This document shows positions 1 through 64,000 of a DNA stretch of 64,000 nucleotides, piece after piece; within the stretch, counting starts at the first letter, position 1; each line of letters opens with the position of its first letter. Under the pieces are notes generated by a model, which did no database searches, had not been told where the DNA came from, and saw nothing but the letters and a program-made list of their open reading frames with translations. The position numbers were made by a program, and so were the translations under genes. The DNA is taken from contig CAZDXF010000001.1 in the NCBI GenBank assembly GCA_964509605.1, positions 79,619-143,618 on the forward strand. The letters run 5' to 3'. The stretch comes from an uncultured Candidatus Saccharibacteria bacterium. GTDB taxonomy: Bacteria; Patescibacteriota; Minisyncoccia; Phycocordibacterales; Zambryskibacteraceae.

Positions 1-1016
1 AACTAGAAGAACTTTCAAAAGAGTTTATTGATAGGGCAATTGAAATTACAAAAAGAGCCGTAGAAGCTTCTCCTTTTAAAGTGTCTGAAATTGAAGAAGT
101 TATTCTGGTGGGAGGACAAACCAGAATGCCAGCTATTGTTGAAGCAGTAAAAAACTTTTTTGGAAAAGAGCCCAACAAATCTATAAACCCAGATGAAGTG
201 GTTGCTTTGGGGGCCGCTGTTCAAGGTGGAATAATAGCGGGTGATGTAAAAGACATTCTTCTTTTGGATGTCATTCCTCTTTCTTTGGGGATTGAAACCT
301 TGGGAGGTGTTGCAACAAAACTGATTGAAAAAAACACCACAATTCCGGCATCAAAATCACAAATTTTTTCTACTGCAGCAGATAATCAAACTTCTGTTCA
401 AATACATATAGTGCAGGGAGAGCGCCCAATGGCAAGCGACAACAAAAGCTTGGGTCAATTTATACTTGATGGCATTCCTCCGGCTCCAAGAGGAATGCCC
501 CAAGTTGAAGTCGTCTTTGATATAGACGCTAACGGAATTCTAAATGTAAAAGCTAAAGACAAAACTAGTGGTAAAGAACAATCTATAAAAATAGAAGCTA
601 GCTCTGGTCTTTCTCAAGAAGAAATAGAAAGAATGAAAAAAGAAGCTGAACTTCACGGAGAAGAAGATAAGAAAAAAGCAGAACTAGTAGAAGCTAAAAA
701 TTTGGCAGAACAGCTTATATATACAGCTGAAAAATCTTTAAAAGACGCTCAAGATAAAGTGCCAGCAGATTTAAAACAAAATATAGAAAGTAAGATTGAA
801 ACTCTTAAAAAAGAAAAAGAGGGAAATGATCTCCAACAAATTAAAAAGACGACGGAAGAATTATCTTCAGAAGTCTCAAAAATTGGACAATTTATGAATC
901 AAGCCCAATCTCAGGGCGAACAAAAATCGGAAGGATCTTCTTCTCAAGAAAATGTTAAGGACGCAGAGTTTGAAGAGAAAAAACCAAACGAAGAACCTCC
1001 AAAAGAAAATCAGTAA
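1..1016 (+). CDS. dnaK: Chaperone DnaK (Hsp70), C-terminal ~338 codons; 5' end lies outside the window
   Basis: The reading frame is open from position 3. The translation [45 protein letters not shown] matches the conserved Hsp70 substrate-binding domain. A charged, EEKK-rich C-terminal tail follows, and dnaJ lies immediately downstream. Confidence 0.95.
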
Positions 1017-1045
1017 TTTAATGATATAGTGTAAAACATCATAAG

Positions 1046-2107
1046 ATGTCTAAAGATTATTACAAAATATTAGGTGTAGAGAAAAATGCTTCAAAAGATG
1101 AGATAAAAAAAGCCTTCAGAAAACTGGCTCACCAGTACCATCCTGATAAAAAAGAAGGAAACGCAGACAGATTTAAGGAAGTAAACGAAGCTTATAGCGT
1201 TCTTTCTGACGAAACAAAAAGAGCTCAGTACGACGCTTATGGCCAGACTTTTTCAGGAGCAACTGGAAGTGGTTTTGAAGGATTTCAAGGTTTTGATTTT
1301 TCTAATTTCAAAGATGGGGGAGTAGAGTTTGATTTGGGAGACATATTTGGCGATATATTTGGCGGAGGGGCGAGAGCTCGAAATAAAAGAGGGCGAGACA
1401 TCTCTATGGATATCGAACTCTCTTTTGAAGAATCTGTCTTCGGGGTGGAGAGAGCGATTCTTTTGAACAAAGTTTCTAAATGTCTTTCTTGTGAGGGAAG
1501 CGGGGCAAAAAAAGGTTCCAAAATGGAAACTTGTTCAACCTGCAATGGAAAAGGACAAATAAGAGAAGTACGCAGATCAATAATCGGATCATTTGCATCA
1601 GTTAGAACTTGCGAAATTTGTCATGGAAAAGGAGAAATACCGAAAGATAAGTGTCCTGATTGCAAGGGCTCTGGAGTCTTGAAAAGAGAGCAAGAGATAA
1701 AAGTAACAATACCTCCCGGAGTAGAAGATGGAGAAATGGTCCGTCTTTCTGGTATGGGAGAAGCTTTATCTCACGGAGTTGCCGGTGATCTGTATATAAA
1801 AATTCATGTTAGAGATCACTCTACTTTTAAAAAAGAAGGAAACAATTTAACAATGACGCTTCCTGTTAAACTTTCTGAGGCGCTTTTGGGCGGAGAACAA
1901 ACAATAAAAACACTGGATGGGGAAATTACAATCAAAATTCCAGAAGGCGTCGGGTTTGGCGAAATTTTGCGTGTAAAAGGCAAGGGTGTGCCACATGATA
2001 AAGGAAAGCGCGGAGATTTGCTGGTTAAAATTCAAATAGAGCTTCCTAAAAAACTTTCAAAAGAAATGAAAGAGGTTGTAGAAAAATTAAAAAAAGGTGG
2101 GATATAA
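1046..2107 (+). CDS. dnaJ: Chaperone DnaJ
   Basis: N-terminal J domain (DYYKILGV...HQYHPDKK), a G/F-rich region, four CxxCxGxG zinc-finger repeats and the C-terminal domains. It is adjacent to dnaK. Confidence 0.95.
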   Translation: MSKDYYKILGVEKNASKDEIKKAFRKLAHQYHPDKKEGNADRFKEVNEAYSVLSDETKRAQYDAYGQTFSGATGSGFEGFQGFDFSNFKDGGVEFDLGDIFGDIFGGGARARNKRGRDISMDIELSFEESVFGVERAILLNKVSKCLSCEGSGAKKGSKMETCSTCNGKGQIREVRRSIIGSFASVRTCEICHGKGEIPKDKCPDCKGSGVLKREQEIKVTIPPGVEDGEMVRLSGMGEALSHGVAGDLYIKIHVRDHSTFKKEGNNLTMTLPVKLSEALLGGEQTIKTLDGEITIKIPEGVGFGEILRVKGKGVPHDKGKRGDLLVKIQIELPKKLSKEMKEVVEKLKKGGI

Positions 2108-2303
2108 ATCAAAAAAATGAAAACGGAAAATTTTGGAGAACATTTTATGATATAATCACAACAAATGTTTTTGAAAAATAAATTTAAAATTTTTGTTTTC
2201 CTAACTATATTGATAATAATTTCAATTTGTATAACCTTCTATAAAAGCGTAGTTAAGAAAGACTTTGAAATTTTCTTGCCGCCCAAAGGAGAATATCCAG
2301 AAA

Positions 2304-2786
2304 ATGTATAAAGTTTATCCAAAAAAAACAAAAAGAACTGGAATAGGAATATTTGCTAAAAAGAATCTAAAAAGAGGGGAAGTTATTTTTATAGTGAAAG
2401 GAAACCTGGTTCATTTTATAGTAAGAAATAAGAAAGGGGCTCTATATGGAGATCGTTGGCTCAGCATTAAAAAAAACACTTGGATTAATCCAAGAGAAGA
2501 CAGCCCTTGGTATTTTATAAATCATTCCTGTAAACCCAATGCTGGAATAAAAGGCAAAATATCAATAGTGGCATTAAAAAATATAAAAAAGGGAGAAGAA
2601 ATTACAATAGACTACTCAATAACAGAAGCGGAAAAACTCTGGAGCATGAAATGTAACTGTGGTTATAAAAATTGCAGAAAAGAAATAAAATCGATTCAGT
2701 TTCTCCCTGAAAAAATATATAGAAAATATTTACCTTATATACCAAAGTATATACAAAAGGTAAAAAAACAAATTCAAAAAAAATAA
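2304..2786 (+). CDS. SET-domain protein (putative protein-lysine N-methyltransferase)
   Basis: Carries an NHSCKPN motif, ITIDY, and a post-SET-like Cys cluster (CNCGYKNC). The ORF track starts at a TTG at 2265. The ATG at 2304, preceded by GGAGA, is the more plausible start. Confidence 0.7.
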   Translation: MYKVYPKKTKRTGIGIFAKKNLKRGEVIFIVKGNLVHFIVRNKKGALYGDRWLSIKKNTWINPREDSPWYFINHSCKPNAGIKGKISIVALKNIKKGEEITIDYSITEAEKLWSMKCNCGYKNCRKEIKSIQFLPEKIYRKYLPYIPKYIQKVKKQIQKK

Positions 2787-2787
2787 A

Positions 2788-3336
2788 ATGGAATCTCTTT
2801 TCAACATAATAATTAAAAAATTATTTAAAAAAGAGACTGCAAAAAAGGGACTAAATATAAGTAGCTATCTACTTCTAGATTATTTTTTTGATTTTGTCTT
2901 ATATTACATAATGATAAGACAGTTTGGTCCCGTAGTAGGTGGTGGTTCTGTTATGTTGCTCGGTCTTATAATTGATTTGGTAATATTGCATCTATATGAC
3001 AAAAGCGGAAAAGACCATTTTGGCTTGGAAGATTTAAAAAATCTTAGAGATTATGACGGAAACAATCGTTGGAGAATCTGGATTTCAAAAACTTTAAAAA
3101 AGGGGGATCTCGTAGCTATGGTTATTCTGGCTTTTTATTCCAATCCCTGCCTGACGACCATATACATGAGACCTAAAGATGAGAAGCGCAGAAAAATGAA
3201 CTGGAAGGATAGTCTGATTTTCTCTTTCAGTGTTTTTATTGAAATATCTTGGATAATAATAGTGTATGGATTTGTATTATTAGAAGGTTTGATAAGAAGA
3301 CTATTTGATTATATAAATATGATATTATTCTCTTAA
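2788..3336 (+). CDS. Hypothetical multi-pass membrane protein
   Basis: 182-aa ORF with several hydrophobic segments and AT-rich native codon usage. No motif recognised. Confidence 0.45.
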   Translation: MESLFNIIIKKLFKKETAKKGLNISSYLLLDYFFDFVLYYIMIRQFGPVVGGGSVMLLGLIIDLVILHLYDKSGKDHFGLEDLKNLRDYDGNNRWRIWISKTLKKGDLVAMVILAFYSNPCLTTIYMRPKDEKRRKMNWKDSLIFSFSVFIEISWIIIVYGFVLLEGLIRRLFDYINMILFS

Positions 3337-3344
3337 TAATTTTT

Positions 3345-5009
3345 ATGGACATTTCGGAACTACAGGCTAGTTGTGAGTGGAGTACTTCTAAATTTCTTAT
3401 TTTGTCTGAGAATGTTTTTTCCCCTTTAATATATTATTCTCACCTTCTTCCAATTTTAGTATCTCTTTTGCTCGGGATGTTTCTGTTAATAAAAAATAGA
3501 GAATTGCTTGCTAGCAAAATACTAAGCCTTACACTTATAATTTTTTCGATTTGGACGTTTTTTGATTTGATTTTGTGGGCAAATGAAAAAGAAGATTTGA
3601 TTGTTTTCTTTTGGTCAATGCTAATTTTATTTGAGCCAATTATTTATGCTGGCTTGCTATATTTTTTGATTGTATTCGTAACTGGAAAAGATCTTGAATC
3701 AAAATCAAAGATAATAATAAGCATTCTTCTGTTGCCGACTATAATCTTCGTTCCAACAAAACTAGCCATTCTTGGTTTTGATCTAACGAACTGCAATAGG
3801 GAGGTTTTGGAAGGTCCCTTGGTTTACTACGGCTATTTGATTGAAGTGATATTCTCATTATGGGCAGCATTATTTATTTTTAGAAATTATTTCTCCGTAC
3901 CCAAACAATTTAGAAGCCAATTATTATTGTCGGGAATTGGAGTTCTTCTCTTTATGCTTGCTTTCGCTTGGGGAAATATTTCCGGAAGTCTGTCCGAAGA
4001 TTGGGCAATAGGTCAATATGGTTTACTAGGAATGCCAGTGTTAGTAGCTTTTTTGTTCTACTTGATAACTAAATTTAACACTTTCAACATTAAACTCCTG
4101 GGGTCCCAGGCACTGGTTATAACTTTGTGGGCTTTAGTAGGAAGTCTTTTATTCCTACAAACCATAGAAAATGTAAGAATTATAACTTCCATAACATTAA
4201 TAATACTTTTTGTTTTAGGAATCCAGCTGATCAGAGGTGTCAAAAGAGAAATTGAACAGAGAGAAAAGATAGAACGATTGGCATTGGACTTAGAGAAAGC
4301 AAATGCAAGACTCCGAGAACTGGATCAGCTTAAGTCTGAATTCTTGTCTTTTGCTAGCCACCAAATAAGGTCTCCACTAACAGCCATAAATGGATACTCA
4401 TCTATGATACTTCAGGGAGACTTTGGAGAAATTCCGGAAAAGATAAAGGGGGCCATTCAAACTATGGATGAATCTTCTCGAGGGCTAGTAAAAATAGTAA
4501 ATGACTTCCTAGACATATCCAGAATTGAACAAGGGAGGATGAAATATGATATGACTGACTTTGATGCAAAAGAGCTTGCAAAAGAAGTTGTTGCTGAGCT
4601 CAAACCCAATGTTGAAAATAAAGGGCTGAAAATAGATTTTTCATATGAGGGGGAAAACTTTCTTGTTAATGGAGACAAGGGAAAAATAAAACAAGTTATC
4701 GGAAACATAATAGACAATTCAATAAAATACACACCTGAAGGAATGATTCATGTTGATGTTTTAAGAAAAGCAAAAACAATAACGATTTCAGTTTCAGACA
4801 CTGGAATCGGGATACCAGAAGAAGAAATACCGAAACTGTTTTCAAAATTTAGTCGTGCCAAAGAAGCCCACAAGACAAATGTCTCTGGAACAGGCCTCGG
4901 TCTTTATGTTGCAAAACAAATGATTGAAGCACACAAGGGTAAAATCTGGGTTGAATCACAAGGAAAAGGTAGGGGCTCTACATTTTTCATAGAAATTCCA
5001 GCGAAATAA
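3345..5009 (+). CDS. Sensor histidine kinase (multi-TM N-terminus, HisKA + HATPase_c)
   Basis: About 7 N-terminal TM segments, an H-box (SFASHQIRSPLTAI), an N-box (IIDNSIKYT), and G1/G2 boxes (DTGIGI, GTGLGL). No adjacent response regulator is present in the window. Confidence 0.85.
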   Translation: MDISELQASCEWSTSKFLILSENVFSPLIYYSHLLPILVSLLLGMFLLIKNRELLASKILSLTLIIFSIWTFFDLILWANEKEDLIVFFWSMLILFEPIIYAGLLYFLIVFVTGKDLESKSKIIISILLLPTIIFVPTKLAILGFDLTNCNREVLEGPLVYYGYLIEVIFSLWAALFIFRNYFSVPKQFRSQLLLSGIGVLLFMLAFAWGNISGSLSEDWAIGQYGLLGMPVLVAFLFYLITKFNTFNIKLLGSQALVITLWALVGSLLFLQTIENVRIITSITLIILFVLGIQLIRGVKREIEQREKIERLALDLEKANARLRELDQLKSEFLSFASHQIRSPLTAINGYSSMILQGDFGEIPEKIKGAIQTMDESSRGLVKIVNDFLDISRIEQGRMKYDMTDFDAKELAKEVVAELKPNVENKGLKIDFSYEGENFLVNGDKGKIKQVIGNIIDNSIKYTPEGMIHVDVLRKAKTITISVSDTGIGIPEEEIPKLFSKFSRAKEAHKTNVSGTGLGLYVAKQMIEAHKGKIWVESQGKGRGSTFFIEIPAK

Positions 5010-5052
5010 CCTTCTTTCAAAAAAGCCCTTGTTTTGCTATGATTTTCAGCGT

Positions 5053-6039
5053 ATGAATGATGCGAAAACACTGCTGTCTGGAGTAAAACCGACAGGAAGA
5101 CCTCACATAGGAAACTATCTTGGAGCAATGAAACAGTTTGTTGAACTGCAGAGCGACTACAGAAGCTTTGTGTTTATTGCTGATCTACACGCACTTACAA
5201 CTCTCCAAGACCCCAAAGAGCTTAAGCAAAACATAATTGATGTTGCCTTAGATTACTTGGCGATAGGACTTGATCCCAAAAAAGTCGTTCTTTACAAACA
5301 ATCAGATGTCCCACAGGTAGCGGAGCTGTCCTGGATATTCAGCTGTATCACGACGATGCCATATCTTATGAGAGCGCACGCTTTTAAAGATGCTGAAGCA
5401 AAAAAGAAAGAGATAAGTGTTGGTACATTTAACTATCCAATGCTAATGACAGCGGACATATTGATTCAAGAGCCAGACATAGTGCCTGTTGGACTGGATC
5501 AAAAACAACATTTAGAAATAGCCAGAGACACAGCTTCAAAATTTAACAGATTGTTTGGTGACACTTTTAAAGTTCCAGAACCGATGATATTAGAAAATGT
5601 GCAAACAGTACCTGGAACAGATGGACAAAAGATGAGCAAAAGCTACAAAAATACGATTGGATTATTTTCGTCTGATTCGGAAATAAAAGAAGCTGTTATG
5701 AGTATAAAGACAGATTCAAAAGAAGTAGAGGAGCCAAAAGACACGGAAACTTGCAATGTTTTTGCATTGCACAAATACTTTACGGAAGGGCCTGAATTTG
5801 AAGATCTTAGAGACAGATATGAAGCTGGGGGAGTGGGATATAAAGAGTCCAAAGAAATTCTCATTAAAAATATAATAAAGTTCATGGCTCCACTAAGAGA
5901 GAAAAGGTTGGAATTGGAAAAAGACACTGACAGTGTTTTAGAAATCATAGAAAATGGAGGAAAAACAGCGCGCAGAGAAGCTGAGGAAAAAATGGAAGAA
6001 GTGAGAGAAAAAATAGGAATAAATATATATAAAAAATGA
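5053..6039 (+). CDS. trpS: Tryptophan--tRNA ligase
   Basis: HIGH-type motif TGRPHIGNYLGA and a KMSKS motif. The ORF track begins at a TTG at 5029; the ATG at 5053 is the likely start. Confidence 0.9.
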   Translation: MNDAKTLLSGVKPTGRPHIGNYLGAMKQFVELQSDYRSFVFIADLHALTTLQDPKELKQNIIDVALDYLAIGLDPKKVVLYKQSDVPQVAELSWIFSCITTMPYLMRAHAFKDAEAKKKEISVGTFNYPMLMTADILIQEPDIVPVGLDQKQHLEIARDTASKFNRLFGDTFKVPEPMILENVQTVPGTDGQKMSKSYKNTIGLFSSDSEIKEAVMSIKTDSKEVEEPKDTETCNVFALHKYFTEGPEFEDLRDRYEAGGVGYKESKEILIKNIIKFMAPLREKRLELEKDTDSVLEIIENGGKTARREAEEKMEEVREKIGINIYKK

Positions 6040-7331
6040 CAAACTGCACACACTCTTCGGAAATCAAAAACTTCATTGGAAAAGAAATCTGCGTCCAGGG
6101 ATTTGTTCAAGCTTTAAGAGTTCAAAGTAAAATAATATTCCTTGTTTTAAGAGACATAAAAGGAACCGTCCAGGCGGTGATACTTAATAATTCTCCAGAA
6201 TTTGAAAAAGTTAAAAATATTACAACCGAATCGGTCGTAAGAATATATGGAAAGGTAAAAGAGGAAAAAAACGCACCAGGCGGAGCCGAAATTGAACCTG
6301 AAAAAATAGAAATCTTATCTTTGGCAGAACCAGAACTTCCAATACCTGTAGTAACAATAAAGGGAGGAGAAGAAACGGAGGCGCCACTCAGACTTGATTA
6401 CCGATGGATAGATTTGAGAAAACCCGAGAAAGCCCATGTATTTAAAATCTGGACCGAGTTTGAAAAAGGTTGGAGAAAGTTTTGGGATGAAAACAATTTT
6501 ATACAAATATACACCCCTTCTTTTATGAGTACGCCAAGCGAATCTGGTGCGGATGTTTTTTCAGTAGATTATTTTGATAGAAAGGCATATCTGGCTCAGT
6601 CTCCACAGTTTTACAAACAAATGGCAATAGCTTCAGGTCTCGAAAGGGTATTTATGACTGGACCAGTATTTAGGGCGGAACTTTCTTTTACAACCAGACA
6701 CTTAACAGAATTTACCGGATGGGATTTTGAAATCGGTTTTATAGATTCTCACCACGACATCATGGATATGGAGGAAGGTATGATTGTCTCCGGCTTTGAA
6801 CAAATTCTAAAAACATTTCCGGACACAAATATAGAGATACCGAAACAGCCATTTCCAAGAATACCTATGGTTGAGGTGAAAGAAATTCTAAAAAAATTGG
6901 AAATACCATCTCCAGAAGAACACGACCTTTCTCCCGAAGAAGAGAGGGCCATTTCTGACTATGTAAAAAAAGAAATGAATCATGATTTTGTTTTTATAAC
7001 TGATTATCACAAATCTAAAAGCGCCTTTTATCATATGAGGCATCCAGAAGATAATGATAGGTCCAGGCGAGCAGATTTGTTGTACAGAGGCGTAGAGGTC
7101 ACTACATTGGCGCAAAGAGAACACAGGCCGGACATACTTGAAAAACAGGCAAAAGAGAAAGGGATGGATTTAGAATCCATAAAAGATTATATAAATTTCT
7201 TTAGATATGGATGCCCGCCACATGGAGGAGGGGGAGTTGGGCCTGGAAGGTTTGTAATGAAAATTTTAGATTTACCAAATGTCCGCGAGGCAACCTTTTT
7301 GCCTAGAGACGTAAAGAGACTTAATCCCTAA
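6036..7331 (+). CDS. aspS: Class IIb aminoacyl-tRNA ligase, type-2 AspRS (possibly non-discriminating) or AsnRS
   Basis: N-terminal OB anticodon-binding fold, QSPQFYKQ, FRAE, and motif 3 GGGGVGPGRFVMKIL. Its 431-aa length fits archaeal-type AspRS or AsnRS. Its start codon overlaps the trpS stop. Confidence 0.8.
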   Translation: MTNCTHSSEIKNFIGKEICVQGFVQALRVQSKIIFLVLRDIKGTVQAVILNNSPEFEKVKNITTESVVRIYGKVKEEKNAPGGAEIEPEKIEILSLAEPELPIPVVTIKGGEETEAPLRLDYRWIDLRKPEKAHVFKIWTEFEKGWRKFWDENNFIQIYTPSFMSTPSESGADVFSVDYFDRKAYLAQSPQFYKQMAIASGLERVFMTGPVFRAELSFTTRHLTEFTGWDFEIGFIDSHHDIMDMEEGMIVSGFEQILKTFPDTNIEIPKQPFPRIPMVEVKEILKKLEIPSPEEHDLSPEEERAISDYVKKEMNHDFVFITDYHKSKSAFYHMRHPEDNDRSRRADLLYRGVEVTTLAQREHRPDILEKQAKEKGMDLESIKDYINFFRYGCPPHGGGGVGPGRFVMKILDLPNVREATFLPRDVKRLNP

Positions 7332-8101
7332 TGTCCTTATCTCAATTTACAGTCAAAACTTCTTCATTTGAAGGTCCGTTAGATTTACTGCTTTCTCTTA
7401 TAGAGAAAAGAAAGCTTTTTATAAATGATATTTCACTTTCTAAAGTTGCTGATGATTATATTGAACATGTAAACAAGATGGGTGATCTACCAATGGGAAT
7501 GACCGCTCATTTTATACTCATTGCTTCAACTTTGATTTTAATTAAATCTCGCTCTCTACTACCATCCCTAGAACTATCTCAAGAAGAAGAAAAAAGTATT
7601 GAAGATTTGGAAGAAAGGTTGAGACTTTATAAAAAATTTAAAGAGCTCTCGCTTCATGTCCAAAAAAGATTTGGCAAAAAAATAATTTTTTCTAAATCTA
7701 CCGGTCCCAACATACCAATAATATTTTCTCCTGATAAAGAAATATCCACACAAGCAATTTTGCAGGCAGTCCAAAACACAATATCCAACTTGCCGAAAAA
7801 AGAATCGCTACCAAAGACTATCGTGGAAAAAATTATAAGCCTTGAAGAAATGATAGAGCGCCTAACAGAGAGGGTGTCTGATGAGTTGAAAATGAATTTT
7901 AGTGATTTTACAAAAAATCATGGTACTGCTAAAGGTTCTCGACACAAAGCAATCTCCAGAGAAGAAAAGAAAAATATTATAGTAAGTTTTCTGGCGCTTT
8001 TAGAGCTAGTAAAACAAGGAATTCTTGAGGCAACACAAGAAAAAATGGAGGAAGATATAAATATAGAAACCCCAAAACTATCCCTGCCTAATTATATTTA
8101 A
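7331..8101 (+). CDS. scpA: Segregation and condensation protein A
   Basis: N-terminus FEGPLDLLLSLIEKRKLFINDISLSKVADDY is typical of ScpA. It is followed by scpB. Confidence 0.85.
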   Translation: MSLSQFTVKTSSFEGPLDLLLSLIEKRKLFINDISLSKVADDYIEHVNKMGDLPMGMTAHFILIASTLILIKSRSLLPSLELSQEEEKSIEDLEERLRLYKKFKELSLHVQKRFGKKIIFSKSTGPNIPIIFSPDKEISTQAILQAVQNTISNLPKKESLPKTIVEKIISLEEMIERLTERVSDELKMNFSDFTKNHGTAKGSRHKAISREEKKNIIVSFLALLELVKQGILEATQEKMEEDINIETPKLSLPNYI

Positions 8102-8659
8102 ATGAAAATTGACCTAAAATCACAAATTGAAGCTGTGCTTTTTTTCAAAGGAGAACCTGTCTCTTTTTCTAAACTTTCTCAGCTTTTAAAAGTATCGAAA
8201 GATGAAATAGAAAAAGCCCTACATCAATTGGAAGAAAAGTTGAAAGACGGTGGTTTGGTTTTGATAATTAGCAACGAAACAGTGATGCTTGGAACATCGC
8301 CGGAAGCCGGAAAAATAATCGAAGAAATCACAAAAGAGGAACTGCATAAAGATCTGGGAAGAGCAGGAATGGAAACCTTGGCAATAATTCTTTACAAACA
8401 CCCGATATCAAAAAAAGAAATTGATTACATAAGAGGAGTAAACTCTTCTTTCATAATAAGAAATCTTTTAATAAGAGGGATGATCCAAAGAAAAGATGTA
8501 GAGGGGGAGAGGGGATATTCATACGAACCAACATTAGAACTTTTTGCCTTTATGGGAATTTCAAAAAAAGAAGATTTGCCAGAATATTCGGAAGTCTTGA
8601 AAGAATTTGAAAATTTTAGTAAAAATGAGAGTCAAAAAGAGGCAGAGGAAAATATTTAA
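8102..8659 (+). CDS. scpB: Segregation and condensation protein B
   Basis: Winged-helix ScpB signature (EAVLFFKGEPVS...LS). It forms an operon with scpA. Confidence 0.85.
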   Translation: MKIDLKSQIEAVLFFKGEPVSFSKLSQLLKVSKDEIEKALHQLEEKLKDGGLVLIISNETVMLGTSPEAGKIIEEITKEELHKDLGRAGMETLAIILYKHPISKKEIDYIRGVNSSFIIRNLLIRGMIQRKDVEGERGYSYEPTLELFAFMGISKKEDLPEYSEVLKEFENFSKNESQKEAEENI

Positions 8660-9622
8660 ATGGTAGAAAATAAAGGAAATTACTTTGAGATAGAAAACAA
8701 ACGTCTGATTAGTTTGGGATTTTTGTTGTTGATATTTCTCTCAATAATATTTCTTGTCTCACTGTATACATCCAGAGGAATAAGAACTTACGAAGAAAAA
8801 AAACTGGCCGAAATAGAAAAAATTAATCCCTTCGAAAACTTGGCAATAGAAGCGCGTTCAGCGATTGTCTGGGATGTAGTAAACTCTCAATCAATTTTTG
8901 AAAAAAATCCCGATGAAAAATTGCCATTGGCTTCAATAACCAAACTGATGATGGCTGTAACGGCTTTGGATTTGGTTCCGAAGTATACCGTAGTAACTAT
9001 TGATAAAAAATTCTTGGAGGAAGAAGGAGACAGCGGTCTTTTTGCAGATGAAAAATGGGAACTTAAAGATCTGATAGATCTTTCAATGGTTGTATCTTCA
9101 AATGACGCAGCATCAGCAATTGCCGCTATTTCAGGAGGAGTCTCAGCGGGTTCTGAAGTTTTTGAAATAGGAAGACAGGAATTTATAAACAAGATGAATG
9201 AAAAAGCGCTCTCTATTGGAATGGAAAAAACTATTTTCTATAAAGAAAATGGACTGGACAGAGACAAAGAAAATAGTGGTGCCTACGGTTCTGCAAGAGA
9301 CATAGCTAAACTTTTTGAATATGCTCTCAAAAACCACCCGGATATTTTAGAGGCCACAAAATATGAAAACATCAAATTAAAATCTCTAAGTCAAATATCT
9401 CATGAAGTAAAAAATACCAACCAAATAGTCGGGGAAATACCTGGTCTTATAGGCTCAAAAACGGGCTATACAGAGCTTTCGGGGGGAAATTTGGGGGTAA
9501 TCATAGATCCGGGAATAGGAAGGCCTATAATAATAATCGTGCTGGGATCTGGCTATGAAAAGAGATTTGAGGATGTGGCTCTTCTTTCAAGGAAAACTCT
9601 AGACTATTTGGGGTCAAACTAA
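8660..9622 (+). CDS. D-alanyl-D-alanine carboxypeptidase (class C PBP, S11)
   Basis: N-terminal TM anchor plus SxxK (SITKLM), SxN (SSND) and KTG (KTGYT) active-site motifs. Confidence 0.8.
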   Translation: MVENKGNYFEIENKRLISLGFLLLIFLSIIFLVSLYTSRGIRTYEEKKLAEIEKINPFENLAIEARSAIVWDVVNSQSIFEKNPDEKLPLASITKLMMAVTALDLVPKYTVVTIDKKFLEEEGDSGLFADEKWELKDLIDLSMVVSSNDAASAIAAISGGVSAGSEVFEIGRQEFINKMNEKALSIGMEKTIFYKENGLDRDKENSGAYGSARDIAKLFEYALKNHPDILEATKYENIKLKSLSQISHEVKNTNQIVGEIPGLIGSKTGYTELSGGNLGVIIDPGIGRPIIIIVLGSGYEKRFEDVALLSRKTLDYLGSN

Positions 9623-9660
9623 TCCCTTTTACAATCATGGGCTAATGTATAATAAAGCCC

Positions 9661-10737
9661 ATGATTATTGCTGATATCGTAAAAGTTTTTCTTCCTGCAG
9701 TTCTGGCTTTTTGTATTGGAGTTTTAATAACTCCCATAATCACAAACTATCTCTATAAAAATGAGATGTGGAAGAAAAAAGCTGGCAAAATGACGCTCGA
9801 TGGAAAAGAAACTCCAGTCTTTAACAGTTTGCATAAAGAAAAAGAAGTAGGTACTCCTAGAATGGGCGGGCTCGTCATTTGGTCTTCTTCTGTAATTACG
9901 ATTCTTGGGATTTGGATAATCTCACTCACACTTCCATCTGACTTAAGTTCCAAACTTGATTTTCTAAGCAGGAATCAAACTTGGCTTCCTCTTTTTACTT
10001 TAATCTTGGGATCTCTAATTGGTTTACTTGATGATTATTTGGAAGTAAGCGGTGGAGGAGGACATGTTGCGGGGGGACTTTCCCTTAAAAAAAGACTTTT
10101 GGCCGTTGGAGCTATTGGTATTGTTTCTGGATTTTGGTTTTTTTCAAAACTTGATGTATCGGGAATAGGACTGCCAAACGATGGATTTATAAATTTAGGT
10201 TGGTTCTTTATTCCTTTCTTTGCGTTAGTAATGATAGCCATATATTCAGGAGGAGTGATAGACGGAATAGACGGATTGGCGGGAGGAGTTTTTGCGACAA
10301 TGTTTAGTGCATATGCAGGCATAGCTTTCTATCAACAACAAATAAATCTCGCTGCTTTTTGTCTAACGCTTGTTGGAGGAATCCTCGCTTTTCTTTGGTT
10401 CAACATTCCGCCAGCAAGGTTTTATATGTCAGAAACAGGGACAATGGGGCTAACTATAACATTGACTGTGGTGGCATTTATGACCGACTCCTTGGGTGGT
10501 GGATACGGAATTTTAGTTCTTCCAATAATTGCAATGCCTTTGGTAATAACAACCCTGTCCAACATCATCCAAGTAATTTCAAAAAAAATGAGAGCGGGTA
10601 AAAAGGTTTTCCTTGTTGCCCCAGTTCACCACCATTTTGAAGCAATTGGATGGCCCGGATACAAGGTTACAATGAGATATTGGATATTTGGTGTTGTTTT
10701 TGCAATTCTCGGAGTCATTTTGGCCATAACGGCCTAA
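9661..10737 (+). CDS. mraY: Phospho-N-acetylmuramoyl-pentapeptide transferase
   Basis: 10-TM protein with a DDxxD-like LLDDYLE motif and the PVHHHFE motif. It sits in a dcw-like order with ftsW and murG. Confidence 0.95.
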   Translation: MIIADIVKVFLPAVLAFCIGVLITPIITNYLYKNEMWKKKAGKMTLDGKETPVFNSLHKEKEVGTPRMGGLVIWSSSVITILGIWIISLTLPSDLSSKLDFLSRNQTWLPLFTLILGSLIGLLDDYLEVSGGGGHVAGGLSLKKRLLAVGAIGIVSGFWFFSKLDVSGIGLPNDGFINLGWFFIPFFALVMIAIYSGGVIDGIDGLAGGVFATMFSAYAGIAFYQQQINLAAFCLTLVGGILAFLWFNIPPARFYMSETGTMGLTITLTVVAFMTDSLGGGYGILVLPIIAMPLVITTLSNIIQVISKKMRAGKKVFLVAPVHHHFEAIGWPGYKVTMRYWIFGVVFAILGVILAITA

Positions 10738-10750
10738 GAAAAAATTTGAA

Positions 10751-11857
10751 ATGCGTAAACTGACCTATGACAAACCATTCATAGTTTCCATAATTATTCT
10801 AGTGGTTTTTGGTTTTGTAATATTTAATTCGGCGTCTTTGGGACTTTTAGCAAAAGGTGGAGAAAAATACTCAAATGTGGCTTTTTCTCAAACTTTTTTT
10901 GGGCTTTTCCTCGGAACTGTTGCTCTATTGATAACTTCAAAAATAAACTATAAAAATTGGAAAAAATACTCATTTTATCTTCTTTGCTTTTCAATATTTC
11001 TAACTCTATTAGTTTTTACCGGCTTAGGTTTTGAGCATGCTGGAGCAAAAAGATGGATCCTAATAGGCAATTTTTCATTTCAACCTTCAGAATTGTTAAA
11101 GATAGCGTTTGTTATATACATTGCAGCTTGGCTGTCTGGTGTGAGAGAGAAGGTTAAGACTTTTAAATTTGGGATGTTGCCACTTGTTATTATTCTGGCA
11201 ATTTGTGGGGCAATTTTATTGAATCAGCCAGATACTGACACATTCGTAGTAATGTTTACGGCAGGACTCGCTGTTTATTTGTCGGCTGGAGGAAGTTGGA
11301 AATCAATACTAACAATGGTAATAATAGCTGTCTTGGGAATACTTTTGATCGCCAACTTTAGACCTTATGTAAAACAGAGACTGATGACTTATATAAAACC
11401 GACCGAAAACAGCTTGAGCTCTGGTTATCAACTCCAACAATCTTTAATAGCCATAGGATCTGGTGGCATAACCGGTAGGGGCTTTGGACAGAGCATACAA
11501 AAATTCAATTTTCTACCGGAACCGATAGGAGATTCGATCTTTGCGGTAGCGGCGGAAGAATTTGGTTTTGTTGGAGGAGTTTTTCTAATTTTTATGTTTA
11601 TATTTTTTGCTTTCAGAGGACTAAAAATAGCCACCCGTACAGAAGATTCCTTTGGTAGACTCCTAGTTGTTGGGATTGTTATAATGATAGTCTCACAGGC
11701 ATTTATAAACATAGGAGCAATGCTTGGAGTTCTGCCACTTACCGGAATACCTTTGCCATTTGTAAGCCACGGAGGAACCGCGCTTCTTATAACACTGGCT
11801 TCTGTGGGAATTGTTTTAAATATTTCAAAGAACCAAAGAAATCAATCTGCTAATTAA
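10751..11857 (+). CDS. ftsW: SEDS-family peptidoglycan glycosyltransferase FtsW/RodA
   Basis: Polytopic membrane protein carrying the conserved SEDS C-terminal region (GIPLPFVSHGGTALL). It lies between mraY and murG. Confidence 0.9.
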   Translation: MRKLTYDKPFIVSIIILVVFGFVIFNSASLGLLAKGGEKYSNVAFSQTFFGLFLGTVALLITSKINYKNWKKYSFYLLCFSIFLTLLVFTGLGFEHAGAKRWILIGNFSFQPSELLKIAFVIYIAAWLSGVREKVKTFKFGMLPLVIILAICGAILLNQPDTDTFVVMFTAGLAVYLSAGGSWKSILTMVIIAVLGILLIANFRPYVKQRLMTYIKPTENSLSSGYQLQQSLIAIGSGGITGRGFGQSIQKFNFLPEPIGDSIFAVAAEEFGFVGGVFLIFMFIFFAFRGLKIATRTEDSFGRLLVVGIVIMIVSQAFINIGAMLGVLPLTGIPLPFVSHGGTALLITLASVGIVLNISKNQRNQSAN

Positions 11858-11860
11858 ACT

Positions 11861-12991
11861 ATGAAAATACTATTTACGGGCGGAGGAACTGGAGGTCACT
11901 TTTATCCAATAATCGCCATTGCTCAAGAGATAAATGCAATCGCAAAACAAAATAAATTAGCTCAAGTCGAGCTTTTTTACATGTCTCCGACTCCATACAA
12001 TGCCGGCATTCTTTTTGATAATAAAATTACATACAAAAAAAATTCGGCCGGAAAAATAAGAAGGTATTTTTCTATAATGAATTTCTTTGATTTGTTTAAA
12101 ACTATATGGGGAACCATAAAATCTATTTGGGAAATATTTCTGATTTATCCTGATGTTATTTTTGGAAAAGGTGGTTATGCAAGCTTTCCAGCAATCTTGG
12201 CTGGAAGAATTTTAAGAATTCCAATAATAATTCACGAATCTGATTCTGTCCCTGGGCGAACAAATGCATGGGCGGGAAAATTTGCTGAAAAAATAGCTGT
12301 TTCCTACCAAGAAGCCTCGAAGTATTTTAAAAAAAATGAGCGAGTTGCTTATACCGGGCAACCTGTAAGAAAAGATATACAACTTGCTCTTTCTACAAAT
12401 GCCCACGAATTCTTGAATTTAGATAAAAACATACCAACAATTTTTGTTCTCGGTGGATCTTTGGGGGCTAAAAAAATCAATGACATAATTCTAGAATCTA
12501 TACCTCAACTGGTGAATAAATACCAAGTTATTCACCAAACAGGGAAGGCAAATTTTGAAGAAGTGAGACAAACAGCCGAGGTTGTCTTGCAAAAAAATCC
12601 AAACAAAGAGAGATACAGGTTGTATGACTATATGGACGATCTGACACTTAGATCAGCGGCTGGAGCAGCCAATTTGATAATATCTCGAGCGGGCTCAACA
12701 ATATTTGAAATAGCGCACTGGGGAATTCCTAGCATTATAATCCCAATAACAGACTCAAACCAAAACCATCAATCCAAAAATGCGTTTGCTTATGCGAGAA
12801 CTGGATCTGCTGTAGTCATAGAAGAAGAAAACCTGACTGACAACATTTTAATCGCGGAAATTGGTAGAATCTTAGAAAATCCAGAAATATACAATAAGAT
12901 GGAGGAATCTACGAAAGAATTTGTAAGACCAGAAGCTTCAAAACTTATTGCTGAAGAGTTATTAAAGATTGCCTTAAAGCACGAAAAATGA
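11861..12991 (+). CDS. murG: UDP-GlcNAc:lipid I GlcNAc transferase MurG
   Basis: G-loop GGGTGGHFYP and a GT28 C-terminal domain. Confidence 0.9.
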   Translation: MKILFTGGGTGGHFYPIIAIAQEINAIAKQNKLAQVELFYMSPTPYNAGILFDNKITYKKNSAGKIRRYFSIMNFFDLFKTIWGTIKSIWEIFLIYPDVIFGKGGYASFPAILAGRILRIPIIIHESDSVPGRTNAWAGKFAEKIAVSYQEASKYFKKNERVAYTGQPVRKDIQLALSTNAHEFLNLDKNIPTIFVLGGSLGAKKINDIILESIPQLVNKYQVIHQTGKANFEEVRQTAEVVLQKNPNKERYRLYDYMDDLTLRSAAGAANLIISRAGSTIFEIAHWGIPSIIIPITDSNQNHQSKNAFAYARTGSAVVIEEENLTDNILIAEIGRILENPEIYNKMEESTKEFVRPEASKLIAEELLKIALKHEK

Positions 12992-14340
12992 AACCTGTAG
13001 TAAGAATAGCTCCATCACCAACTGGAAATCTCCACATAGGAACAGCTCGAACTGCTCTTTTTAATTTTCTTTTTGCCAAAAAATATGGAGGAAAATTCAT
13101 AGTCAGGATTGAAGATACTGACACCCAAAGAAGCACAAAAGAATTTGAAAAAAACATAATGGAAGGTTTTGAATGGCTTCGCTTAAAAGAAGATGAGTTT
13201 TTTAGACAATCCGAAAGAACAGAAATATATAAAAAATATTTATCAGAAATGATAAAAAACGGAACTGTTTATTTTTCAAAAGAAGATGGTGGGGAAGGGA
13301 AGAGGGCGGAGGTAATACGATTTAAAAATCCAAATAAAAAAATAAAATTTAATGATTTGGTAAGAGGAGAAGTAGAGTTTGACACAACAGAGTTAAAAGA
13401 TTTTGTCGTTGCGAAAAGTGAAACGGAACCTCTTTATCATTTGGCTGTGGTCATAGATGATCATGAAATGAAAATCACTCATGTCATAAGAGGTGAAGAT
13501 CATATATCAAACACACCGAGGCAAATTCTCATACAAGAGGCGATAGGAGCAAAGAGGCCGGAATATGCCCACATACCGCTCATACTAGCCAAAGACAGAT
13601 CAAAACTTTCAAAGAGACATGGGGCAACATCTATAAGTGAATACAAAGAAAGAGGATATTTGCCGGACGCAATAAATAATTATCTGGCTCTCTTAGGTTG
13701 GAATCCTGGGGACGATAGAGAAATATTTTCTATGGAAGAACTCATAAACAGTTTTGAGATAGAAAGAGTGCAAAAAGGTGGCGCAATATTTGATGAAGAA
13801 AAATTGAAATGGATAAACAAAGAACATATTAAAAGAATTGATCCCGAGGAACTCAAAAATAAAGTTTTGGAGCAATTTAAATCATCCTTTTTAAAAAATA
13901 AAAAACTAAACAACATAGATGAAGAAATGCTCAACAAAATACTTCCTCTCATACTTGAAAGATCGAACACCTGGAAAGATATAGATATTTTAATAGAAAA
14001 CAGTGAGTTTGATTATTTTTTCAACAAACCAGAAATAGGGGACACGAAAAAAATATTATGGAAAGATGAGAAAGATTTTGACAAGACCGCTCGTCTAATA
14101 GATGAGGTTGTGGAGATATTGAGCAACATAGAAGAGAATAATTTTACCCACAACACAATAAAAGAAAGTGTTTGGCAACTTGCTGAAAAAGAGGGGAGAG
14201 GGACCGTGCTTTGGCCAATGAGATTTTCTCTCTCTGGAAGAGAAAAATCACCAGATCCTTTTGTTTTAGCCGAAATACTAGGGAAGACAGAAACTTTGGA
14301 GCGACTAAAGTCTTCGTCCGTAAAATTAAAAAATAAATGA
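12988..14340 (+). CDS. gltX: Glutamate--tRNA ligase
   Basis: PSPTGNLHIGTARTALFN (HIGH motif) and KLSKR (KMSKS motif). Confidence 0.9.
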   Translation: MKPVVRIAPSPTGNLHIGTARTALFNFLFAKKYGGKFIVRIEDTDTQRSTKEFEKNIMEGFEWLRLKEDEFFRQSERTEIYKKYLSEMIKNGTVYFSKEDGGEGKRAEVIRFKNPNKKIKFNDLVRGEVEFDTTELKDFVVAKSETEPLYHLAVVIDDHEMKITHVIRGEDHISNTPRQILIQEAIGAKRPEYAHIPLILAKDRSKLSKRHGATSISEYKERGYLPDAINNYLALLGWNPGDDREIFSMEELINSFEIERVQKGGAIFDEEKLKWINKEHIKRIDPEELKNKVLEQFKSSFLKNKKLNNIDEEMLNKILPLILERSNTWKDIDILIENSEFDYFFNKPEIGDTKKILWKDEKDFDKTARLIDEVVEILSNIEENNFTHNTIKESVWQLAEKEGRGTVLWPMRFSLSGREKSPDPFVLAEILGKTETLERLKSSSVKLKNK

Positions 14341-15629
14341 GATATATTTCATTTTTTATTACACTTTTAATATCCACCTCTTTTTTCCTAAATGTTGGAG
14401 TGGTTTATTCGCAAACAATAGAAGAACTCCGAGCTCAAATAGAGGCAAAGAGAATAGAAAAAGAAAAACTGGAAGAAGAAAATAAGAGACTTGAAGCGCA
14501 AATACAGACGACGCAAAGAGAAGCAAAAACTCTACAAAGTGCAGTGTCTTCGCTTGACGCTACTCAGAAAAAACTCCAGAACGATCTTCAGGTGACTCAA
14601 AACAAAATAGGAAGTACTGAATTGTCCATAAAACAACTTTCAATTGAAATAGAAAATAAAGAAAAACAAATAGTCTTGAACAAGGAAGCGGTAGCAGAGA
14701 GTCTGAGGAGTTTATATCAAAAAGAAAATACTTCAATTATAGAAACAATGCTTCAACACAAAACAATTGCGGAACTTTGGGACAGCGTTGAGACACTAAA
14801 AAGATTTCAAAACACGGTTGAAAGACGAATTGTAGATCTTCAGGATTTAAAAAATCAGCTAGAAGACAAAAAAAGTGAAAGTGAGGGGCAAAAAAGAAAC
14901 CTCGAAGGTTTAAAAGTTGAGCTTGCTGATAGAAAAGAAGTTGTTGAGGATAACAAAAAAGCAAAAACTGTACTTTTAAATCAAACTAAAAATCAAGAAG
15001 CTGAATACAAGAAACTTTTAGAAAAAAATCTAGAGCTCGGCAGAAAATTTGAACAAGAACTTTTTGAATTTGAATCTCAACTTCAAATTAAAATTGATCC
15101 TTCGAAAATTCCAGGTGCAAAATCTGGAGTTCTTCAGTGGCCTTTAGATAATATATTTATAACTCAAAGATTTGGCAGAACGGTTGATTCTAAAAGACTA
15201 TATGTATCAGGAACTCACAACGGAGTTGACTTTAGAGCATCAATGGGAACTCCAGTAAAAAGTGTTTTAGCGGGTGTTGTTCAGGGTGTAGGAAATACCG
15301 ATGACCAACCGGGTTGTTTTTCCTATGGCAGATGGGTTCTTATAAAGCATAACAACGGGCTATCCAGTCTTTACTCGCATCTATCGAGCTCAAAAGTGAG
15401 TTCTGGACAAACTGTTGGAACTGGGGAAGTCATAGGATTTTCCGGAGGCCAACCAGGAACACCAGGGGCGGGATATTCTACGGGCCCACACCTTCACTTG
15501 GGTCTATATGCTTCTGAGGGTGTTGAAATAAAAAAATACACCAATAGCAATTTCTGCAAACAAGTTTCAATACCAATATCAAGCTCTAGCGCTTATCTTG
15601 ATCCGCTTTCATACTTGCCACCAATATAA
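14337..15629 (+). CDS. M23-family peptidoglycan endopeptidase with N-terminal coiled coil (EnvC-like)
   Basis: Signal/TM segment, a long coiled coil, and a C-terminal LytM domain (GTHNGVDF...HLHLG). Confidence 0.85.
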   Translation: MRYISFFITLLISTSFFLNVGVVYSQTIEELRAQIEAKRIEKEKLEEENKRLEAQIQTTQREAKTLQSAVSSLDATQKKLQNDLQVTQNKIGSTELSIKQLSIEIENKEKQIVLNKEAVAESLRSLYQKENTSIIETMLQHKTIAELWDSVETLKRFQNTVERRIVDLQDLKNQLEDKKSESEGQKRNLEGLKVELADRKEVVEDNKKAKTVLLNQTKNQEAEYKKLLEKNLELGRKFEQELFEFESQLQIKIDPSKIPGAKSGVLQWPLDNIFITQRFGRTVDSKRLYVSGTHNGVDFRASMGTPVKSVLAGVVQGVGNTDDQPGCFSYGRWVLIKHNNGLSSLYSHLSSSKVSSGQTVGTGEVIGFSGGQPGTPGAGYSTGPHLHLGLYASEGVEIKKYTNSNFCKQVSIPISSSSAYLDPLSYLPPI

Positions 15630-15648
15630 ATGTAATACAATAAGAAAT

Positions 15649-15930
15649 ATGAAAAAGAATGGGCAAAGAGGTTTTATAGGTTTAATCATAACTTTAGTAG
15701 TTGCTTTGGCGCTTTTAAAATACTTTTTTGATTTCAATATAATAGATTTTATAAAATCCCCAAAAGTTGCCGAGGTTTTTGATTATATAAAAAGAGCAGT
15801 CTTGCTTGTTTGGAATAAGTTTCTTTTGTATCCTGTTGTCTGGTTTTGGGACACAATAATCATCGGCTTGGTCTGGGAAGGACTTAAAATGGGTTACGGA
15901 ATCCTTACTGGGTGGGTAGACGGTCAATAA
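15649..15930 (+). CDS. Small hypothetical membrane protein
   Basis: The ATG at 15649 follows the M23 peptidase stop. Two predicted TM helices. No motif recognised. Confidence 0.4.
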   Translation: MKKNGQRGFIGLIITLVVALALLKYFFDFNIIDFIKSPKVAEVFDYIKRAVLLVWNKFLLYPVVWFWDTIIIGLVWEGLKMGYGILTGWVDGQ

Positions 15931-16206
15931 GTTAAAAATGAAGATAGTAAAGACAACAACATTTTATCTTTTAGCTGTGGTTTATATTCCACTCTATATT
16001 TTTATGCACCTAACATACAGTTGGTGGGAAGGGCTTTTGGATTAATAAATTAATAAACCGTACACAAAGAATAGCAAGGTGGCCCCTGAAGCCAAAGCCC
16101 CTCTAGATATATAGTACCGCAAAGATATATTGTGCGACATACTTATATTCTAAGGGAGTGTGCTCCCCCACAGCAATAAGCGGTAATACCTGAACAAATA
16201 AAGTAA

Positions 16207-16240
16207 ACAAAAAACCCGGGAACTCCCGGGGTTTTTGTTT
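16207..16240. terminator. Bidirectional rho-independent terminator
   Basis: AAAAAACCCGGGAACTCCCGGGGTTTTTG, a GC hairpin flanked by A-tracts and T-tracts, lying between convergent genes. Confidence 0.6.
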
Positions 16241-16424
16241 ACTGGCATGAATCGCAAATGTTTCTTTCTGCTGGATCTTCAATTTCAGGAAAATCGTCAG
16301 ATCTCAAAGAAACCGGTTCATGACTATAATTTTCTTCTGGCATAGCTTTTATATTATCTACCAATCTTTAAATCTTAAAAATGTGGATATTGCTCTTCAA
16401 AACAATTTCCCTACCCTGTCCATA

Positions 16425-16997
16425 CTAAAACTTCCTTATAACGGCCTTTACAATAGCTGCAACCTGAAAACTTTCCTGAGGATACATTGGCTTGTAATTT
16501 TTATTGGCTGGTTCAAGCCAGACTTTTTCTCCTTTTTTTCTAAAGTATTTCATAGTCCAACCACCATCAATTTCAGCAATGACAATGTCTCCATCGCGCG
16601 GATCCCCCTTTCTCTCCACTAAAACATAATCACCCTCATCTATGTGAGCTTCTATCATTGAATCTCCTTTAACTTCCAAAATATAGGTTTTATCTTTTTC
16701 TTCAACGAGAAAATCTTCCAGACTTATTGTGTCCAAATTTTGCTCTTCGGTTTCTGTTGGAAGACCGGCCTCAACCAAACCCAAAATGGGTATTTCATCA
16801 AAAACTTTTGCCGGAACAATGCGTCCTTGTGGGTCTTTTGAGACAATTCCCTCCTCGACTAGCCAAGAAATTAGTTTATGAACCGAATTTTTGGATTTAA
16901 AACCCAAAAGAGCCATTACCTCTTTATATCCTGGCATTCGCCGATTTTTTCTGTAAAAATCCAGAATTCTCTCTTTTTGTTCTTGTTTTTTGTTCAT
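16425..16997 (-). CDS. lexA: LexA repressor (S24 peptidase)
   Basis: N-terminal winged HTH (ILDFYRKNRRMPGYKEVMALLGF) and a C-terminal S24 domain with GDSM and the catalytic Lys region. A GAAC-N4-GTTC box lies upstream. Confidence 0.9.
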   Translation of the reverse strand: MNKKQEQKERILDFYRKNRRMPGYKEVMALLGFKSKNSVHKLISWLVEEGIVSKDPQGRIVPAKVFDEIPILGLVEAGLPTETEEQNLDTISLEDFLVEEKDKTYILEVKGDSMIEAHIDEGDYVLVERKGDPRDGDIVIAEIDGGWTMKYFRKKGEKVWLEPANKNYKPMYPQESFQVAAIVKAVIRKF

Positions 16998-16999
16998 TT

Positions 17000-17197
17000 T
17001 TATAAAAGAAAAGACATAAAACTAAAGGACGACCTGGTTGATGAGCTTCTTGAAACATCGTTCAGCATTGAAAGGAGCATCTTATGTCTTCTGGCTTCCC
17101 TTCTGTAAGGAAAACCTTTTATGATTTTGAAATCAATTTCTTCATTTATTTTTTCTATTTCTGAAGAAATTTCTTGAATGAGTTTTTGTTGGCTCAT
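17000..17197 (-). CDS. Small ORF (65 aa) immediately upstream of and co-directional with lexA
   Basis: Its stop abuts the lexA start, and the LexA-box-like palindrome lies ~45 nt upstream of its ATG. No homology recognised. It could be an SOS-induced small protein. Confidence 0.3.
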   Translation of the reverse strand: MSQQKLIQEISSEIEKINEEIDFKIIKGFPYRREARRHKMLLSMLNDVSRSSSTRSSFSFMSFLL

Positions 17198-17237
17198 AAT
17201 TTTTAAAATGATTTCTTAATATGTATATATTATAAGT

Positions 17238-17253
17238 GAACTCTGGTTCACCT
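17238..17253. promoter_or_regulatory. Putative LexA operator (GTGAACTCTGGTTCAC, GAAC-N4-GTTC type)
   Basis: Perfect inverted repeat matching the Gram-positive-type Cheo-box core. It sits in the divergent intergenic region between the small-ORF/lexA unit and the dsbA-like gene. Confidence 0.5.
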
Positions 17254-17324
17254 TTCAATAGATAATTGTGGATAACTTTAATCTTTGCTAAAATAAGCCT
17301 TTAAACGCTTAAAATAAAACAAAA

Positions 17325-18005
17325 ATGAGCTTTATAAAGAGAAACATTTGGGTTGTAGGGTTTGCGGTGCTTTTAGTGGGAGCAATATTTGCAATGTGGG
17401 CCTCAGGCAGAAACTCTGCTATTCCACCCACCGCTCCAATAGTTCAAGAAAACGCGGATATTTCTGTAAATGAAAATGATCATATAAAAGGTAGCCCAAA
17501 CGGAGTTATTACATTGGTTGAATTTAGCGATTTTCAATGTCCAGCTTGCAAAGCTTATGCTCCCATACTTTCCGAACTTTCCCGTCAGTTTCCTGATGAT
17601 TTGAGAATTGTTTATAAACACTTCCCACTAAGATCTATTCACCCTGGGGCAGAACCAGCGGCCAGAGCATCTGAAGCCGCTGCTTTACAAGGAAGATTTT
17701 GGGATATGCACGATATTCTTTTTGAAAACCAAGATGCGTGGGGCCGTGCACCAAGTAGAAACCTTTTTGAAAAATATGCTGGAGATATTGGATTAGACAC
17801 CGAGCAATTCAAAAGAGATTATGATTCTTCTATTGTCAGAGACAAAGTGACTGCAGACTCAGCCCTTTCAGCCGAGCTTGGTTTGAATTCAACACCAAGT
17901 TTTTATCTTAACGGTAGAAAAATTAACAACCCTCTTTCAGTTGAAGAATTTGCGGATCTCATAAGAGCGGAGCTTGCCGTCACTCAAGGTCCAGGCCCTC
18001 AGTAA
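17325..18005 (+). CDS. DsbA-family thiol:disulfide oxidoreductase
   Basis: N-terminal TM anchor and a thioredoxin fold with CxxC (FQCPACKAY). Confidence 0.85.
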   Translation: MSFIKRNIWVVGFAVLLVGAIFAMWASGRNSAIPPTAPIVQENADISVNENDHIKGSPNGVITLVEFSDFQCPACKAYAPILSELSRQFPDDLRIVYKHFPLRSIHPGAEPAARASEAAALQGRFWDMHDILFENQDAWGRAPSRNLFEKYAGDIGLDTEQFKRDYDSSIVRDKVTADSALSAELGLNSTPSFYLNGRKINNPLSVEEFADLIRAELAVTQGPGPQ

Positions 18006-18456
18006 CAAAATGTCTAAGAAAATATTACTAGGATTGTTTCTTCTAATAGCTCTTATAGGCTTTACGGACGCCTTCTATCTAACAATAAATGCCTTTTCAA
18101 ACACAATTCCACCCTGCTTTATAGCGCAAGGTTGCGATGTTGTGACCACGAGCTCATATTCAAGATTATTTGGTATCCCAATTGCACTTTTAGGAAGTCT
18201 CTACTATTTAACCCTGTTTATTCTTGGTCTTTATTACCTGGATAAGAAGAGTCTTGTCATCGCTTCCGCACTGCCGTTAATAACCGCTGTTGGTTTTGTA
18301 TTTTCTCTCTACCTTGTTTATCTTCAAATATTTGTAATAGGAGCTCTTTGTAGCTATTGTCTATTCTCAGCAGGGTCTTCAACTGCTTTATTTATCTTAT
18401 CGCTCTTCCTGAAAAAAGATTCTAAAAAAATAGAAACTAACGCTGTAATTGAATAA
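17974..18456 (+). CDS. VKOR-family membrane protein (DsbB functional analogue)
   Basis: 4-5 TM helices, a loop Cys pair (CFIAQGC) and an active-site CxxC (CSYC). It overlaps the dsbA-like gene. Confidence 0.7.
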   Translation: MPSLKVQALSNKMSKKILLGLFLLIALIGFTDAFYLTINAFSNTIPPCFIAQGCDVVTTSSYSRLFGIPIALLGSLYYLTLFILGLYYLDKKSLVIASALPLITAVGFVFSLYLVYLQIFVIGALCSYCLFSAGSSTALFILSLFLKKDSKKIETNAVIE

Positions 18457-18500
18457 AAAACAAAACAAAAGCCCTCCCGATTATCGGGAGGGCTTTTGTT

Positions 18501-18857
18501 TTATCTCTTAGCTATTTCAGTGTATTTAGCCCAACAGTTTGAAGATGCAAGCCAAGGTCTAGCTCCTTCTCTTTCGTAGAGATATCTGGCATAAGCCATA
18601 TTCCCTTCAAGAGAGTGGATGTCATACCCGAGCTTTTTGGACTTCTCAAGGTGAAAATACTCGTTTATCTGCATTACTCCTACGTCATATCGATTCTCAA
18701 TCCCCCTAAGAACGCTTCCGTTCTTGTTGAATTGTCTGAAACTAGACTCGCAGTATGCGATATCGATCATTATTGGAATATCCGAAAAATATTTCGTAAC
18801 CAATTGTTCAGTTGTGAGAGGTGCTTCTTCTTTCTGTTCTTCGACTACCGCTTCCAC
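18501..18857 (-). CDS. Lytic transglycosylase (SLT/GEWL-like domain)
   Basis: Catalytic-region motifs AYCESSFRQF...GVMQIN...AYARYL. Upstream to ~18960 the frame stays open and encodes a signal-peptide-like stretch (KFIFNLATVGILAVVSGFS) with no ATG. The true start is probably a non-ATG codon upstream. Confidence 0.7.
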   Translation of the reverse strand: MEAVVEEQKEEAPLTTEQLVTKYFSDIPIMIDIAYCESSFRQFNKNGSVLRGIENRYDVGVMQINEYFHLEKSKKLGYDIHSLEGNMAYARYLYEREGARPWLASSNCWAKYTEIAKR

Positions 18858-19249
18858 TTTCTGTAAAGAAAGAGTGGAAGAATCGGCTGGAAGAGAAAGT
18901 GTGCTAAACCCGGAAACGACTGCTAAGATTCCTACGGTTGCAAGATTAAATATAAATTTAAAGGTTAGGAATAATTCTGGTTTTCGCTTCTAAAAAAGAA
19001 GCCGGAAGTCAGAAAAATTTCTGTTCTTTTCCATATCACGACTATATTGAGTTTGGAAAAGCAAAAATCCAGCTCTTCACTGGACTAACACAATTGTAGC
19101 AGGTTTCATTAAAAAAGTCAATGACTTTTATGTATTTTATAGTATAATAATCCTTATTTTAAGCCATATTTTTATTATTTTAAATTAGACAATTTTTATC
19201 ATTTTTTGTCCAAAATCAATTTTTTCTGATTTTTAAAAATTTTCTTCAA

Positions 19250-19690
19250 AAAACCACCCATTCCGACTGTATCGGCGGGCGGTTTTATCACCTACGGAGT
19301 CATTTTAACCGTAGGAACTGGCAGAGGACCCGCTTTCAAAGAGTCTTTCGACATTGAAAGCAAGTTCTGCAAGGTATCAAAGATCGCGAGGAGGGTGTTT
19401 TCAAGCCCCGCGAATATTCTCGGAACCAAAAACTTGAGCATGACTATGGCGAGCCCAAACGCCACAACTTGTAGTATTTTCATACTAATTTCGTTGAGAG
19501 GTGCTTGGTTGCGGTCCGACAGAACCGCACTTGCCCTAATCAGGCGCCCCCCTCTTGTCAGTGGACTAGTTTTTAGCTTCTAGGTGTTAGCTTTAGAGCG
19601 AATCCAGAGACAAGAAGGGGGGTTTTCGGTAATTTCAAATATCTTCAGTATTTATATAACACACTTTAACCAAAAATGCAAGTAAATGAC
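19250..19690 (-). other. GC-rich stand-alone transcription unit, either a small membrane-protein gene or a structured ncRNA
   Basis: Minus-strand promoter-like TTGCAT-N17-TATATA at ~19655-19685. A 13-bp G/C stem-loop lies near the 5' end. A strong terminator (CCGCCCGCCGA..UCGG..GGGUGG + U6) lies at 19256-19290. About 50% GC in a 35% GC genome. It contains the 63-aa ORF 19292..19483. Confidence 0.45.
19292..19483 (-). CDS. Possible small membrane protein (63 aa) within the GC-rich unit
   Basis: MKILQVVAFGLAIVMLKFLVP... has a TM-like N-terminus. There is no Shine-Dalgarno sequence, and an anti-SD-like CACCUC lies upstream. The alternative is that the locus is noncoding RNA. Confidence 0.3.
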   Translation of the reverse strand: MKILQVVAFGLAIVMLKFLVPRIFAGLENTLLAIFDTLQNLLSMSKDSLKAGPLPVPTVKMTP

Positions 19691-20572
19691 TTAAACAACT
19701 ACTCCCTCCACCTTTTCTTTGCATTTTTCTCCACAAAAAACACCTTTTTCTGTCTCACAAGATTCACAAACTAGAAAATGAGCGTTGCATTCTTTATTTT
19801 TACAATTCACATATTTCTCCGTTGGAGATTCACAAATGTCACACTTCCCTACTACCGTATGATTGTCTGGGCTATCAAAGTCCACCGCAATTCTTTTATC
19901 AAAAACATAAAGTTTCCCTTTGAAAGCTTGGTTTGGAAACTTTTTCATATAGCTCACTATGCCATTTTCAAGCTGATAAACATCTTTAAATCCTTTTTTA
20001 ATTAAATATCCAGAAGCTTTTTCGCATCTCACACCGCCAGTACAAACAGAGAGAACCGATTTCTCTTTTACTTCCTCAAGATTAGAAACTACTTTGGATA
20101 AATCTCTAAAATTATCCATTTTAGGATTTATGGAATTTTCAAAGTGCCCAATCTTGTATTCATAATCATTGCGCATATCCACGATTACAAAGTCTTTCCC
20201 CGACTCTATCCAATTTTGTAGTTCATCTGCCGAAAGGTGCTTGCCTGTAGACTCCCAAGGTTTTACATCTTCACTCCCTAGATGCGCAGACACTATTTCT
20301 TTTCTTAGCTTTACAGAAAGTTTTGGAAAGGATTCACCTTTACTTTCATCTATCTTAAAGTTCATATCAGCAAATCTTTCATCAGAAGAAAGAATTCTCA
20401 TATACTCCTCTGTTGCCTCTTTCGTGCCCTCTACAGTGCCATTTATACCCTCACCGGCCACAATAATCCTGCCCTTAAGATCCAAGCGCTCACAAATATC
20501 TCTCTGTGATTTCATCAGAGATTCTGGATCTTCTATAGGCACATATTTGTAATATAGAAGTATTTGGTGCAT
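19691..20572 (-). CDS. trhO: Rhodanese-domain protein, TrhO/YceA (UPF0176) family
   Basis: N-terminus MHQILLYYKY, a central rhodanese domain with the active Cys, and a C-terminal Cys-rich zinc ribbon. Confidence 0.8.
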   Translation of the reverse strand: MHQILLYYKYVPIEDPESLMKSQRDICERLDLKGRIIVAGEGINGTVEGTKEATEEYMRILSSDERFADMNFKIDESKGESFPKLSVKLRKEIVSAHLGSEDVKPWESTGKHLSADELQNWIESGKDFVIVDMRNDYEYKIGHFENSINPKMDNFRDLSKVVSNLEEVKEKSVLSVCTGGVRCEKASGYLIKKGFKDVYQLENGIVSYMKKFPNQAFKGKLYVFDKRIAVDFDSPDNHTVVGKCDICESPTEKYVNCKNKECNAHFLVCESCETEKGVFCGEKCKEKVEGVVV

Positions 20573-20578
20573 TCTTTG

Positions 20579-22081
20579 TTACTTTTCAAACCTCACAATG
20601 TCCCCTTCCCCAAGTCCCTCTAAAATTTCCAAATAACCCTGAGAGCCGACAAGTCCTACAGACACTTCAGTTTCTATTATATTTCCATTTTCAACTTTCT
20701 GAACAAATTTTTTTCCATCTCTTTCAAATACTGCAAATTGCGGAACAGTCAGTACCCCCTCCTTCTTTTCACTTTCTATTTTTATATCAGCTGTAAGACC
20801 GCTTTTTATTTCAGCCGGTGATCCATCAAGTTTTATTTTTACTTTATAATTCACCACTCCATCTACCAAGGTTTCAGCCGGATCTATAAAAAATATTTCG
20901 CCACCAAAATCCCTTTCAGGAAAAGCGTCAAAAACAATTGTCGTTTTATTGCCAATGGCAATTTTTCCAATATTTACTTCTGAAACATTTGCCTCTATTT
21001 CCATTTCTCCAGCTGAAATTACCGAAACTAAATTCACATTTGGAGAAATAATTTCTCCCAGTTTTGCGTCTTGTTTTGAAACTACCCCTGAAATCGGAGA
21101 TCTCAATACCAGTTTTTCCATCTGAGCCTCTATAGCTTCAACCTGAGCTCTCAACTGTGCAACTCTTGCTTCTTGCGCCAATACCGCTTCAAACCCTCCG
21201 TTTTCAATTTCTCTTGGTGCAGAATTATATTTTTCCAACGCCAGATTGAAATTTGAAATTGCTGTACTGACAGAAGTTCTGGCCAATGCAACTGAAGCTT
21301 TATATCCGTTAATAGTAGTCTCGTATTGGAATTCTGGTGCGGTTAGCAAATTTGCCGCTTTAGAAACATCGTCTAGAAAAGAACGAGCTTGATTTAAGAC
21401 AACCTTAGCTTCCTCTATAAATGGAGATAGATCTTCAGCATTATAAATATTAAGCAAATTAGAATTCCATTTTTGGAGTGCAATTTCTAGTGAATATCTT
21501 TTGTTAGAAATATCTGCTTTTATGTCAGCCGAAAGTGGAAAAGTATAAACGGTGTTTCCGTCAATGAAAGAAAAATCAATATATGTGGTTGAAGTTCTGG
21601 GATTTTTGAAAAACTGGTCTACATTGTTTCTAATAGCGTCGTCTGTTTTAACATAGGAATCTTGAATCCTGTCTACAAGAGCCAAACGAGCATCTGAAAA
21701 AGATCCTGAGCTAGTCCTTTTTATTTCTTGAAGTCTAACAAGCCCTTCATTTAGATTTGCATTTGCTCTTGAAAGCTCGGCAGAAACTTCTGTTTGATCC
21801 AGTCGAGCTAGTACCTCTCCTTTTGATACCTCTTCTCCAACTTGAGCTCCGACAAAAGCGACTCTTCCTGCTTTCTCAAAAGCCAAATCGGCGCTCATTA
21901 CAGACTTAGCCTGCCCAGTAGCCAAAACCTCTCGCACAACATTTCCTTTTACAACAGCGATGTCCTCAAAACCATTCTTATTGCCATTTCCAGACACTAC
22001 AAAAATAATTATTAATACAACTGCCAGCAAAAACAGAAGTTTCTTTCTTTCTCTCAAAATCTTTAATATTTTTTCTTTCAT
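20579..22081 (-). CDS. Efflux transporter periplasmic adaptor (HlyD/MacA family)
   Basis: N-terminal TM segment, a long coiled-coil hairpin, and beta-barrel/lipoyl-like domains. It forms an operon with the ABC ATPase and FtsX-like permease. Confidence 0.8.
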   Translation of the reverse strand: MKEKILKILRERKKLLFLLAVVLIIIFVVSGNGNKNGFEDIAVVKGNVVREVLATGQAKSVMSADLAFEKAGRVAFVGAQVGEEVSKGEVLARLDQTEVSAELSRANANLNEGLVRLQEIKRTSSGSFSDARLALVDRIQDSYVKTDDAIRNNVDQFFKNPRTSTTYIDFSFIDGNTVYTFPLSADIKADISNKRYSLEIALQKWNSNLLNIYNAEDLSPFIEEAKVVLNQARSFLDDVSKAANLLTAPEFQYETTINGYKASVALARTSVSTAISNFNLALEKYNSAPREIENGGFEAVLAQEARVAQLRAQVEAIEAQMEKLVLRSPISGVVSKQDAKLGEIISPNVNLVSVISAGEMEIEANVSEVNIGKIAIGNKTTIVFDAFPERDFGGEIFFIDPAETLVDGVVNYKVKIKLDGSPAEIKSGLTADIKIESEKKEGVLTVPQFAVFERDGKKFVQKVENGNIIETEVSVGLVGSQGYLEILEGLGEGDIVRFEK

Positions 22082-22761
22082 ATTTTTTTATTCTTAATAT
22101 CAGACACAATTTCACCATCAGACAGCGTTATGACTCTGTGAGAAAGTCTCGCATATTCCGGCTCGTGTGTCACCATTATAATTGTTTGCCCTTCCTTGTT
22201 AAGATCCAAAAAATTCTTCAAAACAATTTCTGAAGTTTCGCTGTCCAAGTTGGCTGTCGGTTCGTCCGCAAAAATTATTTTTGGATTATGCGCCACAGCT
22301 CTGGCAATAGAAACTCTTTGCTGTTCACCGCCAGAAAGTCTAGAAGGTGTGTGATCCATTCTATGTCCCAAACCAATTCTCTTCAAAGCTTCTTCGGCTT
22401 TTCTTGAAGCTTCATCCTTTGAAAGCCCTTGCATTAAGAGCGGGGCCATTACATTTTCAACGGCATTCAATTCTGGCACCAAAGCATAGTCTTGAAAAAT
22501 ATAACCAAGCTCGTTTAGTCTTATGTCTGTCCTTTCTTCATTTGAAAGACTTGTCGCCTCTCTTCCATCAATAAAAACTTTTCCAGAATTTGGATAGTCT
22601 AATAAACCAAGCTGGTACATAAGTGTACTCTTGCCCGATCCAGACCTTCCAGTAATGGAGACGAATTCTCCAGTAGACACCTCAAAAGAAACGCCTTTAA
22701 GAACCGTGAGCTCTGTGTCCCCGCTTTTGAAAGACCTGACAATGTTTTCTGCTTTTATCAT
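22078..22761 (-). CDS. ABC transporter ATP-binding protein (MacB/LolD-like)
   Basis: Walker A GRSGSGKST, signature LSGGEQQRVSIARA, Walker B IIFADEPT, and an H-loop. Confidence 0.9.
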   Translation of the reverse strand: MIKAENIVRSFKSGDTELTVLKGVSFEVSTGEFVSITGRSGSGKSTLMYQLGLLDYPNSGKVFIDGREATSLSNEERTDIRLNELGYIFQDYALVPELNAVENVMAPLLMQGLSKDEASRKAEEALKRIGLGHRMDHTPSRLSGGEQQRVSIARAVAHNPKIIFADEPTANLDSETSEIVLKNFLDLNKEGQTIIMVTHEPEYARLSHRVITLSDGEIVSDIKNKKI

Positions 22762-23033
22762 TTACCCGCTTTAATTTTTAATGAATTACGAAGCATTTTT
22801 TTCAAGTGATTTCGTCCCCAACCAGTTTTCAACCATTTCTCTCTTATAAACGCATCGTCCCTGCTCAAAAATGCTTCGTAGTGTAGTAATGATAAGGGGG
22901 TTCTGGTAGAAGTCGAAGATACTTTCTTTTGATTATGAAGTTTCAGCCTCTGCTTCAAATCAACAGCACAACCAGTGTACATTTTTCCGTCCTTTTTACT
23001 TTTTAAAATATATACATAATACATATTATTCAT
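22758..23033 (-). CDS. GIY-YIG nuclease superfamily protein (UPF0213/YhbQ-like)
   Basis: YYVYILKSKKDGKMYTGCAVDLKQRLKLHN is a canonical GIY-YIG core. The 91-aa ORF is wedged between the permease and ATPase genes of the ABC operon. Confidence 0.8.
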   Translation of the reverse strand: MNNMYYVYILKSKKDGKMYTGCAVDLKQRLKLHNQKKVSSTSTRTPLSLLHYEAFLSRDDAFIREKWLKTGWGRNHLKKMLRNSLKIKAGK

Positions 23034-23051
23034 TAAAAATTATGGCGGGTG

Positions 23052-24335
23052 CTATTTTCTTCCTAAAATTGAATCCAGAATATTTTTCTTTACGACTATT
23101 CTAGCTGGAATGTAGCCAGCAATAAGCGTTGCAATAACCAGAATAAGAGCCCTTCTTGCTGTGTTGGGCACTTCAGCAACTAAAATTCCATCGCTAAACG
23201 GAAATTTAATCGGATGTGCATCTATAAACGGAACAAGAAAACCGTACAATATCAAAAGCCCGATTGCTATTCCAATGACGGCATAAAAAATGGACTGCAA
23301 TACATACGAAAATTCTATGGCAATTGAGTCTATTCCGATGCCCTTTAAAATTCCTATATATTTTCTTCTGGTAATTGCATTAATAAAAATAACAATAAAA
23401 ATTGTAATAGAAGACGCGACAAGACCTATAGAACCAACCACATTTCCGAGAAGGCCAAAAGTGTTTTGAATATCCAAAAGAAACTTAGGCAAAGACTCTT
23501 CCCAAGTCTGAACTCTGGCAAACTTGTCGGCTCCGGATGAAATAAGAGCAGATTTTGCCAGTTCACTGTCGGCTCCGTTTTTCAAGACAACAGTTATCTC
23601 ATCAACATTAAAATCTCCTCTACCAATAAGCGGTCGCATTGTAGAATCCAACATAAACACTCTGAAATCCACCTGATCCACTTTGCTTTGAAGAATTCCC
23701 AAAACCGTAAATTCTTTTCTATTCTCGCCAAAACTAATTCTCACTTTATCCCCCACCTCAACATCTTCCAGCAAAGAAATTCCCGGAGCTTCAATATCCA
23801 AAAATCTTCTCAAAAGATTTGCTCCTATCAAAATACCTTCGGAATCATCTTTGGTAAGGTACCTACCTTCGATTACGGTCGAGGAAAGATTAGTCGCTTC
23901 GTTTTCAAGAATTGGATCAATTCCTACAATAGACGCACCGGCCGAATTTGGATTGTCTGTGAGTCTTGTTCTGGTCTTGTAATTTGCTTCAACAGTACCT
24001 CCTTCAACATATCTATAAGTAATCTTATCCGTCCAAGGAAGATTTCTTGCAGTTTCTATTACAGTGGAACTATTTTCTATAAAATTTTTCTGCGGGAGAT
24101 TCGTAATTATTATGTCGCCAGCATATCCAGATTTATATACATTTGTCGAACCTTGCAAAAGCCCAACCAAAATACCTCTGATAACCACCAGATTTAGAAA
24201 AGTCAGCACCATTATAAAAATAATGAGAGCGGTGGTCGCCTTGCTTGATCTCCTAAGTTGCCTTAACGCCAAGAAAAAACCCACAGAAAGAGAGACAGCT
24301 ATTTTGGAGAGCTTTTTTTGGGTTTTTTGCATCAT
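23052..24335 (-). CDS. ABC transporter permease (FtsX/MacB family)
   Basis: N-terminal TM segment, a large periplasmic domain, and three C-terminal TM helices typical of FtsX-like permeases. Confidence 0.85.
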   Translation of the reverse strand: MMQKTQKKLSKIAVSLSVGFFLALRQLRRSSKATTALIIFIMVLTFLNLVVIRGILVGLLQGSTNVYKSGYAGDIIITNLPQKNFIENSSTVIETARNLPWTDKITYRYVEGGTVEANYKTRTRLTDNPNSAGASIVGIDPILENEATNLSSTVIEGRYLTKDDSEGILIGANLLRRFLDIEAPGISLLEDVEVGDKVRISFGENRKEFTVLGILQSKVDQVDFRVFMLDSTMRPLIGRGDFNVDEITVVLKNGADSELAKSALISSGADKFARVQTWEESLPKFLLDIQNTFGLLGNVVGSIGLVASSITIFIVIFINAITRRKYIGILKGIGIDSIAIEFSYVLQSIFYAVIGIAIGLLILYGFLVPFIDAHPIKFPFSDGILVAEVPNTARRALILVIATLIAGYIPARIVVKKNILDSILGRK

Positions 24336-24365
24336 TGAGGGCTTATTCTAGCTCTTTTTAGCCCT

Positions 24366-24962
24366 TTATTCAATGGAAATCCAAGGTATGGAGAAAGTTT
24401 GAAATTTATCTAAAAGCGATTTGTCGTATATAAGCCGACTAAAAGCTTCCGCCTCCCAAATGGCTCCATTTATCCCAATGTGGGGTTTTGGTTCTGTCGG
24501 AATTCCAACATATTCCATTACTTTATCCGAATCTAAATCTGATTTGCGATTTTTCATCGGAATCTCAATTCCTCTTTTGAGCATATGAGCAAGGCAGACG
24601 GAGTGTAAATCAATAATTCTTTTTGAAAGAGGGGCGAGCAATCCAGCACGAGACGCTCCAGCTTTTACAAAACTTACATCAAAATCAACATTGTGTCCAA
24701 AAATGAGCATGTCCTCTCGACTATCGGCCCATTTCAAAAAATTAAAAACCAAATCACCTTCGCTTTGTTTTCCAGAATCTTTGATTGATTCTTCGCTCAT
24801 CCCATTTACCTCTAAAGCTACAGGATCAATGTGGGCGCCATCCCAGATTTTACATTCCTCATAAAATCTTTCGTCCGGATTTTTAAAATCCAATGCGCCA
24901 ATTGACACTAGCGAGTGCTTTTGCGGATCTGTACCTGTGGTCTCTACATCTAATACAATCAT
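24366..24962 (-). CDS. DEDDh 3'-5' exonuclease (DnaQ-like)
   Basis: Exo I MIVLDVETTG, Exo II FGHNVDFDVSF, and Exo III with the H...D region. Confidence 0.8.
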   Translation of the reverse strand: MIVLDVETTGTDPQKHSLVSIGALDFKNPDERFYEECKIWDGAHIDPVALEVNGMSEESIKDSGKQSEGDLVFNFLKWADSREDMLIFGHNVDFDVSFVKAGASRAGLLAPLSKRIIDLHSVCLAHMLKRGIEIPMKNRKSDLDSDKVMEYVGIPTEPKPHIGINGAIWEAEAFSRLIYDKSLLDKFQTFSIPWISIE

Positions 24963-25005
24963 TTTAAAAAATATTTTCTAAATTATATCATTTTCACAAC
25001 TTTTT

Positions 25006-25031
25006 ATTTCGTTCGATATATCGAACGAAAT
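25006..25031. promoter_or_regulatory. Perfect 26-bp palindrome ATTTCGTTCGATATATCGAACGAAAT (putative operator) abutting the -35 of the downstream GC-rich gene
   Basis: An exact palindrome. A TTGACTTTTTT-N16-TATAAA promoter follows within 12 bp. Confidence 0.5.
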
Positions 25032-25119
25032 TTACGATGGATATTGACTTTTTTTATATATTTAGTATAAAAAAGATAGACATGTTCTAATCAAACTCAA
25101 TACTCAACGGGGAGGAAAA

Positions 25120-25953
25120 ATGAGAAGGCTCCAGAATTGGTTCAGGAAAATAGGTTCGAAAAAAGTTCTGATTGCCGTGATTGGCGTCGTTTTCGGTACC
25201 TTCCTTGGTTCCTTTTTTACTTTCATGTTTGGTCCAGTCATGGGTCTCGTGCCGGGTCTCGTTATCGGTATCATCGGAGGTCTCTTCCTAGGTCTCTTCT
25301 GGGGTTTTGGATCCACCCTCGGCGTTCTTTTAGCTGTTGCTGTGTGGTTATATCCCGGTCCAATGATTTACACTTGGTTGATGGTAACTTTGTCGCTCGT
25401 CATTAAGAGCTGGTTCTTGGTAAGGGGAGAAATGAGGTGGAAAAAGATAATCTGTACAGAGAATGCTCAACACTACCCTTCCCTTTCCGACCTGAGGCAA
25501 AGCTCTCTTCGGCTGATTGAAGTAGAGGGATTCTCCGTTTTTAAGAAAAAGGCGGAGGAGGTGTACCTAGATCTACCGAAGATCGCCCGAGAGCTCTTAG
25601 ATCTGCATTCCGCCTACAACAAAAGCACTTCCCAAATCAAGACAGAGATGTACAGAGGTGAAATACTTAAGACTGTCGAGAGACTTCTGGAGATGAACGA
25701 GATATTCTCCCAAGAACTCGTCCGTCTTGAGCGTGAACAACCGAGTAGAGAAGCTGACGAATCAAAGATTGTAGTTTCCAAGCTCGCCACAATAGGCGGT
25801 CTTGAAGACACTCTTGATGAACTTCGTCGCCTCAGAGATGGAATGGTTGAAGCGGAAGATGAAACACCTCAAGGCACAGCTCTTGAAAGAGAGATTGATG
25901 GCTTGAAGCAAGCTTCCCCATTGCCGTTTCCTCGCGTGAAAGGCAACTACTAG
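25120..25953 (+). CDS. Hypothetical membrane protein (glycine-zipper-rich 3-TM N-terminus plus cytoplasmic coiled-coil domain); GC-rich cassette gene
   Basis: GGGGAGG Shine-Dalgarno sequence. GxxxG-rich TM helices followed by a ~170-aa charged helical domain. About 50% GC. Own promoter and terminator. Confidence 0.6.
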   Translation: MRRLQNWFRKIGSKKVLIAVIGVVFGTFLGSFFTFMFGPVMGLVPGLVIGIIGGLFLGLFWGFGSTLGVLLAVAVWLYPGPMIYTWLMVTLSLVIKSWFLVRGEMRWKKIICTENAQHYPSLSDLRQSSLRLIEVEGFSVFKKKAEEVYLDLPKIARELLDLHSAYNKSTSQIKTEMYRGEILKTVERLLEMNEIFSQELVRLEREQPSREADESKIVVSKLATIGGLEDTLDELRRLRDGMVEAEDETPQGTALEREIDGLKQASPLPFPRVKGNY

Positions 25954-25954
25954 A

Positions 25955-25999
25955 ACCCCCACGATAACCCCCGCAGGTTGTCGTGGGGGTTATCTTTTT
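25955..25999 (+). terminator. Rho-independent terminator
   Basis: CCCCCACGA...UCGUGGGGG stem followed by UUAUCUUUUUU. Confidence 0.6.
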
Positions 26000-26039
26000 T
26001 ATTTATTAAAATTAATTACAAAGTTTTCCATTTCGTTCA

Positions 26040-26065
26040 ATATATCGAACGAAATGGACTTCTAA
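26040..26065. promoter_or_regulatory. Second copy of the 26-bp palindrome (one mismatch: ATTTCGTTCAATATATCGAACGAAAT)
   Basis: Same sequence as 25006..25031 except G->A at one position. It lies ~70 bp upstream of the next GC-rich ORF. Confidence 0.5.
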
Positions 26066-26133
26066 ATTTATTTCTTTGTGATAGTCTTCTCGAAAGAAAT
26101 TTGCTCTAAACCAAATCCCCCCATGGAGGCTAT

Positions 26134-26382
26134 ATGCCGATGAAGAAGAAGCCCGGCAAGAAGCTCACGCGAAAGCCGAGAAAACCCAAGAATCCACCAA
26201 AAGGTGATTTTGGCAAGGGGTTCGATGACGGTCTCGCCGGGAAATCTCCCATGCTAACAAGTGATAAGTATATCGAGGGATATCGTCTCGGACGAGCAAG
26301 GAGACGGGCAGATATGATTTACCACAACCACGGAGTTCTTAACCCTCGATATCCAGAATACTTGGATGAGGAATTTAAGTAA
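26134..26382 (+). CDS. Hypothetical small, highly basic protein (82 aa); GC-rich cassette gene
   Basis: GGAGG Shine-Dalgarno sequence 5 nt upstream. N-terminus KKKPGKKLTRKPRKPKNPPKG. Followed by a perfect 15-bp-stem terminator. Confidence 0.5.
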   Translation: MPMKKKPGKKLTRKPRKPKNPPKGDFGKGFDDGLAGKSPMLTSDKYIEGYRLGRARRRADMIYHNHGVLNPRYPEYLDEEFK

Positions 26383-26394
26383 CCAAAACCACAC

Positions 26395-26437
26395 CCCGCA
26401 CGGTCGTAGCGCTACGACCGTGCGGTTTCTGTTTTTT
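26395..26437 (+). terminator. Rho-independent terminator (15-bp perfect palindromic stem + U-tract)
   Basis: CCGCACGGUCGUAGC/GCUACGACCGUGCGG followed by UUUCUGUUUUUU. Confidence 0.65.
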
Positions 26438-26450
26438 CTCTTCTGTCTAC

Positions 26451-26500
26451 TTATTACTGTTTACTAATTACTATCTATTAACTCCTGCCTACTATTTTAG
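26451..26500. repeat. TACTGTTTACTAATTACTATCTA...CCTACTATTTTAG motif, copy a of a 3-member repeat family
   Basis: Related copies lie at 34467..34535 and 38600..38637. Each lies just after a GC-rich terminator and overlaps or abuts the stop codon of a convergent minus-strand gene. Confidence 0.5.
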
Positions 26501-26974
26501 TCCCTTACAATTAGAAGCTGGTACATAACCAGCTTTTCTCGCCTCTTCTATTGAAGCGAAAGTTATTTTATTTTCTTCTGCAATTCTTTTTGCGCCCGAA
26601 CACCATGGATAATGATACTTATCACTATTTTTGGAACCAACAACAATTCCATTTTCCTGACTTTCAATTTCATTTTTTATAGTTTTTTGAATTTCTGAAG
26701 AATTGAGCTCGTCTAAAGATAGAACTGCGGAAGCCGAACTATTATCAAAAAACAGCACTTCCGGAGCCGTCTTCTGATCTTTATAAAAAGACAATCTTCC
26801 CAAACCAAAAGAGCCCAGAGCGACCAAAATAATCAAAACTCCTAAAAATAAGTGTTTTTTGACATCATCCCCCCTATCTTTTGGCTCCAAATCAAAAACC
26901 TCCTCTTCATAATTAGCCTTGTTTTGAGGGTCATCTAGGGGGTTGATTTTATTTGACTCTTCTTTTATACTCAT
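26492..26974 (-). CDS. Membrane-anchored protein with C-terminal Ada-N-terminal-like (sunset-like) metal-binding domain
   Basis: One TM helix and a C-terminus KYHYPWCSGAKRI...FASIEEARKAGYVPASNCKG, which resembles the Ada zinc-binding pattern (x..CRPSC...F.S..EA..AGFRPCKRC). Confidence 0.55.
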   Translation of the reverse strand: MSIKEESNKINPLDDPQNKANYEEEVFDLEPKDRGDDVKKHLFLGVLIILVALGSFGLGRLSFYKDQKTAPEVLFFDNSSASAVLSLDELNSSEIQKTIKNEIESQENGIVVGSKNSDKYHYPWCSGAKRIAEENKITFASIEEARKAGYVPASNCKGLK

Positions 26975-26976
26975 CC

Positions 26977-27110
26977 CGTTAGAAGCAGGTCGCGGTCAAG
27001 CGATCTGAGGATTGAAAATAGGTTGTTAATTATCTAATATTTATACTTCTTAATGGTCTGTTTCCTGTTATAACCACGACTGTGGCTTCTAACGGGACTC
27101 ATATCCTGTA
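26977..27110 (+). promoter_or_regulatory. Structured leader upstream of rpmA, closed by a 12-bp long-range inverted repeat
   Basis: CCCGTTAGAAGC (26977-26988) pairs with GCTTCTAACGGG (27099-27110), enclosing ~110 nt directly upstream of the L27 gene. Confidence 0.35.
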
Positions 27111-27153
27111 TTAATCAGCTTATAGGCAAAAACCTAAAGCATCAAGTAAAGCA

Positions 27154-27426
27154 ATGGCATCGAAAAAAGCAGCTGGATCAACAAAAAACGGAAGAGATTC
27201 CAATCCGAAATATCTCGGAATCAAAGTAAGCCCAGGAGCACTAGCTTCTGTTGGTTCTATTTTGGTACGACAAAGAGGAACCGATGTACTCCCTGGTAAA
27301 AATGTTGGTATGGGAAGAGACCACACCCTATTTGCTCTCAAGAATGGAAAGGTGGAAATGAGTCACAAAAGAAAGACTCACTTTGACGGCAAAATAATCA
27401 GAAAGAAAATAATAAGCGTAAACTAG
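27154..27426 (+). CDS. rpmA: 50S ribosomal protein L27
   Basis: [24 protein letters not shown]...VRQRGT...[15 protein letters not shown] is a canonical L27. Confidence 0.9.
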
Positions 27427-27429
27427 AAA

Positions 27430-27460
27430 AACCCTCCAATAAATTGGAGGGTTTTTTGAA
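27430..27460 (+). terminator. Rho-independent terminator
   Basis: AAAAACCCTCCAATAAATTGGAGGGTTTTTTG. Confidence 0.65.
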
Positions 27461-27540
27461 TTTGACTTTTTTGAATGAGATTGTTATAAAAGCTCGAGCT
27501 GTTCTGCAGGAAACCTTCTGCCCCCAAAAGGAGCTGGACT

Positions 27541-27918
27541 ATGCATCTAGCAACCGCAGGTGAAGCGAAGGCACAGTTTATGACAATCCTCATGAGTGAA
27601 GCGGTATCAACAGATGCTATCCTGTCTCTCATCGAGGATATCGAAGCCGGACAAGTGGTGGGTCGAGATTGCGAGAGATGTCCAATCGCTCTTCTCGCCT
27701 ACTACTCTGAGAAGACCTACGAGTCTTTTCGAAGGAGGTTCGGATTTTCTCCCAACTGGAGAGAGAATCCGTTTGAGGTTTTCGTACAGGGAATCTTCTC
27801 CGGACACACTCCGGCGAAAAACTCTGATCTGGCCCATGTCCTCGTGTGGTGCGACGAAGCGCTTATCATGAGGGCCGAGCGAAGTGTGCTGGAAACCTCA
27901 GAGGTCCTCGCTTCCTGA
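27541..27918 (+). CDS. Hypothetical protein (125 aa); GC-rich cassette gene
   Basis: TTGACTTTTTT-N16-TTATAA promoter at ~27466-27498. AAAGGAG Shine-Dalgarno sequence. About 55% GC. A GC hairpin terminator follows. No motif recognised. Confidence 0.5.
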   Translation: MHLATAGEAKAQFMTILMSEAVSTDAILSLIEDIEAGQVVGRDCERCPIALLAYYSEKTYESFRRRFGFSPNWRENPFEVFVQGIFSGHTPAKNSDLAHVLVWCDEALIMRAERSVLETSEVLAS

Positions 27919-27927
27919 ATCAATTCA

Positions 27928-27960
27928 AAAGGCCGTCCCGATGTACCGGGACGGCCTTTC
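27928..27960 (+). terminator. Rho-independent terminator
   Basis: AAAGGCCGTCCCGATGTACCGGGACGGCCTTTC. Confidence 0.6.
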
Positions 27961-27967
27961 AACTTTA

Positions 27968-28411
27968 TTATTTAGCTTTTACTGAGAGTTTAAATTTAAC
28001 TGAAGCGTCTTGAACACTCACTTCTATTTCGTGCTCGCCCACTTCTTTTATGGGCTTCTCCAAAATAATGTGTTCTGGCAGAATTTCTAATCTTGTCTGT
28101 CTTTCAAGCTCGACTACAATCTCTTCTTTGTGAATTCCGGCAAAAAGATGCCCCTGTTCATTTGCAGTTTCTTCCATTTCAAGCACCACACCCTCAAGTG
28201 AGTGAAGATTCTTTGAAAGCAAGTCTTCCTGAATTTTTCGATTCTCTTCCTCTTTGGTCTTCAAATCTTCCAACTTCTTAATAGCTCCACCCAAAGCCGG
28301 CTCTGCAATACCTTTAGGAATTAAAAAATTCAAAGCGTATCCGTCAGAAACTTCCTTTACATCATATTTTTTGCCAAGTTTGGCAACATTTTTAAGCAAA
28401 ATAACCTGCAT
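27968..28411 (-). CDS. rplI: 50S ribosomal protein L9
   Basis: MQVILLKNVAKLGKKYDVKEVSDGYALNFLIPKG is the canonical L9 N-domain. Confidence 0.9.
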   Translation of the reverse strand: MQVILLKNVAKLGKKYDVKEVSDGYALNFLIPKGIAEPALGGAIKKLEDLKTKEEENRKIQEDLLSKNLHSLEGVVLEMEETANEQGHLFAGIHKEEIVVELERQTRLEILPEHIILEKPIKEVGEHEIEVSVQDASVKFKLSVKAK

Positions 28412-28448
28412 AATTTTTATTGTTTAAGGCCTATCATTCTACTCATTT

Positions 28449-29681
28449 TTACCAATTGAGCAAGACTTCAATAGCTTTCTCTTTAGCTGGATCCAACCCC
28501 TTTTCAAAATCTTCCCTAGATGGTTTTACTAGAAAATCCGGCTCTACCCCATTTTCAGAAAGAGAGACACCGTCTGGAGTAAGCCATCTGGCAATAGTAA
28601 CCTTGAGAGATGTCTCTGGAGTTATTTTCACCAATTCTTGAACAGAGCCCTTACCAAAAGTTTTATCTCCGACAATTTTTGCTCTTCCGTGCTCTTTCAA
28701 AGCGCCCGCCAAAATTTCTGAAGCCGAGGCAGACCCTCCGTCAACCAAAATTACAAATCTCAAATTTTCAGAAAAAATATCGTATCCCCTACTCCTATAT
28801 ACAACCTCATCTCTCTTGCCACCAAAATCTTCCCTAACAATCACCTTGCCGGGTGGAAGAAACCAACTCGCCATATCTATCGCAGCTTCCAGATACCCTC
28901 CCGGATTTCCTCTTAGATCAAGAAGGATTTTATCAGCACCTGATTGATAAAATTCTCTAAGAGCGCTTCTAAACAAATCTGGAGAAGTGGCAGAAAAACT
29001 GTAAAGTTCAATCAAGAAAATTCCGTTTTGCAACACCTCGGTGTTTATTGTCGGTATGTCTATAATGTCTCTAACAACAGAAATATCTTCTGGATCTTTT
29101 TCTCCATTTCTAATTATTGAAAATGTTACCGAAGTCCCCCTCTTTCCTCTTATTAAAGTAACAGCTTCTTCGGTTGTCATATTGAGAGTGCTTTTCCCTT
29201 CAATACTTATTATCCTATCTCCAGGTTTAATACCTGCCCTATATGCAGGAGTCCCTTTAAGAGGAGCTATTACAGTGAGCACTCCGTCACGCAAGCCGAT
29301 TTCCATTCCCACACCTTCAAAATTTCCCCGCACATCAGCTTCAAATATTTCATTTTGAACTGGTGGTAAAAAAATAGTATAAGGATCGCCAAGAGACGCT
29401 GCCAACCCTTCAATGGCTCCCCACACTTTTTCCTGATCAGTCGCCATCTCTCCAGAGGAACCTTCTGTCGGAACATACTTTTCATTTAAAACATTCCACG
29501 CTTTCCAAAAAGGAGAAAAATCTACAGAGGAAGGTTTATTTGCTTCTTTGTTTTCTAGAGTCGTCGCTTTCTCAACTGGACTTTCCTTTATTTCTCCAAA
29601 ACGGACTCCGGCAAAAAAAACGACCAGAAGCACTAGGGCTCCTGCCAAAATTGTTGAGAGATTTTTTTGATAGCCATCCAT
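28449..29681 (-). CDS. ctpA: Carboxy-terminal processing protease (S41, CtpA/Prc) with PDZ domain
   Basis: TM/signal segment, a PDZ domain (GIKPGDRIISIEG), and an S41 catalytic region (GGSASASEILAG...K). Confidence 0.9.
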   Translation of the reverse strand: MDGYQKNLSTILAGALVLLVVFFAGVRFGEIKESPVEKATTLENKEANKPSSVDFSPFWKAWNVLNEKYVPTEGSSGEMATDQEKVWGAIEGLAASLGDPYTIFLPPVQNEIFEADVRGNFEGVGMEIGLRDGVLTVIAPLKGTPAYRAGIKPGDRIISIEGKSTLNMTTEEAVTLIRGKRGTSVTFSIIRNGEKDPEDISVVRDIIDIPTINTEVLQNGIFLIELYSFSATSPDLFRSALREFYQSGADKILLDLRGNPGGYLEAAIDMASWFLPPGKVIVREDFGGKRDEVVYRSRGYDIFSENLRFVILVDGGSASASEILAGALKEHGRAKIVGDKTFGKGSVQELVKITPETSLKVTIARWLTPDGVSLSENGVEPDFLVKPSREDFEKGLDPAKEKAIEVLLNW

Positions 29682-29812
29682 AAAAACAAAATATTACAAA
29701 AAGTATACCAGACCTCGGTCTTTTTTGCAGTTAAAATACCTCCCCTTGATAAGATTTGACCGACCAAAGTTTGCACAAGCCGAGACCTGTCGTGTGATAT
29801 AATTTCAAAAAT

Positions 29813-30730
29813 ATGATAAACAGATACCAATACAAAGACACTGTTTGGGTGGATTTAATAGAACCGACACCCGAAGAAGCAAAAGAGGTAATGGACGAAT
29901 TTGGAATCGACCCTTTTGTGGCAAATGAGCTGACTTCACCTTCGTTTAAATCTAGAGCTGAATTACGCCGTGATTTTATATACCTCATCCTCCACTTTCC
30001 GGCTTTTAAGCACAGCCACAAACAAGAAGAGCTGGCTCAAGAAATAGATTTTGTTATAGGAAAAGATTTTCTAATTACCGCTAGATACGACACTATAGAC
30101 GCAGTAGACAAATTTGCAAAGACAATAGAGGTAAACACTATTCTTGATAAAACGACGGAAAAAAATTGCACTGGCTTTATTTTCTTCGGAATAGTTCAGG
30201 AAATTTACCGATCTCTTGGAAATGAGTTGGACTACATTAGAGACTGGTTGGGGAAAATTGAAAAAGAAATTTTTGCCGGAAAAGAAAAAGAAATGGTTGT
30301 TTCCCTATCACACGCCAGCAGAACTCTTTTAAATTTCAAAAAAACTACAGACTTTCACAAAGAGGTCTTGGAATCGCTGGACGAAATCGGAAAGAAAATT
30401 TTTGACGAACATTTCTCTTATCATGTCCACCGACTTTTAGATGAATACCACAAACTTAAATATGTCATAAGAAATAGTATGGATTCTGTGATGGAGCTCC
30501 GAGAAACAAACAATTCTCTGGTATCAACAAAACAAAATGAAATTATGAAAGTTCTAACAATCCTTGCTTTCATAGGATTGCCACTTTCAATAGTCGTCTC
30601 TCTTTTACAAATTGATACCCAGACAAGACCTATCGTTGGAATAGAGAATGATTTTTGGATACTTCTTTCAGTACTTGCCGGAATAGGAATAATTATCTTC
30701 TTGTTTTTCAAATACAAAAAGTGGCTTTAA
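29813..30730 (+). CDS. CorA-family divalent cation transporter homologue with non-canonical signature
   Basis: The C-terminus KVLTILAFIGLPLSIVVSLLQID...FLFFKYKKWL aligns to the CorA TM1-loop-TM2 region, but the YGMNF motif is replaced by LLQID. Confidence 0.6.
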   Translation: MINRYQYKDTVWVDLIEPTPEEAKEVMDEFGIDPFVANELTSPSFKSRAELRRDFIYLILHFPAFKHSHKQEELAQEIDFVIGKDFLITARYDTIDAVDKFAKTIEVNTILDKTTEKNCTGFIFFGIVQEIYRSLGNELDYIRDWLGKIEKEIFAGKEKEMVVSLSHASRTLLNFKKTTDFHKEVLESLDEIGKKIFDEHFSYHVHRLLDEYHKLKYVIRNSMDSVMELRETNNSLVSTKQNEIMKVLTILAFIGLPLSIVVSLLQIDTQTRPIVGIENDFWILLSVLAGIGIIIFLFFKYKKWL

Positions 30731-30742
30731 AAGTGGAGAATT

Positions 30743-32176
30743 GTGAATAAGGAATTAGGAATAATGAAACTCGTAAATACGCTAACTGGGAAAAAAGAAA
30801 AATTTGAACCAATCCACGAAAAAGAGGTGGGGATGTACAACTGCGGTCCAACGGTCTACAACTACGCCCATATTGGCAATCTGCGCGCTTATGTTTTTGC
30901 CGACACTTTGAGAAGAGCTTTGGAATACAGCGGATTTAAGGTAAACCAAGTCATAAATATCACCGACATTGGCCACCTTTCAGGAGACGGAGATGAGGGA
31001 GAGGACAAAATGACAAAAGCTCTCAAGCGTGAAGGAAAACCTTTTACACTTGAGGCGATGCGAGAGTTGGCAAATTTTTATTTCAAAGCTTTCAAAGAAG
31101 ATTTGAATAAACTCAACATAAAAGAGCCTGACCACTTCCCTTTCGCAAGCGATCATATAAAAGAAGATGTCAGTTTAATTGAAAAGTTGACTGAAAAAGA
31201 TTTTGCTTATAAAACAAGTGATGGAATTTATTTTGATATATCAAAAGACAAAAACTACGGCAGACTTGGTCGCCAAAACTTTTCCCAAGAAAATTTAGGC
31301 GACCAATATAGCGTATCTAGAATAGGAACGAATCCAGAAAAAAGAAATCCGAGAGACTTCGCGCTTTGGAAATTTAATTCCGAGCTTGGTTTTGAAGCAC
31401 CTTTTGGAAAAGGATTTCCCGGCTGGCACATAGAGTGCTCTGCAATGTCTATGAAATACCTGGGGGAAACTTTTGATATTCATACCGGAGGGACAGACCA
31501 TATTCCTGTTCACCATAATAATGAAATAGCGCAATCAGAAAATGCTACCGGAAAAGAATTTGCTCGTTTTTGGCTCCACTCTGCATTTGTAAATATGGGC
31601 GAAGAAAAAATGGCGAAGTCCGAAGGAAATACCCTCACTTTAAAAGATCTTGAAGAAAAAGGAATCCACCCTCTTGCCTATCGCTTTTGGCTACTTCAAG
31701 CAAAATACAGCTCACCAATAAATTTTTCTTGGGAGGCGGTAAAGTCAGCACAAATAAGCTATTTAAAAATACTTAGACATTGGGGACTACTACAAATTAC
31801 AATAACACCAACAACCCTTGATGCTGATTTTGAAGGTTACCAAAAGAGGTTTAGACAGACGATTGAAGATGATCTAAACACCCCACAAGCCATAGCCTTA
31901 ATTTGGGAAATACTCGAAAACGATAATTTGAACAATTTCTACAAAAAACAACTTATTGCAGATTTTGATAAAGTCCTTGGTTTAAAAATAGAGTCTATGG
32001 AGGCATATGTTGATCTAAAAAAAATCCCTGAAGAAGTTAGAAAGATGATAGAAGAAAGAGAAAGCGCTAGAAAAGAGAAAGATTGGGAAAAATCGGACAA
32101 AATAAGAGAGGAGTTAAAATCAAAAGGTTATGAAATAGAAGATACTCCAGAAGGGGTGAGAGTTTCAAAAATCTAG
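30743..32176 (+). CDS. cysS: Cysteine--tRNA ligase
   Basis: CGPTVYNYAHIGNLR (HIGH motif), KMAKSEGN (KMSKS motif), and the zinc-binding Cys/His residues. Confidence 0.95.
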   Translation: MNKELGIMKLVNTLTGKKEKFEPIHEKEVGMYNCGPTVYNYAHIGNLRAYVFADTLRRALEYSGFKVNQVINITDIGHLSGDGDEGEDKMTKALKREGKPFTLEAMRELANFYFKAFKEDLNKLNIKEPDHFPFASDHIKEDVSLIEKLTEKDFAYKTSDGIYFDISKDKNYGRLGRQNFSQENLGDQYSVSRIGTNPEKRNPRDFALWKFNSELGFEAPFGKGFPGWHIECSAMSMKYLGETFDIHTGGTDHIPVHHNNEIAQSENATGKEFARFWLHSAFVNMGEEKMAKSEGNTLTLKDLEEKGIHPLAYRFWLLQAKYSSPINFSWEAVKSAQISYLKILRHWGLLQITITPTTLDADFEGYQKRFRQTIEDDLNTPQAIALIWEILENDNLNNFYKKQLIADFDKVLGLKIESMEAYVDLKKIPEEVRKMIEERESARKEKDWEKSDKIREELKSKGYEIEDTPEGVRVSKI

Positions 32177-32181
32177 CCCTC

Positions 32182-32241
32182 ATTTCGTTCGATATATCTA
32201 ATTACCCTTCCCCTTACTATCGATATATCGATAGTAAGGGG
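32182..32241. promoter_or_regulatory. Half-copy of the 26-bp palindrome (ATTTCGTTCGATATATC) followed by a distinct perfect 32-bp palindrome CCCCTTACTATCGATATATCGATAGTAAGGGG
   Basis: It shares the TCGATATATCGA core with the 25006 and 26040 sites. It lies between cysS and the dnaB promoter (TGTGTTAAAAT). Confidence 0.45.
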
Positions 32242-32422
32242 AAAGTACTTCTATTTCTCCATCCTTTATTCGCCATTCCTCATTCTTTATTTTTTTCCCC
32301 ATTCCTCCTAAAAGCTAACAACTAGTAGCTAAAAGCTGTCGCTCCCTCTCCCCACTCTCCCCACAACTTTTTCCCTTATAAATATTTTCCTTTTCCTGCC
32401 ACCCTTGTGTTAAAATGCTCGC

Positions 32423-33805
32423 ATGCCGGACAACCTCATCAAAGAAAAAGTTCGCATCCCCCCTCAAAACATAGAAGCCGAAATGGCTCTTTTGGGTTCA
32501 ATAATGCTTCGCCCAGAAGCGATTTATGAAGTTATAGACATAGTCAGCCCAAAATCTTTTTATGCCGAAAAGCACTCTCTCATATTCGGCACAATGCTTG
32601 AACTTTTCAACAAGAGAGAACCCATAGATCTACTATCTCTATCTTCTCGTCTAAAAGAACGAAAGCTTTTAGACCAAATAGGTGGCGCGAGCTATCTAAC
32701 AGAGCTTGTAAACACAGTACCCTCGTCTGCAAACCTAAAACACTATGCAGAAATAGTTCAGAAAAAGTTTATGATGCGCCGACTGATAGAAGTGTCTGAA
32801 CACATATCTGGTCTCGGCTTTGAAGAGGCGCACGACCTGGAAGAAATTTTAGACAAAGCAGAAAAAGCAATTTACGAAATCACTGGAGCCGGAGCCACAA
32901 GAACTTTTACAGAAATCAGAGATGAGCTTTCTGAAGCTTGGGAAAGATTGGACAAACTTCACAATGCAAAAGGAGAGCTTCGCGGAGTACCTACTGGTTT
33001 TGCAGAGCTTGATCACAAACTGGCAGGATTCCAAAAATCAGACCTCGTCATCATTGCTGCTCGCCCATCAATGGGAAAAACTTCTTTGGCTTTGGACATT
33101 GCGCGCCAGACCGCAGTAAACCACCAAGTACCTGTCGGAATATTTTCTCTTGAAATGAGTGCTCAACAACTTGTGGATAGAATGCTCGCCGCTCAATCAA
33201 ATGTGGATGCTTGGAAACTTCGCACAGGAAAACTCTCGCGCGAAGAAGATTTTGCATCAATCCGCCAATCTCTAGACAAGCTCTCTCAAGCTCCAATTTA
33301 TATAGACGACCAGCCGGCAAACAATATTATGAAAATGCGCTCTGTTGCCAGGCGCCTTAAAAGTGAGAAAAATCTTGGCCTCGTAATAGTGGACTATCTT
33401 CAGCTTATGGTCCCCACCCAATCTCGTTCAAGCGACAATATGGTCCAGCAAGTCACGGAAATATCCAGATCTCTTAAAAACCTCGCCAGAGAGCTAAATA
33501 TCCCTGTTATAGCCCTTTCCCAGCTTTCTCGTGCCGCCGCCCAGACAGGAGAAAAGCCCAAGCTCCACCATCTAAGAGACTCTGGATCCATTGAGCAGGA
33601 TGCCGATGTTGTGATGTTTATTCACAGAGAAGACAAGTTTAAAGAAGAATCTGAAAAGACAAATATTGCCGAAATTCTCATTGAAAAACACAGAAATGGA
33701 GAAACTGGTAAAATAGAACTTTATTTCAACGAAAAGAAAGCTACTTTCCAAAGTATAGAAAATTCAAAATTTGGAGGAACAGAAAAAGAGTTTGAGAATT
33801 TCTAA
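32423..33805 (+). CDS. dnaB: Replicative DNA helicase DnaB
   Basis: N-terminal primase-interaction domain, a RecA-fold with Walker A ARPSMGKTS, H1/H4 motifs, and the characteristic Arg finger. Confidence 0.95.
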   Translation: MPDNLIKEKVRIPPQNIEAEMALLGSIMLRPEAIYEVIDIVSPKSFYAEKHSLIFGTMLELFNKREPIDLLSLSSRLKERKLLDQIGGASYLTELVNTVPSSANLKHYAEIVQKKFMMRRLIEVSEHISGLGFEEAHDLEEILDKAEKAIYEITGAGATRTFTEIRDELSEAWERLDKLHNAKGELRGVPTGFAELDHKLAGFQKSDLVIIAARPSMGKTSLALDIARQTAVNHQVPVGIFSLEMSAQQLVDRMLAAQSNVDAWKLRTGKLSREEDFASIRQSLDKLSQAPIYIDDQPANNIMKMRSVARRLKSEKNLGLVIVDYLQLMVPTQSRSSDNMVQQVTEISRSLKNLARELNIPVIALSQLSRAAAQTGEKPKLHHLRDSGSIEQDADVVMFIHREDKFKEESEKTNIAEILIEKHRNGETGKIELYFNEKKATFQSIENSKFGGTEKEFENF

Positions 33806-33808
33806 AAA

Positions 33809-34423
33809 ATGAGCGCTGTTCAAAAACTTACAGAATTGTTTAAAGATTTTCCAGGGATTGGTCCGAGACAAGCCAAGCGGTTTGTATATTTTCTTCTAAC
33901 AAGAAACAAAGATTATTTAAAAGACCTCACTGACGCTATTGAAGAGCTGAAAGCTGAAACGGCTTCTTGCTCATCTTGCTTCAGATTTTTTACAAAAGAA
34001 AAAAACGGATCTTTGGTCTGCCCTATCTGCTCTTCTGCAAACAGAGACAGTGCTTCTTTAATGATTGTCTCAAGAGATGTTGATTTGGAAAATATAGAAA
34101 AGACAGATACCTACAACGGTATGTATTTTGTATTGGGAGGGACCGTGCCAATACTTGAAAAAGAACCCGAAAAAAGAATCCGTATTAGAAATCTGATTAG
34201 AAAAATAGAGGACGGTAAAAAAGATATAAAAGAAATAATTTTTGCCTTGAGTCTTAACCCTGAGGGCGAAAATACAGAAGATTATGTCAGAGAAAAAATT
34301 AAAGATGTTTGTGAAAAAAATTCAATAAAAATTTCTGTTCTTGGCAGAGGTCTCTCCACAGGACTTGAGCTTGAATACTCCGACTCCGAAACCTTAAGAA
34401 ATGCTTTGAAAAATAGAACATAA
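33809..34423 (+). CDS. recR: Recombination protein RecR
   Basis: HhH (FPGIGPRQAKR), a C4 zinc finger (CSSC...CPIC), and a Toprim domain. Confidence 0.9.
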   Translation: MSAVQKLTELFKDFPGIGPRQAKRFVYFLLTRNKDYLKDLTDAIEELKAETASCSSCFRFFTKEKNGSLVCPICSSANRDSASLMIVSRDVDLENIEKTDTYNGMYFVLGGTVPILEKEPEKRIRIRNLIRKIEDGKKDIKEIIFALSLNPEGENTEDYVREKIKDVCEKNSIKISVLGRGLSTGLELEYSDSETLRNALKNRT

Positions 34424-34425
34424 AA

Positions 34426-34470
34426 AAACACCCCGTTTCGCGATTCGCGAAACGGGGTGTTTTTTTCTAC
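34426..34470 (+). terminator. Rho-independent terminator
   Basis: AAAAAACACCCCGTTTCGCGATTCGCGAAACGGGGTGTTTTTTT. Confidence 0.7.
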
Positions 34471-34535
34471 TGTCTACTAACTACTTCCCACTATTTACTG
34501 TCTACTGTTTACTAACTACTGTCTACTATTTTATT
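34467..34535. repeat. TACTGTCTACTAACTAC...TGTCTACTATTTTA motif, copy b (tandemly reiterated)
   Basis: Contains several iterations of TACTGTCTACT / TTTACTAACTACT. It abuts the rplU stop codon. Confidence 0.5.
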
Positions 34536-34935
34536 TTATTCCCACAATTTCTACTTCAAAATATGGTTGTCTGTGTCCGTATTTTTTAAAGTATCTGCTC
34601 TTCTGTTTGTATTTTATTGTCGTCACTTTTGCATTCCTTCCAATTTTCACCAAAGTCCCCTCTATCTTTGAACCACCTATAACCGGAGTGCCGATTGTGG
34701 TTGTTCCTTTTCCATCATCAAAAAGCAACACTTCATCAAAAACAATTTTGTCTCCAGCTTTATAATCCCCCTTTATTTTTTCAACTTTAATTTTATCTCC
34801 ACTGGAAACCTTGTACTGCTTTCCGCCTGTTGCAAAGACTGCAAACCACCCCTCTTTTGGCAGAGAAGTTTTACTCTTTGCTGGAGCTTTTTTCGCCTTT
34901 TTTTCGGTCTTTTTTACTTGAGTTTCTTTAGACAT
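34531..34935 (-). CDS. rplU: 50S ribosomal protein L21
   Basis: The C-terminal 100 aa match L21 (FAVFATGGKQYKVSSGDKIKVEKI...). A Lys/Ala-rich N-terminal extension begins at MSKETQ. The longer track ORF 34531..35076 is an in-frame read-through of the structured leader. Confidence 0.85.
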   Translation of the reverse strand: MSKETQVKKTEKKAKKAPAKSKTSLPKEGWFAVFATGGKQYKVSSGDKIKVEKIKGDYKAGDKIVFDEVLLFDDGKGTTTIGTPVIGGSKIEGTLVKIGRNAKVTTIKYKQKSRYFKKYGHRQPYFEVEIVGIK

Positions 34936-35267
34936 AACGGGCTCTATTCTATATAAAATCAGGAAAATGGCAAGGCCCTCGAATCGCTCGAGGGCCCGTG
35001 CACCACCCCTTGCTGGGAGTGACCTAAAACTTAAGATTTCACCAACAAGGAGAGACAGTTGGTCACCCCCTCTCAAAGGTTGAGGTTTTGACCTCTAGCC
35101 GATGAGAGAGAGCTTACGGACGACTGTAGCCCATGGTGCATCTCCAAAGCTGGGGTAGGAGGAGAACTGCGGAAGGGTGTTGCGGTTGTCTAAACCTTTT
35201 TCGGAATAAGACCCCCTTTGGTTCAGTCTTTCTTTATTATAACCCCGACTTCACTTAAAACTGGGGA
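34936..35267 (-). promoter_or_regulatory. ~330-nt GC-rich, highly structured 5' leader of rplU (possible ribosomal-protein autoregulatory leader or embedded ncRNA)
   Basis: TATAAT at ~35225. Multiple nested helices, e.g. GGGGGUGACC/GGUCACUCCC, GAGGUCAAAACCUC, and GGCCCUCGAGCGAUUCGAGGGCC. No plausible ORF other than the artefactual rplU N-extension. Confidence 0.4.
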
Positions 35268-36353
35268 TTATTGATCATCAGCGATATCAGGCTTTTCAAG
35301 TACGAGAGATTCCACTCCTACAGCTGTGCCCGTAATTCTTAAAACATCTTTATCTATTTTCCCTAGCTCTTTCCTAGAAGAATTAAAATGATTTACCACA
35401 GTACCAAGAGATGTGCCGAGTTTATCGTGATATTCTTCGTAACTTTTTATATGCTTCCCTAGTTCACTCACGCGCTTTATAATATCTTGCGCCGTTTCCT
35501 CTATTTGCAGGGCCTTTAGACCCTGAAGTACTGTTTGGAGATACGCCAAAAAAGAAGTTGGAGAAACGATAATTACCCTCTTTTCTTTAAATGCATATTC
35601 AATCAGATCTCTTGTATTGACCTTCACTGCACCCACTTGAGATATTAGCAAGTCATAATATATTGCCTCATGAGGAATGAACATAAAAGCAAAGTCCATA
35701 GTCCCCTCCATCGGTTTAACATATTTTGAAGTCTCATCTATCCGGTTTTTTAGGTCCGTTCTAAAAGCTTTTTCCAAGCGCTCTTTTTCTGCGGAGTCTT
35801 TTTCTTCCACCAGACGGTTATAGTTTTCAAGAGAAAACTTAGAATCAACTGGTATTATTTTATCTTTTACAAAAACTACCGCATCAACAATCGTTCCATC
35901 AGAAAAAGGATACTGCATTTGGAAACTCTTTGGCGGTAAAACATTTTTAAGGAGAGTTTCCAAATAATATTCTCCCAGTATCCCTCTTTGCTTTGGATTC
36001 TTTAAAATATCCTGGAGAGATTGCAGTTGGTCGGCAAAAGACACCACCTGCTTATTTGTTTCATCGAGTCGTGTAAGACGCTCTGTAATATCGCGAATAA
36101 TTTTTACAGATTCGCTAGACTGGTGTCGCATCGTTTCGTGTAGCTCTCTGGCATTTTCTGCCATCTTTGAATCAAGTGTTTTTGTAAGATCATTTAAATT
36201 GCGAGCCATTTCATTAAACTGATTTTGGATAAGCATAAGCCCTCCTTCCGGTTCACTTTCTTTTTTGCGACCTGAAAAAATGCGCCACAAAAAAACCGTG
36301 TTCAACACGAGAATAACCAAAAGAAAAACAAAAAAATAAGCGCTGTTTATCAT
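35268..36353 (-). CDS. rmuC: DNA recombination protein RmuC
   Basis: N-terminal TM segment, a long coiled coil, and a C-terminal RmuC nuclease-like domain (VDAVVFVKDKIIPVDSKF...FAFMFIPHEAIYYDLL). Confidence 0.8.
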   Translation of the reverse strand: MINSAYFFVFLLVILVLNTVFLWRIFSGRKKESEPEGGLMLIQNQFNEMARNLNDLTKTLDSKMAENARELHETMRHQSSESVKIIRDITERLTRLDETNKQVVSFADQLQSLQDILKNPKQRGILGEYYLETLLKNVLPPKSFQMQYPFSDGTIVDAVVFVKDKIIPVDSKFSLENYNRLVEEKDSAEKERLEKAFRTDLKNRIDETSKYVKPMEGTMDFAFMFIPHEAIYYDLLISQVGAVKVNTRDLIEYAFKEKRVIIVSPTSFLAYLQTVLQGLKALQIEETAQDIIKRVSELGKHIKSYEEYHDKLGTSLGTVVNHFNSSRKELGKIDKDVLRITGTAVGVESLVLEKPDIADDQ

Positions 36354-36421
36354 CTTTTTATTATACCAAGAACATCCTGACAGCTAGTGGCTAAAAGCTA
36401 AAAGCTGTATAATGTCTCATT

Positions 36422-36868
36422 ATGTTGCATAAAGAGATACAAAAAGAAATCGCCGAGGCAATGAAGGCCAAAAACACCGTAAAGCTTAATACCGTTAGAG
36501 GGCTGTTGTCCTCATTTACAAATGAGCTTGTCGCAAAAGGCAGAAAACCCACAGAAGAGCTCACGGACGAGGAAGTGCTTGAGGTAATAAGACGATCTGT
36601 AAAACAAAGAAAAGATTCTATAGAGCAGTTTAAAAAAGGAGGAAGAAATGATTTGGCAGAAAGCGAGGAAGCAGAGCTAAAAATTTTGGAAGTATATCTA
36701 CCACAGATGATGAGTCAAGATGAAATCCGGCCAATCGTTGAATCAAAAATAAAAGAGCTTGGAGCTGACAAAAGCAAGATTGGTCAACTTATAGGAGCGA
36801 TAATGAAAGAACTAAAAGGAAAAGCGGACGGGGCTGATGTCAAAGCGGTAGTGGAATCTATTTTATAA
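36422..36868 (+). CDS. GatB/YqeY domain protein
   Basis: IAEAMKAKNTVKLNTVRGLLS...EVYLP is the typical YqeY signature. TGTATAAT extended -10 upstream. Confidence 0.8.
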   Translation: MLHKEIQKEIAEAMKAKNTVKLNTVRGLLSSFTNELVAKGRKPTEELTDEEVLEVIRRSVKQRKDSIEQFKKGGRNDLAESEEAELKILEVYLPQMMSQDEIRPIVESKIKELGADKSKIGQLIGAIMKELKGKADGADVKAVVESIL

Positions 36869-36934
36869 AAATTTCCACTTGATTTTCGTTAGATGAGTAT
36901 ATACTAGAATACAGAACCCTTTCATGGAGGAATT

Positions 36935-37423
36935 GTGCTGACACTTTCCGCATGTTCCTTTGACATCCAAGTGAGCTCGATGAGTTTGAGTAGGGTCATA
37001 ACCGCTGGAGATTACGATGTCCTGCACCCTCACATCGGGAAAATAGACCTTTCTGTCTGTGACGTGCCCCTCAGTACCAAGGACAGTGGTGTCCGCGTCA
37101 TAAGCTTTGCAACGGTGCGATCCTTAAACGGCAAAGCCGAAGAAGCATACAGGTGTTTCAAAAAGTTCAAAAAGAAACGATTGGCATTGCTTCGCGAATT
37201 TCTTCACATCGGAGTTTGCAAGCCGGAAATTCAAAGGTTCTATCAGATCTTTTGTCTTACGGCGATGTTTCCAGTAAGAAGGTTGAATGGCAAGTGGACC
37301 TCAGTCGTCCTGTTTCTTGATACGGACAAACTCGGAAGAAGGTGTATCGGTCTGCACGATATAGAGAACCCTCTGCCAATGAGTGCTGTGGTTGCCTATG
37401 TGCAATACCCAGAAGTAAGCTGA
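36935..37423 (+). CDS. Hypothetical protein (162 aa); GC-rich cassette gene (GTG start)
   Basis: GGAGG Shine-Dalgarno sequence 4 nt before the GTG. About 50% GC. Own TTGATT...TATACT promoter and a terminator at 37445-37490. No motif recognised. Confidence 0.5.
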   Translation: MLTLSACSFDIQVSSMSLSRVITAGDYDVLHPHIGKIDLSVCDVPLSTKDSGVRVISFATVRSLNGKAEEAYRCFKKFKKKRLALLREFLHIGVCKPEIQRFYQIFCLTAMFPVRRLNGKWTSVVLFLDTDKLGRRCIGLHDIENPLPMSAVVAYVQYPEVS

Positions 37424-37444
37424 CCATCACCAGCGTATCCAGAC

Positions 37445-37490
37445 AGCCCTGGCCCGTTTTAAACGGACCAGGGCTTGCTCTTTTTCATTA
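37445..37490 (+). terminator. Rho-independent terminator
   Basis: CAGCCCUGGCCCGUUUUAAACGGACCAGGGCUUGCUCUUUUUC. Confidence 0.6.
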
Positions 37491-37579
37491 TCCACAGTTT
37501 CTTGACTTTTTCTTTAAAATATGATAGTATTAAGATCGGAAAGCTCCACTACACTCTAACCGAGGGAAGGAGGGGGGGT

Positions 37580-37849
37580 ATGATTCCCCAGGTTTCGTTC
37601 CAAGACCTCGTAAAAGAGGTCAAGGAGCGCCACATTTCGACCGGTGCTCCTCTCACCCTGCTGGTGGGAGAGGCACTCGCAAGATGTGGTACTGCTGATC
37701 CAGAAGCGAAGTGCAAGCTTCTGTCGGCGGTCGTAGGCGAAGTCCCCTCTTGGAAGCAGGTTCGGAGGGGACTCGTGGAAGAACGGCGGGGCCGTAGTGG
37801 CGTGGTATATCGCGCCGAAAACGGCTTCCAGCCAGAGCGGGACGACTAG
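37580..37849 (+). CDS. Hypothetical protein (~90 aa); GC-rich cassette gene
   Basis: Canonical TTGACTTTTT-N17-TAGTAT promoter at ~37501-37535. GGAGGGGGGG Shine-Dalgarno sequence. A hairpin terminator overlaps the stop (GGGACGACUAGUACAGUCGUCCC + U-tract). Coordinates are ±1 nt. Confidence 0.45.
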   Translation: MIPQVSFQDLVKEVKERHISTGAPLTLLVGEALARCGTADPEAKCKLLSAVVGEVPSWKQVRRGLVEERRGRSGVVYRAENGFQPERDD

Positions 37850-37971
37850 TACAGTCGTCCCGTATTTTTTATTTTAAAAATTAAAAAGCGCGCCGTTGAC
37901 TAACTAAATATTTTATACTATTGTTTGCGCTAGCAGTTCCTAAACAAACAAAAACTACTTTGGAGGTATAT

Positions 37972-38544
37972 ATGTCCACCGAAGGACAGACCAACGACTC
38001 AGCCAACGAGCTGATTCGAAGTTTTCCGAAGGACAGAAGGCTCTTTTTGGGCGACACGGTGGATGCAAAAGAGTCTCGCAGACTCATTTCAAGCATCGTA
38101 TCGCTCTCTGCAACTGAAGACCCAATTCTTCTTACCATCAATTCTGGTGGAGGAGGTTTTTGGGAAGGACACTATCTCTATGATGCAATCAGGGTGTGTC
38201 CAGTATCTGTCACAGGTCTTGTGATTGGTACGGCCTCGTCTGTGGCTTGCGTTATCCTGCAGGCCTGCAATCGAAGATTGATCACCAAACACTCCAGAAT
38301 TCTGGTTCACCCTCCGTCTTTCAGAGGAGATGTGGAGTTTGACATTCACTCTGACAACGAGAGGACTCTCCGAGAAATGCGACACTGGTACAAGGAATTC
38401 AGGCGCAATGTGAGGAGAACTGAAGAACTCCTTCTCAATCATTGCAACCTGAACAGGAACCAGCTTCGCAGTCTTATGGAAAAGGAACTGTATCTCGAGT
38501 CTGACGAAGCGCTAAAAATGGGCTTCGTGGATGAAGTGGTTTAG
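37972..38544 (+). CDS. ClpP-family serine peptidase (S14), stand-alone; GC-rich cassette gene
   Basis: RLFLGDTVD...LTINSGGG...YDAI...GTASSVACVIL (Ser)...SRILVHPP (His)...ESDEALKMGFVDEV (Asp) aligns to the ClpP catalytic triad. GGAGG Shine-Dalgarno sequence, TTGACT promoter, and a GC hairpin terminator. About 50% GC. Confidence 0.8.
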   Translation: MSTEGQTNDSANELIRSFPKDRRLFLGDTVDAKESRRLISSIVSLSATEDPILLTINSGGGGFWEGHYLYDAIRVCPVSVTGLVIGTASSVACVILQACNRRLITKHSRILVHPPSFRGDVEFDIHSDNERTLREMRHWYKEFRRNVRRTEELLLNHCNLNRNQLRSLMEKELYLESDEALKMGFVDEVV

Positions 38545-38550
38545 GTTTGG

Positions 38551-38590
38551 AAAGTGCCCGCGACGCCTTGGCGTCGCGGGCCTTTCTCTT
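38551..38590 (+). terminator. Rho-independent terminator
   Basis: AAAGTGCCCGCGACGCCTTGGCGTCGCGGGCCTTTCTCTTTTTC. Confidence 0.65.
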
Positions 38591-38599
38591 TTTCTTATT

Positions 38600-38637
38600 T
38601 TCTGTCCACTGTCTACTAACTATTGTCTACTATCTTA
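38600..38637. repeat. TCTGTCCACTGTCTACTAACTATTGTCTACTATCTTAA motif, copy c
   Basis: Matches copies a and b. It overlaps the stop codon of the convergent Ogt-like gene. Confidence 0.5.
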
Positions 38638-38881
38638 AATACCCCTCTTCAATAAGCTTTTTTCTCTTTGCAAAATTTCCGCCATTGTACCCTCCAATTT
38701 TTCCATCGCTTTTGACAACTCTATGACACGGAATTTTTGAATCGTGATTTTTATTTAAAATATTCCCTACTGCTCTGTATGCTTTTGGTTTCCCCGAAAG
38801 CTGTGCAACCTCTTTGTAAGTCAAAACTTTTCCGCGAGGGATCTTCTTTACCACTGAATATACTTTTTCTTGAAATGTCAT
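38630..38881 (-). CDS. Methylated-DNA-protein-cysteine methyltransferase family protein (DNA-binding/active-site domain only, 83 aa)
   Basis: TYKEVA...AVGNILNKNHDSKIPCHRVV carries the PCHRV active-site motif. It lacks the N-terminal domain. Confidence 0.8.
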   Translation of the reverse strand: MTFQEKVYSVVKKIPRGKVLTYKEVAQLSGKPKAYRAVGNILNKNHDSKIPCHRVVKSDGKIGGYNGGNFAKRKKLIEEGYLR

Positions 38882-38946
38882 AAATTAATAATAACAAACC
38901 CCCGCCGAGACAAAATCTCGGCGGGGGGCCAGTAATTCGTTCGGGC

Positions 38947-39267
38947 TCAAGCCCTCTGCGAAGCCGAGGCTCCGCTTCGCTTCCTCTGCCTTCTCACCCT
39001 CGGATGAAAACGCCACTTGCGAATGGCCCCACCCCCACGCTGGACAAAAACTCCGAAGCGCAGAGACCTCTCCCCTTCAAGCATCTGAACAATCTTGTGG
39101 GGCATCTCCCAGAGATTTCTCCTCTCCCCGTCACCGCAGAGCTTGTCCATATGGAGATTCTCTTCGCAGACGATCTGGGCGATGACTTGGTTGGTGTGAC
39201 TGTCCATCGGCTCCACGAACCAGCGATACTCCCGCCTCTTCTTCTCCAACAAATATCTCGTCGGCAT
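38947..39267 (-). CDS. Hypothetical protein (106 aa); GC-rich cassette gene
   Basis: About 58% GC. GGAGGAG lies immediately upstream of the ATG. A strong terminator (CCCCCGCCGAGA/UCUCGGCGGGGG + UUUGUU) lies downstream at ~38895-38935. Overlapping alternative-frame ORFs make the frame call tentative. Confidence 0.4.
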   Translation of the reverse strand: MPTRYLLEKKRREYRWFVEPMDSHTNQVIAQIVCEENLHMDKLCGDGERRNLWEMPHKIVQMLEGERSLRFGVFVQRGGGAIRKWRFHPRVRRQRKRSGASASQRA

Positions 39268-39329
39268 TTCTCCTCCAAGGTGGAAGTGTGGTGTTCAACT
39301 CTATTTACAATACGATTTTTATATAAAAA

Positions 39330-39370
39330 ATCAAATAAATAAAAACACTGCGCAATTTGAATTGCGCAGT
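39330..39370. terminator. Bidirectional terminator (12-bp perfect stem flanked by A5/T5), plus a second hairpin at 39386-39410
   Basis: AAAAACACTGCGCAATTTGAATTGCGCAGTGTTTTT, followed by CGTGTCGACCTGGCAGGTCGACACG. Confidence 0.55.
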
Positions 39371-39416
39371 GTTTTTATCACCAACCCGTGTCGACCTGGC
39401 AGGTCGACACGCTTTT

Positions 39417-39800
39417 CTATTTAAACCATTCTCTAAAACTTTTTGGCCAACCCACAAGCAAAAGAAGAGCAAGTGGGGCTCCCCAGTTTGACCACCTTTC
39501 AACAAAGTCCCAAATCGGATCAGGTCCGACTGGCCAGCGAATCATTGCTGTCCACAAGCCCCAGATAGCCATCCAAAGCAATGCAATCCTAATTGGCTTT
39601 ATCAATACCAAAATAGCAAGCGCTATATCCAAAATACCAACAATAAGCAAAAGTGTTGTAATTGTCTCTGGATTATTTATACCTACTGAATAAAAATACT
39701 TAAACCAACCCTCTTTCCCCTGCAGAGCGAACATGCCGTGTCCAAAAAATGAACCGGCCGTAGCAATCCGCAAAACCCACATAGCAGATTTTGTATTCAT
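39417..39800 (-). CDS. DoxX-family membrane protein
   Basis: Four TM helices. N-terminus VLRIATAGSFFGHGMFALQGK is typical of DoxX. Confidence 0.7.
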   Translation of the reverse strand: MNTKSAMWVLRIATAGSFFGHGMFALQGKEGWFKYFYSVGINNPETITTLLLIVGILDIALAILVLIKPIRIALLWMAIWGLWTAMIRWPVGPDPIWDFVERWSNWGAPLALLLLVGWPKSFREWFK

Positions 39801-39901
39801 ATTTTTAAATTACTAATAATTAATACCTCTTGTATAAATTGTACCCCCGATTGTATTGAGCCCTGTGAATACAGAAAAATAACTTAGTGTAGAATTAGAT
39901 T

Positions 39902-40159
39902 ATGGAAAATACAAAAGAAGAGAAAGAGTTGATAGATAAAACAACAGAAAAAGTATTAGATGTCTTGGGTAAAAGCCGACCGGTAAAGCACATCCGCAGG
40001 AGCCAAATAATGTCCGCGCTTGCTGGTGCCATCGGCTTTGCATTGTTTATAGACGGAGTAAGTAAAATGTTTGAGGATTTTTCCGCTATTTCTACCCTTT
40101 CAATCGGCTTAGTTTTGATGCTTGCAACAGGACTTCTCTTAAAAAATTTGTATAGATAG
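39902..40159 (+). CDS. Small hypothetical membrane protein (85 aa)
   Basis: Two hydrophobic helices and AT-rich native codon usage. Confidence 0.4.
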   Translation: MENTKEEKELIDKTTEKVLDVLGKSRPVKHIRRSQIMSALAGAIGFALFIDGVSKMFEDFSAISTLSIGLVLMLATGLLLKNLYR

Positions 40160-40175
40160 AGATCTCATCACCAGA

Positions 40176-40195
40176 CACGACCCTACCGGGAATCG
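40176..40195. repeat. Direct repeat of the 3' end of tRNA-Glu (19/20 identical to 40356..40375), att-like
   Basis: CACGACCCTACCGGGAATCG versus CATGACCCTACCGGGAATCG. The upstream copy has no complete tRNA body. Confidence 0.5.
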
Positions 40196-40357
40196 GTCAC
40201 AAGTCCAATTCATTCTGAATTGGCTCGCGACCCCGACTCGGCAACCCCGCCCTCTAATTAGAGGGCGGGGGCTTCGCGCCTCTGTCTTTCGATTCCCAGT
40301 ATGGAACCCTGTGGGTACTAAAAATCCGATGCTCTCGCATCGGATCTTAAGTACCCA

Positions 40358-40429
40358 TGACCCTACCGGGAATCGAACCCGGCTTTGGAGCTTGAGAAGC
40401 TCCCGTCCTAACCGATAGACGATAGGGCC
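40358..40429 (-). tRNA. tRNA-Glu (anticodon CUC)
   Basis: Manual cloverleaf. Acceptor GGCCCUA/UAGGGUC, D-arm GUCU/GGAC with a GG loop, anticodon stem GGAGC/GCUCC with loop UUCUCAA, T-arm CCGGG-UUCGAUU-CCCGG, discriminator A. No encoded CCA. Confidence 0.85.
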
Positions 40430-40527
40430 GTTAAACAGAAGTTAAGAATAAAGAAATAAGAATGAAGAATCAAGAAGTGCTAAAAATCTTTCACCATTCG
40501 CCTTTCGATATTCATTATTCTCCCGCT

Positions 40528-41820
40528 TCAGCGCGCCTTCCATTCCTCCTCCTGCCTGCAAAGCAAAATTTCCTTTTTTTCGGGATGAGCCATCACCTCT
40601 TCTACCGCTTTTTCCATTCTCACCCCCTGCGAACCCTTTATCAAAACAACATCTCCGGACCCCACAATAAGCCCTACTTGTTTTCCTGCTGAAACAGAGT
40701 CTTCAAATTGAAATATCTTTTCTCCCGACATACCAGCATTTATAGCGCCTTCGGCAAAAAACCTTGCACGCACTCCCGCCGTTATTAAGACATCGCAAAT
40801 TTCGGCACACCTCTCCCCCGCTTTTTTGTGTTCTTCAGTAGAGTGAACTCCAAGCTCAAGCATATCTCCAAGCACAGCAATCTTCTTGCCGTTAACTTTT
40901 ATTTCACTCAAAGTATTTAACGCTTCTTCAAGAGCAACAGGAGAAGAGTTGTAAGAATCATCTATAATCACAGATTCTTTAACCCCAGAAATAAGTCTCA
41001 TCCTTCCAGGAGGCAAAGAAAAATCTTCAAACGCTTTGGCCATCTTTTTTAGAGGAAAGTCCAAAGCGTGCCCCACCGACAATCCGGCCAGAGCTATGTA
41101 CATTTGTTGCAAGCCAAGCGCGCCTTTAATAAAAACATCGGCAGTCTCATCCAAATGTACCGCTCTAAAAGAAACTCCCACAGGCCTCCCTTCTTCATTA
41201 TAAGTAATATGAAAATTCTCCCCTCTTATTGTTGCTAAATCATTTTTACCAAAAAATATTTTTTTGTTTTCAGTCAGCCCCTGAAAAGAGTAAACGTCTT
41301 CGTCATCTGAATTTAAAATAGCAATACCCCCTTTGCTCATATTTCTAATCAGGAAACTTTTTTCCTGAAGCACTTCCCCCACCGATCTAAAATATTCAAC
41401 ATGCACGGGAATCTTTGAAAGCTTAGTAACAACAGAAATATCGGGCTTCAGCCACTCTGTCACAACCTGAATATCTCTGGGCCTATCTGCGCCAACTTCC
41501 AAAACAAGCCAGTCCGGATAGTGATTTGGCAATAAAATTAGAGCAAAACCGTCCAAAATGTTTTTAAGCCACCCCAGGGGATTATTCCAAGCATTCGGAC
41601 AATTTAAAATAGTGAGAGGAACTCCAATTTCGCTGTTAAAACTTTTATTGCTTTTTCTAACATAAACAAATTTATTCAAAACAGCATCAATGGCATCTTT
41701 GGTACCAGTTTTCCCAACACTTCCTGTAACCGCAACAATTTTGGGCTTATATTTTCTAAGTACTGCCTTGGCCTGCCAAGTTATTATTGCAACTATTATT
41801 GATTTAAAAACCGATTTCAT
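40528..41820 (-). CDS. murF: UDP-MurNAc-tripeptide--D-Ala-D-Ala ligase MurF
   Basis: Mur ligase P-loop VTGSVGKTGTKD and Mur ligase middle and C-terminal domains. It lies in the dcw block. Confidence 0.9.
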   Translation of the reverse strand: MKSVFKSIIVAIITWQAKAVLRKYKPKIVAVTGSVGKTGTKDAIDAVLNKFVYVRKSNKSFNSEIGVPLTILNCPNAWNNPLGWLKNILDGFALILLPNHYPDWLVLEVGADRPRDIQVVTEWLKPDISVVTKLSKIPVHVEYFRSVGEVLQEKSFLIRNMSKGGIAILNSDDEDVYSFQGLTENKKIFFGKNDLATIRGENFHITYNEEGRPVGVSFRAVHLDETADVFIKGALGLQQMYIALAGLSVGHALDFPLKKMAKAFEDFSLPPGRMRLISGVKESVIIDDSYNSSPVALEEALNTLSEIKVNGKKIAVLGDMLELGVHSTEEHKKAGERCAEICDVLITAGVRARFFAEGAINAGMSGEKIFQFEDSVSAGKQVGLIVGSGDVVLIKGSQGVRMEKAVEEVMAHPEKKEILLCRQEEEWKAR

Positions 41821-41884
41821 TCTTATTTTCTATATTTATACTTCTTTCATCTTTCTATTTTCAGCTTTCCTCATTCCTCCCCCC

Positions 41885-43594
41885 TTATCTATCCGGCGGA
41901 ATTTCGTAATAATTTATAAGAAACTTGGTTATATCCATAAAAGAATGGGTCAATGTCTCAGAGGCATACCTTACACCCTTTGGATAGACGGTGTAAAGGA
42001 AAACTATAAACTTTGGATCATAAGCTGGAAAGTATCCGAAAAAAGAGTGTAGATACCTATCATCATAATATCCAGACTGATTTTCCCTCGCAATCTGAGC
42101 TGTTCCTGTTTTTGCTGCGACAGAATAGTTTGGCAATTTGGCGGTTCCTCCCAAAAGAGCGGTGTCCACAGTGTTTACAAGCATTCTTGTAATTTCTTCT
42201 GAAGTTTCTTCTTTCAAAACTCTTTTAGGCGGATTTGGAGTAATTTTTTTTGATCCGCCAATTTTATAATTTATCCTTTTTACTATATGAGGACTTACAA
42301 GCAAACCTCCGTTGCCTAAAGTAGCTAATGCTCTCACTGTAGCAATCGGAGTAAGAGCAATACCTTGTCCAAACGAAGCGGTGGCGTATTCAATATCACG
42401 AGGGCTACTTAAGTTGGAAACCAGTCCGTGTGTCTCGCTCGGAAGATCAATCCCCGTTTCTTTTCCTATGCCAAAATCGAGCATATATCTGGCAAAATTT
42501 TCTTTGCCCATTTGCTTGACTGCAAATGCGACTCCCGTGTTTAGAGACTGATTCAAAACTTCTTGCATATTCACAGTCCCTCTGGCTTTTCCGTCAAAAT
42601 TGGAAAATGTCCTGTTGTTTAAAGTTATAGCACCAGAGTCGTAATATGTCGTATTTGCTGAAATGGCTCCTGTATCAATACCCGCAGCGATAGTAAGTGG
42701 CTTTATAATAGATCCCATTTCATAGACATTTTCCACCATCGGATTTGAAAAAACTCTTGGATCCTTTTGCTCTTGAAAATTGTTTAGGTCAAAAGAAGGC
42801 GCCATTGACATGGCATATATAGAACCCGTCTTTGGATCCATAATTATTCCGCCAGAATAATCGGAATTCCATTTTTCATTTATTTTTTTAAGCTCTTGTT
42901 CAAAAAAAGCTTCAACAGTCGGCTCTATGCTCGTAACTAAATCGCCTTCCAAAGATTTGTCTTTTGAAAAAGAATCCTGGATGTTTGAAAAAATTTCAGC
43001 AAAAAAGTTTACAAAAACGCTATCGTTTTCTCTATTTAAAACCTCCTCATAATATCTCTCCAAACCATACCTTCCCGCCAATTCGTGCTCTTTATAAGCC
43101 AAAAAACCCAAAACATGAGCCCCCATAGAGCCTCCGGGATAAAATCTCCATCTCTCTCTATAAAGCCGAACTCCGGGCAATTCCATTTTTTCTATTACAT
43201 CGGCCTTGTCCAAAGGAACGCGCCTTGCTATCTCAACATAGCTTTTTGTCTTATCTCTAGCTTTCGCCAAAAAATCTTCTCTGTCTAAGACAACAGCTTC
43301 CGAAAGTTTTTCAAAAACCGCCTCTTCATTTTCAACAAAAGACGGTGCTAAGGCCAAAATAAAACCCGTCTTTAAAGTGGCAGCTGGAATTTGATCCCCT
43401 CCTTTTGATTCAAAAAAAATACTGCCTCGGTTGAAATAGTCGTAGCTAGATCTCAAGTATTGCCTGTCAGCCCTTTCACTAAACTCTTCTCCAGAAACAA
43501 TTTGCACGGCATAAAGCTTCCCAATAAGAATTAGTGCGAAAACAAGTATAAAAATAGAAAGCACTCTTATTCGGGTTACTGAAACCGATTTCAT
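41885..43594 (-). CDS. ftsI: Class B penicillin-binding protein (FtsI-like transpeptidase)
   Basis: N-terminal TM segment, a dimerisation domain, and SxxK (SIIKP), SxN and KTGT motifs. It lies between ftsL and murF. Confidence 0.9.
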   Translation of the reverse strand: MKSVSVTRIRVLSIFILVFALILIGKLYAVQIVSGEEFSERADRQYLRSSYDYFNRGSIFFESKGGDQIPAATLKTGFILALAPSFVENEEAVFEKLSEAVVLDREDFLAKARDKTKSYVEIARRVPLDKADVIEKMELPGVRLYRERWRFYPGGSMGAHVLGFLAYKEHELAGRYGLERYYEEVLNRENDSVFVNFFAEIFSNIQDSFSKDKSLEGDLVTSIEPTVEAFFEQELKKINEKWNSDYSGGIIMDPKTGSIYAMSMAPSFDLNNFQEQKDPRVFSNPMVENVYEMGSIIKPLTIAAGIDTGAISANTTYYDSGAITLNNRTFSNFDGKARGTVNMQEVLNQSLNTGVAFAVKQMGKENFARYMLDFGIGKETGIDLPSETHGLVSNLSSPRDIEYATASFGQGIALTPIATVRALATLGNGGLLVSPHIVKRINYKIGGSKKITPNPPKRVLKEETSEEITRMLVNTVDTALLGGTAKLPNYSVAAKTGTAQIARENQSGYYDDRYLHSFFGYFPAYDPKFIVFLYTVYPKGVRYASETLTHSFMDITKFLINYYEIPPDR

Positions 43595-43638
43595 CTTTAT
43601 TATTCTAACCTAATGATCTAAAACTGACTCGGAAAATT

Positions 43639-43971
43639 CTATTGTCGTGAAGATCCCTGAGAAGCCAAAGCCACCGAAGATTTTCTGGAAACATATTTTA
43701 TATCTTGGCTTGTCTCAAAACCGATAGAGTGAGCCAAGGAAAGATCTATGCCATTTTTAATGGAAATATATTTAAATTCGTATTCTCCTATCTGTGCAGA
43801 AAGGTTTGAAAATTCTGTTTGCAAAGACTGCCTTTTGGCCACATTTCTAACAGTCTTGTTTATCGCGTATATGTAAAAACAAAGCGAGAAAACAATAGCA
43901 AAAACAAGCAACCAGACTAAAGGCTTTATATTTTGTAAAACTAATGTTCTTGCTTTGTAAACTTTTGTCAT
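43639..43971 (-). CDS. ftsL: Cell division protein FtsL-like
   Basis: 110-aa bitopic protein with a single TM helix and a coiled coil. Its position between rsmH and ftsI supports the call. Confidence 0.7.
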   Translation of the reverse strand: MTKVYKARTLVLQNIKPLVWLLVFAIVFSLCFYIYAINKTVRNVAKRQSLQTEFSNLSAQIGEYEFKYISIKNGIDLSLAHSIGFETSQDIKYVSRKSSVALASQGSSRQ

Positions 43972-44862
43972 TTATTTTTTCTCAATAATTCTTAGTTTGG
44001 CACTTCTTGAACGGGGGTTTGAAGAAATTTCTTCTTCTCCTGGAGTAATGGGTTTTTTGTTTATGAGAATTGCCTTTTCATCTTTTGCAAGTTCTCTAAA
44101 GAAGTTTTTGACTATACGGTCCTCTAAGCTATGAAAAGAAATCACTGCCATCCTTCCCTCTTTTGAGAGCTTTTGGAAGCCCTGTTTCAGCCCTTCTGCC
44201 AGAGCACCGAGTTCGTCGTTTACTGCAATGCGTAGAGCTTGAAATGTTCGGGTGGCCGGATGTATTCGTCCGTGGTGATATGCTTTTGGGGTAGCAGACA
44301 AAATTATTTCTACGAGATCGTTTGTGGTTTCAATCTTTTTCTCTTTCCTTCTCTCTTCTATCTTGTTTGCAATCCTCAAAGCAAACCTTTCTTCTCCGTA
44401 ATTTTTTATGACATCTGCAATTTCTTTGGGGCTCCAGTAATTTACGATTTCGTATGCAGTGAGCTCTCCTTCTCTACTCGGTTTGAACATTGTCATCATA
44501 AGGGGTTCATTTCTTTTAAAAGAGAAACCTCTTCCCGACTCTTCTATTTGATTTGAAGAAACTCCAATATCAAGAAGAATTTTGTCTACTGATTTTATTT
44601 CCAAACCGTCCAAGATACTTCCAAGATTTCTAAAAGAGTCTTCCACGAACTCTATGTTTGCAAGAGTGTCTTTCAAGTTTTCTTTACTGCGATCTATTGC
44701 ATCTCTGTCTACATCGATGCCGATAATTCGCACACTTGAACCAAACAACTCTGCGACATACTTTGAGTGGCCTCCACCTCCCAAAGTACAATCTACAAAA
44801 ATATCTCCTGGATCTATATCAAGTCCCGCTATCGCTTCTTTTAAAAGAACACTTTTGTGCAT
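43972..44862 (-). CDS. rsmH: 16S rRNA (cytosine1402-N4)-methyltransferase RsmH (MraW)
   Basis: MHKSVLLKEAIAGLDIDPGDIFVDCTLGGGGHS is the canonical RsmH N-terminus. Confidence 0.95.
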   Translation of the reverse strand: MHKSVLLKEAIAGLDIDPGDIFVDCTLGGGGHSKYVAELFGSSVRIIGIDVDRDAIDRSKENLKDTLANIEFVEDSFRNLGSILDGLEIKSVDKILLDIGVSSNQIEESGRGFSFKRNEPLMMTMFKPSREGELTAYEIVNYWSPKEIADVIKNYGEERFALRIANKIEERRKEKKIETTNDLVEIILSATPKAYHHGRIHPATRTFQALRIAVNDELGALAEGLKQGFQKLSKEGRMAVISFHSLEDRIVKNFFRELAKDEKAILINKKPITPGEEEISSNPRSRSAKLRIIEKK

Positions 44863-44895
44863 GCTAGTTACTAGATACTGATCACTAGCTACTAG

Positions 44896-45354
44896 TTAGA
44901 ACACTCCTATCTCGCCGAGCTTTTCTGCAGCAGAGTCGGCTTGTTTTTCAATACGCCTGCTGTAGTCGCTCCACTCTTTGTCGTTCCATATTTCAACTCT
45001 GTTATAGACTCCCGCCAAGACCACTTTGCTTTTCAAATTTGCATAGTCTCGCAAAAAGTCAGGAATCAAAATACGACCGACAGAATCAACTTCGACCTCA
45101 CTCGCTCCGGCAAGCATGAAGCGTGCAATGTCTCGCTGATCTCTTGAACCCATGAGAAGACTGCCAAGTTTTTTTGCCATTTCATTCCAAACATTTGAAG
45201 TAAACACAAAAAGACAGGCATCGAAGCCTCTTGTTACGATAATTTTTTTTCCAAGATCTCGGCGAAACTTGGAGGGGAGAGATATTCTCTTTTTATCGTC
45301 GACGACATGTGTGTATTCTCCAATAAATGTCATAGCAAATTCCACTTTTCCCAC
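44896..45354 (-). CDS. mraZ: Transcriptional regulator MraZ
   Basis: FIGEYTHVVDDKKRISLPSKFR with duplicated SpoVT/AbrB-like halves. It is the first gene of the dcw block. Confidence 0.9.
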   Translation of the reverse strand: MGKVEFAMTFIGEYTHVVDDKKRISLPSKFRRDLGKKIIVTRGFDACLFVFTSNVWNEMAKKLGSLLMGSRDQRDIARFMLAGASEVEVDSVGRILIPDFLRDYANLKSKVVLAGVYNRVEIWNDKEWSDYSRRIEKQADSAAEKLGEIGVF

Positions 45355-45444
45355 TTCTTCCCACTTAACTACAAGTGTAAAACACTTACTCCCACTCAGT
45401 GAAACTTTTTATCCACATTTTTGGTGAACTTCCGTTCACTAATA

Positions 45445-45490
45445 AAAAGAAAACCCACACGACACCTGGAATGGTGTCGTGTGGGAATTT
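45445..45490 (-). terminator. Rho-independent terminator of the GC-rich three-gene operon
   Basis: On the minus strand: CCCACACGACACCAUUCCAGGUGUCGUGUGGG + UUUUCUUUUU. Confidence 0.65.
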
Positions 45491-45505
45491 AGGAACAACT
45501 TTGTA

Positions 45506-47284
45506 TCAAACGCCAACGGTGAGACGACGCTTCTTTGTCGCCACCTTTTTGGACTGAGACTTGCCATCGGAAGACTTCTGATCCTTAACGTTGCTGTCAA
45601 GAATCTTCTTGCCACGACGTCCTCCAAACTGACGCCCGGCGATGGTATCGCCGTGAATCAGCATGAAAACGTACGGGGCATAGGTCTCCTCCAACACAAG
45701 TTCTGCGAACGGCGCCCAATCGCTCGGGGCGGCCCGGAGAGCCAGCGCCTGTAGCATGACATACTCCTGGAAACGCATCAGAGTTCTGTCACTGTGCTCT
45801 TCGCACTGTTGCCACAGAGGGTGCAGAACATTAATCCTCAGGGTGCCGGTTTCCTCTTCCAATACCCAGAGTCGGTCGCTTCCCTGAATAGCATCATGCA
45901 CCAACTGAAGTCCGAGACTGTTGCTACGGACAATCGTTCGGCGTGTGCCTTTTGGACCAACGACCGTCATGGGACGGTGTTCTGGACGTTCCTTCTCGGG
46001 TTCAAAGTTCTCATTACCCTCACCCTCACCATTTGAGGGCTTCTCGGGACGAAGGTTATTGACGGCCAGAGACGTTTCCGGAGAAGGACTTCCCTTCTTT
46101 TCGAAATGCCCAGGTCCAATCGAACCCTTCTTGAAAGACTCAATGGCCTTGAGAAGCCCAGCAAACTGCGGCCTCTTCAACATCTCTTCGATGACTTTCA
46201 TCGAACGAATGCCGAGTTGCTGGTAGCGCTCCTCTTGCCGCTGATCATTAGCGTCCTGATAATGCTCGGCGCCGTGTTCAGCGAACCACTTTTCGAGGAT
46301 CACACAGAAACCAACCAGCGACTCGTCGGCCTCAAACGACCGGCGACTGGCGTGGAGTGTGATTGCACTGTTGAGGACCTCACCCTCGAAAAGACCAGAA
46401 CCCAGAGCAGACACAAGCTCATCCGAGAGCTTACACGCCTCCGGCAAGGACCGATTGAATGTCGAGAAGTTCAGACGAAAATCGTTGTCCTTCTCGCCAA
46501 CCAAGACCTTACCATTGCGCTTACCCTTCTTATCCTTCTGGGCCAAGAAGAGTCGGAAGTGGGTCTGCCCCGACTCCCTGTCTCGATAATCGACCTCTTC
46601 CAGCTTCCTGCCAGTGAAGTCCTTGGCCCTGATTTCACAACTCTGCCGTTCACCGTCTTCATCGACGACAGTCAACTCAATCACCGACTGGTTCTTACGC
46701 ATGGTGGAAGCGAAACGCTCCAACACACCATCACGAAGGGAATCCATAGTCACGATGTTGATCTGTCGATCGGTCGTGAACCCTTCGATTCTCACCTCAG
46801 TACGCCAGCGAACAGAGGACACTCCACGAACCACTCGCGTCTCTGCCCGAGAAAACTGCAGATCGAGGCGCTCCCTCATGGGGATGCCTTCGATCTTCTG
46901 CTGTTTCAGGAGATCGTCGGTAACGAAGCTCCACTCCAAGAAACCCTTGGGGTTCCGCTTGGTAGTGGAGGTAAAGATGAATCGAGCACACTTGCCCAAT
47001 GGCGAGATAAGCCCAAGACCAAAGCGTCCCAATTTATCCTTCTTCTTGATGGAAGAGGAAACGCTGGTCAGGGCCTTTTCAAACTCTTGCTGACTCACTC
47101 CATCTCCATCATCGCGGACAGCGATCTGACGCTGCTTCTGATTCACAACGATGGTGATAACCTGAGCTCCCTTGTCGAGACAGTTTTGCACGCTCTCGAG
47201 CAAGACATCCAGGATCCTAGGGTAGTACCCCGCAAGTTTGAGCAGGGCCGCTCCCTCATGAAAACTAAAAGGGCTCTGTTTCAC
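45506..47284 (-). CDS. GHKL-superfamily ATPase (MORC/MutL/Hsp90-like Bergerat fold) with unknown C-terminal domains; third gene of the GC-rich operon
   Basis: N-box ESVQNCLDKGA (ExxxNxxD), G1 RDDGDGV, and G2 LGRFGLGLIS, followed by ~450 aa without recognised motifs, including an E/G-rich linker. GTG start with an AAAGGAGA Shine-Dalgarno sequence. About 55% GC. Confidence 0.7.
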   Translation of the reverse strand: MKQSPFSFHEGAALLKLAGYYPRILDVLLESVQNCLDKGAQVITIVVNQKQRQIAVRDDGDGVSQQEFEKALTSVSSSIKKKDKLGRFGLGLISPLGKCARFIFTSTTKRNPKGFLEWSFVTDDLLKQQKIEGIPMRERLDLQFSRAETRVVRGVSSVRWRTEVRIEGFTTDRQINIVTMDSLRDGVLERFASTMRKNQSVIELTVVDEDGERQSCEIRAKDFTGRKLEEVDYRDRESGQTHFRLFLAQKDKKGKRNGKVLVGEKDNDFRLNFSTFNRSLPEACKLSDELVSALGSGLFEGEVLNSAITLHASRRSFEADESLVGFCVILEKWFAEHGAEHYQDANDQRQEERYQQLGIRSMKVIEEMLKRPQFAGLLKAIESFKKGSIGPGHFEKKGSPSPETSLAVNNLRPEKPSNGEGEGNENFEPEKERPEHRPMTVVGPKGTRRTIVRSNSLGLQLVHDAIQGSDRLWVLEEETGTLRINVLHPLWQQCEEHSDRTLMRFQEYVMLQALALRAAPSDWAPFAELVLEETYAPYVFMLIHGDTIAGRQFGGRRGKKILDSNVKDQKSSDGKSQSKKVATKKRRLTVGV

Positions 47285-47301
47285 TGCAGTCTCCTTTTTG
47301 C

Positions 47302-48072
47302 TTATTGCTGGTGGTTGTTGACAAGCTCGCGAGCCTTCTCACTACAGAGTCGACTCGACGCTTTCGACAGGCGAAACATACCATCAGATCCAGTCCGCTT
47401 ACGCAGCTCGTTACGTTGTTCTCGACTGGTTTCAGAAACCGCCCTTTCAAGAAGAGGGGTGATAGCCAAAACCAGATGAGCCAAGACCTCAATTGAAATT
47501 GGGTCTTGTTTCTCAAGATCGAGTGCGCCTTTTGCTACTTGAGTAACTGGTGTACTGGGGGGGTCCGTCTCAACATAAATCTTGATTGACGGAACCCGCA
47601 TCAAAACGCTAAGCAGGGTGGCCTTTTTCTTTGCCAACTCTTCCCCTGCTTCCCCATAGAGCCTTTCTACCTTCTGCGTTCTGGCAGTGTTGGTATCAGA
47701 ATCCGCACGAGCCAAGCGAAATACGCTGTGCGTATCACCGAAACCAAGATGTTCACGGGCTTCTTCTGGCGTCAAAATATCGTACGCCAAAAGCTCGGCT
47801 AGCTTGTGACTGACATGATCAGTACCATGCACATATTCCACAAGCTCGTACCCAACCGCTTCGAGAAATAGACGAAGCTTGATCAGTGGCTCTCCCAACG
47901 GAACATTTCGACCATAAATCCAGGCCGATACCGTGTCAGGATGAACGCGCACAAACTCAACCAGTGGCAATTTCGCCTTGCCAGCTTCCTTGCTACCTTT
48001 CGGTGGTAGAGAATGTTCGGCAAAATGTGCCAAACACTCAATTGTGGTGCCTCGAAACAGTTTACTCATCAC
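47302..48072 (-). CDS. Hypothetical helical protein (256 aa); second gene of the GC-rich operon
   Basis: AAGGAG Shine-Dalgarno sequence 6 nt upstream. About 55% GC. It lies 17 bp upstream of the GHKL ATPase gene. Confidence 0.6.
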   Translation of the reverse strand: MMSKLFRGTTIECLAHFAEHSLPPKGSKEAGKAKLPLVEFVRVHPDTVSAWIYGRNVPLGEPLIKLRLFLEAVGYELVEYVHGTDHVSHKLAELLAYDILTPEEAREHLGFGDTHSVFRLARADSDTNTARTQKVERLYGEAGEELAKKKATLLSVLMRVPSIKIYVETDPPSTPVTQVAKGALDLEKQDPISIEVLAHLVLAITPLLERAVSETSREQRNELRKRTGSDGMFRLSKASSRLCSEKARELVNNHQQ

Positions 48073-48086
48073 TTTCTCCTTGTCGC

Positions 48087-48365
48087 TTATTGCTGGTTTA
48101 TTTCTGCGAGTGAAAAAGGTCTGGCCTCAAATGCGCGCCAACCCTTGGCAAACTTCTGGAGATTACCCAGAAGAACTACTTGACCCTTTCGGACATCTGC
48201 CGAACCTTTCCAATATTCGATCGAAAAGGTTACAGCAGTGCCCTTAGGTAAAACACCGTCGATTTTTGTGAAGGTTACTGCGTAGCGTCCATTACTGGAC
48301 GAACGAATTTCTCCTACAGTTGCCTCCAGAAGAGAATCTCTCTCTTCTCTCTTAACATTTGACAC
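48087..48365 (-). CDS. Hypothetical small protein (~92 aa, GTG start); first gene of the GC-rich operon
   Basis: An internal GAAAGGAGCAAAAAAGUG (Shine-Dalgarno + GTG) lies inside the track ORF 48087..48452. That ORF has no Met and starts with TTG directly after the lysS terminator. A TTGACA-N17-TATTGT promoter lies upstream at 48406-48434. The C-terminal tail and the following junction resemble those of gene 2. Confidence 0.4.
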   Translation of the reverse strand: MSNVKREERDSLLEATVGEIRSSSNGRYAVTFTKIDGVLPKGTAVTFSIEYWKGSADVRKGQVVLLGNLQKFAKGWRAFEARPFSLAEINQQ

Positions 48366-48405
48366 TTTTTTGCTCCTTTCAAAGAACTGTTTAAAAACTG
48401 GCAAA

Positions 48406-48434
48406 ACAATATCAGTAAAATTAATTTTGTCAAG
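48406..48434 (-). promoter_or_regulatory. Candidate sigma70-type promoter of the GC-rich operon (TTGACA-N17-TATTGT)
   Basis: Read on the minus strand. It is located between the lysS terminator hairpin (48462-48498) and the internal SD-GTG start. Confidence 0.4.
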
Positions 48435-48522
48435 ATTAGGGACTTTTATCAAAGAAGATCAGAAAACAAAAAAATACTGAGTAAATATCCTCAGTATTTT
48501 TTTGTTTTTTATTCACTTTTCT

Positions 48523-49998
48523 TTACTCTTTCCTCGGTTTAAGAGTTGGAAACAGGATAACTTCTTTAATATTTTTTGTATCAGTCAGAAGCATTACAAG
48601 ACGATCTATTCCTATACCAATTCCTCCATTTGGTGGCATACCATATTCCATTGCTTCCAAATATTCCTGATCGGACGGAGAAATTTCTGATTCTCCAGAT
48701 TCTCCTTTTTTGTCTTGCTCCAAATATCTTTCTTTCTGATCAATCGGATTATTCAATTCCGAAAATGCATTCACCAACTCCACTCCCCCAACAACAAGTT
48801 GAAATCTGTCTATCAAATCAGGGTTGCCATCTTTTCTCTTTGCGAAAGGATTCATTGCAACAGGATAATCAATTATGAAAGTTGGCTGAATGAGCTTGCC
48901 TCGAGCGGTTTTCTTATAAATATTGTCCAATATTTTTTCTAAAGCATCATCTGAATCAACTTTGACTCCAAGTTGCTGAGCGCGAATAGATGCATCTTCT
49001 CTTGTTATTGATTCTGGATTTGGTATGAGAGCCGTTCTCTTCAAAAGATCGTAGAAACTAACAACTGCAAATTTTTTTCCAAAATCAATCGTGTTTCCAT
49101 CATAAGAAATTTTGCTTTTACCAAACATTTTTTTGACAATGTGTTTGAAGAGGCGTTCTATAAAATCTCTCTGGCTTTTTGCGTCAGCATAAGCTTCGTT
49201 TGACTCAAGCATTGTAAACTCCGGATTGTGAGTGGTATCAATGCCCTCGTTTCTAAATCTCCTTCCCATTTCATAGACTTTTGTAAAACCGCCAACCAAA
49301 AGTTCTTTGAGATAAAGTTCTTGAGCTATTGGCAAATAAAAGTCGGTATCCAGAGCATTGTGGTGAACTGTAAAAGGTCGTGCTGTTGCACCACCGGCAA
49401 GTGGTTGAAGATGAGGCAATTCCACTTCCAAATAACCCTCTTCGTTATAAAACTTCCTAACCTCATCCATGAGACGAATCCTGAAAAGAAATCTCTCTTT
49501 GGTTTCTGGATTCATAAGAGTATCCAGATATCTTCTTCTAAACCTCTCTTCAATATCCTGCAAACCGTGCCATTTCTCTGGCAAAGGGCGAAGAGATTTT
49601 GAAAGCATTCTCCAAGAGTGGACTTGAATAGTTTTTTCTTTTCTTTTTGTTAAAAACAAATTTCCTCGAACTTCAACAAAGTCTCCAATATCAACCGTCT
49701 CTTGAAAAAGAGAAAATTCCTCGTCTTTTATTTTTTCACCCTTTTTAATTAAAGCTTGAAATTTTTCAGTCCCATCTGAAAAATGAAAGAAAATTATTGC
49801 GCCTTGAGGTCGTAGGGAAAGAATTCTACCAACAAGATTTATCGGCTTTTTTTGTTTTGAAAGTTTAGAAAAATTTTTTACTACTTCAGAAAGCTCATAA
49901 TCCTGATTTGAAGAGGTTGGATACGGATCTATCCCTCTGTCTTGCAAAATTTTTAGCTTTTCCAGTCTTGTATTTCTTATGTCGTCTAGAGAACTCAC
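48523..49998 (-). CDS. lysS: Lysine--tRNA ligase (class II)
   Basis: N-terminal OB fold and class II motifs ([18 protein letters not shown]; motif 3 near the C-terminus). Confidence 0.95.
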
Positions 49999-50056
49999 GG
50001 TTGAAATAGTTAGTGTTGGTAATCAAAATGACAACCAGAAAATATCCTTATTTCTA

Positions 50057-50524
50057 TTACTGAATGCTGATTATCTTATAAGTCATTGTACCAGAGGGGG
50101 TCTTGAAAGAAAATGTCTCTCCTTTCTTCTTTCCAATCACAGCTGAACCAAAAGGAGATTTTGCAGAAATCTTTCCGCTACTAGAGTCGGCTTCTTCAGA
50201 GCCAACCATTGTAAAGGTCTTCTTATCTTTTTCCCCATCTTTCTGCACCGTAATAACAGAACCGACAGAAACAATGTTGGTGCTGTGTGAAGAAACAATA
50301 GTTGCAGACTTTAAAATCATCTCCAGCTTTCTGATTCTATCTTCAATATTTGCCTGCATATCGCGAGCTTCGTGATATTCGGCATTTTCAGAAAGATCGC
50401 CAAGAGCTTTGGCATACTCCAAATTTTCAGCCACTTCTTTGCGCTTTACAGTCTTTAGTTCCGTGAGCTCGTTTTTGAACTCATCGTACTTTTCCTGTGT
50501 TAAATATTCGTGTTCGTCTGCCAT
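50057..50524 (-). CDS. greA: Transcription elongation factor GreA
   Basis: Coiled-coil N-domain with the acidic tip (DLSENAEYH) and an FKBP-like C-domain. The start is taken at MADEHEY rather than the upstream in-frame extension. Confidence 0.9.
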   Translation of the reverse strand: MADEHEYLTQEKYDEFKNELTELKTVKRKEVAENLEYAKALGDLSENAEYHEARDMQANIEDRIRKLEMILKSATIVSSHSTNIVSVGSVITVQKDGEKDKKTFTMVGSEEADSSSGKISAKSPFGSAVIGKKKGETFSFKTPSGTMTYKIISIQ

Positions 50525-50587
50525 ATTTGTGGGGCTAAATGCTACAGGAAAATACCTAAAAGTCAATCAAAATAAAGCGAATGATAA

Positions 50588-50616
50588 AGACTAGACTAAA
50601 AACCACTTGACTAAAA
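50588..50616 (+). promoter_or_regulatory. Strong sigma70-type promoter TTGACT-N16-TATAAT driving the downstream noncoding locus
   Basis: ACTTGACTAAAATATTATATTTGATATAATAGG. Confidence 0.55.
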
Positions 50617-50621
50617 TATTA

Positions 50622-50945
50622 TATTTGATATAATAGGATGAGATTGAAGTAATGGTCTGCCCGACCTACGGGGTACAGTCGGGAACAAAACAGGCCGAAT
50701 GGTATCGGTGGAGACTTCCCCGCCATTGATCCGGCACAAGCAGAAAGGCTCGGTACGCCCTATCCAAAAGGATAAACAACGGCCGACACCTCCTGCTCGG
50801 AACTCTGGTAAAGCAAGCTCCTGCGATGCCCCGGCGTGTTTTAGCTAATCTTATATGATTGGCCGCGCCGGAACCGAACAAAATGGGCGCCCAGCGTCCT
50901 GAAATAATAAGGTCCCGACGCGCGTGTCGGGACCTGTTTTTTTAT
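50622..50945 (+). ncRNA. Structured ncRNA candidate (~325 nt, GC-rich, promoter-to-terminator, no ORF); class unassigned (long-form SRP RNA, RNase P RNA or tmRNA are candidates)
   Basis: About 58% GC. Nested helices GGUCUG/CAGGCC and CCCGAC/GUCGGG. A UCCGGCACAAGCAGAAAGG segment resembles SRP domain IV (UCCGGAAGGAAGCAGC). The 3' terminator is GGUCCCGACGCGCGUGUCGGGACC + U7. No forward ORF. Confidence 0.5.
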
Positions 50946-50951
50946 AAAAAT

Positions 50952-52664
50952 CTACCTCACATACTCTAGTGTATTTATATACATCCATTCCAAAAGCTGT
51001 CGCATCACAAAAGTCGCCCCAATAGTGTTTGCTCTCGGCCCCCTTTCCATTATTACCGCAAATGAATATTTTGGATTTTCATAAGGAAAAAAGCCAACGA
51101 CCCAAGAGTTTACAAATTCTTTCAAAGCACCGAGCTCTGCTGTTCCCGTCTTTCCCGCCACCGCAATACCAGGCATAGAAAGTCCTGAAGCCGTGCCTTC
51201 CTGAACAGACATTCTCATCCCCTCTCTCGCTATTTTTAAATTCTCCTCTTTGAAAGACAGTTTCTCCGCTTTATTTCTTTTATTAGGTTCAAGTTTTCTA
51301 ATCGTTGGATTCAACAAATATCCGCCGTTGGCAAGAGATGAAATAGCTCTAACAGCCTGAATTGGTGTAACTTGAAATCCATATTGACCAATTGAAGTGT
51401 TGTAAGTATCTCCCACCCTCCAAACATCTTCACCAAAAGTTTCAAGCTTCCACTGCGGGCTAGGGACATTGCCAAACTGCTCAAGACCAATATCAACTCC
51501 AGTAGGTTTTCCAAAACCAAATCGCTCCATATAATCTTTTATTTTTGTAATTCCCAAGCCAGGCTGATCACCATATCCTCCGCCTATTGAAAAAAAATAT
51601 ACATTTGAAGACACAGCAATAGCTCTCCTCATATCAGTCAAACCGTGAGCTTTCCAGTCTCTAAAAATAGTTGTCTGCGATGGGTTGTAAGGATTTGGAA
51701 TGGTTATTGAACCAGTGCTCAAAATTTCTTTGTTTGGAGAAATAATATTTTCTTCAAGTGCGGCAACAGAAAGAAATGGTTTGATTATAGAACCTGGAAT
51801 ATAGAGTCCAGAAATTGCTCTGTTTAAAAAAGGATTGCTTTTGTTATTCAAAAAATTATTAATCTGCTGGGAATCTTTTCCTTGAGTCATTGTGTCGGAG
51901 TCGTATTCGGGAAAACTCGTCATTGCCAAAATTTCTCCAGTGTGAATATCCATCAATATTCCAGCTCCGCCCTGAAAACCATAGTCCGAAGATGTTTTTT
52001 CGATAATTTCATAGAGCTTGTCAGAAACTCTTGCATCTATTGAAAGAGACAAATTTTCTCCATCTTTTGGAAGTCTAAGGGTATTTTCCGACTGAACTTC
52101 ACCAAAGGCATCTGTTTCTGTAATTTTCAAACCATTTCTTCCAGCAAGAATATCTTCGTAGTATATTTCCACACCATCCCTTCCGCTAAATTTATCATCA
52201 TAATAAATTCCAAATTTATCTTTTGAAGGATATTTCAAATAACCAACAATGTGAGAAATACCTGAAAAATCTGCATATTCACGCAGAGAAAAATCACCAT
52301 CCGGATTCAAACCGTTCCAAACCAAATGCTCTCCATTTCTATCGAGAATTAGGCCTCTGTTGGCAAAAATCGTAGTATGTCGCAAGTGATTGTTCTGACT
52401 TCTGGTTTCAAAAGCTTCCCCTTGAACAACTTGCAAAAACCAAAGCTTCCCTACAAAAATAAGACCTATTAGGACAAAACTTGCCCCAAGAAAAAATACC
52501 GCTCTCCTATCAACAGGTTTCTCTATTCTTCCTTCAAACTGATGGACATCAAACTCTGGCAGATTTTTTGAATCAAGAAAAATCTCATCAGGATCTATTT
52601 CCTTATTGCGATATGAACCGCGGTTGAACATTCCGCGTAAAAATTTTTTCCAAAAGTGAATCAT
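50952..52664 (-). CDS. mrdA: Class B penicillin-binding protein PBP2 (elongasome transpeptidase)
   Basis: TM anchor plus transpeptidase motifs (SIIKP, SSN, KTGTA). It lies downstream of mreBCD. Confidence 0.85.
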   Translation of the reverse strand: MIHFWKKFLRGMFNRGSYRNKEIDPDEIFLDSKNLPEFDVHQFEGRIEKPVDRRAVFFLGASFVLIGLIFVGKLWFLQVVQGEAFETRSQNNHLRHTTIFANRGLILDRNGEHLVWNGLNPDGDFSLREYADFSGISHIVGYLKYPSKDKFGIYYDDKFSGRDGVEIYYEDILAGRNGLKITETDAFGEVQSENTLRLPKDGENLSLSIDARVSDKLYEIIEKTSSDYGFQGGAGILMDIHTGEILAMTSFPEYDSDTMTQGKDSQQINNFLNNKSNPFLNRAISGLYIPGSIIKPFLSVAALEENIISPNKEILSTGSITIPNPYNPSQTTIFRDWKAHGLTDMRRAIAVSSNVYFFSIGGGYGDQPGLGITKIKDYMERFGFGKPTGVDIGLEQFGNVPSPQWKLETFGEDVWRVGDTYNTSIGQYGFQVTPIQAVRAISSLANGGYLLNPTIRKLEPNKRNKAEKLSFKEENLKIAREGMRMSVQEGTASGLSMPGIAVAGKTGTAELGALKEFVNSWVVGFFPYENPKYSFAVIMERGPRANTIGATFVMRQLLEWMYINTLEYVR

Positions 52665-52939
52665 TATTTATGAAAAGAGAAATTTTCTTTTAGAACATAG
52701 GACACCAGAAACAAAAAAGAAAGACCTAAGGTTGTGGCGTAATCTGTCAAAAATTTTCCGCTTATCCCACCATAAAGTGTATCCATAAAGACCCCCACAA
52801 TCAACGCCTCATAAAAAGACCTGAAAACAAATATTCCGAAAGCAGATAGAGCAACTGTAATCCACCAAGGAAAAATAAAAATGGAAATAAATAAAATTAC
52901 AGAAAAAATAATTCTTTTTGAAAAATATTTTTGCATCAC
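52664..52939 (-). CDS. mreD: Rod shape-determining protein MreD
   Basis: 91-aa polytopic membrane protein immediately after mreC. Confidence 0.7.
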   Translation of the reverse strand: MMQKYFSKRIIFSVILFISIFIFPWWITVALSAFGIFVFRSFYEALIVGVFMDTLYGGISGKFLTDYATTLGLSFLFLVSYVLKENFSFHK

Positions 52940-53736
52940 CTTCTTTCTACCTCAACCCATTGCAGACTGAAAATGTTTACGGGAGAAGATAGGAAAAGTT
53001 TTTTAAATGAATCGGTCTCTCTTTGTTCAATCGACTCTACTTTTGCCAATATCTGACTTGGAGAAGAGGGTAAAACGAAAATGTCTCCTACCACAACATC
53101 TGTCCCTGCGGGTACAGAAACTTCAAAGTTTCCACCCCCTCTACCCTTGAGAGTAAATGAGAGTCCGTTTCTTAAAACTTCAGCGACTGTCTCTCTATTT
53201 GCGCTTGAAAAGAGTTCTGCTTTTGAAGTACCGCGACCGACTTCCGAAACCCAACCAACAAGAATTCCTTTGTCCCAAATGTGAGCACCAGAAAAAACCC
53301 CTTCATCGCTTCCAGATTCAATAACCAAAATATCAAAGGGAGACTGAGGGGGTTTGGCCAAAACGCGAGAGATCAAAGAATTTTCCTGAGCTTTTTTGCT
53401 CAAAATTTCATTAAGAAAAAGCTCTTCCCTGTTTAAAGAACGGAGAGACAAAATCTCTGCCTCAAGTTCAGAAACCCTCCTCTCAAGATTATCCTTTTCT
53501 TCCACAAGTTTTTTCTTAGAAGAAATCAAACCTATTGGATGAGAAATTATGTTTGAAAAAAAATCTCTAGTTTTCCAAAAAAAACTTCCGACAGGATAAA
53601 ACGCCCCGAAAAGAAAATTTGGAAAAAACAAATGAAATACAAATAAAAATACAATAAGAGCAGAAGTTATCTTGAAAGCTCTTTTGCCTGGAGAAGAATT
53701 TTTCCTTTTACTTGGTTGGAGGTAATTCATCTTCAT
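52936..53736 (-). CDS. mreC: Rod shape-determining protein MreC
   Basis: N-terminal TM segment, a coiled coil (LERRVSELEAEILSL), and beta-rich C-terminal domains. Confidence 0.85.
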   Translation of the reverse strand: MKMNYLQPSKRKNSSPGKRAFKITSALIVFLFVFHLFFPNFLFGAFYPVGSFFWKTRDFFSNIISHPIGLISSKKKLVEEKDNLERRVSELEAEILSLRSLNREELFLNEILSKKAQENSLISRVLAKPPQSPFDILVIESGSDEGVFSGAHIWDKGILVGWVSEVGRGTSKAELFSSANRETVAEVLRNGLSFTLKGRGGGNFEVSVPAGTDVVVGDIFVLPSSPSQILAKVESIEQRETDSFKKLFLSSPVNIFSLQWVEVERR

Positions 53737-54772
53737 TAGATATGAGAACCTCTTTAAAATTATTTATGTCTTCCAAAATTATTCCTGTCCCTCTAGCAAC
53801 AGTTGAAAGCGGGTCGGGAGCAACATAAACAGGAATTTTTATTTCTTCTTGAAGAAGCTCGGCTAGACCTTGAATAAGAGCGCCTCCTCCAGCCAAATGC
53901 ATTCCCCTATGCATAATATCCGACAGAACTTCTGGTGGAGTCGTCTCCAGCACTTCTCTGGTCGCTTCAACCAGACTCGCTATTGATTGAGATATTGCTT
54001 CCCTGACATCTGCATCAGTAATGACAACTTCTCTAGGAAGACCTGTAACCAAATCTCTCCCTTTTACAGACGCTTCAAGCGGAGCATCCCCCGGCAAAAC
54101 TGAGCCAATTGCTATTTTTATATTCTCGGCGGTTTTTTCTCCTATCAAAATTTTAAATTCACTTCTTATATATGAAATTATGTCGTTGTTAATCTTGTCT
54201 CCAGCGATTCGCAAATTTTTTGAACGCACCACTCCGCCCAGAGAAATTACCGCAATATCTGTTGTACCACCTCCCATATCAAGCACCATACTACCCACTG
54301 GATCGTTCACGGGAAGTCTCATTCCAATAGCTGCCGCCATCGGTTCTTCTACTATATGAACCTCGCCAGCTCCAGCGTTTCTCGTAGCATCACGCACTGC
54401 CCTTATTTCTACATTTGTAATACCAGAAGGCACTCCCACCACCACTCTTGGACCCAAAAGTTTTTTACCGGTTTTTTGAGCTTTATTTAAAAGATAAGTA
54501 ATCATTTCTTCCGTAACTTCAAAATCTGAAATGACTCCATCAACAAGAGGTTTTACAGCTGTAATATGAGAAGGTGTTCTGCCAAGCATCTGTTTTGCCT
54601 CACTTCCAACAGCAACTACTCTGCCGGTCTTTTGATTTAAAGCGACTACCGAAGGTTCATTGATGACAATTCCGCTTCCACGCAAATAGACAAGAGTATT
54701 TGCAGTTCCCAAATCAATACCGATATCGTTAGACAGAAGTCTTCTGAATTTTTCAAATGAATCTTTTTTCAT
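53708..54772 (-). CDS. mreB: Rod shape-determining protein MreB
   Basis: Actin-fold motifs (IGIDLGTANT, DMGGGTTD, LAGGGALI). Confidence 0.9.
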   Translation of the reverse strand: MKKDSFEKFRRLLSNDIGIDLGTANTLVYLRGSGIVINEPSVVALNQKTGRVVAVGSEAKQMLGRTPSHITAVKPLVDGVISDFEVTEEMITYLLNKAQKTGKKLLGPRVVVGVPSGITNVEIRAVRDATRNAGAGEVHIVEEPMAAAIGMRLPVNDPVGSMVLDMGGGTTDIAVISLGGVVRSKNLRIAGDKINNDIISYIRSEFKILIGEKTAENIKIAIGSVLPGDAPLEASVKGRDLVTGLPREVVITDADVREAISQSIASLVEATREVLETTPPEVLSDIMHRGMHLAGGGALIQGLAELLQEEIKIPVYVAPDPLSTVARGTGIILEDINNFKEVLISNEDELPPTK

Positions 54773-54775
54773 ATT

Positions 54776-56038
54776 TTAAGAGAAGAAATCGTGGAATTTC
54801 CAAAGAAGAAGATGGTTTACCGAAAGATGCTGACTTTTTCCAGATTTTCTTTCTTTTATTTCCACCGTATCATCCGCATTTCCTCTTTCACTAACAATTA
54901 TTTGATAAGGAATTCCTATTAGATCGGCATCTGCAAATTTTTCACCAGCCCTCGCATCCCTATCGTCATAAAGTATTGCCTTATTTTTTGAAAGCTCTTC
55001 GTATATCTTTTCAGCTCTTTTTTTGACATTTGAATCAGAACTAGGAATTTCCAAAATGTGAGCATCAAAAGGGGCGACATCTTCTGGCCAGACAATTCCC
55101 TTTTCGTCAGAAAGCACCTCAACGATTGTTCCCATAAGTCTACCTAGCCCAATTCCATAACTTCCCATAATTACCGGCTTTTTATCACCATTTTCATCAG
55201 TAAAATAAAGACCGAGAGCTTCCGAAAACTTTGTTCCCAGAGAAAATATATTTCCAACTTCTATTGCTTTTTCTTCCCTCAAACCCTCTCTTCTTGTATT
55301 AAATTCACTAAAGTCCACCTCATCAACAATCTCTTTGTTGAAAGCAATTTTATTTTCCTCATCAACAAAAATTGTGTCTTCTCCACTTTGAGTTAAAGTC
55401 TGAAACTCGTGAGAATACTTGCTAAAACTTCCACCAGAAGCAAAGGTTATAAAGGTCTTTTCTCCAATTCCCACTCTGTTGAAAACATTGAAATAAGCCT
55501 GTTTTGATTTTTCGTAAAAATCATCATGCTCTTCTTTGCTTTTTGAAAACGAATACAAATCTTTCATCAAAAACTCTCTGCCTCTCAAAATTCCGCTCTT
55601 CTGTCTAAGCTCATTTCTAAATTTTGTTTGAAATTGATACGCATATTTGGGCAAATCTCTGTAAGAAGAGATGTGTTCAGTCATAATTCTCGTCAAAGGT
55701 TCTTCGTGTGTAAGACCCAAACCCACTTCGCTGTTGTTTTTGAGTTTTGTTTTAAACCAAATATCGTCCTCTCCCAAGTCCCATCTTCCACTTTTATTCC
55801 AGACTTCTGGATCTTGAAGTGCTGTAAGAGACATTTCCTGACCTCCAAGAAGATTCATCTCTTGCCTTATAATTTCCTCAATCCTCTTTACCACCCTGAG
55901 ACCCAAAGGTAAAAGAGTATAAACACCCGCCATTTCCTTAAAAATAAAACCGGCCCTTATCAAAAGCTGGGCATTTTTTGCCACCTCATCTTTTGGAGCT
56001 TCTCGCCTTGTTTTTGTAAATAATTGAGACTGCTTCAT
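54776..56038 (-). CDS. proS: Proline--tRNA ligase
   Basis: N-terminus QLFTKTRREAPKDEVAKNAQLLIRAGFIFKEMAGVYTLLPLGLRVVKRIEEIIRQEM closely parallels ProRS. The start is taken at the ATG 12 codons into the TTG-initiated track ORF. Confidence 0.85.
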   Translation of the reverse strand: MKQSQLFTKTRREAPKDEVAKNAQLLIRAGFIFKEMAGVYTLLPLGLRVVKRIEEIIRQEMNLLGGQEMSLTALQDPEVWNKSGRWDLGEDDIWFKTKLKNNSEVGLGLTHEEPLTRIMTEHISSYRDLPKYAYQFQTKFRNELRQKSGILRGREFLMKDLYSFSKSKEEHDDFYEKSKQAYFNVFNRVGIGEKTFITFASGGSFSKYSHEFQTLTQSGEDTIFVDEENKIAFNKEIVDEVDFSEFNTRREGLREEKAIEVGNIFSLGTKFSEALGLYFTDENGDKKPVIMGSYGIGLGRLMGTIVEVLSDEKGIVWPEDVAPFDAHILEIPSSDSNVKKRAEKIYEELSKNKAILYDDRDARAGEKFADADLIGIPYQIIVSERGNADDTVEIKERKSGKSQHLSVNHLLLWKFHDFFS

Positions 56039-56090
56039 CCCCAAAATACTAGCGTATTTAAAGGGAGTCAGCAAATTTTAAGAACCAGTT

Positions 56091-57179
56091 TTAAAAGAGT
56101 TTTAGTATGTCATTTATGGTAACAGCCACCATAAGAAGAATGAGAAGAATAAAACCCAGGCCATTTAAAGTGTTTGCGATTTGAGGTTTTATTGGGCTAC
56201 CTTTTATTGCTTCAATGATTACAAATAAAATTCTGCCACCATCAAGCGCAGGAAATGGAAGTAAGTTTATTATTGCCAAGTTTATAGAAATAAAAGCAGT
56301 AAAAGAAAGGAGGTAAATTATTCCAAGCTGAGAAACATCTCCAACGAGACCCACAATTCCCACAGGTCCGGTAATTTCCGAGAAACCGCCATTTCCAGTA
56401 AAAGCGTCTTTTATGAAATTAAATAAACCGACACTTATTACTCCAATAAGACTGACCGTTGTCTTTCCCGCTTCCCAAAAAGCTTCGTGTGGAGGAAGTC
56501 TCAAAGTTCCGATCATATCCATAGAGACTCCGACTACTGATCTGCCAGAGACAATTCCCTCTTCTGGAGTGAGATTAAATGTTAGTTCCTGCTGACCCCT
56601 TCTTATTTCAAAAAGTATTTCATCTCTACTGTGAGCTTCAATAAAATTGGAAACACCTTGCGGAGAAACTTCTTCCAAAACCCTGTCTTGAGAAGAGACA
56701 GCACTTATCACATCTCCTGGCTTAATACCCGATCTCTCCGCCGGAGAATCTGGTGATATTTGAGTTATGACGAGCTTTGGATCTATGACTCTATCGGGCG
56801 CTTCAGAAACCGGAGTTGGTAATCCAAACATGGAACCAAAAGATATAAGGACCCAAGCAAATATAATATTAAAAAATACCCCAGCGCCCAAAACAGCTGT
56901 CTGAACCAATTTTGGTTTGTAAGCAAAATTTCTACTTCTCTCTTCTTCCGGAATAGGCTCTTCTGTTGGATCTTCTCCTACAATTTTAACAAAACCACCA
57001 AAAGGAACTGCGTTTAGTGAATAGAGCGTTTCTCCAACTTTTTTACTCCAAATTTTTGGAGGAAAACCAATACCAAATTCATCTACTCTAATGCCTGATT
57101 TTTTTGCGACCAAAAAATGTCCGAGTTCGTGGACAAAAATCAAAACACCCAAAATTATTATAAAAATAATGATGCTCAT
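56091..57179 (-). CDS. rseP: Site-2 protease RseP (M50 zinc metalloprotease with PDZ)
   Basis: HExxH (FVHELGHF), a PDZ domain, LDGG motif. Confidence 0.9.
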   Translation of the reverse strand: MSIIIFIIILGVLIFVHELGHFLVAKKSGIRVDEFGIGFPPKIWSKKVGETLYSLNAVPFGGFVKIVGEDPTEEPIPEEERSRNFAYKPKLVQTAVLGAGVFFNIIFAWVLISFGSMFGLPTPVSEAPDRVIDPKLVITQISPDSPAERSGIKPGDVISAVSSQDRVLEEVSPQGVSNFIEAHSRDEILFEIRRGQQELTFNLTPEEGIVSGRSVVGVSMDMIGTLRLPPHEAFWEAGKTTVSLIGVISVGLFNFIKDAFTGNGGFSEITGPVGIVGLVGDVSQLGIIYLLSFTAFISINLAIINLLPFPALDGGRILFVIIEAIKGSPIKPQIANTLNGLGFILLILLMVAVTINDILKLF

Positions 57180-57727
57180 TAGTTCATTATTTCGGCTTCT
57201 TTCCTTTCTGCCATAGCATCAAGATTTTTATTGGCATCATCAACAATCTTCTGCATTTCATTTTTAAGTCTAAACTTGTCGTCTTCGGCAATTTCTCCAG
57301 CTTTTTCTTTTTCCTGTATCTCTTCCCAGACCCTCTCCCTCTCTTTTCTCAAGCTGATTCTGGCCTCTTCGTGTTTTTGATTTGCAACCTTTGTCAAAGA
57401 AGTTCTTCTTTCCGAAGTCAATTCTGGAAATGAAATCCGCAATCCTTTTTCATCCGAAGAAACAGACAACCCGAGATCAGAATCTAAAACAGCTTTTTCT
57501 ATTGATTTGACCTGCGTCATATCCCAAGGAACCACTCTTATGGTCTTGGGATCTTCTACAGCAATGCTGGCCAATTGATTTATGTGCATTCTAGACCCGT
57601 AGGAATCAACAGAAATTGCATCCAAGATTGCTGGAGTTGCTCTACCCGTCCGTATTGAAGAAAACTCTTTTTTGAGCCACTCTTCAATGTCAGATATTTT
57701 TTGTTTGAACTGATTAAAGTTATACAT
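57179..57727 (-). CDS. frr: Ribosome recycling factor
   Basis: Full-length RRF with the conserved helical-bundle and beta-domain layout (MYNFNQFKQKISDIEEWLKKEFSSIRTGRA). Confidence 0.95.
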   Translation of the reverse strand: MYNFNQFKQKISDIEEWLKKEFSSIRTGRATPAILDAISVDSYGSRMHINQLASIAVEDPKTIRVVPWDMTQVKSIEKAVLDSDLGLSVSSDEKGLRISFPELTSERRTSLTKVANQKHEEARISLRKERERVWEEIQEKEKAGEIAEDDKFRLKNEMQKIVDDANKNLDAMAERKEAEIMN

Positions 57728-57760
57728 ATTTTCTAAATTGTATCAGAGAAAAGTACGAAA

Positions 57761-58282
57761 TCAATTTATCTGCAAAGCCATAAAAATAAACAAAGTAGCA
57801 ATAATCATTTGAATTATTGGCCCAATAACATAACGGCCCCTCATTCTTATGTGAGTGTGGATGAAAAGATGAAATTTCTGGAGAGATGTTAGAGGCTCTT
57901 TTCTAATCTTGAAATATAGAAACTGGAGTCCGTCCGGAGCAATTCCACCAAAAGCACCCCACAAAACCGGCCAAAAAAACAGACTTCCAATATCCAAAAG
58001 AACAGAGAAGCCTTGGGGATGAAAAAAGAAAAATATAATGAGGAAACCCAGCGCCAAATCTAAAATCATTTTTGAAATATCAATCAAAAAATTTTTTCCG
58101 ATGACCAAATCACCATCCAAATCATTTTGTCCATCTTTTTTAGAAAGAAGATGATAATCCCAATGAGGTATTGCATCCAAAAGATAGTGGCTAGCCATTC
58201 CAGCAACAAATGCGCCAACTGGATTTGCTCCAGAAATTACTGCCAAGGAACCCCCGACAATTGAATGAGTAGAAAAAACCAT
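57761..58282 (-). CDS. Membrane-bound metal-dependent hydrolase-like protein (DUF457/YdjM-like)
   Basis: Polytopic membrane protein with HYLLDAIPHWDYH (H..D..PH.D pattern). Confidence 0.5.
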   Translation of the reverse strand: MVFSTHSIVGGSLAVISGANPVGAFVAGMASHYLLDAIPHWDYHLLSKKDGQNDLDGDLVIGKNFLIDISKMILDLALGFLIIFFFFHPQGFSVLLDIGSLFFWPVLWGAFGGIAPDGLQFLYFKIRKEPLTSLQKFHLFIHTHIRMRGRYVIGPIIQMIIATLFIFMALQIN

Positions 58283-58284
58283 AT

Positions 58285-58950
58285 TTAAGGCAAGACAGAA
58301 GCTATGTGCTCAAGAAGCATTTTAACAGAAGGTGATCTACTGAACATATATTCTCTAGCTTTCACTATTTCCTGCAGAGCAAAATTCAAATCTTCACTTC
58401 TATTATCTTTAATAAAAAGTTCTGTTTCTAAAGCAGAAAGAAGGTTGATGGCTTTTGCTTTATCTTTTTCGTCCGATATTTCTTTTATAATTTTTGCTCT
58501 TTCTCCCTGATTTGAATTCAAAAAATTCCTAGCCGATTTTTCTTCCTCCAGAGCTTCTCTGCCCAGATCTAATAAAAAAAGACGAGATCGAAGTGTCGGC
58601 AAAAATATTTCATGATTCGGAACAATTATAAAAAAATGATTGTCTGGATTTGGTTCTTCAAAAAGTTTAAGTAGCGAATTTTGTGCTTCAAAAGTTATAG
58701 AATCAAAAACTAAAACAAAAAATTTCTTATTTCCAAATGGTTTTGTTGAATGAAGATCAGAAATCTTTCTACCATCATCAATTCCAAAAGTCTCATATTC
58801 CCCCATCCAAAAATCGGGGTTTCCTCTGATTTTAGTTTTTAGATCTTTTTCTATAAACACAAGCACTTTGGAAAGTGCCGTATTTCTATCTCCGCAAATG
58901 CCATAAGCGTGGTGAATAGATTCCGGTTTTATATAAAGAGAAAGATTCAT
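58285..58950 (-). CDS. holB: DNA polymerase III clamp-loader delta' (or delta) subunit-like
   Basis: AAA+-like fold lacking an intact P-loop, with an SRC-type motif (TLRSRLF). Confidence 0.7.
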   Translation of the reverse strand: MNLSLYIKPESIHHAYGICGDRNTALSKVLVFIEKDLKTKIRGNPDFWMGEYETFGIDDGRKISDLHSTKPFGNKKFFVLVFDSITFEAQNSLLKLFEEPNPDNHFFIIVPNHEIFLPTLRSRLFLLDLGREALEEEKSARNFLNSNQGERAKIIKEISDEKDKAKAINLLSALETELFIKDNRSEDLNFALQEIVKAREYMFSRSPSVKMLLEHIASVLP

Positions 58951-58957
58951 GGTGGTT

Positions 58958-59014
58958 TAGCTTATAGCTTACGTGCCCGTTGGTTTTTTGCCAAGCAAAA
59001 ACCTTAGGGTAGCT
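58958..59014 (-). promoter_or_regulatory. ~50-bp promoter module (TTGGCA-N17-TAAGCT with CCAACGGGCACG spacer) upstream of holB; inverted copy at 63618..63672 upstream of def
   Basis: AGCTTACGTGCCCGTTGGTTTTTTGCCAAGCAAAAACCTTAGGGTAGCTT. Its reverse complement is ~90% identical to 63620-63669. Confidence 0.45.
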
Positions 59015-59070
59015 TATAGTTTATATATAGACCACACAAGCTTCTAATTCGTATTTTGAGCCATTCAAAC

Positions 59071-59162
59071 AAACCGGACCTTAGAAAATATTGCGGAGGC
59101 CGACGGACCGAGCATAACAATTCCGTAGCAACGGAATATGTGCATTTTCTAAGGTCCGGTTT
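59071..59162. repeat. 19-bp perfect inverted repeat (AAACCGGACCTTAGAAAAT / ATTTTCTAAGGTCCGGTTT) enclosing a 54-nt loop that contains the ATTCCGT..ACGGAAT sub-hairpin
   Basis: It lies immediately 3' of the mreB-paralogue stop and ~120 bp upstream of holB. A large terminator, or a MITE-like or sRNA-like element. Confidence 0.5.
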
Positions 59163-59168
59163 CAAAGA

Positions 59169-60191
59169 CTATCGCTTTGCAATAATAGATTTCTTATATG
59201 TATCCAAATGCTCAAGAGCAATTCCTGTCCCCCTAGCAACACAATAAATTGGATCTTTTGCTAAAACCGCTTTCACTCCCGTTCTTCTAAAAATAAGCTC
59301 CGGAAGATTTCTCAACTGAGAAGTCCCTCCTGTCATTATAATTCCACGATCAATAATATCTGAGGAAAGTTCTGGCGGAGTTTCTTGCAATACATCCTTT
59401 ATTGCTTTTACAATCTCGCGAAGTTCTTTGCCGATTGATTTTACAATTTCATTTGTTTTTATTTCCACAGACCTAGGCAATCCTAAAACATAGTCCCTGC
59501 CTTTTATGGTCATTGAAAGCTCCTCGTCCAAAGGAACAGCTGATCCAACTTTTATTTTTATTTCCTCAGCTGTTCTGTCGCCTATCGCTAAGTTAAAAGT
59601 CTTTTTAATATAATCTGCAATCGCTGTATCAATTCTATTTCCTGCACACTTCACCGAAGTTGATGACACTATTCCACCCAAAGAAATTACCGCCACATCT
59701 GTAGTCCCTCCCCCAATATCAACAATCATATGCCCCAATGGTTCATGAATTGGAATACCCGCTCCAATGGCCGCTAAAATCGGCTCTTTAACAACATAAG
59801 CATTTTTTGCTCCGGCTTTTACTGCCGCTTCTACCACCGCCCTTCTTTCTGTTGAGCTGACACCTGCGGGAACAGAAACCAAAACATCTGGCTTTGAAAT
59901 ATTCCATCTTCCCATGGCTTTATTTATATAATACCTAAGCATGGCTTCAGTCGTTCTGTAATCTGCGATAACGCCATCTTTCATTGGACGATAAGCAATA
60001 ATATTTTCTGGAGTTTTTCCTATCATTTTCTTTGCATCAATCCCTATTGCCAAAATCTTATTGTCTTCTTCAGAAACGGCCACCACAGAGGGTTCATTTA
60101 GTACAATTCCTCGCCCAGGAACAAAGACGAGAACACTAGTCGTTCCTAAATCAATACCGAGTTTTTTGGAGAAAATACCCATATAATTCAA
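59169..60191 (-). CDS. MreB/Mbl-family actin homologue (second paralogue)
   Basis: 340 aa with actin-fold motifs (LGIDLGTTSV, DIGGGTTD, MTGGTS). Confidence 0.85.
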   Translation of the reverse strand: MNYMGIFSKKLGIDLGTTSVLVFVPGRGIVLNEPSVVAVSEEDNKILAIGIDAKKMIGKTPENIIAYRPMKDGVIADYRTTEAMLRYYINKAMGRWNISKPDVLVSVPAGVSSTERRAVVEAAVKAGAKNAYVVKEPILAAIGAGIPIHEPLGHMIVDIGGGTTDVAVISLGGIVSSTSVKCAGNRIDTAIADYIKKTFNLAIGDRTAEEIKIKVGSAVPLDEELSMTIKGRDYVLGLPRSVEIKTNEIVKSIGKELREIVKAIKDVLQETPPELSSDIIDRGIIMTGGTSQLRNLPELIFRRTGVKAVLAKDPIYCVARGTGIALEHLDTYKKSIIAKR

Positions 60192-60332
60192 GTTTTAAGA
60201 TACTATCACGACCGCCATAAGTCCAGAAAGGACCTCTTGCCAAAACCTCTTAAAATCTGGCGATAAATCAAAATCCCAAAAAAACATTGATTTTCAAAAG
60301 CTATTTTGCAAGAATTACGACCAAACTAAAAG

Positions 60333-61112
60333 ATGAGGGGCAAAATTTTCAAAAAAGCACTTATAACCATTGGGGTCGTAGCAATATTTGCTTTGGTAAT
60401 ACTAATGCAAAGCGGATGGAGACCTGAAGGTTCTCTTGTTTTGTCGGGGGCAAAAATTTCAATAGAAGTCCCTCTTGAAGGATCTGTTGTATTTTTAGAC
60501 GGCAAAGAGAAAGCTTATACTTCAAAAGATCGCGAATTAGTATCTCTGCCAAAAGTTTCAAAAGGAGAACACACGATAGTCGTGCATAAAGAAAATTTTT
60601 GGCCTTGGGCAAAAACTATTCAATCACAAAAAGGCGATGAATTTTATCTTAAAAGTTTTCATCTGCCACAAAGACTTGATGTTGAAAACTTGGAGCTAGG
60701 AAGTGAAGCCAGAGAAAATGCAAGAAGAAGACTTTTGAGCCACACAGCACCGAGCTCAAACAAACCAGTCTCTTCTGCAGACGAAAAAGCTTCCCTTTGG
60801 ACAGAAAATAATAAAATATTTGTGGAGTGGAAAGGCGGAGACAAACCTCATTATTTCTGTAAAGAAGAAATTTGCGACAGCAGAATAGAGGTATTAAACG
60901 CTCTCTCAAATATAATAAGTGCCGATTTTCTCAAAGATAGAAATGATGTCGTTATCTTTTCAAACGAAGAAGGAATATTCGCTATAGAAGTAGATAAAAC
61001 CGAAACACAAAACTTCCAACCGATATGGAGAGTAAGAAACCCAAAATTTGTCCAAAGCCCAGATGGTCTTTTTGTTGAAGAAGGCGGAGGAATCTATTTT
61101 ATCGCTTTCTAG
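60333..61112 (+). CDS. Hypothetical membrane-anchored protein (PEGA-like beta-sandwich N-region)
   Basis: N-terminal TM helix, then SLVLSGAKISIEVPLEGSVVFLDGKEKAYTS...GEHTIVV. Confidence 0.45.
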   Translation: MRGKIFKKALITIGVVAIFALVILMQSGWRPEGSLVLSGAKISIEVPLEGSVVFLDGKEKAYTSKDRELVSLPKVSKGEHTIVVHKENFWPWAKTIQSQKGDEFYLKSFHLPQRLDVENLELGSEARENARRRLLSHTAPSSNKPVSSADEKASLWTENNKIFVEWKGGDKPHYFCKEEICDSRIEVLNALSNIISADFLKDRNDVVIFSNEEGIFAIEVDKTETQNFQPIWRVRNPKFVQSPDGLFVEEGGGIYFIAF

Positions 61113-61156
61113 ATTTGGAGTTTGTAAAAGGTCTCTGAAAACAATAGTATTTAAGT

Positions 61157-63049
61157 ATGAGAGTCTTTGCTGTTATCCCAATTTCTAAAGGGATATCTAA
61201 AAACCTACTTTCTTACTTTGGCCCTGATTCAATTCCATTAGGCTCTTTAGTTTCTGTGCCACTCAGAGGAAAAGCTACTCCAGCAATAGTGGTAAAAAAA
61301 CAAGATGTCTTACACATAAAAAGCGAGTTGCGAAGTGCCAAATTTGAGCTTAAAAAAATAATTGCTGTAAAAGAAAAACATTTCTTGCCCGATAAGTTTT
61401 TGGAAAGCGCAGAGCAAACAGCAGAATTTTTTGCTTCTCCGATAGGGTCTTTTCTCGGTTCTGTAGTACCAAAATTTGTATTGGAACATTCAAGTAAAAT
61501 TGGAACAAAAGAAACCGGCACAGCCCATGGTGCTGGTGAAAAATTTGTAATACAGGCAGATGACGAAGAAAGAATTGTAAATTACAAAAGTTTTATCAGA
61601 GAAGAATTCGCAAAAAAACGATCTGTTTTTTTCTGCCTGCCGACAATAGAAGACATTAATAAAATAGAAAAGGTTTTGGATAGAGGTATAGAGCAATACA
61701 CTGTTTCTTTTCATAGCGGGCTTTCAAAAAAAGAATTTCTAAAAAGATACGAGGTGGTTAAAGATAGATCCCATCCTGTTTTGATTATCGGGACAGTCCC
61801 CTTTCTCTCTCTGTTTAGACAAGACATAGGATCAATAATTTTGGACAGAGAAAATTCTAGAGGATACAGAACTCTTTCAAGACCCTTTGTGGATTTAAAA
61901 AAATTCGCGGAAATTTTTGCTAAAAACAGAAAAGCTCGCTTTATTTTGGGAGACTCATTTCTCTCTGTAGAAACTCTATGGAGACAAAAAAATGATGAAC
62001 TCTTGGAATTCTCTCCAGTAAAATTCAGAAATTTAAGCTCTGCTGAGTGCGTGCTTATAGATATGAAAAAGAAAAAAGACTCCGAAGAGAAGGAGTTTAG
62101 GGTACTGAGTCCAGAGCTTGAAGAGCTCATCGAATTTAACAAGAAAAAAAATCAAAACCTTTTTATATTTAGTTCTAGAAAGGGTCTCTCTCCAGTGACG
62201 GTATGCGGAGATTGCGGAAAAGTGGTCGTATGCAAATCCTGTGGAGCTGTGTTAGTGCTTCACTCTGGAACACAAAACAAAGAAAATTTCTTTTTGTGCC
62301 ACAAGTGCGGAGAACAAAGAAGCGCTACGGAAAAATGTGAAAATTGCCGAAGCTGGAAACTTAATCCTCTTGGTATTGGAATAGAAAAAGTTGAAATAGA
62401 AATAAAGAAAAAATTCCCAGATGTAAAAATCTTTAGAGTAGACAAAGAATCGGCCAAAACTCAGAAAAAAGCTCGAGAAATTGTTTCAAAATTTGTCTCT
62501 TCCCCAGGGTCTATCCTTCTGGGCACAGAGATGGCTCTACTTTCTCTTTCGGAGTCGGTCGAAAATACAGCGGTCGCCTCTATGGACTCAATGTTTTCAA
62601 TTCCAGATTTTAGAATAAACGAAAGAGTTTTTTATATTCTCCAAAAAGTGAGATCTTTGGCAAAAAACATTTTTCTAGTTCAGACCAGAAACAGCGATAA
62701 CCCACTTTTTGAAAAAGCTATAAATGGTAGTGTTACGGAATTTTTTAGACAAGAGATAGAAGAAAGAGAAAAATTTAATTATCCTCCGTTCAAAATCTTT
62801 GTAAAAATTAGTTTGCAAGGGAAAAAAGCTGTTGTTTTGAAAGAAATGGAAGCTATTGAAAAAATGTTTGAAGGCGAAGACTTGAGCGTCTTTACTGGAT
62901 CTATCTCCGGAACTGGCGAAAAAATATTTTCTGTTCATGCATTAATGCGCTTTTCGCCAAAAGATTGGCCTAAAAAGTCTGTTATTGAAAAGATTCTACT
63001 TCTGCCACCACAATTCAAAATCCAAGTAGACCCAGAGAGTTTGCTTTAG
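61157..63049 (+). CDS. priA: Primosomal protein N' (PriA) homologue with degenerate helicase motifs
   Basis: N-terminal 3'-DNA-binding-like domain and the PriA Cys-rich region (CGDCGKVVVCKSCG...CHKCGEQ...CENC), with the C-terminal domain. Walker A is replaced by GTAHGAGEKF and the DEAH box by ILDRENS. Confidence 0.7.
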   Translation: MRVFAVIPISKGISKNLLSYFGPDSIPLGSLVSVPLRGKATPAIVVKKQDVLHIKSELRSAKFELKKIIAVKEKHFLPDKFLESAEQTAEFFASPIGSFLGSVVPKFVLEHSSKIGTKETGTAHGAGEKFVIQADDEERIVNYKSFIREEFAKKRSVFFCLPTIEDINKIEKVLDRGIEQYTVSFHSGLSKKEFLKRYEVVKDRSHPVLIIGTVPFLSLFRQDIGSIILDRENSRGYRTLSRPFVDLKKFAEIFAKNRKARFILGDSFLSVETLWRQKNDELLEFSPVKFRNLSSAECVLIDMKKKKDSEEKEFRVLSPELEELIEFNKKKNQNLFIFSSRKGLSPVTVCGDCGKVVVCKSCGAVLVLHSGTQNKENFFLCHKCGEQRSATEKCENCRSWKLNPLGIGIEKVEIEIKKKFPDVKIFRVDKESAKTQKKAREIVSKFVSSPGSILLGTEMALLSLSESVENTAVASMDSMFSIPDFRINERVFYILQKVRSLAKNIFLVQTRNSDNPLFEKAINGSVTEFFRQEIEEREKFNYPPFKIFVKISLQGKKAVVLKEMEAIEKMFEGEDLSVFTGSISGTGEKIFSVHALMRFSPKDWPKKSVIEKILLLPPQFKIQVDPESLL

Positions 63050-63123
63050 TTTGACAAATAATTTATATATGTCATGATTGGTAACAGACAACAACATAGT
63101 TCTTCATCAACAAGGAGAAACAG

Positions 63124-63573
63124 ATGCGCAAAACTATATGTGCCCTGATTTTTGGGCTTTCCGTTTTCGCATGCGAAAACGGAGCGTCGGTGGTAGATAG
63201 ACCAAATAGTAGTACCGGTGCTTCGGAGACATTGTTTAGGTTCGAACTGGCCCCGCAAATGAACGGTCATCTTTTCAGGAGCGGAGACTATTTCTTCTAT
63301 GTGATGTGTATGGGGCTTAACAGCCGAACTCGTTTTGAGAACGACCCACCGTGGTGGAACGCTCAGGTTAGGTTCGGACTAAGTCTGGAGAAATTGAAAA
63401 TCGACTCTCTTAGACTGGATATGGTTCAGCCTGGGCACTGGAATACTCACTACGGTAAAGATGAGTGGCGTCAGAATTCACCCAGCGCGACTCCAATCAG
63501 AGATATCAAGACAATCACCATCAACAGAACTGAGGGTTCTGCTTGTTGGCTCCTTCGAACAAAAGAATTCTGA
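63124..63573 (+). CDS. Hypothetical lipoprotein (149 aa); GC-rich cassette gene
   Basis: AAGGAGA Shine-Dalgarno sequence. Signal peptide with a lipobox-like LSVFAC. About 50% GC. A GC hairpin terminator follows. Confidence 0.5.
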   Translation: MRKTICALIFGLSVFACENGASVVDRPNSSTGASETLFRFELAPQMNGHLFRSGDYFFYVMCMGLNSRTRFENDPPWWNAQVRFGLSLEKLKIDSLRLDMVQPGHWNTHYGKDEWRQNSPSATPIRDIKTITINRTEGSACWLLRTKEF

Positions 63574-63577
63574 CCCC

Positions 63578-63615
63578 ACGAAGAACCTCACAGTTCTTCG
63601 TGGGGTTCTTTTCTT
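63578..63615 (+). terminator. Rho-independent terminator
   Basis: CCACGAAGAACCUCACAGUUCUUCGUGG + GGUUCUUUUCUU. Confidence 0.6.
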
Positions 63616-63617
63616 GA

Positions 63618-63672
63618 GTTATTTAAATAAAAGCTACCCTGATCTTTTTGCTTGTCAAAAAGCCAACGGGCA
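63618..63672 (+). promoter_or_regulatory. def promoter module (TTGTCA-N17-TAAGCT), inverted copy of 58958..59014
   Basis: AAGCTACCCTGATCTTTTTGCTTGTCAAAAAGCCAACGGGCACGTAAGCT. Confidence 0.45.
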
Positions 63673-63700
63673 CGTAAGCTAAAAACCAAAAGCTACAAAT

Positions 63701-64000
63701 ATGGCAAAAATAGTTCAAAAAGAAGATAAAATACTTCGCTCTATTGCAAAAGAAGTACCAATAAGCGAAATAAAAAGCAAAAAAGTTCAGAAAATCATAT
63801 CTGATATGAAAGCTCTTTTGGCAAAAGAGCCGGATGGCGTAGCGATAGCGGCGCCTCAAATCGGAGTTCCCTTTAGAATTTTTGTAGTGTCAGGAAAAGT
63901 AAAATCTTTTCTAGAAAAAACTGAAAAAGAGTACCCCGACTCTGTTTATATAAACCCTAAAATAACCAAATTATCAAAAGACAAAAAACTAATGGAAGAA
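63701..64000 (+). CDS. def: Peptide deformylase (5' 100 codons; truncated by window end)
   Basis: GVAIAAPQIGVPFRIFVV matches the conserved GxGxAAxQ motif 1 region of PDF. Confidence 0.85.
   Translation, partial: MAKIVQKEDKILRSIAKEVPISEIKSKKVQKIISDMKALLAKEPDGVAIAAPQIGVPFRIFVVSGKVKSFLEKTEKEYPDSVYINPKITKLSKDKKLMEE

Follow-up and report, generated by a model that had tools for sequence, protein, structure and literature searches.

The minus strand between positions 19250 and 19690 of a 64,000-nucleotide stretch of DNA from an uncultured Candidatus Saccharibacteria bacterium (the whole stretch is referred to here as the window) carries a GC-rich unit of about 400 nt, and the question it raises is whether this unit is a gene for a small hydrophobic protein or a structured RNA. 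The initial annotation had offered the two readings as alternatives: either a cassette encoding a small membrane peptide behind a riboswitch-like leader, or one of the missing housekeeping RNAs.

Read along the minus strand, the unit consists of a promoter, a leader of ~165 nt, an ORF of 63 codons and a hairpin terminator followed by U6. The promoter can be read directly from the sequence and lies where it had been proposed (19653–19681), with a -35 box TTGCAT (19681–19676), a 17-nt spacer and a TG-extended -10 box TATATA (19658–19653). It sits 10 nt past the stop codon of a gene for a TrhO-type rhodanese (19691–20572, minus strand), and near-consensus promoters of the form CTTGAYW...TGnTATAAT were found at the equivalent spot of the homologous loci. 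From the position of the promoter, transcription would start at ~19646 (minus strand). A conserved block, UUGAAA (19633–19638, minus strand), lies near this presumed 5' end and is present in most leaders at a variable spacing from the -10 box; no pairing partner or role for it was found among the leaders. The strong terminator noted previously was also recovered. It is formed by ACCGCCCGCCGA...UCGGAAUGGGUGGU and U6 (19248–19283, minus strand), a 16-bp hairpin present in the MFE fold that a simple terminator scan overlooked because its stem is bulged. Of the 12 homologs examined, 10 have a hairpin and a U-run of at least 5 nt after the stop codon.

The G+C fraction of the unit is 0.46 versus 0.36 in its flanks, and homologous units exceed their flanks by 0.00–0.11, the exception being one locus (L021) with 0.42 versus 0.43. 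When compared with dinucleotide shuffles, the 401-nt unit had a folding z of -9.1, and the transcripts of 12 homologs gave values from -3.5 to -10.4. This strong foldedness spans the whole transcript, including the variable 3' half. With a promoter and a terminator of its own, the region is most likely a self-contained expression cassette of ~400 nt.

The ORF was found at its proposed position (19292–19483, minus strand; 63-aa protein MKILQVVAFGLAIVMLKFLVPRIFAGLENTLLAIFDTLQNLLSMSKDSLKAGPLPVPTVKMTP), directly preceded by the end of the leader, ...GCACCUCUCAAC..., and its conservation was followed in 53 related loci, three from an initial protein search and a further 50 from genome and metagenome collections. 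The frame is open in all 53, in one of which it runs off the contig. At each locus examined, the other two frames hold stops and the coding frame has only its own terminal stop. Entropies at the three codon positions are 0.70, 0.34 and 1.18, so that variation is concentrated at third positions, and 48 % of the codons that differ are synonymous in this frame versus 13 and 4 % in the other two. This pattern of substitution indicates that the ORF is a real gene under purifying selection at the protein level. The small membrane peptide proposed earlier is borne out by this coding signature and by a predicted hydrophobic helix. AlphaFold returned a single helix covering residues 2–49, with pLDDT >90 to residue 40 and a disordered tail thereafter, and the hydrophobic N-terminal half with its amphipathic extension fits a predicted single-pass membrane anchor.

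The lack of an SD had been held against the ORF. This carries no weight, as 40 of the 50 long ORFs in the window also have no SD-like motif within 20 nt of the first ATG, which was taken as the start throughout, so that some starts may be misplaced. Upstream regions are A-rich, and the genome appears mostly to initiate translation without an SD. As such starts are normal here, an unstructured start region should matter for initiation. The leader itself does not code for protein: lengths among the loci are distributed evenly modulo 3 and in-frame stops are found in 29 of 43 leaders, which excludes both an N-terminal extension of the protein and an upstream ORF starting from the SD-like sequence described below.

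A profile search for the protein recovered 99 clusters at 90 % identity and 263 at 50 % identity, all of 46–140 aa and all either nameless or labelled 'hypothetical'. The source organism, where named, was always a Patescibacteria MAG, and the loci from genome collections also come exclusively from Patescibacteria MAGs with Paceibacterota, Parcubacteria group, Taylorbacteria, Ryanbacteria or Saccharibacteria in their titles. Members of the family are 54–70 aa long and share the amphipathic extension and a tail motif. Longer database proteins match the family only C-terminally, because the gene caller had extended the ORF upstream into the leader. No match to the 63-aa protein was found in Pfam, NCBIfam, PHROGs, PADLOC or PDB, and the literature yielded no description of this RNA or protein. 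The family is thus new and has so far been unannotated, and its sequences indicate a lineage-specific family of small, probably membrane-embedded proteins of the Paceibacteria/Parcubacteria (Patescibacteria, also called CPR), in which the protein presumably plays its role in the membrane. With 263 clusters at 50 % identity it is a sizeable addition to the known small proteins, often missed or given a wrong start by gene callers.

The leader was examined by folding 43 unique sequences independently, and in all of them two adjacent hairpins directly follow a purine tract. In the window, the purine tract forms part of a 76-nt hairpin, P1 (19547–19622, minus strand), which is present in the MFE fold. 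Its base is the 13-bp G/C stem reported earlier, in which CCCCCUUCUUGUC (19621–19609; pyrimidine arm A, anti-SD-like) pairs with GACAAGAGGGGGG (19559–19547; purine arm B, containing the SD-like AAGAGGGGGG), and its top is variable. A long hairpin of the P1 type, 42–84 nt in length, was found in all members but the atypical L018, with a consensus base of pyrimidine arm GGAA-CCUCUUUUCUU and purine arm AAGAGGGGGG. Changes on both sides were seen in 18 of the 21 modelled P1 pairs, with 90 % of cells paired, and the energy of arm A with arm B was -14.8 for cognate versus -11.8 for non-cognate combinations (0/5000 permutations). The pairing of anti-SD-like with SD-like sequence at the base of P1 is conserved at the sequence level in a genome that rarely uses an SD.

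The two hairpins that follow are shorter. P2 (GCCU-GAUUA-GGGC, 19533–19545, minus strand) forms in every unique leader and has a stem of 4–9 bp and an N-AUUA loop in which AUUA is near-invariant; all five pairs covary and 97 % of cells are paired. P3 (UGCGGUUC-UGUC-GGACCGCA, 19510–19529, minus strand) is the second hairpin of the initial annotation and likewise forms in every unique leader, with a stem of 7–10 bp, a near-invariant GUC in the loop, covariation at all nine pairs and 93 % of cells paired. The loop nucleotides of both hairpins are retained while their stems turn over. Beyond P3, a small hairpin, AGUAU-GAAA-AUACU (19473–19486, minus strand; in the MFE fold), holds the AUG (19483–19481). 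It shows G-C to A-U double changes in eight sequences, with 86 % of cells paired.

Across P1–P3, 90.9 % of cells were paired in the covariance alignment, versus 67.9 % in shuffles and 48–55 % with slid partners, and two-sided changes are seen at 34 of the 40 pairs. The alignment is biased in that it follows the structure of the model, a bias from which the single-sequence folds are free. A covariance model (R1) built from nine members, with the window left out, matched the window at 19466–19628 (minus strand; from the block upstream of P1 to AUG+17) with 70.4 bits and an E of ~1e-16. R1 gave exactly one hit per locus, always to this leader, and neither the window nor 233 kb of loci contained another copy. 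At every locus with enough upstream sequence, the ORF is accompanied by the leader. It is a conserved structured RNA with strong covariation, previously undescribed and without an Rfam family. The description of the leader as riboswitch-like was in this respect essentially right, and conservation of the ORF and covariation of the structure, which had been set against each other, were both found in the relatives.

Structure-agnostic analysis with RNAalifold of MAFFT alignments covering all clades failed to recover P1–P3, because helix lengths and registers differ between clades, and the covariance-model alignment and alignment-free energy tests were used in its place. Two other arrangements within the leader were considered and rejected. 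For kissing of the P2 loop (GAUUA) with the P3 loop (UAGUC), cognate and non-cognate energies were equal. For a proposed exchange of partners by purine arm B, from arm A to a CU-rich block C ahead of the ORF, in a switch or triple helix, the cognate test was not significant, and the B:C pairing proposed by RNAalifold was paired in 88.8 % of cells versus 88.7 % in shuffles, so this complementarity is compositional only.

In the MFE folds of 12 full transcripts, the P2 region was recurrently paired with codons 12–15 of the ORF. This was pursued with an alignment-free test, in which a leader segment was compared with its own coding region and with the coding regions of other members; such cognate/non-cognate comparisons reduce the effects of shared ancestry and do not remove them. 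When seven leader segments were scanned without bias against 17 windows, exactly two strong cells emerged, both with p<0.001, namely P2 with codons 10–16 (cognate minus non-cognate, -5.2 kcal/mol) and block C with codons 4–10 (-2.7 kcal/mol). Both contacts were re-tested in 21 clade representatives with <80 % nucleotide identity. P2 with codons 10–17 gave -15.9 for cognate and -10.3 for non-cognate combinations (0/20000 permutations; z -2.8 versus shuffled segments), and block C with codons 4–12 gave -12.8 and -10.2 (0/20000 permutations; z -1.3 versus shuffled segments). Control coding segments showed no cognate signal.

The partner of the P2 region in the window is codons 10–17 (GLAIVMLK; 19433–19456, minus strand), which are complementary to P2 and its flanks and form with them a predicted long-range duplex of 13 bp and -14.4 kcal/mol. 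Leader-CDS duplexes in the family are 13–20 bp long, and the choice of codons tracks the leader. In one clade CAG in the leader faces CUG as the codon for Leu11, in another UAG faces CUA, and in a third AGCAAGCG faces GCG-CUU-GCU. Synonymous codon choice in a region encoding a membrane helix is here clearly constrained by pairing with the gene's own leader.

The second contact involves block C (CCAAGCACCUCUCAAC, 19493–19508, minus strand), which contains the anti-SD-like CACCUC that had been noted ahead of the ORF and pairs with codons 4–11. In the register of the window this pairing was found in 71 % of cells versus 40 % with slid partners, barely above shuffles, and column-based covariation for it is weak. 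RNAalifold recovered this inner stem in a homogeneous subgroup; in the all-clade alignments, where registers differ as above, it gave no consensus helix and no single register. The two contacts are nested, and in the modelled fold they would form a three-way junction with P3, with the AUG, in its small hairpin, at the tip of a long composite stem. By these energy calculations, the leader pairs with the first 16 codons of its own gene. A further pairing, of the 5' GGAAC with codons 17–19, was predicted in a subgroup and shows a double change in the window; it was marginal overall in both the cognate test and the scan, and was not retained. Separately, a conserved ACCCUCCUC stretch at codons 29–32 (residues T-L-L; 19388–19399, minus strand) is another anti-SD-like tract. 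It is complementary to purine arm B (~-12 kcal/mol) and shows no co-variation with the leader.

The choice between ORF and RNA is thus a false dichotomy, as the unit is one mRNA in which the leader and the coding region fold together.

The local hairpin and the P2:CDS duplex are alternative states of P2 that exclude each other, each under selection of its own. When codons 1–21 were included in the calculation, the duplex dominated the equilibrium ensemble in 30 of 42 members (median per-nucleotide probability 0.61), with local P2 near 0. In the leaders alone, local P2 is stable in 42/42 cases, with a median of -5.9 kcal/mol, 4.6 better than shuffles, and its partner in codons 10–17 is not hairpin-like beyond chance. 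Local P2 is therefore selected in its own right, and would exist on the nascent RNA or while ribosomes cover codons 10–17.

The effect of these pairings on the start site was assessed from the cost of opening positions -15 to +15 around the AUG. The family median was 11.0 kcal/mol versus 7.1 for 49 other genes in the window (p = 3e-5). The distributions overlap, and for the copy in the window (9.5 kcal/mol) 11 of the 49 genes have an equal or higher cost. In simulated nascent transcripts the cost rose from 5.0 kcal/mol with the RNA extended to codon 4 to 10.3 with the RNA extended to codon 12, and the further addition of codons 10–18 changed it only from 10.3 to 10.5 (not significant). The rise over codons 5–12 and the plateau that follows imply that pairing of block C moderately occludes the start. 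As the P2:CDS duplex has no effect on opening energy, masking of the AUG does not explain its role, and this outer duplex must act otherwise, such as through compaction, protection or control of the availability of P2.

Taken with the coding status of the ORF, the covariation of P1–P3 and the co-variation of leader and coding region, this moderate occlusion leads us to favour, as the probable explanation, a self-contained cassette in which the fold of the mRNA controls the translation or stability of its own small membrane protein gene in cis. The leader would fold as P1, P2 and P3, after which block C would pair with codons 4–11 and the P2 region with codons 10–17. Two states can be envisaged: one with local P2, adopted by the leader alone, during transcription or with ribosomes over the coding region, and a second with the P2:CDS duplex as the equilibrium form of the untranslated mRNA. 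The fold would lower, and probably gate, SD-independent initiation of translation, and may also compact the mRNA against decay. From this arrangement we infer the direction of control and the existence of a trigger. Patescibacteria represent a large share of bacterial diversity and, to our knowledge, almost nothing is known of their gene regulation, so the cassette offers a tractable model for post-transcriptional gene control in an organism that mostly initiates without an SD.

A more specific proposal, which we consider possible though rather unlikely, is that the leader represents a new, Patescibacteria-specific class of RNA switch. P2 and P3 with their AUUA and GUC loops would then bind a ligand, a protein or a trans-acting RNA, and their occupancy would set whether P2 is local or captured by codons 10–17. 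As in riboswitches and other cis-regulatory leaders, there are several conserved hairpins with strong covariation and near-invariant loop nucleotides, and the predicted, mutually exclusive pairings involve the expression region. A conserved covarying structure, as expected of a riboswitch, was found in the sequences, and any aptamer is putative. Unlike known riboswitches, the leader belongs to no Rfam family, its alternative pairing partner lies inside the CDS (codons 10–17) rather than in a terminator or an SD, and its sole associated gene encodes one small protein. If such a switch exists, a cellular signal would set how much of a small membrane protein is made across Parcubacteria-type genomes, and the switching platform would lie inside the coding sequence and not at an SD or terminator.

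The folding could instead be passive, serving to shield a highly expressed small mRNA from ribonucleases with no switch involved, the 5' hairpin, an SD-like 'stabiliser', the compact body and the terminator all acting to protect the transcript. The extreme foldedness of the whole transcript, variable 3' half included, the strong promoter and terminator, the long 5' hairpin close to the transcript start and the unchanged accessibility of the start site on formation of the P2:CDS duplex are all consistent with this. In STAB-SD elements such as that of cryIIIA, an SD-like sequence accessible to ribosomes stabilises the mRNA. The leader resembles these Gram-positive 5' stabilisers in having an SD-like AAGAGGGGGG or AGGAGGGGGG 63–77 nt upstream of the start codon, adjoining a 5' hairpin and not used as the SD of the gene. 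It differs from them in that the SD-like tract is base-paired with the anti-SD-like tract in P1, and is therefore not freely available to 30S subunits in the STAB-SD manner, and in that most genes of this genome have no SD. A local P2 that is separately conserved, perfectly covarying and incompatible with the duplex, and AUUA and GUC loops that are near-invariant amid stem turnover, would also be left unexplained, and we regard passive protection as an unlikely account of the whole.

The closest likeness among described systems is to the mRNAs of type I toxins, the general features of which have been summarised (PMC11295053). In such a reading the small hydrophobic protein would be harmful when overproduced and the mRNA would be kept inert by intramolecular folding. 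Activation would follow from a slow conformational switch or from processing, such as a cut in the long P1 helix, and either a gene elsewhere would supply the antitoxin RNA or P2 would itself serve as a built-in antisense. In common with the hok, tisB, timP, aapA1, bsrG and txpA classes, the cassette specifies a predicted single-pass small membrane protein from a compact, strongly folded mRNA, here of ~400 nt (PMC11295053). Its start region is paired with both upstream and downstream sequence of the same RNA, a local hairpin confined to the time before the coding region is transcribed would give way to long-range pairing, and a standby site could be provided by the purine-rich element upstream (PMC11295053). 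The near-consensus promoter would also be in keeping with such a module. Unlike in type I systems, no antitoxin RNA gene was found, either adjacent or antisense. There is no promoter on the opposite strand inside the unit, no conserved antisense RNA was found in the unit or across the loci, and the only candidate for an antisense or divergent promoter (19121–19148, plus strand) is shared with the closest relative alone. Nor would the fold have an SD to mask, given that initiation in this organism is mostly SD-independent.

The inheritance of the gene also weighs against a toxin. It is single-copy, vertically conserved and, in part of the clade, syntenic, with purifying selection on the protein across the 263 clusters. 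The protein has no match to a toxin family in Pfam or PADLOC, and at 54–70 aa, with its amphipathic extension and tail motif, it exceeds most such toxins. The occlusion of its start is moderate and incomplete. By analogy the cassette looks to work most like a type I toxin mRNA, yet it resembles a vertically inherited core gene, and we consider it improbable that it encodes a toxin.

The last possibility is that the ORF is fortuitous and that the unit acts as a non-coding RNA with a housekeeping or regulatory function (RNase P, tmRNA, 6S or other). This reading was suggested by high G+C and strong structure in an AT-rich genome and by two short motif resemblances, and can be dismissed as extremely improbable given the unambiguous coding signature and the open frame at every locus. 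At gathering thresholds, Rfam 15 found no RNase P RNA or tmRNA in the whole window, the sole hit being a tRNA-Glu elsewhere; a permissive scan (E up to 10) of 19100–19800 gave only noise, and 20 homologous loci gave only tRNAs. ARAGORN found no tmRNA in the window, only the tRNA-Glu at 40358–40429. Both motifs named in the initial annotation are present and neither has the meaning suggested for it. The plus-strand ACAGAACC, compared there to P4 of RNase P RNA, is the complement of the covarying P3 hairpin, in a unit half of which is a conserved protein-coding frame, and UCUGGAUUCG, compared to the 5' end of tmRNA, sits in the variable top of P1. Of the two alternatives posed at the outset, the GC-rich cassette with a small membrane peptide and a structured leader stands and the missing housekeeping RNA does not.

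The genomic context of the favoured cis-controlled cassette was also examined. The gene is single-copy in the window. One clade retains TrhO, small ORF, lysozyme-like gene, VKOR and DsbA in this order, the neighbours in other clades include MltG/YceG, a pseudouridine synthase, DUF975 and DUF2585, and the upstream regions are unrelated between clades. As the neighbours are clade-specific and heterogeneous, they point to no functional partner and give no hint of a ligand. A phage origin or holin function was also rejected: the family is absent from viral contigs and PHROGs, and the lysozyme-like gene, which has its own promoter, follows in only 9 of ~40 distinct loci. The absence of a PADLOC hit likewise argues against a defence system.

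Some minor observations were made in the surroundings. In several non-syntenic loci, tRNA genes are found no more than a few hundred bases away from the cassette (L021, 2734–2805; L038, 1788–1947; L041, 2288–2358; L005, 1774–1846), a proximity that may simply reflect the tRNA density of small genomes. Higher G+C, 0.43–0.53 compared with a window average of ~0.38, was seen at 25000–28000, 37000–41000 and 45000–48000, where Rfam identified only the tRNA-Glu(CUC) mentioned above (minus strand).

The promoter of the lysozyme-like gene (TTGACT-17-TACAAT, 19121–19093, minus strand) is back to back with the plus-strand promoter-like sequence, ATGACT-16-TATAAT (19121–19148), which points toward the 3' end of the small gene and is conserved only in L001, the closest relative. 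About 30 nt upstream of the -35 box of the lysozyme-like promoter is a conserved box, ATATGGCTTAAAATAAGGA (19151–19169, minus strand), seen again in syntenic loci, with two copies in each of L015 and L019 and an inverted copy in L020; it is probably a transcription-factor site. Directly after this promoter there is a hairpin with a U-run, GUCCAG-UGAAGAG-CUGGA-UUUUU (19066–19086, minus strand), which is also present in L001, L010, L015, L019 and L020 and has a stem that covaries between loci (CUCAG/CUGAG, UUCCAG/CUGGAA). It has no match in Rfam and looks like an attenuator or a small leader RNA of the lysozyme-like gene. The lysozyme-like ORF is listed from a GTG at 18857, and the in-frame sequence upstream of it, KRKPELFLTFKFIFNLATVGILAVVSGFSTLSLPADS... 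(18858–18990, minus strand), encodes a membrane anchor that is also found in the 161-aa homolog of L001. No ATG, GTG or TTG follows the preceding TAG, suggesting that the start codon is non-canonical or that a mutation or an error in the sequence is present.

Follow-up and report, generated by a model that had tools for sequence, protein, structure and literature searches.

Phage morons are defined as promoter-gene-terminator units with deviant GC content (PMC3594210), and prophages have been reported in Paceibacteria (PMC12455944). The window analyzed here, a stretch of 64,000 nucleotides, belongs to the AT-rich chromosome of a tiny, uncultured member of the Paceibacteria (CPR) and is built of housekeeping genes. 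All family-assigned backbone genes were of this kind (DnaK/J, aminoacyl-tRNA synthetases, Mur/Fts/Mre proteins, ribosomal proteins, DnaB, RecR, PriA and others), their order was kept across 80 related genomes, and no integrase, transposase or phage genes were found in the window. Set into this backbone are moron-like gene islets, in each of which a promoter with -35 and -10 elements is followed by a leader of 40-60 nt bearing a strong Shine-Dalgarno sequence (SD), then by one ORF or a short operon and finally by an intrinsic terminator. As every unit holds all of its expression signals, it should be expressed and insulated wherever it is inserted. We consider it probable (roughly 60%) that these cassettes are autonomous accessory units of a clade-wide flexible pool of the Paceibacteria, located at intergenic hot spots of a conserved housekeeping chromosome.

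We compared 12 cassette ORFs in nine transcription units with 60 backbone genes. The original prediction of GC-rich loci in an AT-rich backbone proved to be correct, as the sliding GC was 0.44-0.57 at the cassettes and about 0.33-0.41 elsewhere. The backbone genes had a GC of 0.373 ± 0.030 and a GC3 of 0.312 ± 0.041 (range 0.22-0.41), whereas the cassette ORFs had a GC of 0.45-0.59 and a mean GC3 of 0.54 (range 0.38-0.71; Mann-Whitney p = 6e-8 for GC and 8e-8 for GC3). GC1 and GC2 were also higher in the cassettes (p about 5e-5 and 3e-5), and codon choice was strongly shifted relative to the backbone (ATC 0.52 vs 0.10, AAG 0.67 vs 0.21, AGA 0.19 vs 0.61). GC3 and codon statistics therefore differ clearly between the two gene classes.

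The predicted difference in translation signals was also confirmed; a strong SD, defined as a duplex energy with the anti-SD of -8 kcal/mol or lower, was present at 11 of the 12 cassette starts and at none of the 60 backbone starts (Fisher p = 4e-12). In many backbone genes, which have no SD, an extended -10 element lies only a few bases 5' of the ATG, and these genes are therefore leaderless or short-leadered. Among relatives, the backbone -10 hexamer peaked at 5-9 nt before the start codon, while cassette-like genes had nearly none within 20 nt. All cassettes end in a hairpin of 11-16 pairs, including 7-10 G-C pairs, followed by Ts. Terminators of equal strength follow some backbone genes (27430, 34423-34465, 18460-18504, 39338-39411 and 48462-48509), and the GC-rich hairpins are therefore not exclusive to the cassettes. 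The near-consensus promoters that had been proposed were found only in part. Upstream of eight units, a -35 element of TTGAC(T/A) or TTGATT was readable together with a -10-like hexamer at a distance of 15-17 nt on its 3' side, but C2 had only TGGACT, the -10 hexamers were non-consensus (TATAAA, TATTGT, TAGTAT), and promoter-like matches in the region were not commoner than in shuffles (53 vs 40 ± 7; 32 vs 31 ± 5). Regarding the suggested common -35 context, exact TTGACTTTTT occurred in four copies (1.1 expected; four reached in 2 of 100 shuffles) and three of these were cassette promoters. The case for cassette promoters therefore rests on position and conservation in congeners rather than on statistics.

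C1 (25006-26000, plus strand) encodes a 277-residue protein (CDS 25120-25953, GC3 0.50) with a membrane N-terminus and a coiled coil, and was found to be an ORFan with no homologue in 5.8 billion proteins. Its signals comprise a 26-nt palindrome, ATTTCGTTCGATATATCGAACGAAAT (25006-25031), a -35 element (TTGACT, 25044-25049), a -10 element (TATAAA, 25066-25071), an SD (GGGGAGG, 25109-25115; -10.8 kcal/mol) and a terminator (25954-25991) followed by Ts. C2 (26030-26436, plus strand; CDS 26134-26382, 82 residues, basic) contains a weak promoter (TGGACT, 26055-26060), an SD (GGAGG, 26125-26129) and a terminator (26396-26425), and a second copy of the palindrome with one mismatch lies upstream (26030-26055). 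Apart from this C1/C2 upstream block, the cassettes share architecture but not sequence, which does not fit the proposed family of common origin. C3 (27462-27965, plus strand; CDS 27541-27918, 125 residues) lies between the convergent genes rpmA (L27) and rplI (L9); its promoter (TTGACT-17-TATAAA, 27462-27490) stands immediately 3' of the L27 terminator, and an SD (AAGGAG, 27528-27533) and a terminator (27928-27959) follow. C7 (63051-63615, plus strand; CDS 63124-63573, 149 residues) has a -35 element (TTGACA, 63051-63056), an SD (AAGGAG, 63112-63117), a terminator (63573-63606) and a lipoprotein-like signal peptide ending in VFAC, and showed no match in Pfam or PHROG. C8 (19250-19690, minus strand; ORF 19483-19292, 63 residues, membrane-like), which had been listed as a possible member, is doubtful; it has a GC3 of 0.56 and a terminator, but lacks an SD (+0.1 kcal/mol). 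The ORF of C8 is preceded by about 150 nt of GC-rich leader with a long-range stem, and no homologue of C8 was found in the related loci.

Across the 80 related genomes with conserved backbone order, C1, C3, C4a, C4b, C6 and C7 had no match. At the C1/C2 site, the genes for RNase T and Ada are separated by 1529 bp in the window vs 7-19 bp in three relatives (L013, L014 and L035), and parsimony favours insertion between this pair; L012 contains a C2 orthologue at the equivalent site (4103-4315, 45% identity, GC3 0.54) with an SD and terminator. At the C3 site, 21 of the 42 relatives compared had an L27-L9 gap of at most 120 bp, and 13 had one of more than 300 bp. Three genomes showed one layout at this site, in which a backbone terminator is followed by a TTGAC(T/A) promoter, an SD, an ORF and a second terminator, although the ORFs were in some cases very divergent homologues and in others unrelated. 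In particular, the ORF of L017 was 25% identical to C3 (E = 8e-8), and a probable C3 homologue in L016 had a host-like GC3 of 0.32. At the site of a further cassette-like unit (50607-50945), the GreA-PBP2 gap was 40-100 bp in most relatives and held GC-rich inserts of 400-1500 bp in others. The empty-site alleles that would be expected of insertions were thus found at the C1/C2, C3 and C6 sites, which were empty in many relatives and contained unrelated GC-rich, SD-led genes in others. The cassettes are accessory, not core.

C4 contains three units on the plus strand. C4a (36879-37485; CDS 36935-37423, 162 residues, GTG start) has the promoter TTGATT-15-TATACT (36879-36905), an SD (GGAGG, 36926-36930) and a terminator (about 37444-37476), and matched only itself among 1.84 billion representative proteins. 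C4b (37488-37870; CDS 37580-37849, 89 residues) has a perfect DnaA box, TTATCCACA (37488-37496), the promoter TTGACT-17-(TG)TAGTAT (37502-37530), the SD GGAAGGAGG (37566-37575) and a terminator (37837-37863). C4c (37896-38590; CDS 37972-38544, 190 residues) has the promoter TTGACT-17-TATTGT (37896-37924), an SD (GGAGG, 37962-37966) and a terminator (38556-38581). C5 (38899-39334, minus strand; CDS 39267-38947, 106 residues) encodes a protein with an Arg-rich tail and has the highest GC3 among the cassettes (0.71), with the promoter TTGATT-16-TATTGT (39334-39307), an SD (GGAGG, 39276-39272) and a terminator (38927-38899). The starts of C4b (ATG 37580), C4c (ATG 37972) and C6a (GTG 48365) are corrected ones. 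The claim that every product is hypothetical did not hold; C4c is a ClpP-family serine protease (PF00574, E = 5.6e-25) and C6c is a GHKL ATPase.

The cassettes could instead be native, vertically inherited, fast-evolving genes that form a second, leadered and SD-dependent expression class of the Paceibacteria genome, with their GC at equilibrium under mRNA selection or GC-biased gene conversion and with losses explaining their absence from relatives. We consider this explanation rather unlikely, although C4 and C5 argue for it. Orthologues of C4a, C4b, C4c and C5 were found at the same sites in two congeners (L173 and L174), and all four retain the SD. C4b (64-67% identity, GC3 0.66-0.68), whose promoter and DnaA box are common to all three genomes, C4c and C5 (64-66% identity, GC3 about 0.6, adjoining the MGMT gene; an orthologue is also present in L014) hold a GC3 of 0.5-0.7, and the fourfold-site GC (GC4) of the C4b and C4c orthologues stays at 0.42-0.75. 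The C4a orthologues were only 32% identical over 79 residues and had a modest GC3 of 0.41-0.47, with the SD and terminator kept. Identity to the congeners was 32-73% for cassette orthologues vs 67-96% for adjacent backbone genes; cassette proteins diverge very fast. The fourfold-degenerate sites of the backbone were saturated relative to the congeners (identity 0.24-0.52), and C4b, C4c and C5 are nevertheless GC-rich there, so for most of these units the composition is maintained and is not a fading donor signature. This GC-richness is persistent over long evolutionary time, unlike the fading expected of the recent import that the original prediction implied; a simple import model predicts amelioration, and the observed retention runs against it. 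Within the genus, C4a-c and C5 are conserved by vertical descent, and a horizontal origin for them is inferred only for the deeper past. The operator-like palindrome common to C1 and C2, which may reflect integration into host regulation, and the C3 homologue that L017 carries at the corresponding site also agree with native genes. In contrast, the probable L016 homologue indicates that the raised GC is not kept in every case, the filling of one hot spot by unrelated ORFs in different genomes and the split RNase T-Ada pair argue for insertion, and bacterial GC-biased gene conversion reportedly has effects far smaller than a shift of 0.2-0.3 in GC3.

C6 (45454-48433, minus strand) is a three-gene operon with the promoter TTGACA-16-(TG)TATTGT (48433-48406), the SD AAAGGAG and a terminator (45485-45454). 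It encodes C6a (48365-48087, 92 residues, GTG start), C6b (48069-47302, 255 residues), which has an HTH-like N-terminal region, and C6c (47284-45506, 592 residues), and a 23-nt block with a stop codon and SD is repeated at both internal junctions (48075-48097 and 47290-47312). C6c matched PF13589 (E = 2e-13), and its AlphaFold model (pLDDT 83.5), which contains an ATPase domain and a transducer domain, resembles Hsp90, MutL and GyrB. C6c has 72 homologues, of which the source-named ones were mostly from CPR. In six CPR genomes, the GHKL module occupied a different backbone site each time, interrupting conserved pairs such as tig-clpP in L009, which is difficult to explain by native genes. In L176, whose backbone is syntenic with the window, it lies between RseP and ProS, while in the window it lies between LysS and MraZ; C6 was present at LysS-MraZ in none of 46 related loci, and the gap there was 147-330 bp in 20 of the 46. 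The GC of the module was always 8-13 points (0.08-0.13) above that of the host. This was true even in a host of 58% GC, a finding that speaks against regression towards the mean of a pool and is more in keeping with native genes.

We also surveyed 83 related loci, comprising GTDB genome loci and three GHKL contexts. A strong SD was present in 62 of 176 genes whose GC3 exceeded the locus median by 0.10 or more vs 106 of 1344 other genes (p = 1.5e-20). Low-GC3 outlier genes showed no SD enrichment, a point in favour of native genes, but nearly all GC3-outlier cassette-like genes were singletons, a point against them. Among 52 metagenome loci that formed a second set, the association was weaker; it was not significant at a GC3 difference of at least 0.10 (10/51 vs 90/721, p = 0.19) and reached significance only at 0.15 or more (7/15 vs 93/757, p = 0.001).

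Under the preferred reading of a flexible pool, the units would be gained, lost and swapped via DNA uptake and recombination through conserved flanking genes, perhaps in the manner of the minimal mobile elements of Neisseria, or alternatively by illegitimate insertion beside backbone terminators. Their raised GC may be upheld by ongoing exchange with a GC-richer pool, GC-biased gene conversion or selection, as opposed to a one-off imprint of a donor. The products may have functions that evolve fast, for instance in defence, in the envelope or in interaction with a host, for which the HTH and GHKL-ATPase operon, the ClpP-like protease, the lipoprotein and the small membrane or basic proteins would be examples. 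Foreign origin thus stands in part, through the accessory nature of the cassettes, the empty sites and the differing sites of the GHKL module, but not as recent import. A common mobile system is not borne out, as most cassettes are singletons and neither shared boundary repeats nor mobility genes were found; direct or inverted repeats did not flank the cassettes. No donor was identified, and C1 and C4a had no homologues in the protein sets searched.

An origin from phages, as decayed-prophage remnants or as morons of Paceibacteria phages with GC-richer genomes and SD-led translation, appears improbable. The architecture agrees with the moron definition and there are reports of prophages in Paceibacteria; C4c matched head-maturation-protease families of PHROG (E = 3e-22), and ORFans are classically said to derive from phages. 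A full-length but distant relative of C6c (30% identity), the only one in IMG/VR, is encoded on a contig of 57% GC without a GC offset of the GHKL gene. However, the window lacks phage structural, replication and integrase genes, the units are scattered singly across 40 kb rather than clustered, and no recognisable phage genes were present among 10 proteins tested from that contig (L091). IMG/VR single-protein scans with C1, C4c and C6c gave no match, and in the INPHARED phage collection C6c had no match among 50,697 phage records and C4c reached at most 28% identity. C4c has only three close homologues (66-76% identity), and the two examined were both chromosomal and syntenic.

Abrupt composition jumps and two Logan contigs that end within a cassette or at its edge might suggest that the assembly is chimeric, that DNA of a GC-richer organism contaminates it or that inserts were engineered. 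These readings are effectively refuted. Logan contigs from an independent assembly cross the C6-MraZ and RNase T-C1-C2 junctions, and orthologous cassettes occupy identical syntenic sites in L173, L174, L012, L014 and L017, which come from other samples and studies. Cassette edges meet backbone terminators and promoters precisely, 36 of 82 related loci show this architecture again, and units of this kind occur in dozens of environmental MAGs.

A GIY-YIG gene (22758-23033) was missing from relatives, yet it had host-like GC and no SD; the signature is not universal among insertions. We also observed one cassette-like unit absent from the first list (50607-50945, plus strand), with the promoter TTGACT-16-(TG)TATAAT (50607-50634) and a terminator (50910-50935). 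About 270 nt of it have a GC of 0.55, its longest plus-strand ORF (49 residues) was not convincing, and no Rfam match was found even at E <= 1. With a minimum free energy of -120 kcal/mol (z = -4.67 vs shuffles), this unit probably encodes a structured RNA of 305 nt.

We found that the GC content was 0.44-0.57 at each of the loci that the original prediction had listed as GC-rich, as compared with approximately 0.33-0.41 elsewhere in the window, and the codon statistics agreed with this contrast. When curated starts were used, the 60 backbone genes showed a third-codon-position GC (GC3) of 0.312±0.041, whereas the 12 ORFs of the GC-rich cassettes showed a mean of 0.54 with a range of 0.38-0.71 (0.54 vs 0.31, p = 8e-8). 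GC1 and GC2 were likewise higher in the cassette ORFs, and codon choice was sharply different. A strong Shine-Dalgarno (SD) sequence, defined as a duplex energy of <= -8 kcal/mol with the anti-SD, preceded 11 of the 12 cassette ORFs and none of the 60 backbone genes (p = 4e-12). Curated starts were chosen for the window statistics because automatic start refinement, which takes the best SD among alternative starts, produced false SDs in about 10% of backbone genes; it was kept only for symmetric comparisons in relatives. The cassettes are designated C1 to C7, and the refined starts were 37580 (C4b, the second unit of C4), 37972 (C4c, the third unit) and 48365 (C6a, the first gene of the C6a-C6b-C6c operon).

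The expression signals of the cassettes were partly as predicted. A long G+C-rich hairpin with a subsequent run of Ts closed every cassette, and the same was true of some backbone genes. Promoter-like pairs with a good -35 element (TTGACT, TTGACA or TTGATT) were located 40-110 nt upstream of the start codons. Consensus-scan counts in the region were no higher than in shuffles; the C4b promoter was kept in three genomes. From these signals, each unit would possess its own promoter and its own terminator. The proposed common -35 context, TTGACTTTTT, was only marginally enriched as exact copies (4 vs 1.1 expected) and was not enriched when one mismatch was allowed (19 observed vs 25 expected). 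The possible member at 19292-19483 is doubtful because it has no SD. This small ORF is preceded at 19484-19640 (-) by about 150 nt of GC-rich leader, which contains a long-range stem, CCCCCUUCUUGUC...GACAAGAGGGGGG, and a further TTGACTTTTT-17-(TG)TACAAT promoter at 19121 (19093-19121, -) was followed only by a short hairpin.

Wherever a backbone gene of the window could be assigned to a family, it was a housekeeping gene; these comprise DnaK/DnaJ, several aminoacyl-tRNA synthetases, ScpA/B, MraY-FtsW-MurG, a LexA-like protein, DsbA/VKOR, an ABC exporter, RNase T, L27, L9, CtpA, CorA, CysS, DnaB, RecR, L21, RmuC, YqeY, MGMT, tRNA-Glu(CTC), MurE-PBP-FtsL-RsmH-MraZ, LysS, GreA, PBP2-MreC-MreB, RseP, RRF, HolB and PriA. 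DnaB showed 80% identity to Paceibacteria/Zambryskibacteria-type MAGs, and our searches of the window revealed no gene for an integrase, a transposase or a phage structural protein. In 9 of the 28 first-in-operon backbone genes, a -10-like hexamer, often with TG, ended 4-14 nt before the ATG. The transcripts of these genes would be leaderless or nearly so. Many first-in-operon housekeeping genes had no SD and an extended -10 element (TGnTATAAT-like) that ended 4-9 nt ahead of the ATG, for example upstream of 29813, 32423, 35268(-), 36422, 38630(-), 39902 and 41885(-), which implies that their mRNAs are mostly leaderless. In related loci, the -10 hexamer of 555 backbone genes peaked 5-9 nt before the start codon (25% vs a background of about 5%), while the cassette-like genes of those loci had almost no -10 hexamer within 20 nt of the start, and an upstream TTGAC was twice as frequent in cassette-like genes as in backbone genes. 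The 16S rRNA 3' end, sought as a check on the anti-SD, was found in none of the 177 sequences (176 loci and the window). Our literature search revealed no paper joining 'leaderless' and 'Parcubacteria'.

The association between high GC3 and a strong SD was also observed across the clade. In 83 related loci, a strong SD preceded 62 of the 176 genes with a GC3 at least 0.10 over the locus median, compared with 106 of the 1344 other genes (p = 1.5e-20). Such GC3-high genes were present in 36 of 82 loci; they were short, usually had a stable hairpin at the end, and were nearly all singletons. The SD enrichment was clear where the host median GC3 was below 0.5 and weak above, and GC-poor outlier genes showed no SD enrichment. 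In a second independent set of 52 LysS metagenome loci, the association was not significant at dGC3 >= 0.10 and was significant at dGC3 >= 0.15 (7/15 vs 93/757, p = 0.001), so that only the genes with the strongest GC deviation reproduced it. None of the papers in our literature search described this architecture in CPR.

In 80 GTDB genomes, the backbone genes followed the same order as in the window, from the ABC exporter through to the dcw cluster. In the loci of these genomes, C1, C3, C4a, C4b, C6 and C7 gave no tblastn match and C2 gave one; C5 was matched in L014 by BLASTP. Comparison of the insertion sites revealed empty alleles: the C1/C2, C3 and C6 sites were empty or short in many relatives. 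The site between the Ada-like gene and RNase T spans 1529 bp with C1 and C2 in the window, and the gap is 7-19 bp in L013, L014 and L035. The L27/L9 site spans 541 bp with C3, compared with <=120 bp in 21 of 42 genomes; the gap exceeded 300 bp in 13 of the 42, and in 9 of those 13 it was GC-richer than its own genome. The LysS/MraZ site contains the C6 operon in the window; among 46 metagenome loci, C6 was never present there (0/46), and the site measured 147-330 bp in 20 of them. In the window, L012 and L016, the backbone terminator at the L27-L9 site is directly followed by a TTGAC(T/A) promoter, after which come an SD, an ORF and another terminator. Some ORFs at this site were highly divergent homologues (25% identity between C3 and the L017 ORF, E = 8e-8), and the others were unrelated. 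The best-supported reading, to which we assign a probability of roughly 60%, is that the cassettes are self-contained accessory units that together make up a flexible pool located at intergenic hot spots. No dedicated mobility machinery would take part in their gain, loss and exchange, and some of them would be long resident and fast evolving.

The GHKL module, which consists of an HTH-like partner of about 250 aa and a GHKL ATPase (C6b and C6c in the window), occupied six distinct housekeeping contexts. In the window, it is located between LysS and MraZ; in L176 (6769-13105), where the backbone is syntenic with the window, it splits RseP-ProS; and in the CPR genome L009 (8572-12705) it interrupts tig-clpP, an otherwise conserved pair. 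It is near RmuC in L003 and in other contexts in L006 and L175. C6c had 72 homologues, and the source-named ones were mostly from CPR (Sungbacteria, Magasanikbacteria and Paceibacterota). A repeat search around five units revealed only terminator hairpins and the C1/C2 operator block, with no direct or inverted repeats bounding the cassettes, and no mobile-element hallmarks shared among the cassettes were found. They would thus not be transposons, IS elements or MITEs, as neither terminal inverted repeats nor target-site duplications were recognized, nor are they a tRNA-linked genomic island, since there was no integrase and no cassette lay between two copies of a tRNA 3' end.

To what extent the GC-richness persists was evident from two congeners, L173 (DnaB 96% identical) and L174 (87%), in which orthologues of C4a, C4b, C4c and C5 were present at the same positions. 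The protein identity of the cassette orthologues was 32-73%, compared with 67-96% for neighbouring backbone genes, and the fourfold-degenerate sites of the backbone were at or near saturation across the window, L173 and L174 (identity 0.24-0.52). The GC at fourfold-degenerate sites (GC4) was 0.42-0.75 in C4b and C4c vs 0.2-0.5 in the backbone, and GC3 was 0.5-0.7 in the C4b, C4c and C5 orthologues; the C4a orthologues showed only modest GC enrichment (GC3 of 0.41-0.47). The GHKL module was 0.08-0.13 GC above its host in six hosts of 38-58% GC, and the presence of this offset even in the richest host argues against regression to a pool mean. The GC-richness of the cassettes is not a fresh donor imprint. 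A deviation that outlasts synonymous saturation is contrary to the amelioration model, reportedly put forward by Lawrence and Ochman in 1997, and an offset seen in hosts from 38% to 58% GC is likewise not as an import-and-ameliorate model predicts. What keeps the cassette GC high is the most interesting point of the system. Nearest-neighbour signals were mixed among the backbone genes of the window, L173 and L174, which hints at recombination.

Some exceptions were present. A GHKL relative on one IMG/VR contig had no GC offset, and a probable C3 homologue in L016 had a host-like GC3 of 0.32. Additionally, a 91-aa GIY-YIG gene at 22758-23033 (-) was inserted between two genes, for an ABC ATPase and an FtsX-like permease, that neighbour each other in relatives with a gap of 16-34 bp; a homologue was located between RmuC and YqeY in L014. 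This gene had host-like GC (GC3 of 0.34), no SD and no promoter of its own, and therefore represents another class of mobile gene than the cassettes.

A bolder reading, which we offer tentatively, is that Paceibacteria genomes are stably divided into two compartments, an AT-rich leaderless core and a GC-richer, SD-led accessory part whose composition is actively maintained. The maintenance may be due to GC-biased conversion at recombination hot spots or to expression-mode-linked selection, and may have lasted long enough to saturate synonymous sites in an accessory compartment that may itself be fast evolving. The offset of about +0.1 GC may then be a property of the compartment and not of any donor. 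In a more extreme and speculative version, the canonical sigma-70, SD and terminator signals and the mid-GC codon usage may serve expression in a different cell, for instance the episymbiont's bacterial host, by analogy with T-DNA. The main rival to the accessory-pool reading is that the cassettes are native genes of a second expression class, with their GC held by selection or biased conversion; we regard this rival as unlikely.

The cassette products were diverse. C1 encodes a membrane and coiled-coil protein, C2 a small basic protein, and C7 a lipoprotein-like protein, while C3, C4a, C4b and C5 encode small proteins without known domains. C1 and C4a are ORFans, for which homologue searches returned self-matches only. 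The C6 products are a 92-aa protein, an HTH-like protein and a GHKL ATPase with a unique C-terminal half. C6c belongs to the GHKL ATPase superfamily (PF13589, 50.9 bits vs a cut-off of 25), with profile matches to MutL and PMS2. Its AlphaFold model (pLDDT 83.5) matched Hsp90, MutL and GyrB at E ~1e-11, and a Bergerat ATP-binding fold with a transducer domain is predicted from this model. In the search for a known anti-phage defence system, PADLOC yielded essentially nothing for C6; only a weak TmtA match was obtained (E = 2.6e-7, residues 25-92, in the ATPase domain), and C6a and C6b had no match. C4c encodes a divergent ClpP-family protease (S14 peptidase family; PF00574, 88.7 bits vs a cut-off of 20.2) that is nearest to phage prohead-protease families and shows an identity of <=34% to anything outside the three congeners. 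A specifically phage origin of the cassettes is nevertheless very doubtful, as three single-protein IMG/VR scans were negative, the INPHARED collection contained nothing for C6c and only distant matches for C4c, and the one, distant GHKL relative found by profile scan lay on a contig without recognisable phage genes. Artefact or engineering, which the original prediction had raised as chimeric assembly or an engineered cassette system, is excluded as the source of the cassettes: Logan contigs from an independent assembly cross the C6-mraZ and RNase T-C1-C2 junctions, and orthologous cassettes occupy the same sites in other samples. C6c is present in the Logan assemblies of SRR15237813.

We compared the cassettes with known systems and found that they work like phage morons but are not morons. 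The moron (HK97/HK022 type; Juhala/Hendrix) is by definition a promoter-gene-terminator unit with deviant GC (PMC3594210). Like morons, the cassettes are single genes or short operons inserted between conserved syntenic genes, have their own promoter and factor-independent terminator and a GC unlike that of the surrounding genes, and are recognised as 'extra' DNA by comparing relatives. Unlike morons, they lie in a cellular housekeeping chromosome and not between conserved phage genes inside a phage or prophage genome; units and backbone differ in translation initiation (SD-led vs leaderless), and several cassettes are old residents with a maintained deviant GC. The cassettes also show the pattern of the Neisseria minimal mobile elements (MMEs; Saunders and Snyder 2002, used in PMC1797815), and neither MME nor moron would fit as membership. 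As with MMEs, conserved flanks carry alternative unrelated cassettes, or nothing, depending on the genome, which was found at L27-L9, RNase T-Ada, LysS-MraZ and GreA-PBP2, between species and not strains. The units, mostly of one to three genes, also resemble MMEs in having no transposase, integrase or terminal repeats, as no integrase or transposase domains and no flanking repeats were detected. MMEs move by natural transformation with homologous recombination in their flanks, and their definition refers to strains within a single naturally transformable species, whereas the cassettes were compared across species and genera of uncultured bacteria, and we know of no systematic GC or SD contrast between MMEs and the core genome.

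Integron cassettes are promoterless, carry attC and are arrayed beside intI. The cassettes described here are similarly small, mostly one-gene, very diverse and often ORFans, but each unit has its own promoter and terminator, the units are dispersed, and neither a shared imperfect-palindrome site of the attC type nor an adjacent integrase was apparent in the sequence. Atypical genes are a compositional signature of horizontal transfer and form a class of their own in GeneMarkS-2 (PMC6028130), and horizontal transfer has been documented in a survey of Patescibacteria (PMC12455944). The cassettes resemble genomic islands or islets as compositionally atypical accessory genes in a streamlined genome. 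In contrast to islands, the units are about 0.4-3 kb, scattered and without a link to tRNA genes or integrases, and they deviate to higher GC in low- and high-GC hosts alike.

CPR/Patescibacteria represent a large share of bacterial diversity, and to our knowledge their accessory genomes are almost uncharacterised. If the accessory-pool reading is true, the flexible gene pool could be picked straight from MAGs by a simple sequence rule, in which units with a local excess of GC, a strong SD and their own promoter and terminator stand out from the leaderless AT-rich core. Defence, envelope and host-interaction functions are probably encoded in this pool. Gene calling in these genomes would require two start models, and the result would bear on why some genes stay GC-richer than their genome, in terms of amelioration, biased gene conversion and selection. 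Since the cassettes carry canonical bacterial expression signals, they could be expressed unaltered in laboratory hosts for function tests.

Several regulatory sequences were observed. A 26-nt perfect palindrome, ATTTCGTTCGATATATCGAACGAAAT, is contained in a 58-nt block repeated upstream of C1 and C2 (25006-25031 and 26030-26055), 12-23 nt upstream of their -35 elements, and was not seen at any other position of the window; it probably serves as an operator for some regulator. Perfect DnaA boxes (TTATCCACA / TGTGGATAA) were located at 37488-37496, 45409-45417 and 17267-17275. The first abuts the C4b -35 element and is kept in L173 and L174, and the second lies between the C6 terminator and mraZ. 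The C1/C2 palindrome and the C4b DnaA box suggest regulation by host factors. In the C6 operon, a 23-nt repeat (ACCAGCAATAAGCnAnAAGGAGA) at 47290-47312 and 48075-48097 (-) constitutes both internal gene junctions, so that the ends of C6a and C6b are alike (...QQ-stop) and the SD after each of them is identical.

A further unit, missed by the original prediction, was found at 50607-50945 (+), with the consensus promoter TTGACT-16-TGaTATAAT and a strong terminator. The approximately 305 nt between these signals have a GC of 0.55 and no convincing ORF, and the predicted fold has an energy of -120 kcal/mol (z = -4.67). Rfam gave no match at E <= 1, BLASTN found nothing in relatives, and the GreA/PBP2 site, which this unit occupies in the window, was empty in most relatives. 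The unit is a candidate for a novel accessory structured RNA or micro-peptide unit. Structured RNA as the cause of the GC islands was kept only for this unit and was ruled out for the 12 cassette ORFs, since these are long and SD-led and have coding-type GC1, GC2 and GC3. At gathering thresholds, Rfam revealed only tRNA-Glu, as did ARAGORN.

This sole tRNA, Glu-CTC, is located at 40358-40429 (-), and roughly 17 nt of its 3' end (gaccctaccgggaatcg) are repeated about 165 bp further on, within 40160-40357 of the window; a terminator and a GC-rich hairpin are present between the intact tRNA and this copy. The copy resembles a scar left by an element that had formerly integrated in the tRNA. In L173, the tRNA-Glu neighbourhood contained a defence island instead (GmrSD-like, EcoRI-type methylase and DUF3800). 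We also observed that L21 (34531-35076, -) has an N-terminal extension of about 77 aa that is GC-richer than the remainder of the gene (GC of 0.48 at 34801-35200), and tblastn alignments to L21 in many relatives begin only at residues 34-78.

Follow-up and report, generated by a model that had tools for sequence, protein, structure and literature searches.

Heptanucleotide repeat arrays anchored at stop codons in a patescibacterial genome and how they are oriented to neighboring genes

Results

The window, a 64-kb stretch of DNA from an uncultured Candidatus Saccharibacteria bacterium, carries short repeats at three junctions between convergent genes; its source is a patescibacterium of Paceibacteria-like type. 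An earlier note placed three copies at 26451-26500, 34467-34535, and 38600-38637, and all three are confirmed there. Its framing of them as a three-copy dispersed repeat family is better replaced: the copies are three arrays of an imperfect tandem heptamer, YYACTNW on the plus strand and WYAGTAR on the minus strand, and a fourth, smaller array lies elsewhere in the window. All four are assigned to the minus strand.

Array a (26440..26495; TRF period 14 x 3.7, score 55) has 8 units, which read on the plus strand as CTTCTGT, CTACTTA, TTACTGT, TTACTAA, TTACTAT, CTATTAA, CTCCTGC, and CTACTAT; on the minus strand this is (WYAGTAR)n from the stop codon onward. Its plus-strand composition is 25% C and 5% G. 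Array b (34467..34529; TRF period 7 x 8.9, 69% matches) has 9 units, CTACTGT, CTACTAA, CTACTTC, CCACTAT, TTACTGT, CTACTGT, TTACTAA, CTACTGT, and CTACTAT, and array c (38599..38633) has 5, TTTCTGT, CCACTGT, CTACTAA, CTATTGT, and CTACTAT, with a degenerate sixth at 38592. Arrays b and c are identical at 37 of 42 positions in register, and a 14-nt super-period is overlaid on the 7-nt unit in the window arrays. The arrays are imperfect, with 69-78% matches by TRF, and for that reason are not recent expansions. Mini-array d (44863..44895; TRF period 7 x 4.6), with 4 units, takes up the whole gap from the mraZ stop to the rsmH start, reading on the minus strand as TAA, CTAGTAG, CTAGTGA, TCAGTAT, CTAGTAA, CTAGC, ATG; it has neither a hairpin nor the CTGTCTACT core.

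The heptamer unit is found at four intergenic sites in the 64 kb and at none in coding sequence. A 4-unit profile scan of the window returned arrays a to c and 44868-44895 only, with no match on the minus strand, and the 13-mer CTACTGTCTACTA, allowing up to 2 mismatches, occurs 9 times, always on the plus strand and within the three sites, compared to 0.56 expected from shuffles (maximum, 3). The motif is neither scattered regardless of context nor absent elsewhere, the two outcomes that the earlier note had named as telling against its proposal. All window copies lie on one DNA strand, so that the window by itself cannot separate gene sense from the upstream plus-strand terminator or from replication direction.

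Arrays a to c each occupy the gap from the T-tract of a plus-strand terminator to the stop codon of the convergent gene, and each lies, as had been claimed, directly 3' of a GC-rich hairpin with a T-tract. At array a this is the terminator of an 82-aa plus-strand gene (26396..26425; 13 pairs, 9 of them GC, then a T-rich tract), the outer stem of which is kept in one relative (L126), where the downstream array is not. Array b abuts a bidirectional terminator shared by recR on the plus strand and rplU on the minus strand (34423..34466; A7, a 20-pair stem, and T7; -36 kcal/mol, z = -6), and array c follows the plus-strand clpP terminator (38556..38581; 11 pairs, 10 of them GC, then a T/C-rich tract). 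The three hairpins are unrelated in sequence. In the minus direction, those at arrays a and c are not followed by a U-tract, and minus-strand transcripts may therefore not end there.

On the other flank, the arrays run into stop codons. The TAG stops of a 160-aa minus-strand gene (gene, 26492-26974; stop, 26492..26494) and of an 83-aa Ogt-like minus-strand gene (stop, 38630..38632) lie inside the last units of arrays a and c, each with a second in-frame TAG after it, bearing out the proposal that CTA in these copies is the stop of the convergent gene. At array b, the minus-strand TAA stop of rplU (34531..34533, TTA on the plus strand) lies 1 nt past the last unit and, again as described, 5 nt off the equivalent CTA. 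The arrays account for the TAG endings of several genes here. Gene identities were upheld in part: Pfam supports L21 for rplU and the MGMT DNA-binding domain for the Ogt-like gene, and the 160-aa gene gives only a sub-threshold Ada_Zn_binding match.

In the sense of its minus-strand gene, each array starts at the stop codon, with TAG or TAA as the first repeat triplet, runs through 5 to 9 WYAGUAR units, and closes with ...UWAGUAG-ACAGNNN, which the terminator's A-tract and hairpin directly follow. In gene sense, the distance from stop codon to array start is 0 to 5 nt for all four window arrays and for their orthologues. Arrays in this sense are purine-rich, C-poor, and unstructured, with predicted folding energies of -0.1 to -2.1 kcal/mol (z, -0.1 to +1.8), less structured than shuffles; array b RNA is without structure in both senses. 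On this predicted unstructured RNA, U-A-R at unit positions 5 to 7 recurs every 7 nt.

Three relatives, L122, L124, and L126, were compared, with 4-fold degenerate sites that are saturated (identity, 0.44, 0.43, and 0.40, respectively). At the rplU site, the heptamer unit is kept in the saturated relatives and both end motifs in two of the three; at the Ogt site, both end motifs are kept in one relative. The unit profile is nearly fixed at its core (A3, 44/44; G4, 42/44; T5, 39/44), and most of the genomes compared have hairpins of different sequence. Copy number is 9, 5, 4-5, and 0 across genomes at the rplU site and about 5 and 7 at the Ogt site. In 783 kb of Paceibacteria-like DNA, CTGTCTACT occurs 13 times, always in the clade of the window and in 12 cases between genes, ten in arrays and two in 2-unit copies. 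Within the clade, these comparisons show selection on the heptamer unit and on both end motifs, and array copy number changes between genomes.

One challenge to selection is a neutral microsatellite, in which slippage creates and resizes heptamers in non-coding DNA that are merely tolerated between terminator and stop. Much about the lineage is consistent with this. Period 7 dominates its tandem repeats of at least 3 copies (66, compared to 12 of period 8 and 9 of period 6), the heptamer arrays are built from many unrelated units, intergenic autocorrelation peaks at lags 7 and 14, and orthologous sites differ in copy number; the excess of heptamer repeats has been ascribed to slippage, at least as Mrazek 2007 is cited in PMC4679880 and PMC4692102. 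However, neutrality does not readily explain how unit, core positions, and both end motifs outlast 4-fold saturation while hairpins differ, nor why one unit is shared by 3 to 4 separate loci, why the arrays are so imperfectly matched, or why their orientation toward stop codons is as strict as described below. We consider a neutral origin unlikely.

Gene content also varies at these junctions. Two relatives, L124 and L126, have a cassette of two genes at the position that the array occupies between recR and rplU; it comes with its own promoter and terminator. The array is kept on the rplU side in L124, and a 14-nt remnant, CCACTGTCTACTAA, on the recR side in L126. In L122, the clpP terminator and the array are separated by an extra dispersed hairpin that has been inserted, and in Pyrinomonadaceae the heptamer unit forms inverted arms around a homologous ~60-nt core, which gives it a MITE-like look. 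These observations suit a recombination or insertion site, or a mobile-element relic, marking spots where small cassettes or hairpins are gained and lost, and the earlier note's idea of a cassette boundary or target draws slight encouragement from the cassette in two relatives. Against it, the hairpins of arrays a to c are ordinary, mutually unrelated terminators, the neighborhood contains no integrase or transposase, the viral contigs searched hold no matching arrays, and arrays persist where gene content is unchanged. Such an origin is very unlikely in our judgment. The arrays do flag junctions where relatives differ in gene content. An integron attC site or cassette boundary was rejected, as there is no palindrome and no integrase nearby; the gene-content differences at one junction are at most suggestive.

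Other copies lie outside the convergent setting. Two-unit CTGTCTACTAA copies occur between co-directional plus-strand genes in L124 (2332) and L126 (10669), one of them immediately 5' of a TTGACA -35 box; these places have no minus-sense 3' UTR, which counts against an RNA reading. A second heptamer family, AAAAGCT, is kept directly upstream of the yqeY TGTATAAT -10 box in three genomes. Both cases, and sequence conservation as such, would fit a specific binder of double-stranded DNA that polymerizes on direct heptads and insulates convergent units from each other, acts as a roadblock between them, or occupies a promoter-upstream site. Precedents exist, since the operators of omega of pSM19035 are WATCACW heptads. 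The ctxAB promoter carries TTTTGAT heptads (ToxT/H-NS; bioRxiv 10.1101/2021.05.14.444153). Like the window arrays, these operators are contiguous 7-bp direct repeats of variable number at several sites per replicon, but they lie in promoters, their gene orientation is not fixed, and their sequences are unrelated. An omega-type operator was rejected because the sequence differs from WATCACW and arrays a to c sit at gene 3' ends. More broadly, a DNA operator leaves the strict orientation to the adjacent gene without a reason, the unit is unlike known heptad operators, and neighboring genes offer no candidate binder, and we regard it as rather unlikely.

Orientation was assessed in the 783-kb lineage sample for arrays no farther than 15 nt from a stop codon. 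All 16 such heptamer arrays have a gene-sense purine fraction of at least 0.50, and 14 reach at least 0.58, compared to 27% of ordinary 3' flanks. At one locus (L131, 4147-4235), both convergent genes have a sense-oriented array, one on each side of a shared bidirectional terminator. Across phyla, in a set picked by its TACT pattern and with crudely called ORFs, the gene-sense reading of arrays at most 15 nt from a stop codon is AGTAR in 32 cases and the reverse in 1; the ratio is 11:0 when restricted to units with stop codons in both senses. Array orientation, at the level of sequence, follows the gene. This strict rule, which extends to distant phyla, points to an RNA-level or translation-coupled role. 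TACT-type arrays upstream of start codons take the opposite sense (15:2), so that one RNA function cannot cover all arrays.

The plus sense invites a different RNA-based explanation, in which C/U-rich, G-poor, unstructured read-through RNA would load Rho or act as a weak-hybrid zone and stop antisense transcription into the convergent gene. The plus-sense arrays, with 25-29% C, 5-9% G, and no structure, have a composition that fits a rut site, albeit in read-through RNA only. They always come after a plus-strand terminator T-tract, including the co-directional case in L124, and relatives have other pyrimidine-rich heptamers at equivalent places. Yet segments 3' of lineage terminators are merely mildly pyrimidine-rich (purine, 0.43-0.48; C-G skew, 0.11-0.21), and a compositional signal would not need sequence-specific AGT conservation. 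The polarity also holds in co-directional contexts without an opposing terminator and in cyanobacteria, which are not known to have Rho; no Rho P-loop motif was found in the 783 kb of lineage loci searched, which are partial genomes. We see little chance that this accounts for the arrays.

Discussion

Tandem repeats of heptamers have a record in bacteria that goes back to 1990, and no other long simple repeats are as over-represented. Among the cyanobacterial repeats, STRR3 has the unit CAACAGT, which the window unit resembles when rotated as AGACAGT. The class has already been described in cyanobacteria, Beggiatoaceae, Bacteroidetes, and Xanthomonas (PMC4679880, PMC4692102). Like the STRR of cyanobacteria and the LSSR of Mrazek 2007, the arrays here consist of tandem 7-nt units at several intergenic loci per genome, and they show what defines that class: at least three head-to-tail 7-nt units, several intergenic loci, and copy number that varies between relatives. 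They differ in being short (5 to 9 units), imperfect, and patescibacterial, in their gene-sense anchoring at stop codons, and in their conservation over saturated divergence. The class is known; orientation and selection in Patescibacteria are what this locus adds.

Another point of comparison is the heptamer TAACTGA, which recurs as direct repeats in marine Beggiatoaceae, Cyanobacteria, and Bacteroidetes (MacGregor 2015, PMC4679880). These repeats too form short intergenic heptamer sets (2 to 6 in TAACTGA) with an ACTG core, stop codons, and strong gene orientation; they are likewise predicted to lack structure, and a role as a site for an RNA-binding protein has been suggested for them. However, TAACTGA sets point toward start codons in 147 cases and toward stop codons in 12 (PMC4679880), whereas arrays a to c abut stop codons in the opposite sense. 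Membership was rejected, as the unit YYACTNW has only the ACTG core in common and matches at 4 of 7 positions in the best register.

Repeats with other functions were also considered. Plasmid and chromosomal iterons (~17-22 bp, by a rep gene or origin) were rejected, given the 7-nt units and the neighbors recR, rplU, clpP, and ogt. The earlier note's suggestion of iteron-like protein-binding sites is retained as a candidate role, stripped of anything iteron-specific, as there is no rep gene and there are no origin features. REP and BIME elements are palindromic hairpin units in 3' intergenic spacers, often between convergent genes and next to or acting as terminators, and the arrays likewise occupy 3' intergenic spacers, often convergent, beside terminators. 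REP/BIME or MITE identity was nevertheless rejected, because the arrays are direct repeats that do not fold and the adjacent hairpins are unrelated.

An RNA element in the minus-strand 3' UTRs, one of the candidate roles listed in the earlier note, fits best, with its start at the stop codon, lack of structure, and consistent polarity in the lineage and across phyla. We tentatively propose that the arrays may serve in the 3' UTR as a periodic RNA platform that is free of structure, under selection, and changed in size by slippage, a reading that we hold to be credible but short of probable. The transcribed array would offer a single-stranded platform with a 7-nt period, flanked by the terminating ribosome on one side and the terminator hairpin on the other, on which a putative oligomeric RNA-binding factor would read one unit per subunit. 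HutP binds UAG-N4, which has a 7-nt period, and HutP and TRAP sites in 5' leaders control antitermination through ring oligomers; by analogy, the reading logic could be that of HutP on UAG-N4 repeats and of TRAP. Those sites share with the window arrays periodic triplets on unstructured RNA beside a terminator hairpin, but the invariant triplet here is AGU (A3, G4, U5) rather than the UAG of HutP, and the site is in the 3' UTR. Binding of the factor would set mRNA 3'-end stability or termination, and replication slippage would add and remove units.

A broader extension, which we view as doubtful, is that (NNAGUAR)n arrays from the stop codon form a widespread, previously undescribed polar 3' UTR class in Patescibacteria, Acidobacteriota, Cyanobacteria, Bacteroidota, and other phyla. 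Such a class might have a conserved reader, for which the terminating ribosome and a ring-shaped RNA-binding protein are the candidates, and would be the 3' counterpart of start-codon-proximal TAACTGA-type arrays.

The locus extends heptamer arrays to Patescibacteria, whose reduced genomes have little non-coding DNA. In this setting the arrays appear to be under sequence selection rather than neutral microsatellites, and their strict orientation to stop codons holds both in this genome and in distant phyla. If the broader 3' UTR class proves real, the long-standing question of what heptamer repeats do would receive a testable, sequence-specific, posttranscriptional answer.

Anatomy of the arrays

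Each repeat copy is an array of imperfect heptamers in tandem. The positions reported for three copies in an earlier note were borne out on re-inspection of the window: array a (26440..26495), at a minus-strand gene of 160 aa; array b (34467..34529), between recR on the plus strand and rplU on the minus strand; and array c (38599..38633), between plus-strand clpP and a minus-strand Ogt-like gene. That each copy lies behind a GC-rich hairpin and runs into the stop codon of the convergent gene also held, with hairpin and T-tract at 26396-26425, 34423-34466 (bidirectional) and 38556-38581 and the terminating codons at 26492-26494 (TAG), 34531-34533 (TAA) and 38630-38632 (TAG). Pfam confirmed RecR, L21, ClpP and the MGMT DNA-binding domain, and for the 160-aa gene returned only a sub-threshold Ada Zn-binding match. 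The 5' end of the rplU open reading frame as listed (34531-35076, 181 aa, TTG start) is probably placed too far upstream; the first residue of its L21 domain is 78, and the lengths called in relatives are 134-140 aa.

On the plus strand, array a reads CTTCTGT, CTACTTA, TTACTGT, TTACTAA, TTACTAT, CTATTAA, CTCCTGC, CTACTAT; array b reads CTACTGT, CTACTAA, CTACTTC, CCACTAT, TTACTGT, CTACTGT, TTACTAA, CTACTGT, CTACTAT; and array c reads TTTCTGT, CCACTGT, CTACTAA, CTATTGT, CTACTAT. With up to two mismatches, the 13-mer CTACTGTCTACTA occurs nine times, always on the plus strand and always inside these sites, where shuffles expect 0.56. A four-unit profile scan of the window matched the three sites and 44868-44895 only, with zero matches on the minus strand. 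The additional match belongs to array d (44863..44895), where mraZ and rsmH are separated by 33 nt that, read on the minus strand, consist entirely of CTAGTAG, CTAGTGA, TCAGTAT, CTAGTAA and CTAGC between TAA and ATG. TRF assigned array b a period of 7 (8.9 copies) and array a a period of 14 (3.7 copies), and arrays b and c, in register, are identical at 37/42 positions. Pooling 44 units (seven arrays, three genomes) gives the minus-strand consensus W-Y-A-G-T-A-R, with A3 in 44/44, G4 in 42/44, T5 in 39/44, A6 in 36/44 and R7 in 42/44.

The array RNA is unstructured whichever sense is read (minimum free energy -0.1 to -2.1 kcal/mol, stability not above that of shuffles), in contrast to the neighboring hairpin, which folds at -36 kcal/mol. 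Rfam, applied at gathering thresholds to the whole window, found one tRNA and nothing else. A role as promoters was rejected, the arrays being devoid of any scored sigma-70-like site.

Among long simple repeats, heptamers show the strongest over-representation in many bacteria, a pattern attributed to polymerase slippage (Mrazek 2007, as summarized in PMC4679880 and PMC4692102). TAACTGA repeats have been proposed as an RNA-binding-protein site acting on translation (PMC4679880), GGGAATC and GGGGATT repeats have been examined as G-quadruplexes (PMC4692102), and Nostoc heptamers near recF and recO modulate expression via an unidentified partner (bioRxiv 10.1101/2022.06.06.494920). Stop-codon-anchored arrays are not described in PMC4679880, PMC4692102, the bioRxiv study or Mrazek 2007 as summarized in the first two, and a literature text search for the heptamer unit as a string gave nothing relevant.

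Conservation and resizing among relatives

Names of RecR homologues include Candidatus Zambryskibacteria, Paceibacterota and Patescibacteria group. The loci of the nearest relatives (L122, L124 and L126; RecR identities to the window of 77%, 74% and 67%) have their gene order in common with the window. At the rplU 3' end, the 9 units of the window correspond to 5 in L122 and 4-5 in L124, and L126 has none at rplU and carries the 14-mer CCACTGTCTACTAA directly after recR. At the Ogt 3' end, there are 5 units in the window, ~7 in L122 and other heptamers in L124 (TTTCTAT, ATAAGCT) and L126 (ATAAGCT). Hairpin sequences at these sites are unlike between most of the compared genomes, but two motifs are kept, the terminator-proximal CTGTCTACTWA and the stop-proximal YYACTATYTTA (minus strand, TAAAATAGTAG). 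Within 783 kb of related DNA, all 13 occurrences of CTGTCTACT fall in the clade of the window, 12 of them intergenic (ten in arrays and two in 2-unit copies).

Compared with L122, L124 and L126, the window has identities of 0.44, 0.43 and 0.40 at 4-fold degenerate sites of dnaB, recR, rmuC and clpP, essentially at saturation. This bears on whether the arrays are a neutral microsatellite, an explanation that the published slippage model would favor. Since copy numbers differ between genomes, slippage-type resizing does operate too; duplicate contigs from other samples are 100% identical and uninformative on copy-number variation within the species. A neutral array, even one homogenized by slippage, should nevertheless drift at saturation, yet the 7-position consensus and both end motifs have been kept. 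We therefore regard the array sequence as under constraint and the neutral explanation as unlikely.

The earlier note had also raised a cassette boundary. For the GC-rich hairpins as cassettes this is unsupported, while one array junction does have differing gene content in relatives. Between recR and rplU, L124 (10616-11738) and L126 (10613-11767) hold a cassette of two genes (183/185 aa and 105 aa), equipped with a TTGACA promoter and a terminator of its own, that is missing in the window and L122; its genes have no Pfam matches. In L124, the array still adjoins the rplU stop codon despite the two extra genes, and the terminator in front of it is a different one. We consider a recombination site or cassette boundary improbable. 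A phage or mobile origin was rejected, as viral contigs scanned with ACTGTCTACTAAYTA gave 54 single chance matches and no arrays.

Other repeats accompany the arrays. A hairpin family that may be REP-like, GTCRACCTGGCAGGTYGAC, is dispersed through the intergenic DNA of several relatives (window 39390-39408; L122 9406, 10514, 11015 and 11482; two further related loci, L131 3140 and L139 5682), and one L122 copy separates the array from the clpP terminator as an insertion. The 22-bp perfect palindrome TTCGTTCGATATATCGAACGAA, a candidate operator, occurs at 25008-25029 and 26032-26053, 1 kb apart in promoter-like regions (chance expectation 0), with a partial copy near 32183. A gene-free stretch of 494 nt (15931-16424), where gene orientation and GC skew switch, holds a bidirectional terminator-like hairpin, AAAAAACCCGGGAACTCCCGGGGTTTTTG. 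A replication-terminus or polar-sequence role was rejected; GC skew in the window follows gene strand, so that no terminus can be inferred.

Orientation relative to genes

A cross-phylum scan (three TACTDWY units plus TACT, one genome per species) gave at least 120 loci, those listed coming from cyanobacteria, Acidobacteriota, Bacteroidota, Chloroflexota, Nitrospirota, Saccharibacteria and others. Among the matches listed, arrays no more than 15 nt from a stop codon carry AGTAR in the gene sense in 32 cases and in the reverse sense in 1, and those no more than 15 nt ahead of a start codon do so in 2 and 15 cases, respectively. Open reading frames of at least 150 aa account for 31/32 of the listed stop-codon class, and 22 are from loci below 50% GC. 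A filter for stop safety, whereby only the stop-supplying orientation may touch a gene end, was rejected as sole cause of this polarity because it persists (11:0 among the matches listed) for units with stops in both senses. The start-codon class agrees with the published orientation of TAACTGA sets, 147 toward start codons versus 12 toward stop codons (PMC4679880). Loci that combine the two orientations have a purine-rich array first, then a core and then a pyrimidine-rich array in 10/10 of the matches listed. Pyrinomonadaceae metagenome-assembled genomes (L014, L018, L048, L052, L056, L080 and L041) carry the identical ACAGTAG/CTACTGT unit as inverted arrays around a ~60-nt core with conserved ends (GAAAANCCTTCG ... 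GCGGAGCGC), often beginning at a stop codon and in many copies per genome; this composite element looks MITE-like or terminator-like.

That arrays always follow GC hairpins is not a general rule, a perfect GC stem lying within 80 nt on either side in only ~8% of the cross-phylum arrays among the matches listed. Another possibility is a C-rich post-terminator tract acting on read-through RNA. In the lineage, pyrimidine richness downstream of terminators is a weak effect only. We give such a tract little weight.

Heptamers pervade the lineage. In the window and 83 related loci (80 from one metagenome scan), tandem repeats of at least 3 copies have period 7 in 66 cases, period 8 in 12 and period 6 in 9, and intergenic autocorrelation has peaks at lags 7 and 14 in 4/4 close genomes. 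Units vary (GAATAAG, AAAAGCT, AATTTTC, TTTCTAT, AGTAAAA and others), and for all 16 heptamer arrays no more than 15 nt from a stop codon, the purine fraction in the sense of that gene is 0.50 or higher, with 14/16 reaching at least 0.58 versus 27% of ordinary 3' flanks. At L131 4147-4235, a GAATRRG array lies on each side of one bidirectional terminator, each sense-oriented to its own convergent gene; orientation here goes with the gene and not with the DNA strand.

Further heptamers lie elsewhere. (AAAAGCT)n, a second heptamer family at 36385-36421 and in L122 (6962-6994) and L124 (13529-13562), directly precedes an extended -10 box, TGTATAAT, that lies 8 nt ahead of the yqeY start codon in a layout that looks leaderless, and this orthologous site is kept in three genomes although neutral divergence is saturated. 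Upstream of dnaB (32250-32340), pyrimidine-rich ATTCNNN-type heptamers precede CTAAAAG, CTAACAA, CTAGTAG and CTAAAAG, with similar arrays in the same place in L124 (8483-8513) and L128 (4618-4677). An (AAGAATA)n array (40442-40478) adjoins a minus-strand tRNA gene (40358-40429), and terminators are flanked by related GAATRRG arrays in L131 and in L122, where an inverted pair at 1497-1566 lies between corA and cysS. Heptamer-periodic GAATAAGGAATAAGGAATTAGGAATAAGGATTAAGGAA lies within the recR coding region of L182, L188, L196 and L199 (~10368-10405), with protein length unchanged.

A possible 3' UTR platform

Of the functions first proposed, an iteron-like protein-binding site, a cassette boundary and an RNA-level element on minus-strand 3' UTRs, the last is best supported. 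Several observations sit uneasily with it: two 2-unit modules sit among co-directional genes, one of them next to a promoter; read in the minus direction, hairpins a and c lack a U-tract; within the window, gene sense cannot be separated from strand and terminator; and a second array class of opposite orientation occurs at start codons. The promoter-side module would suit a double-stranded DNA heptad operator or insulator, to which the strict orientation relative to the adjacent gene runs counter; Pfam found no DNA- or RNA-binding candidates among nearby small open reading frames and the inserted cassette genes. We judge this DNA-level explanation rather unlikely, somewhat more so than neutrality.

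Our preferred reading, held tentatively, is that the arrays are selected, unstructured, purine-rich 3' UTR platforms of 7-nt periodicity. The anatomy, conservation, polarity and lack of structure of the arrays are established by the present data. Beyond that, such a platform would be transcribed from stop codon to terminator and probably recognized by an oligomeric factor one unit at a time, with slippage resizing the array and any effect presumably falling on mRNA stability or termination. The finding itself is real and statistically solid, and the arrays are a new form within a known but unexplained kind of repeat.
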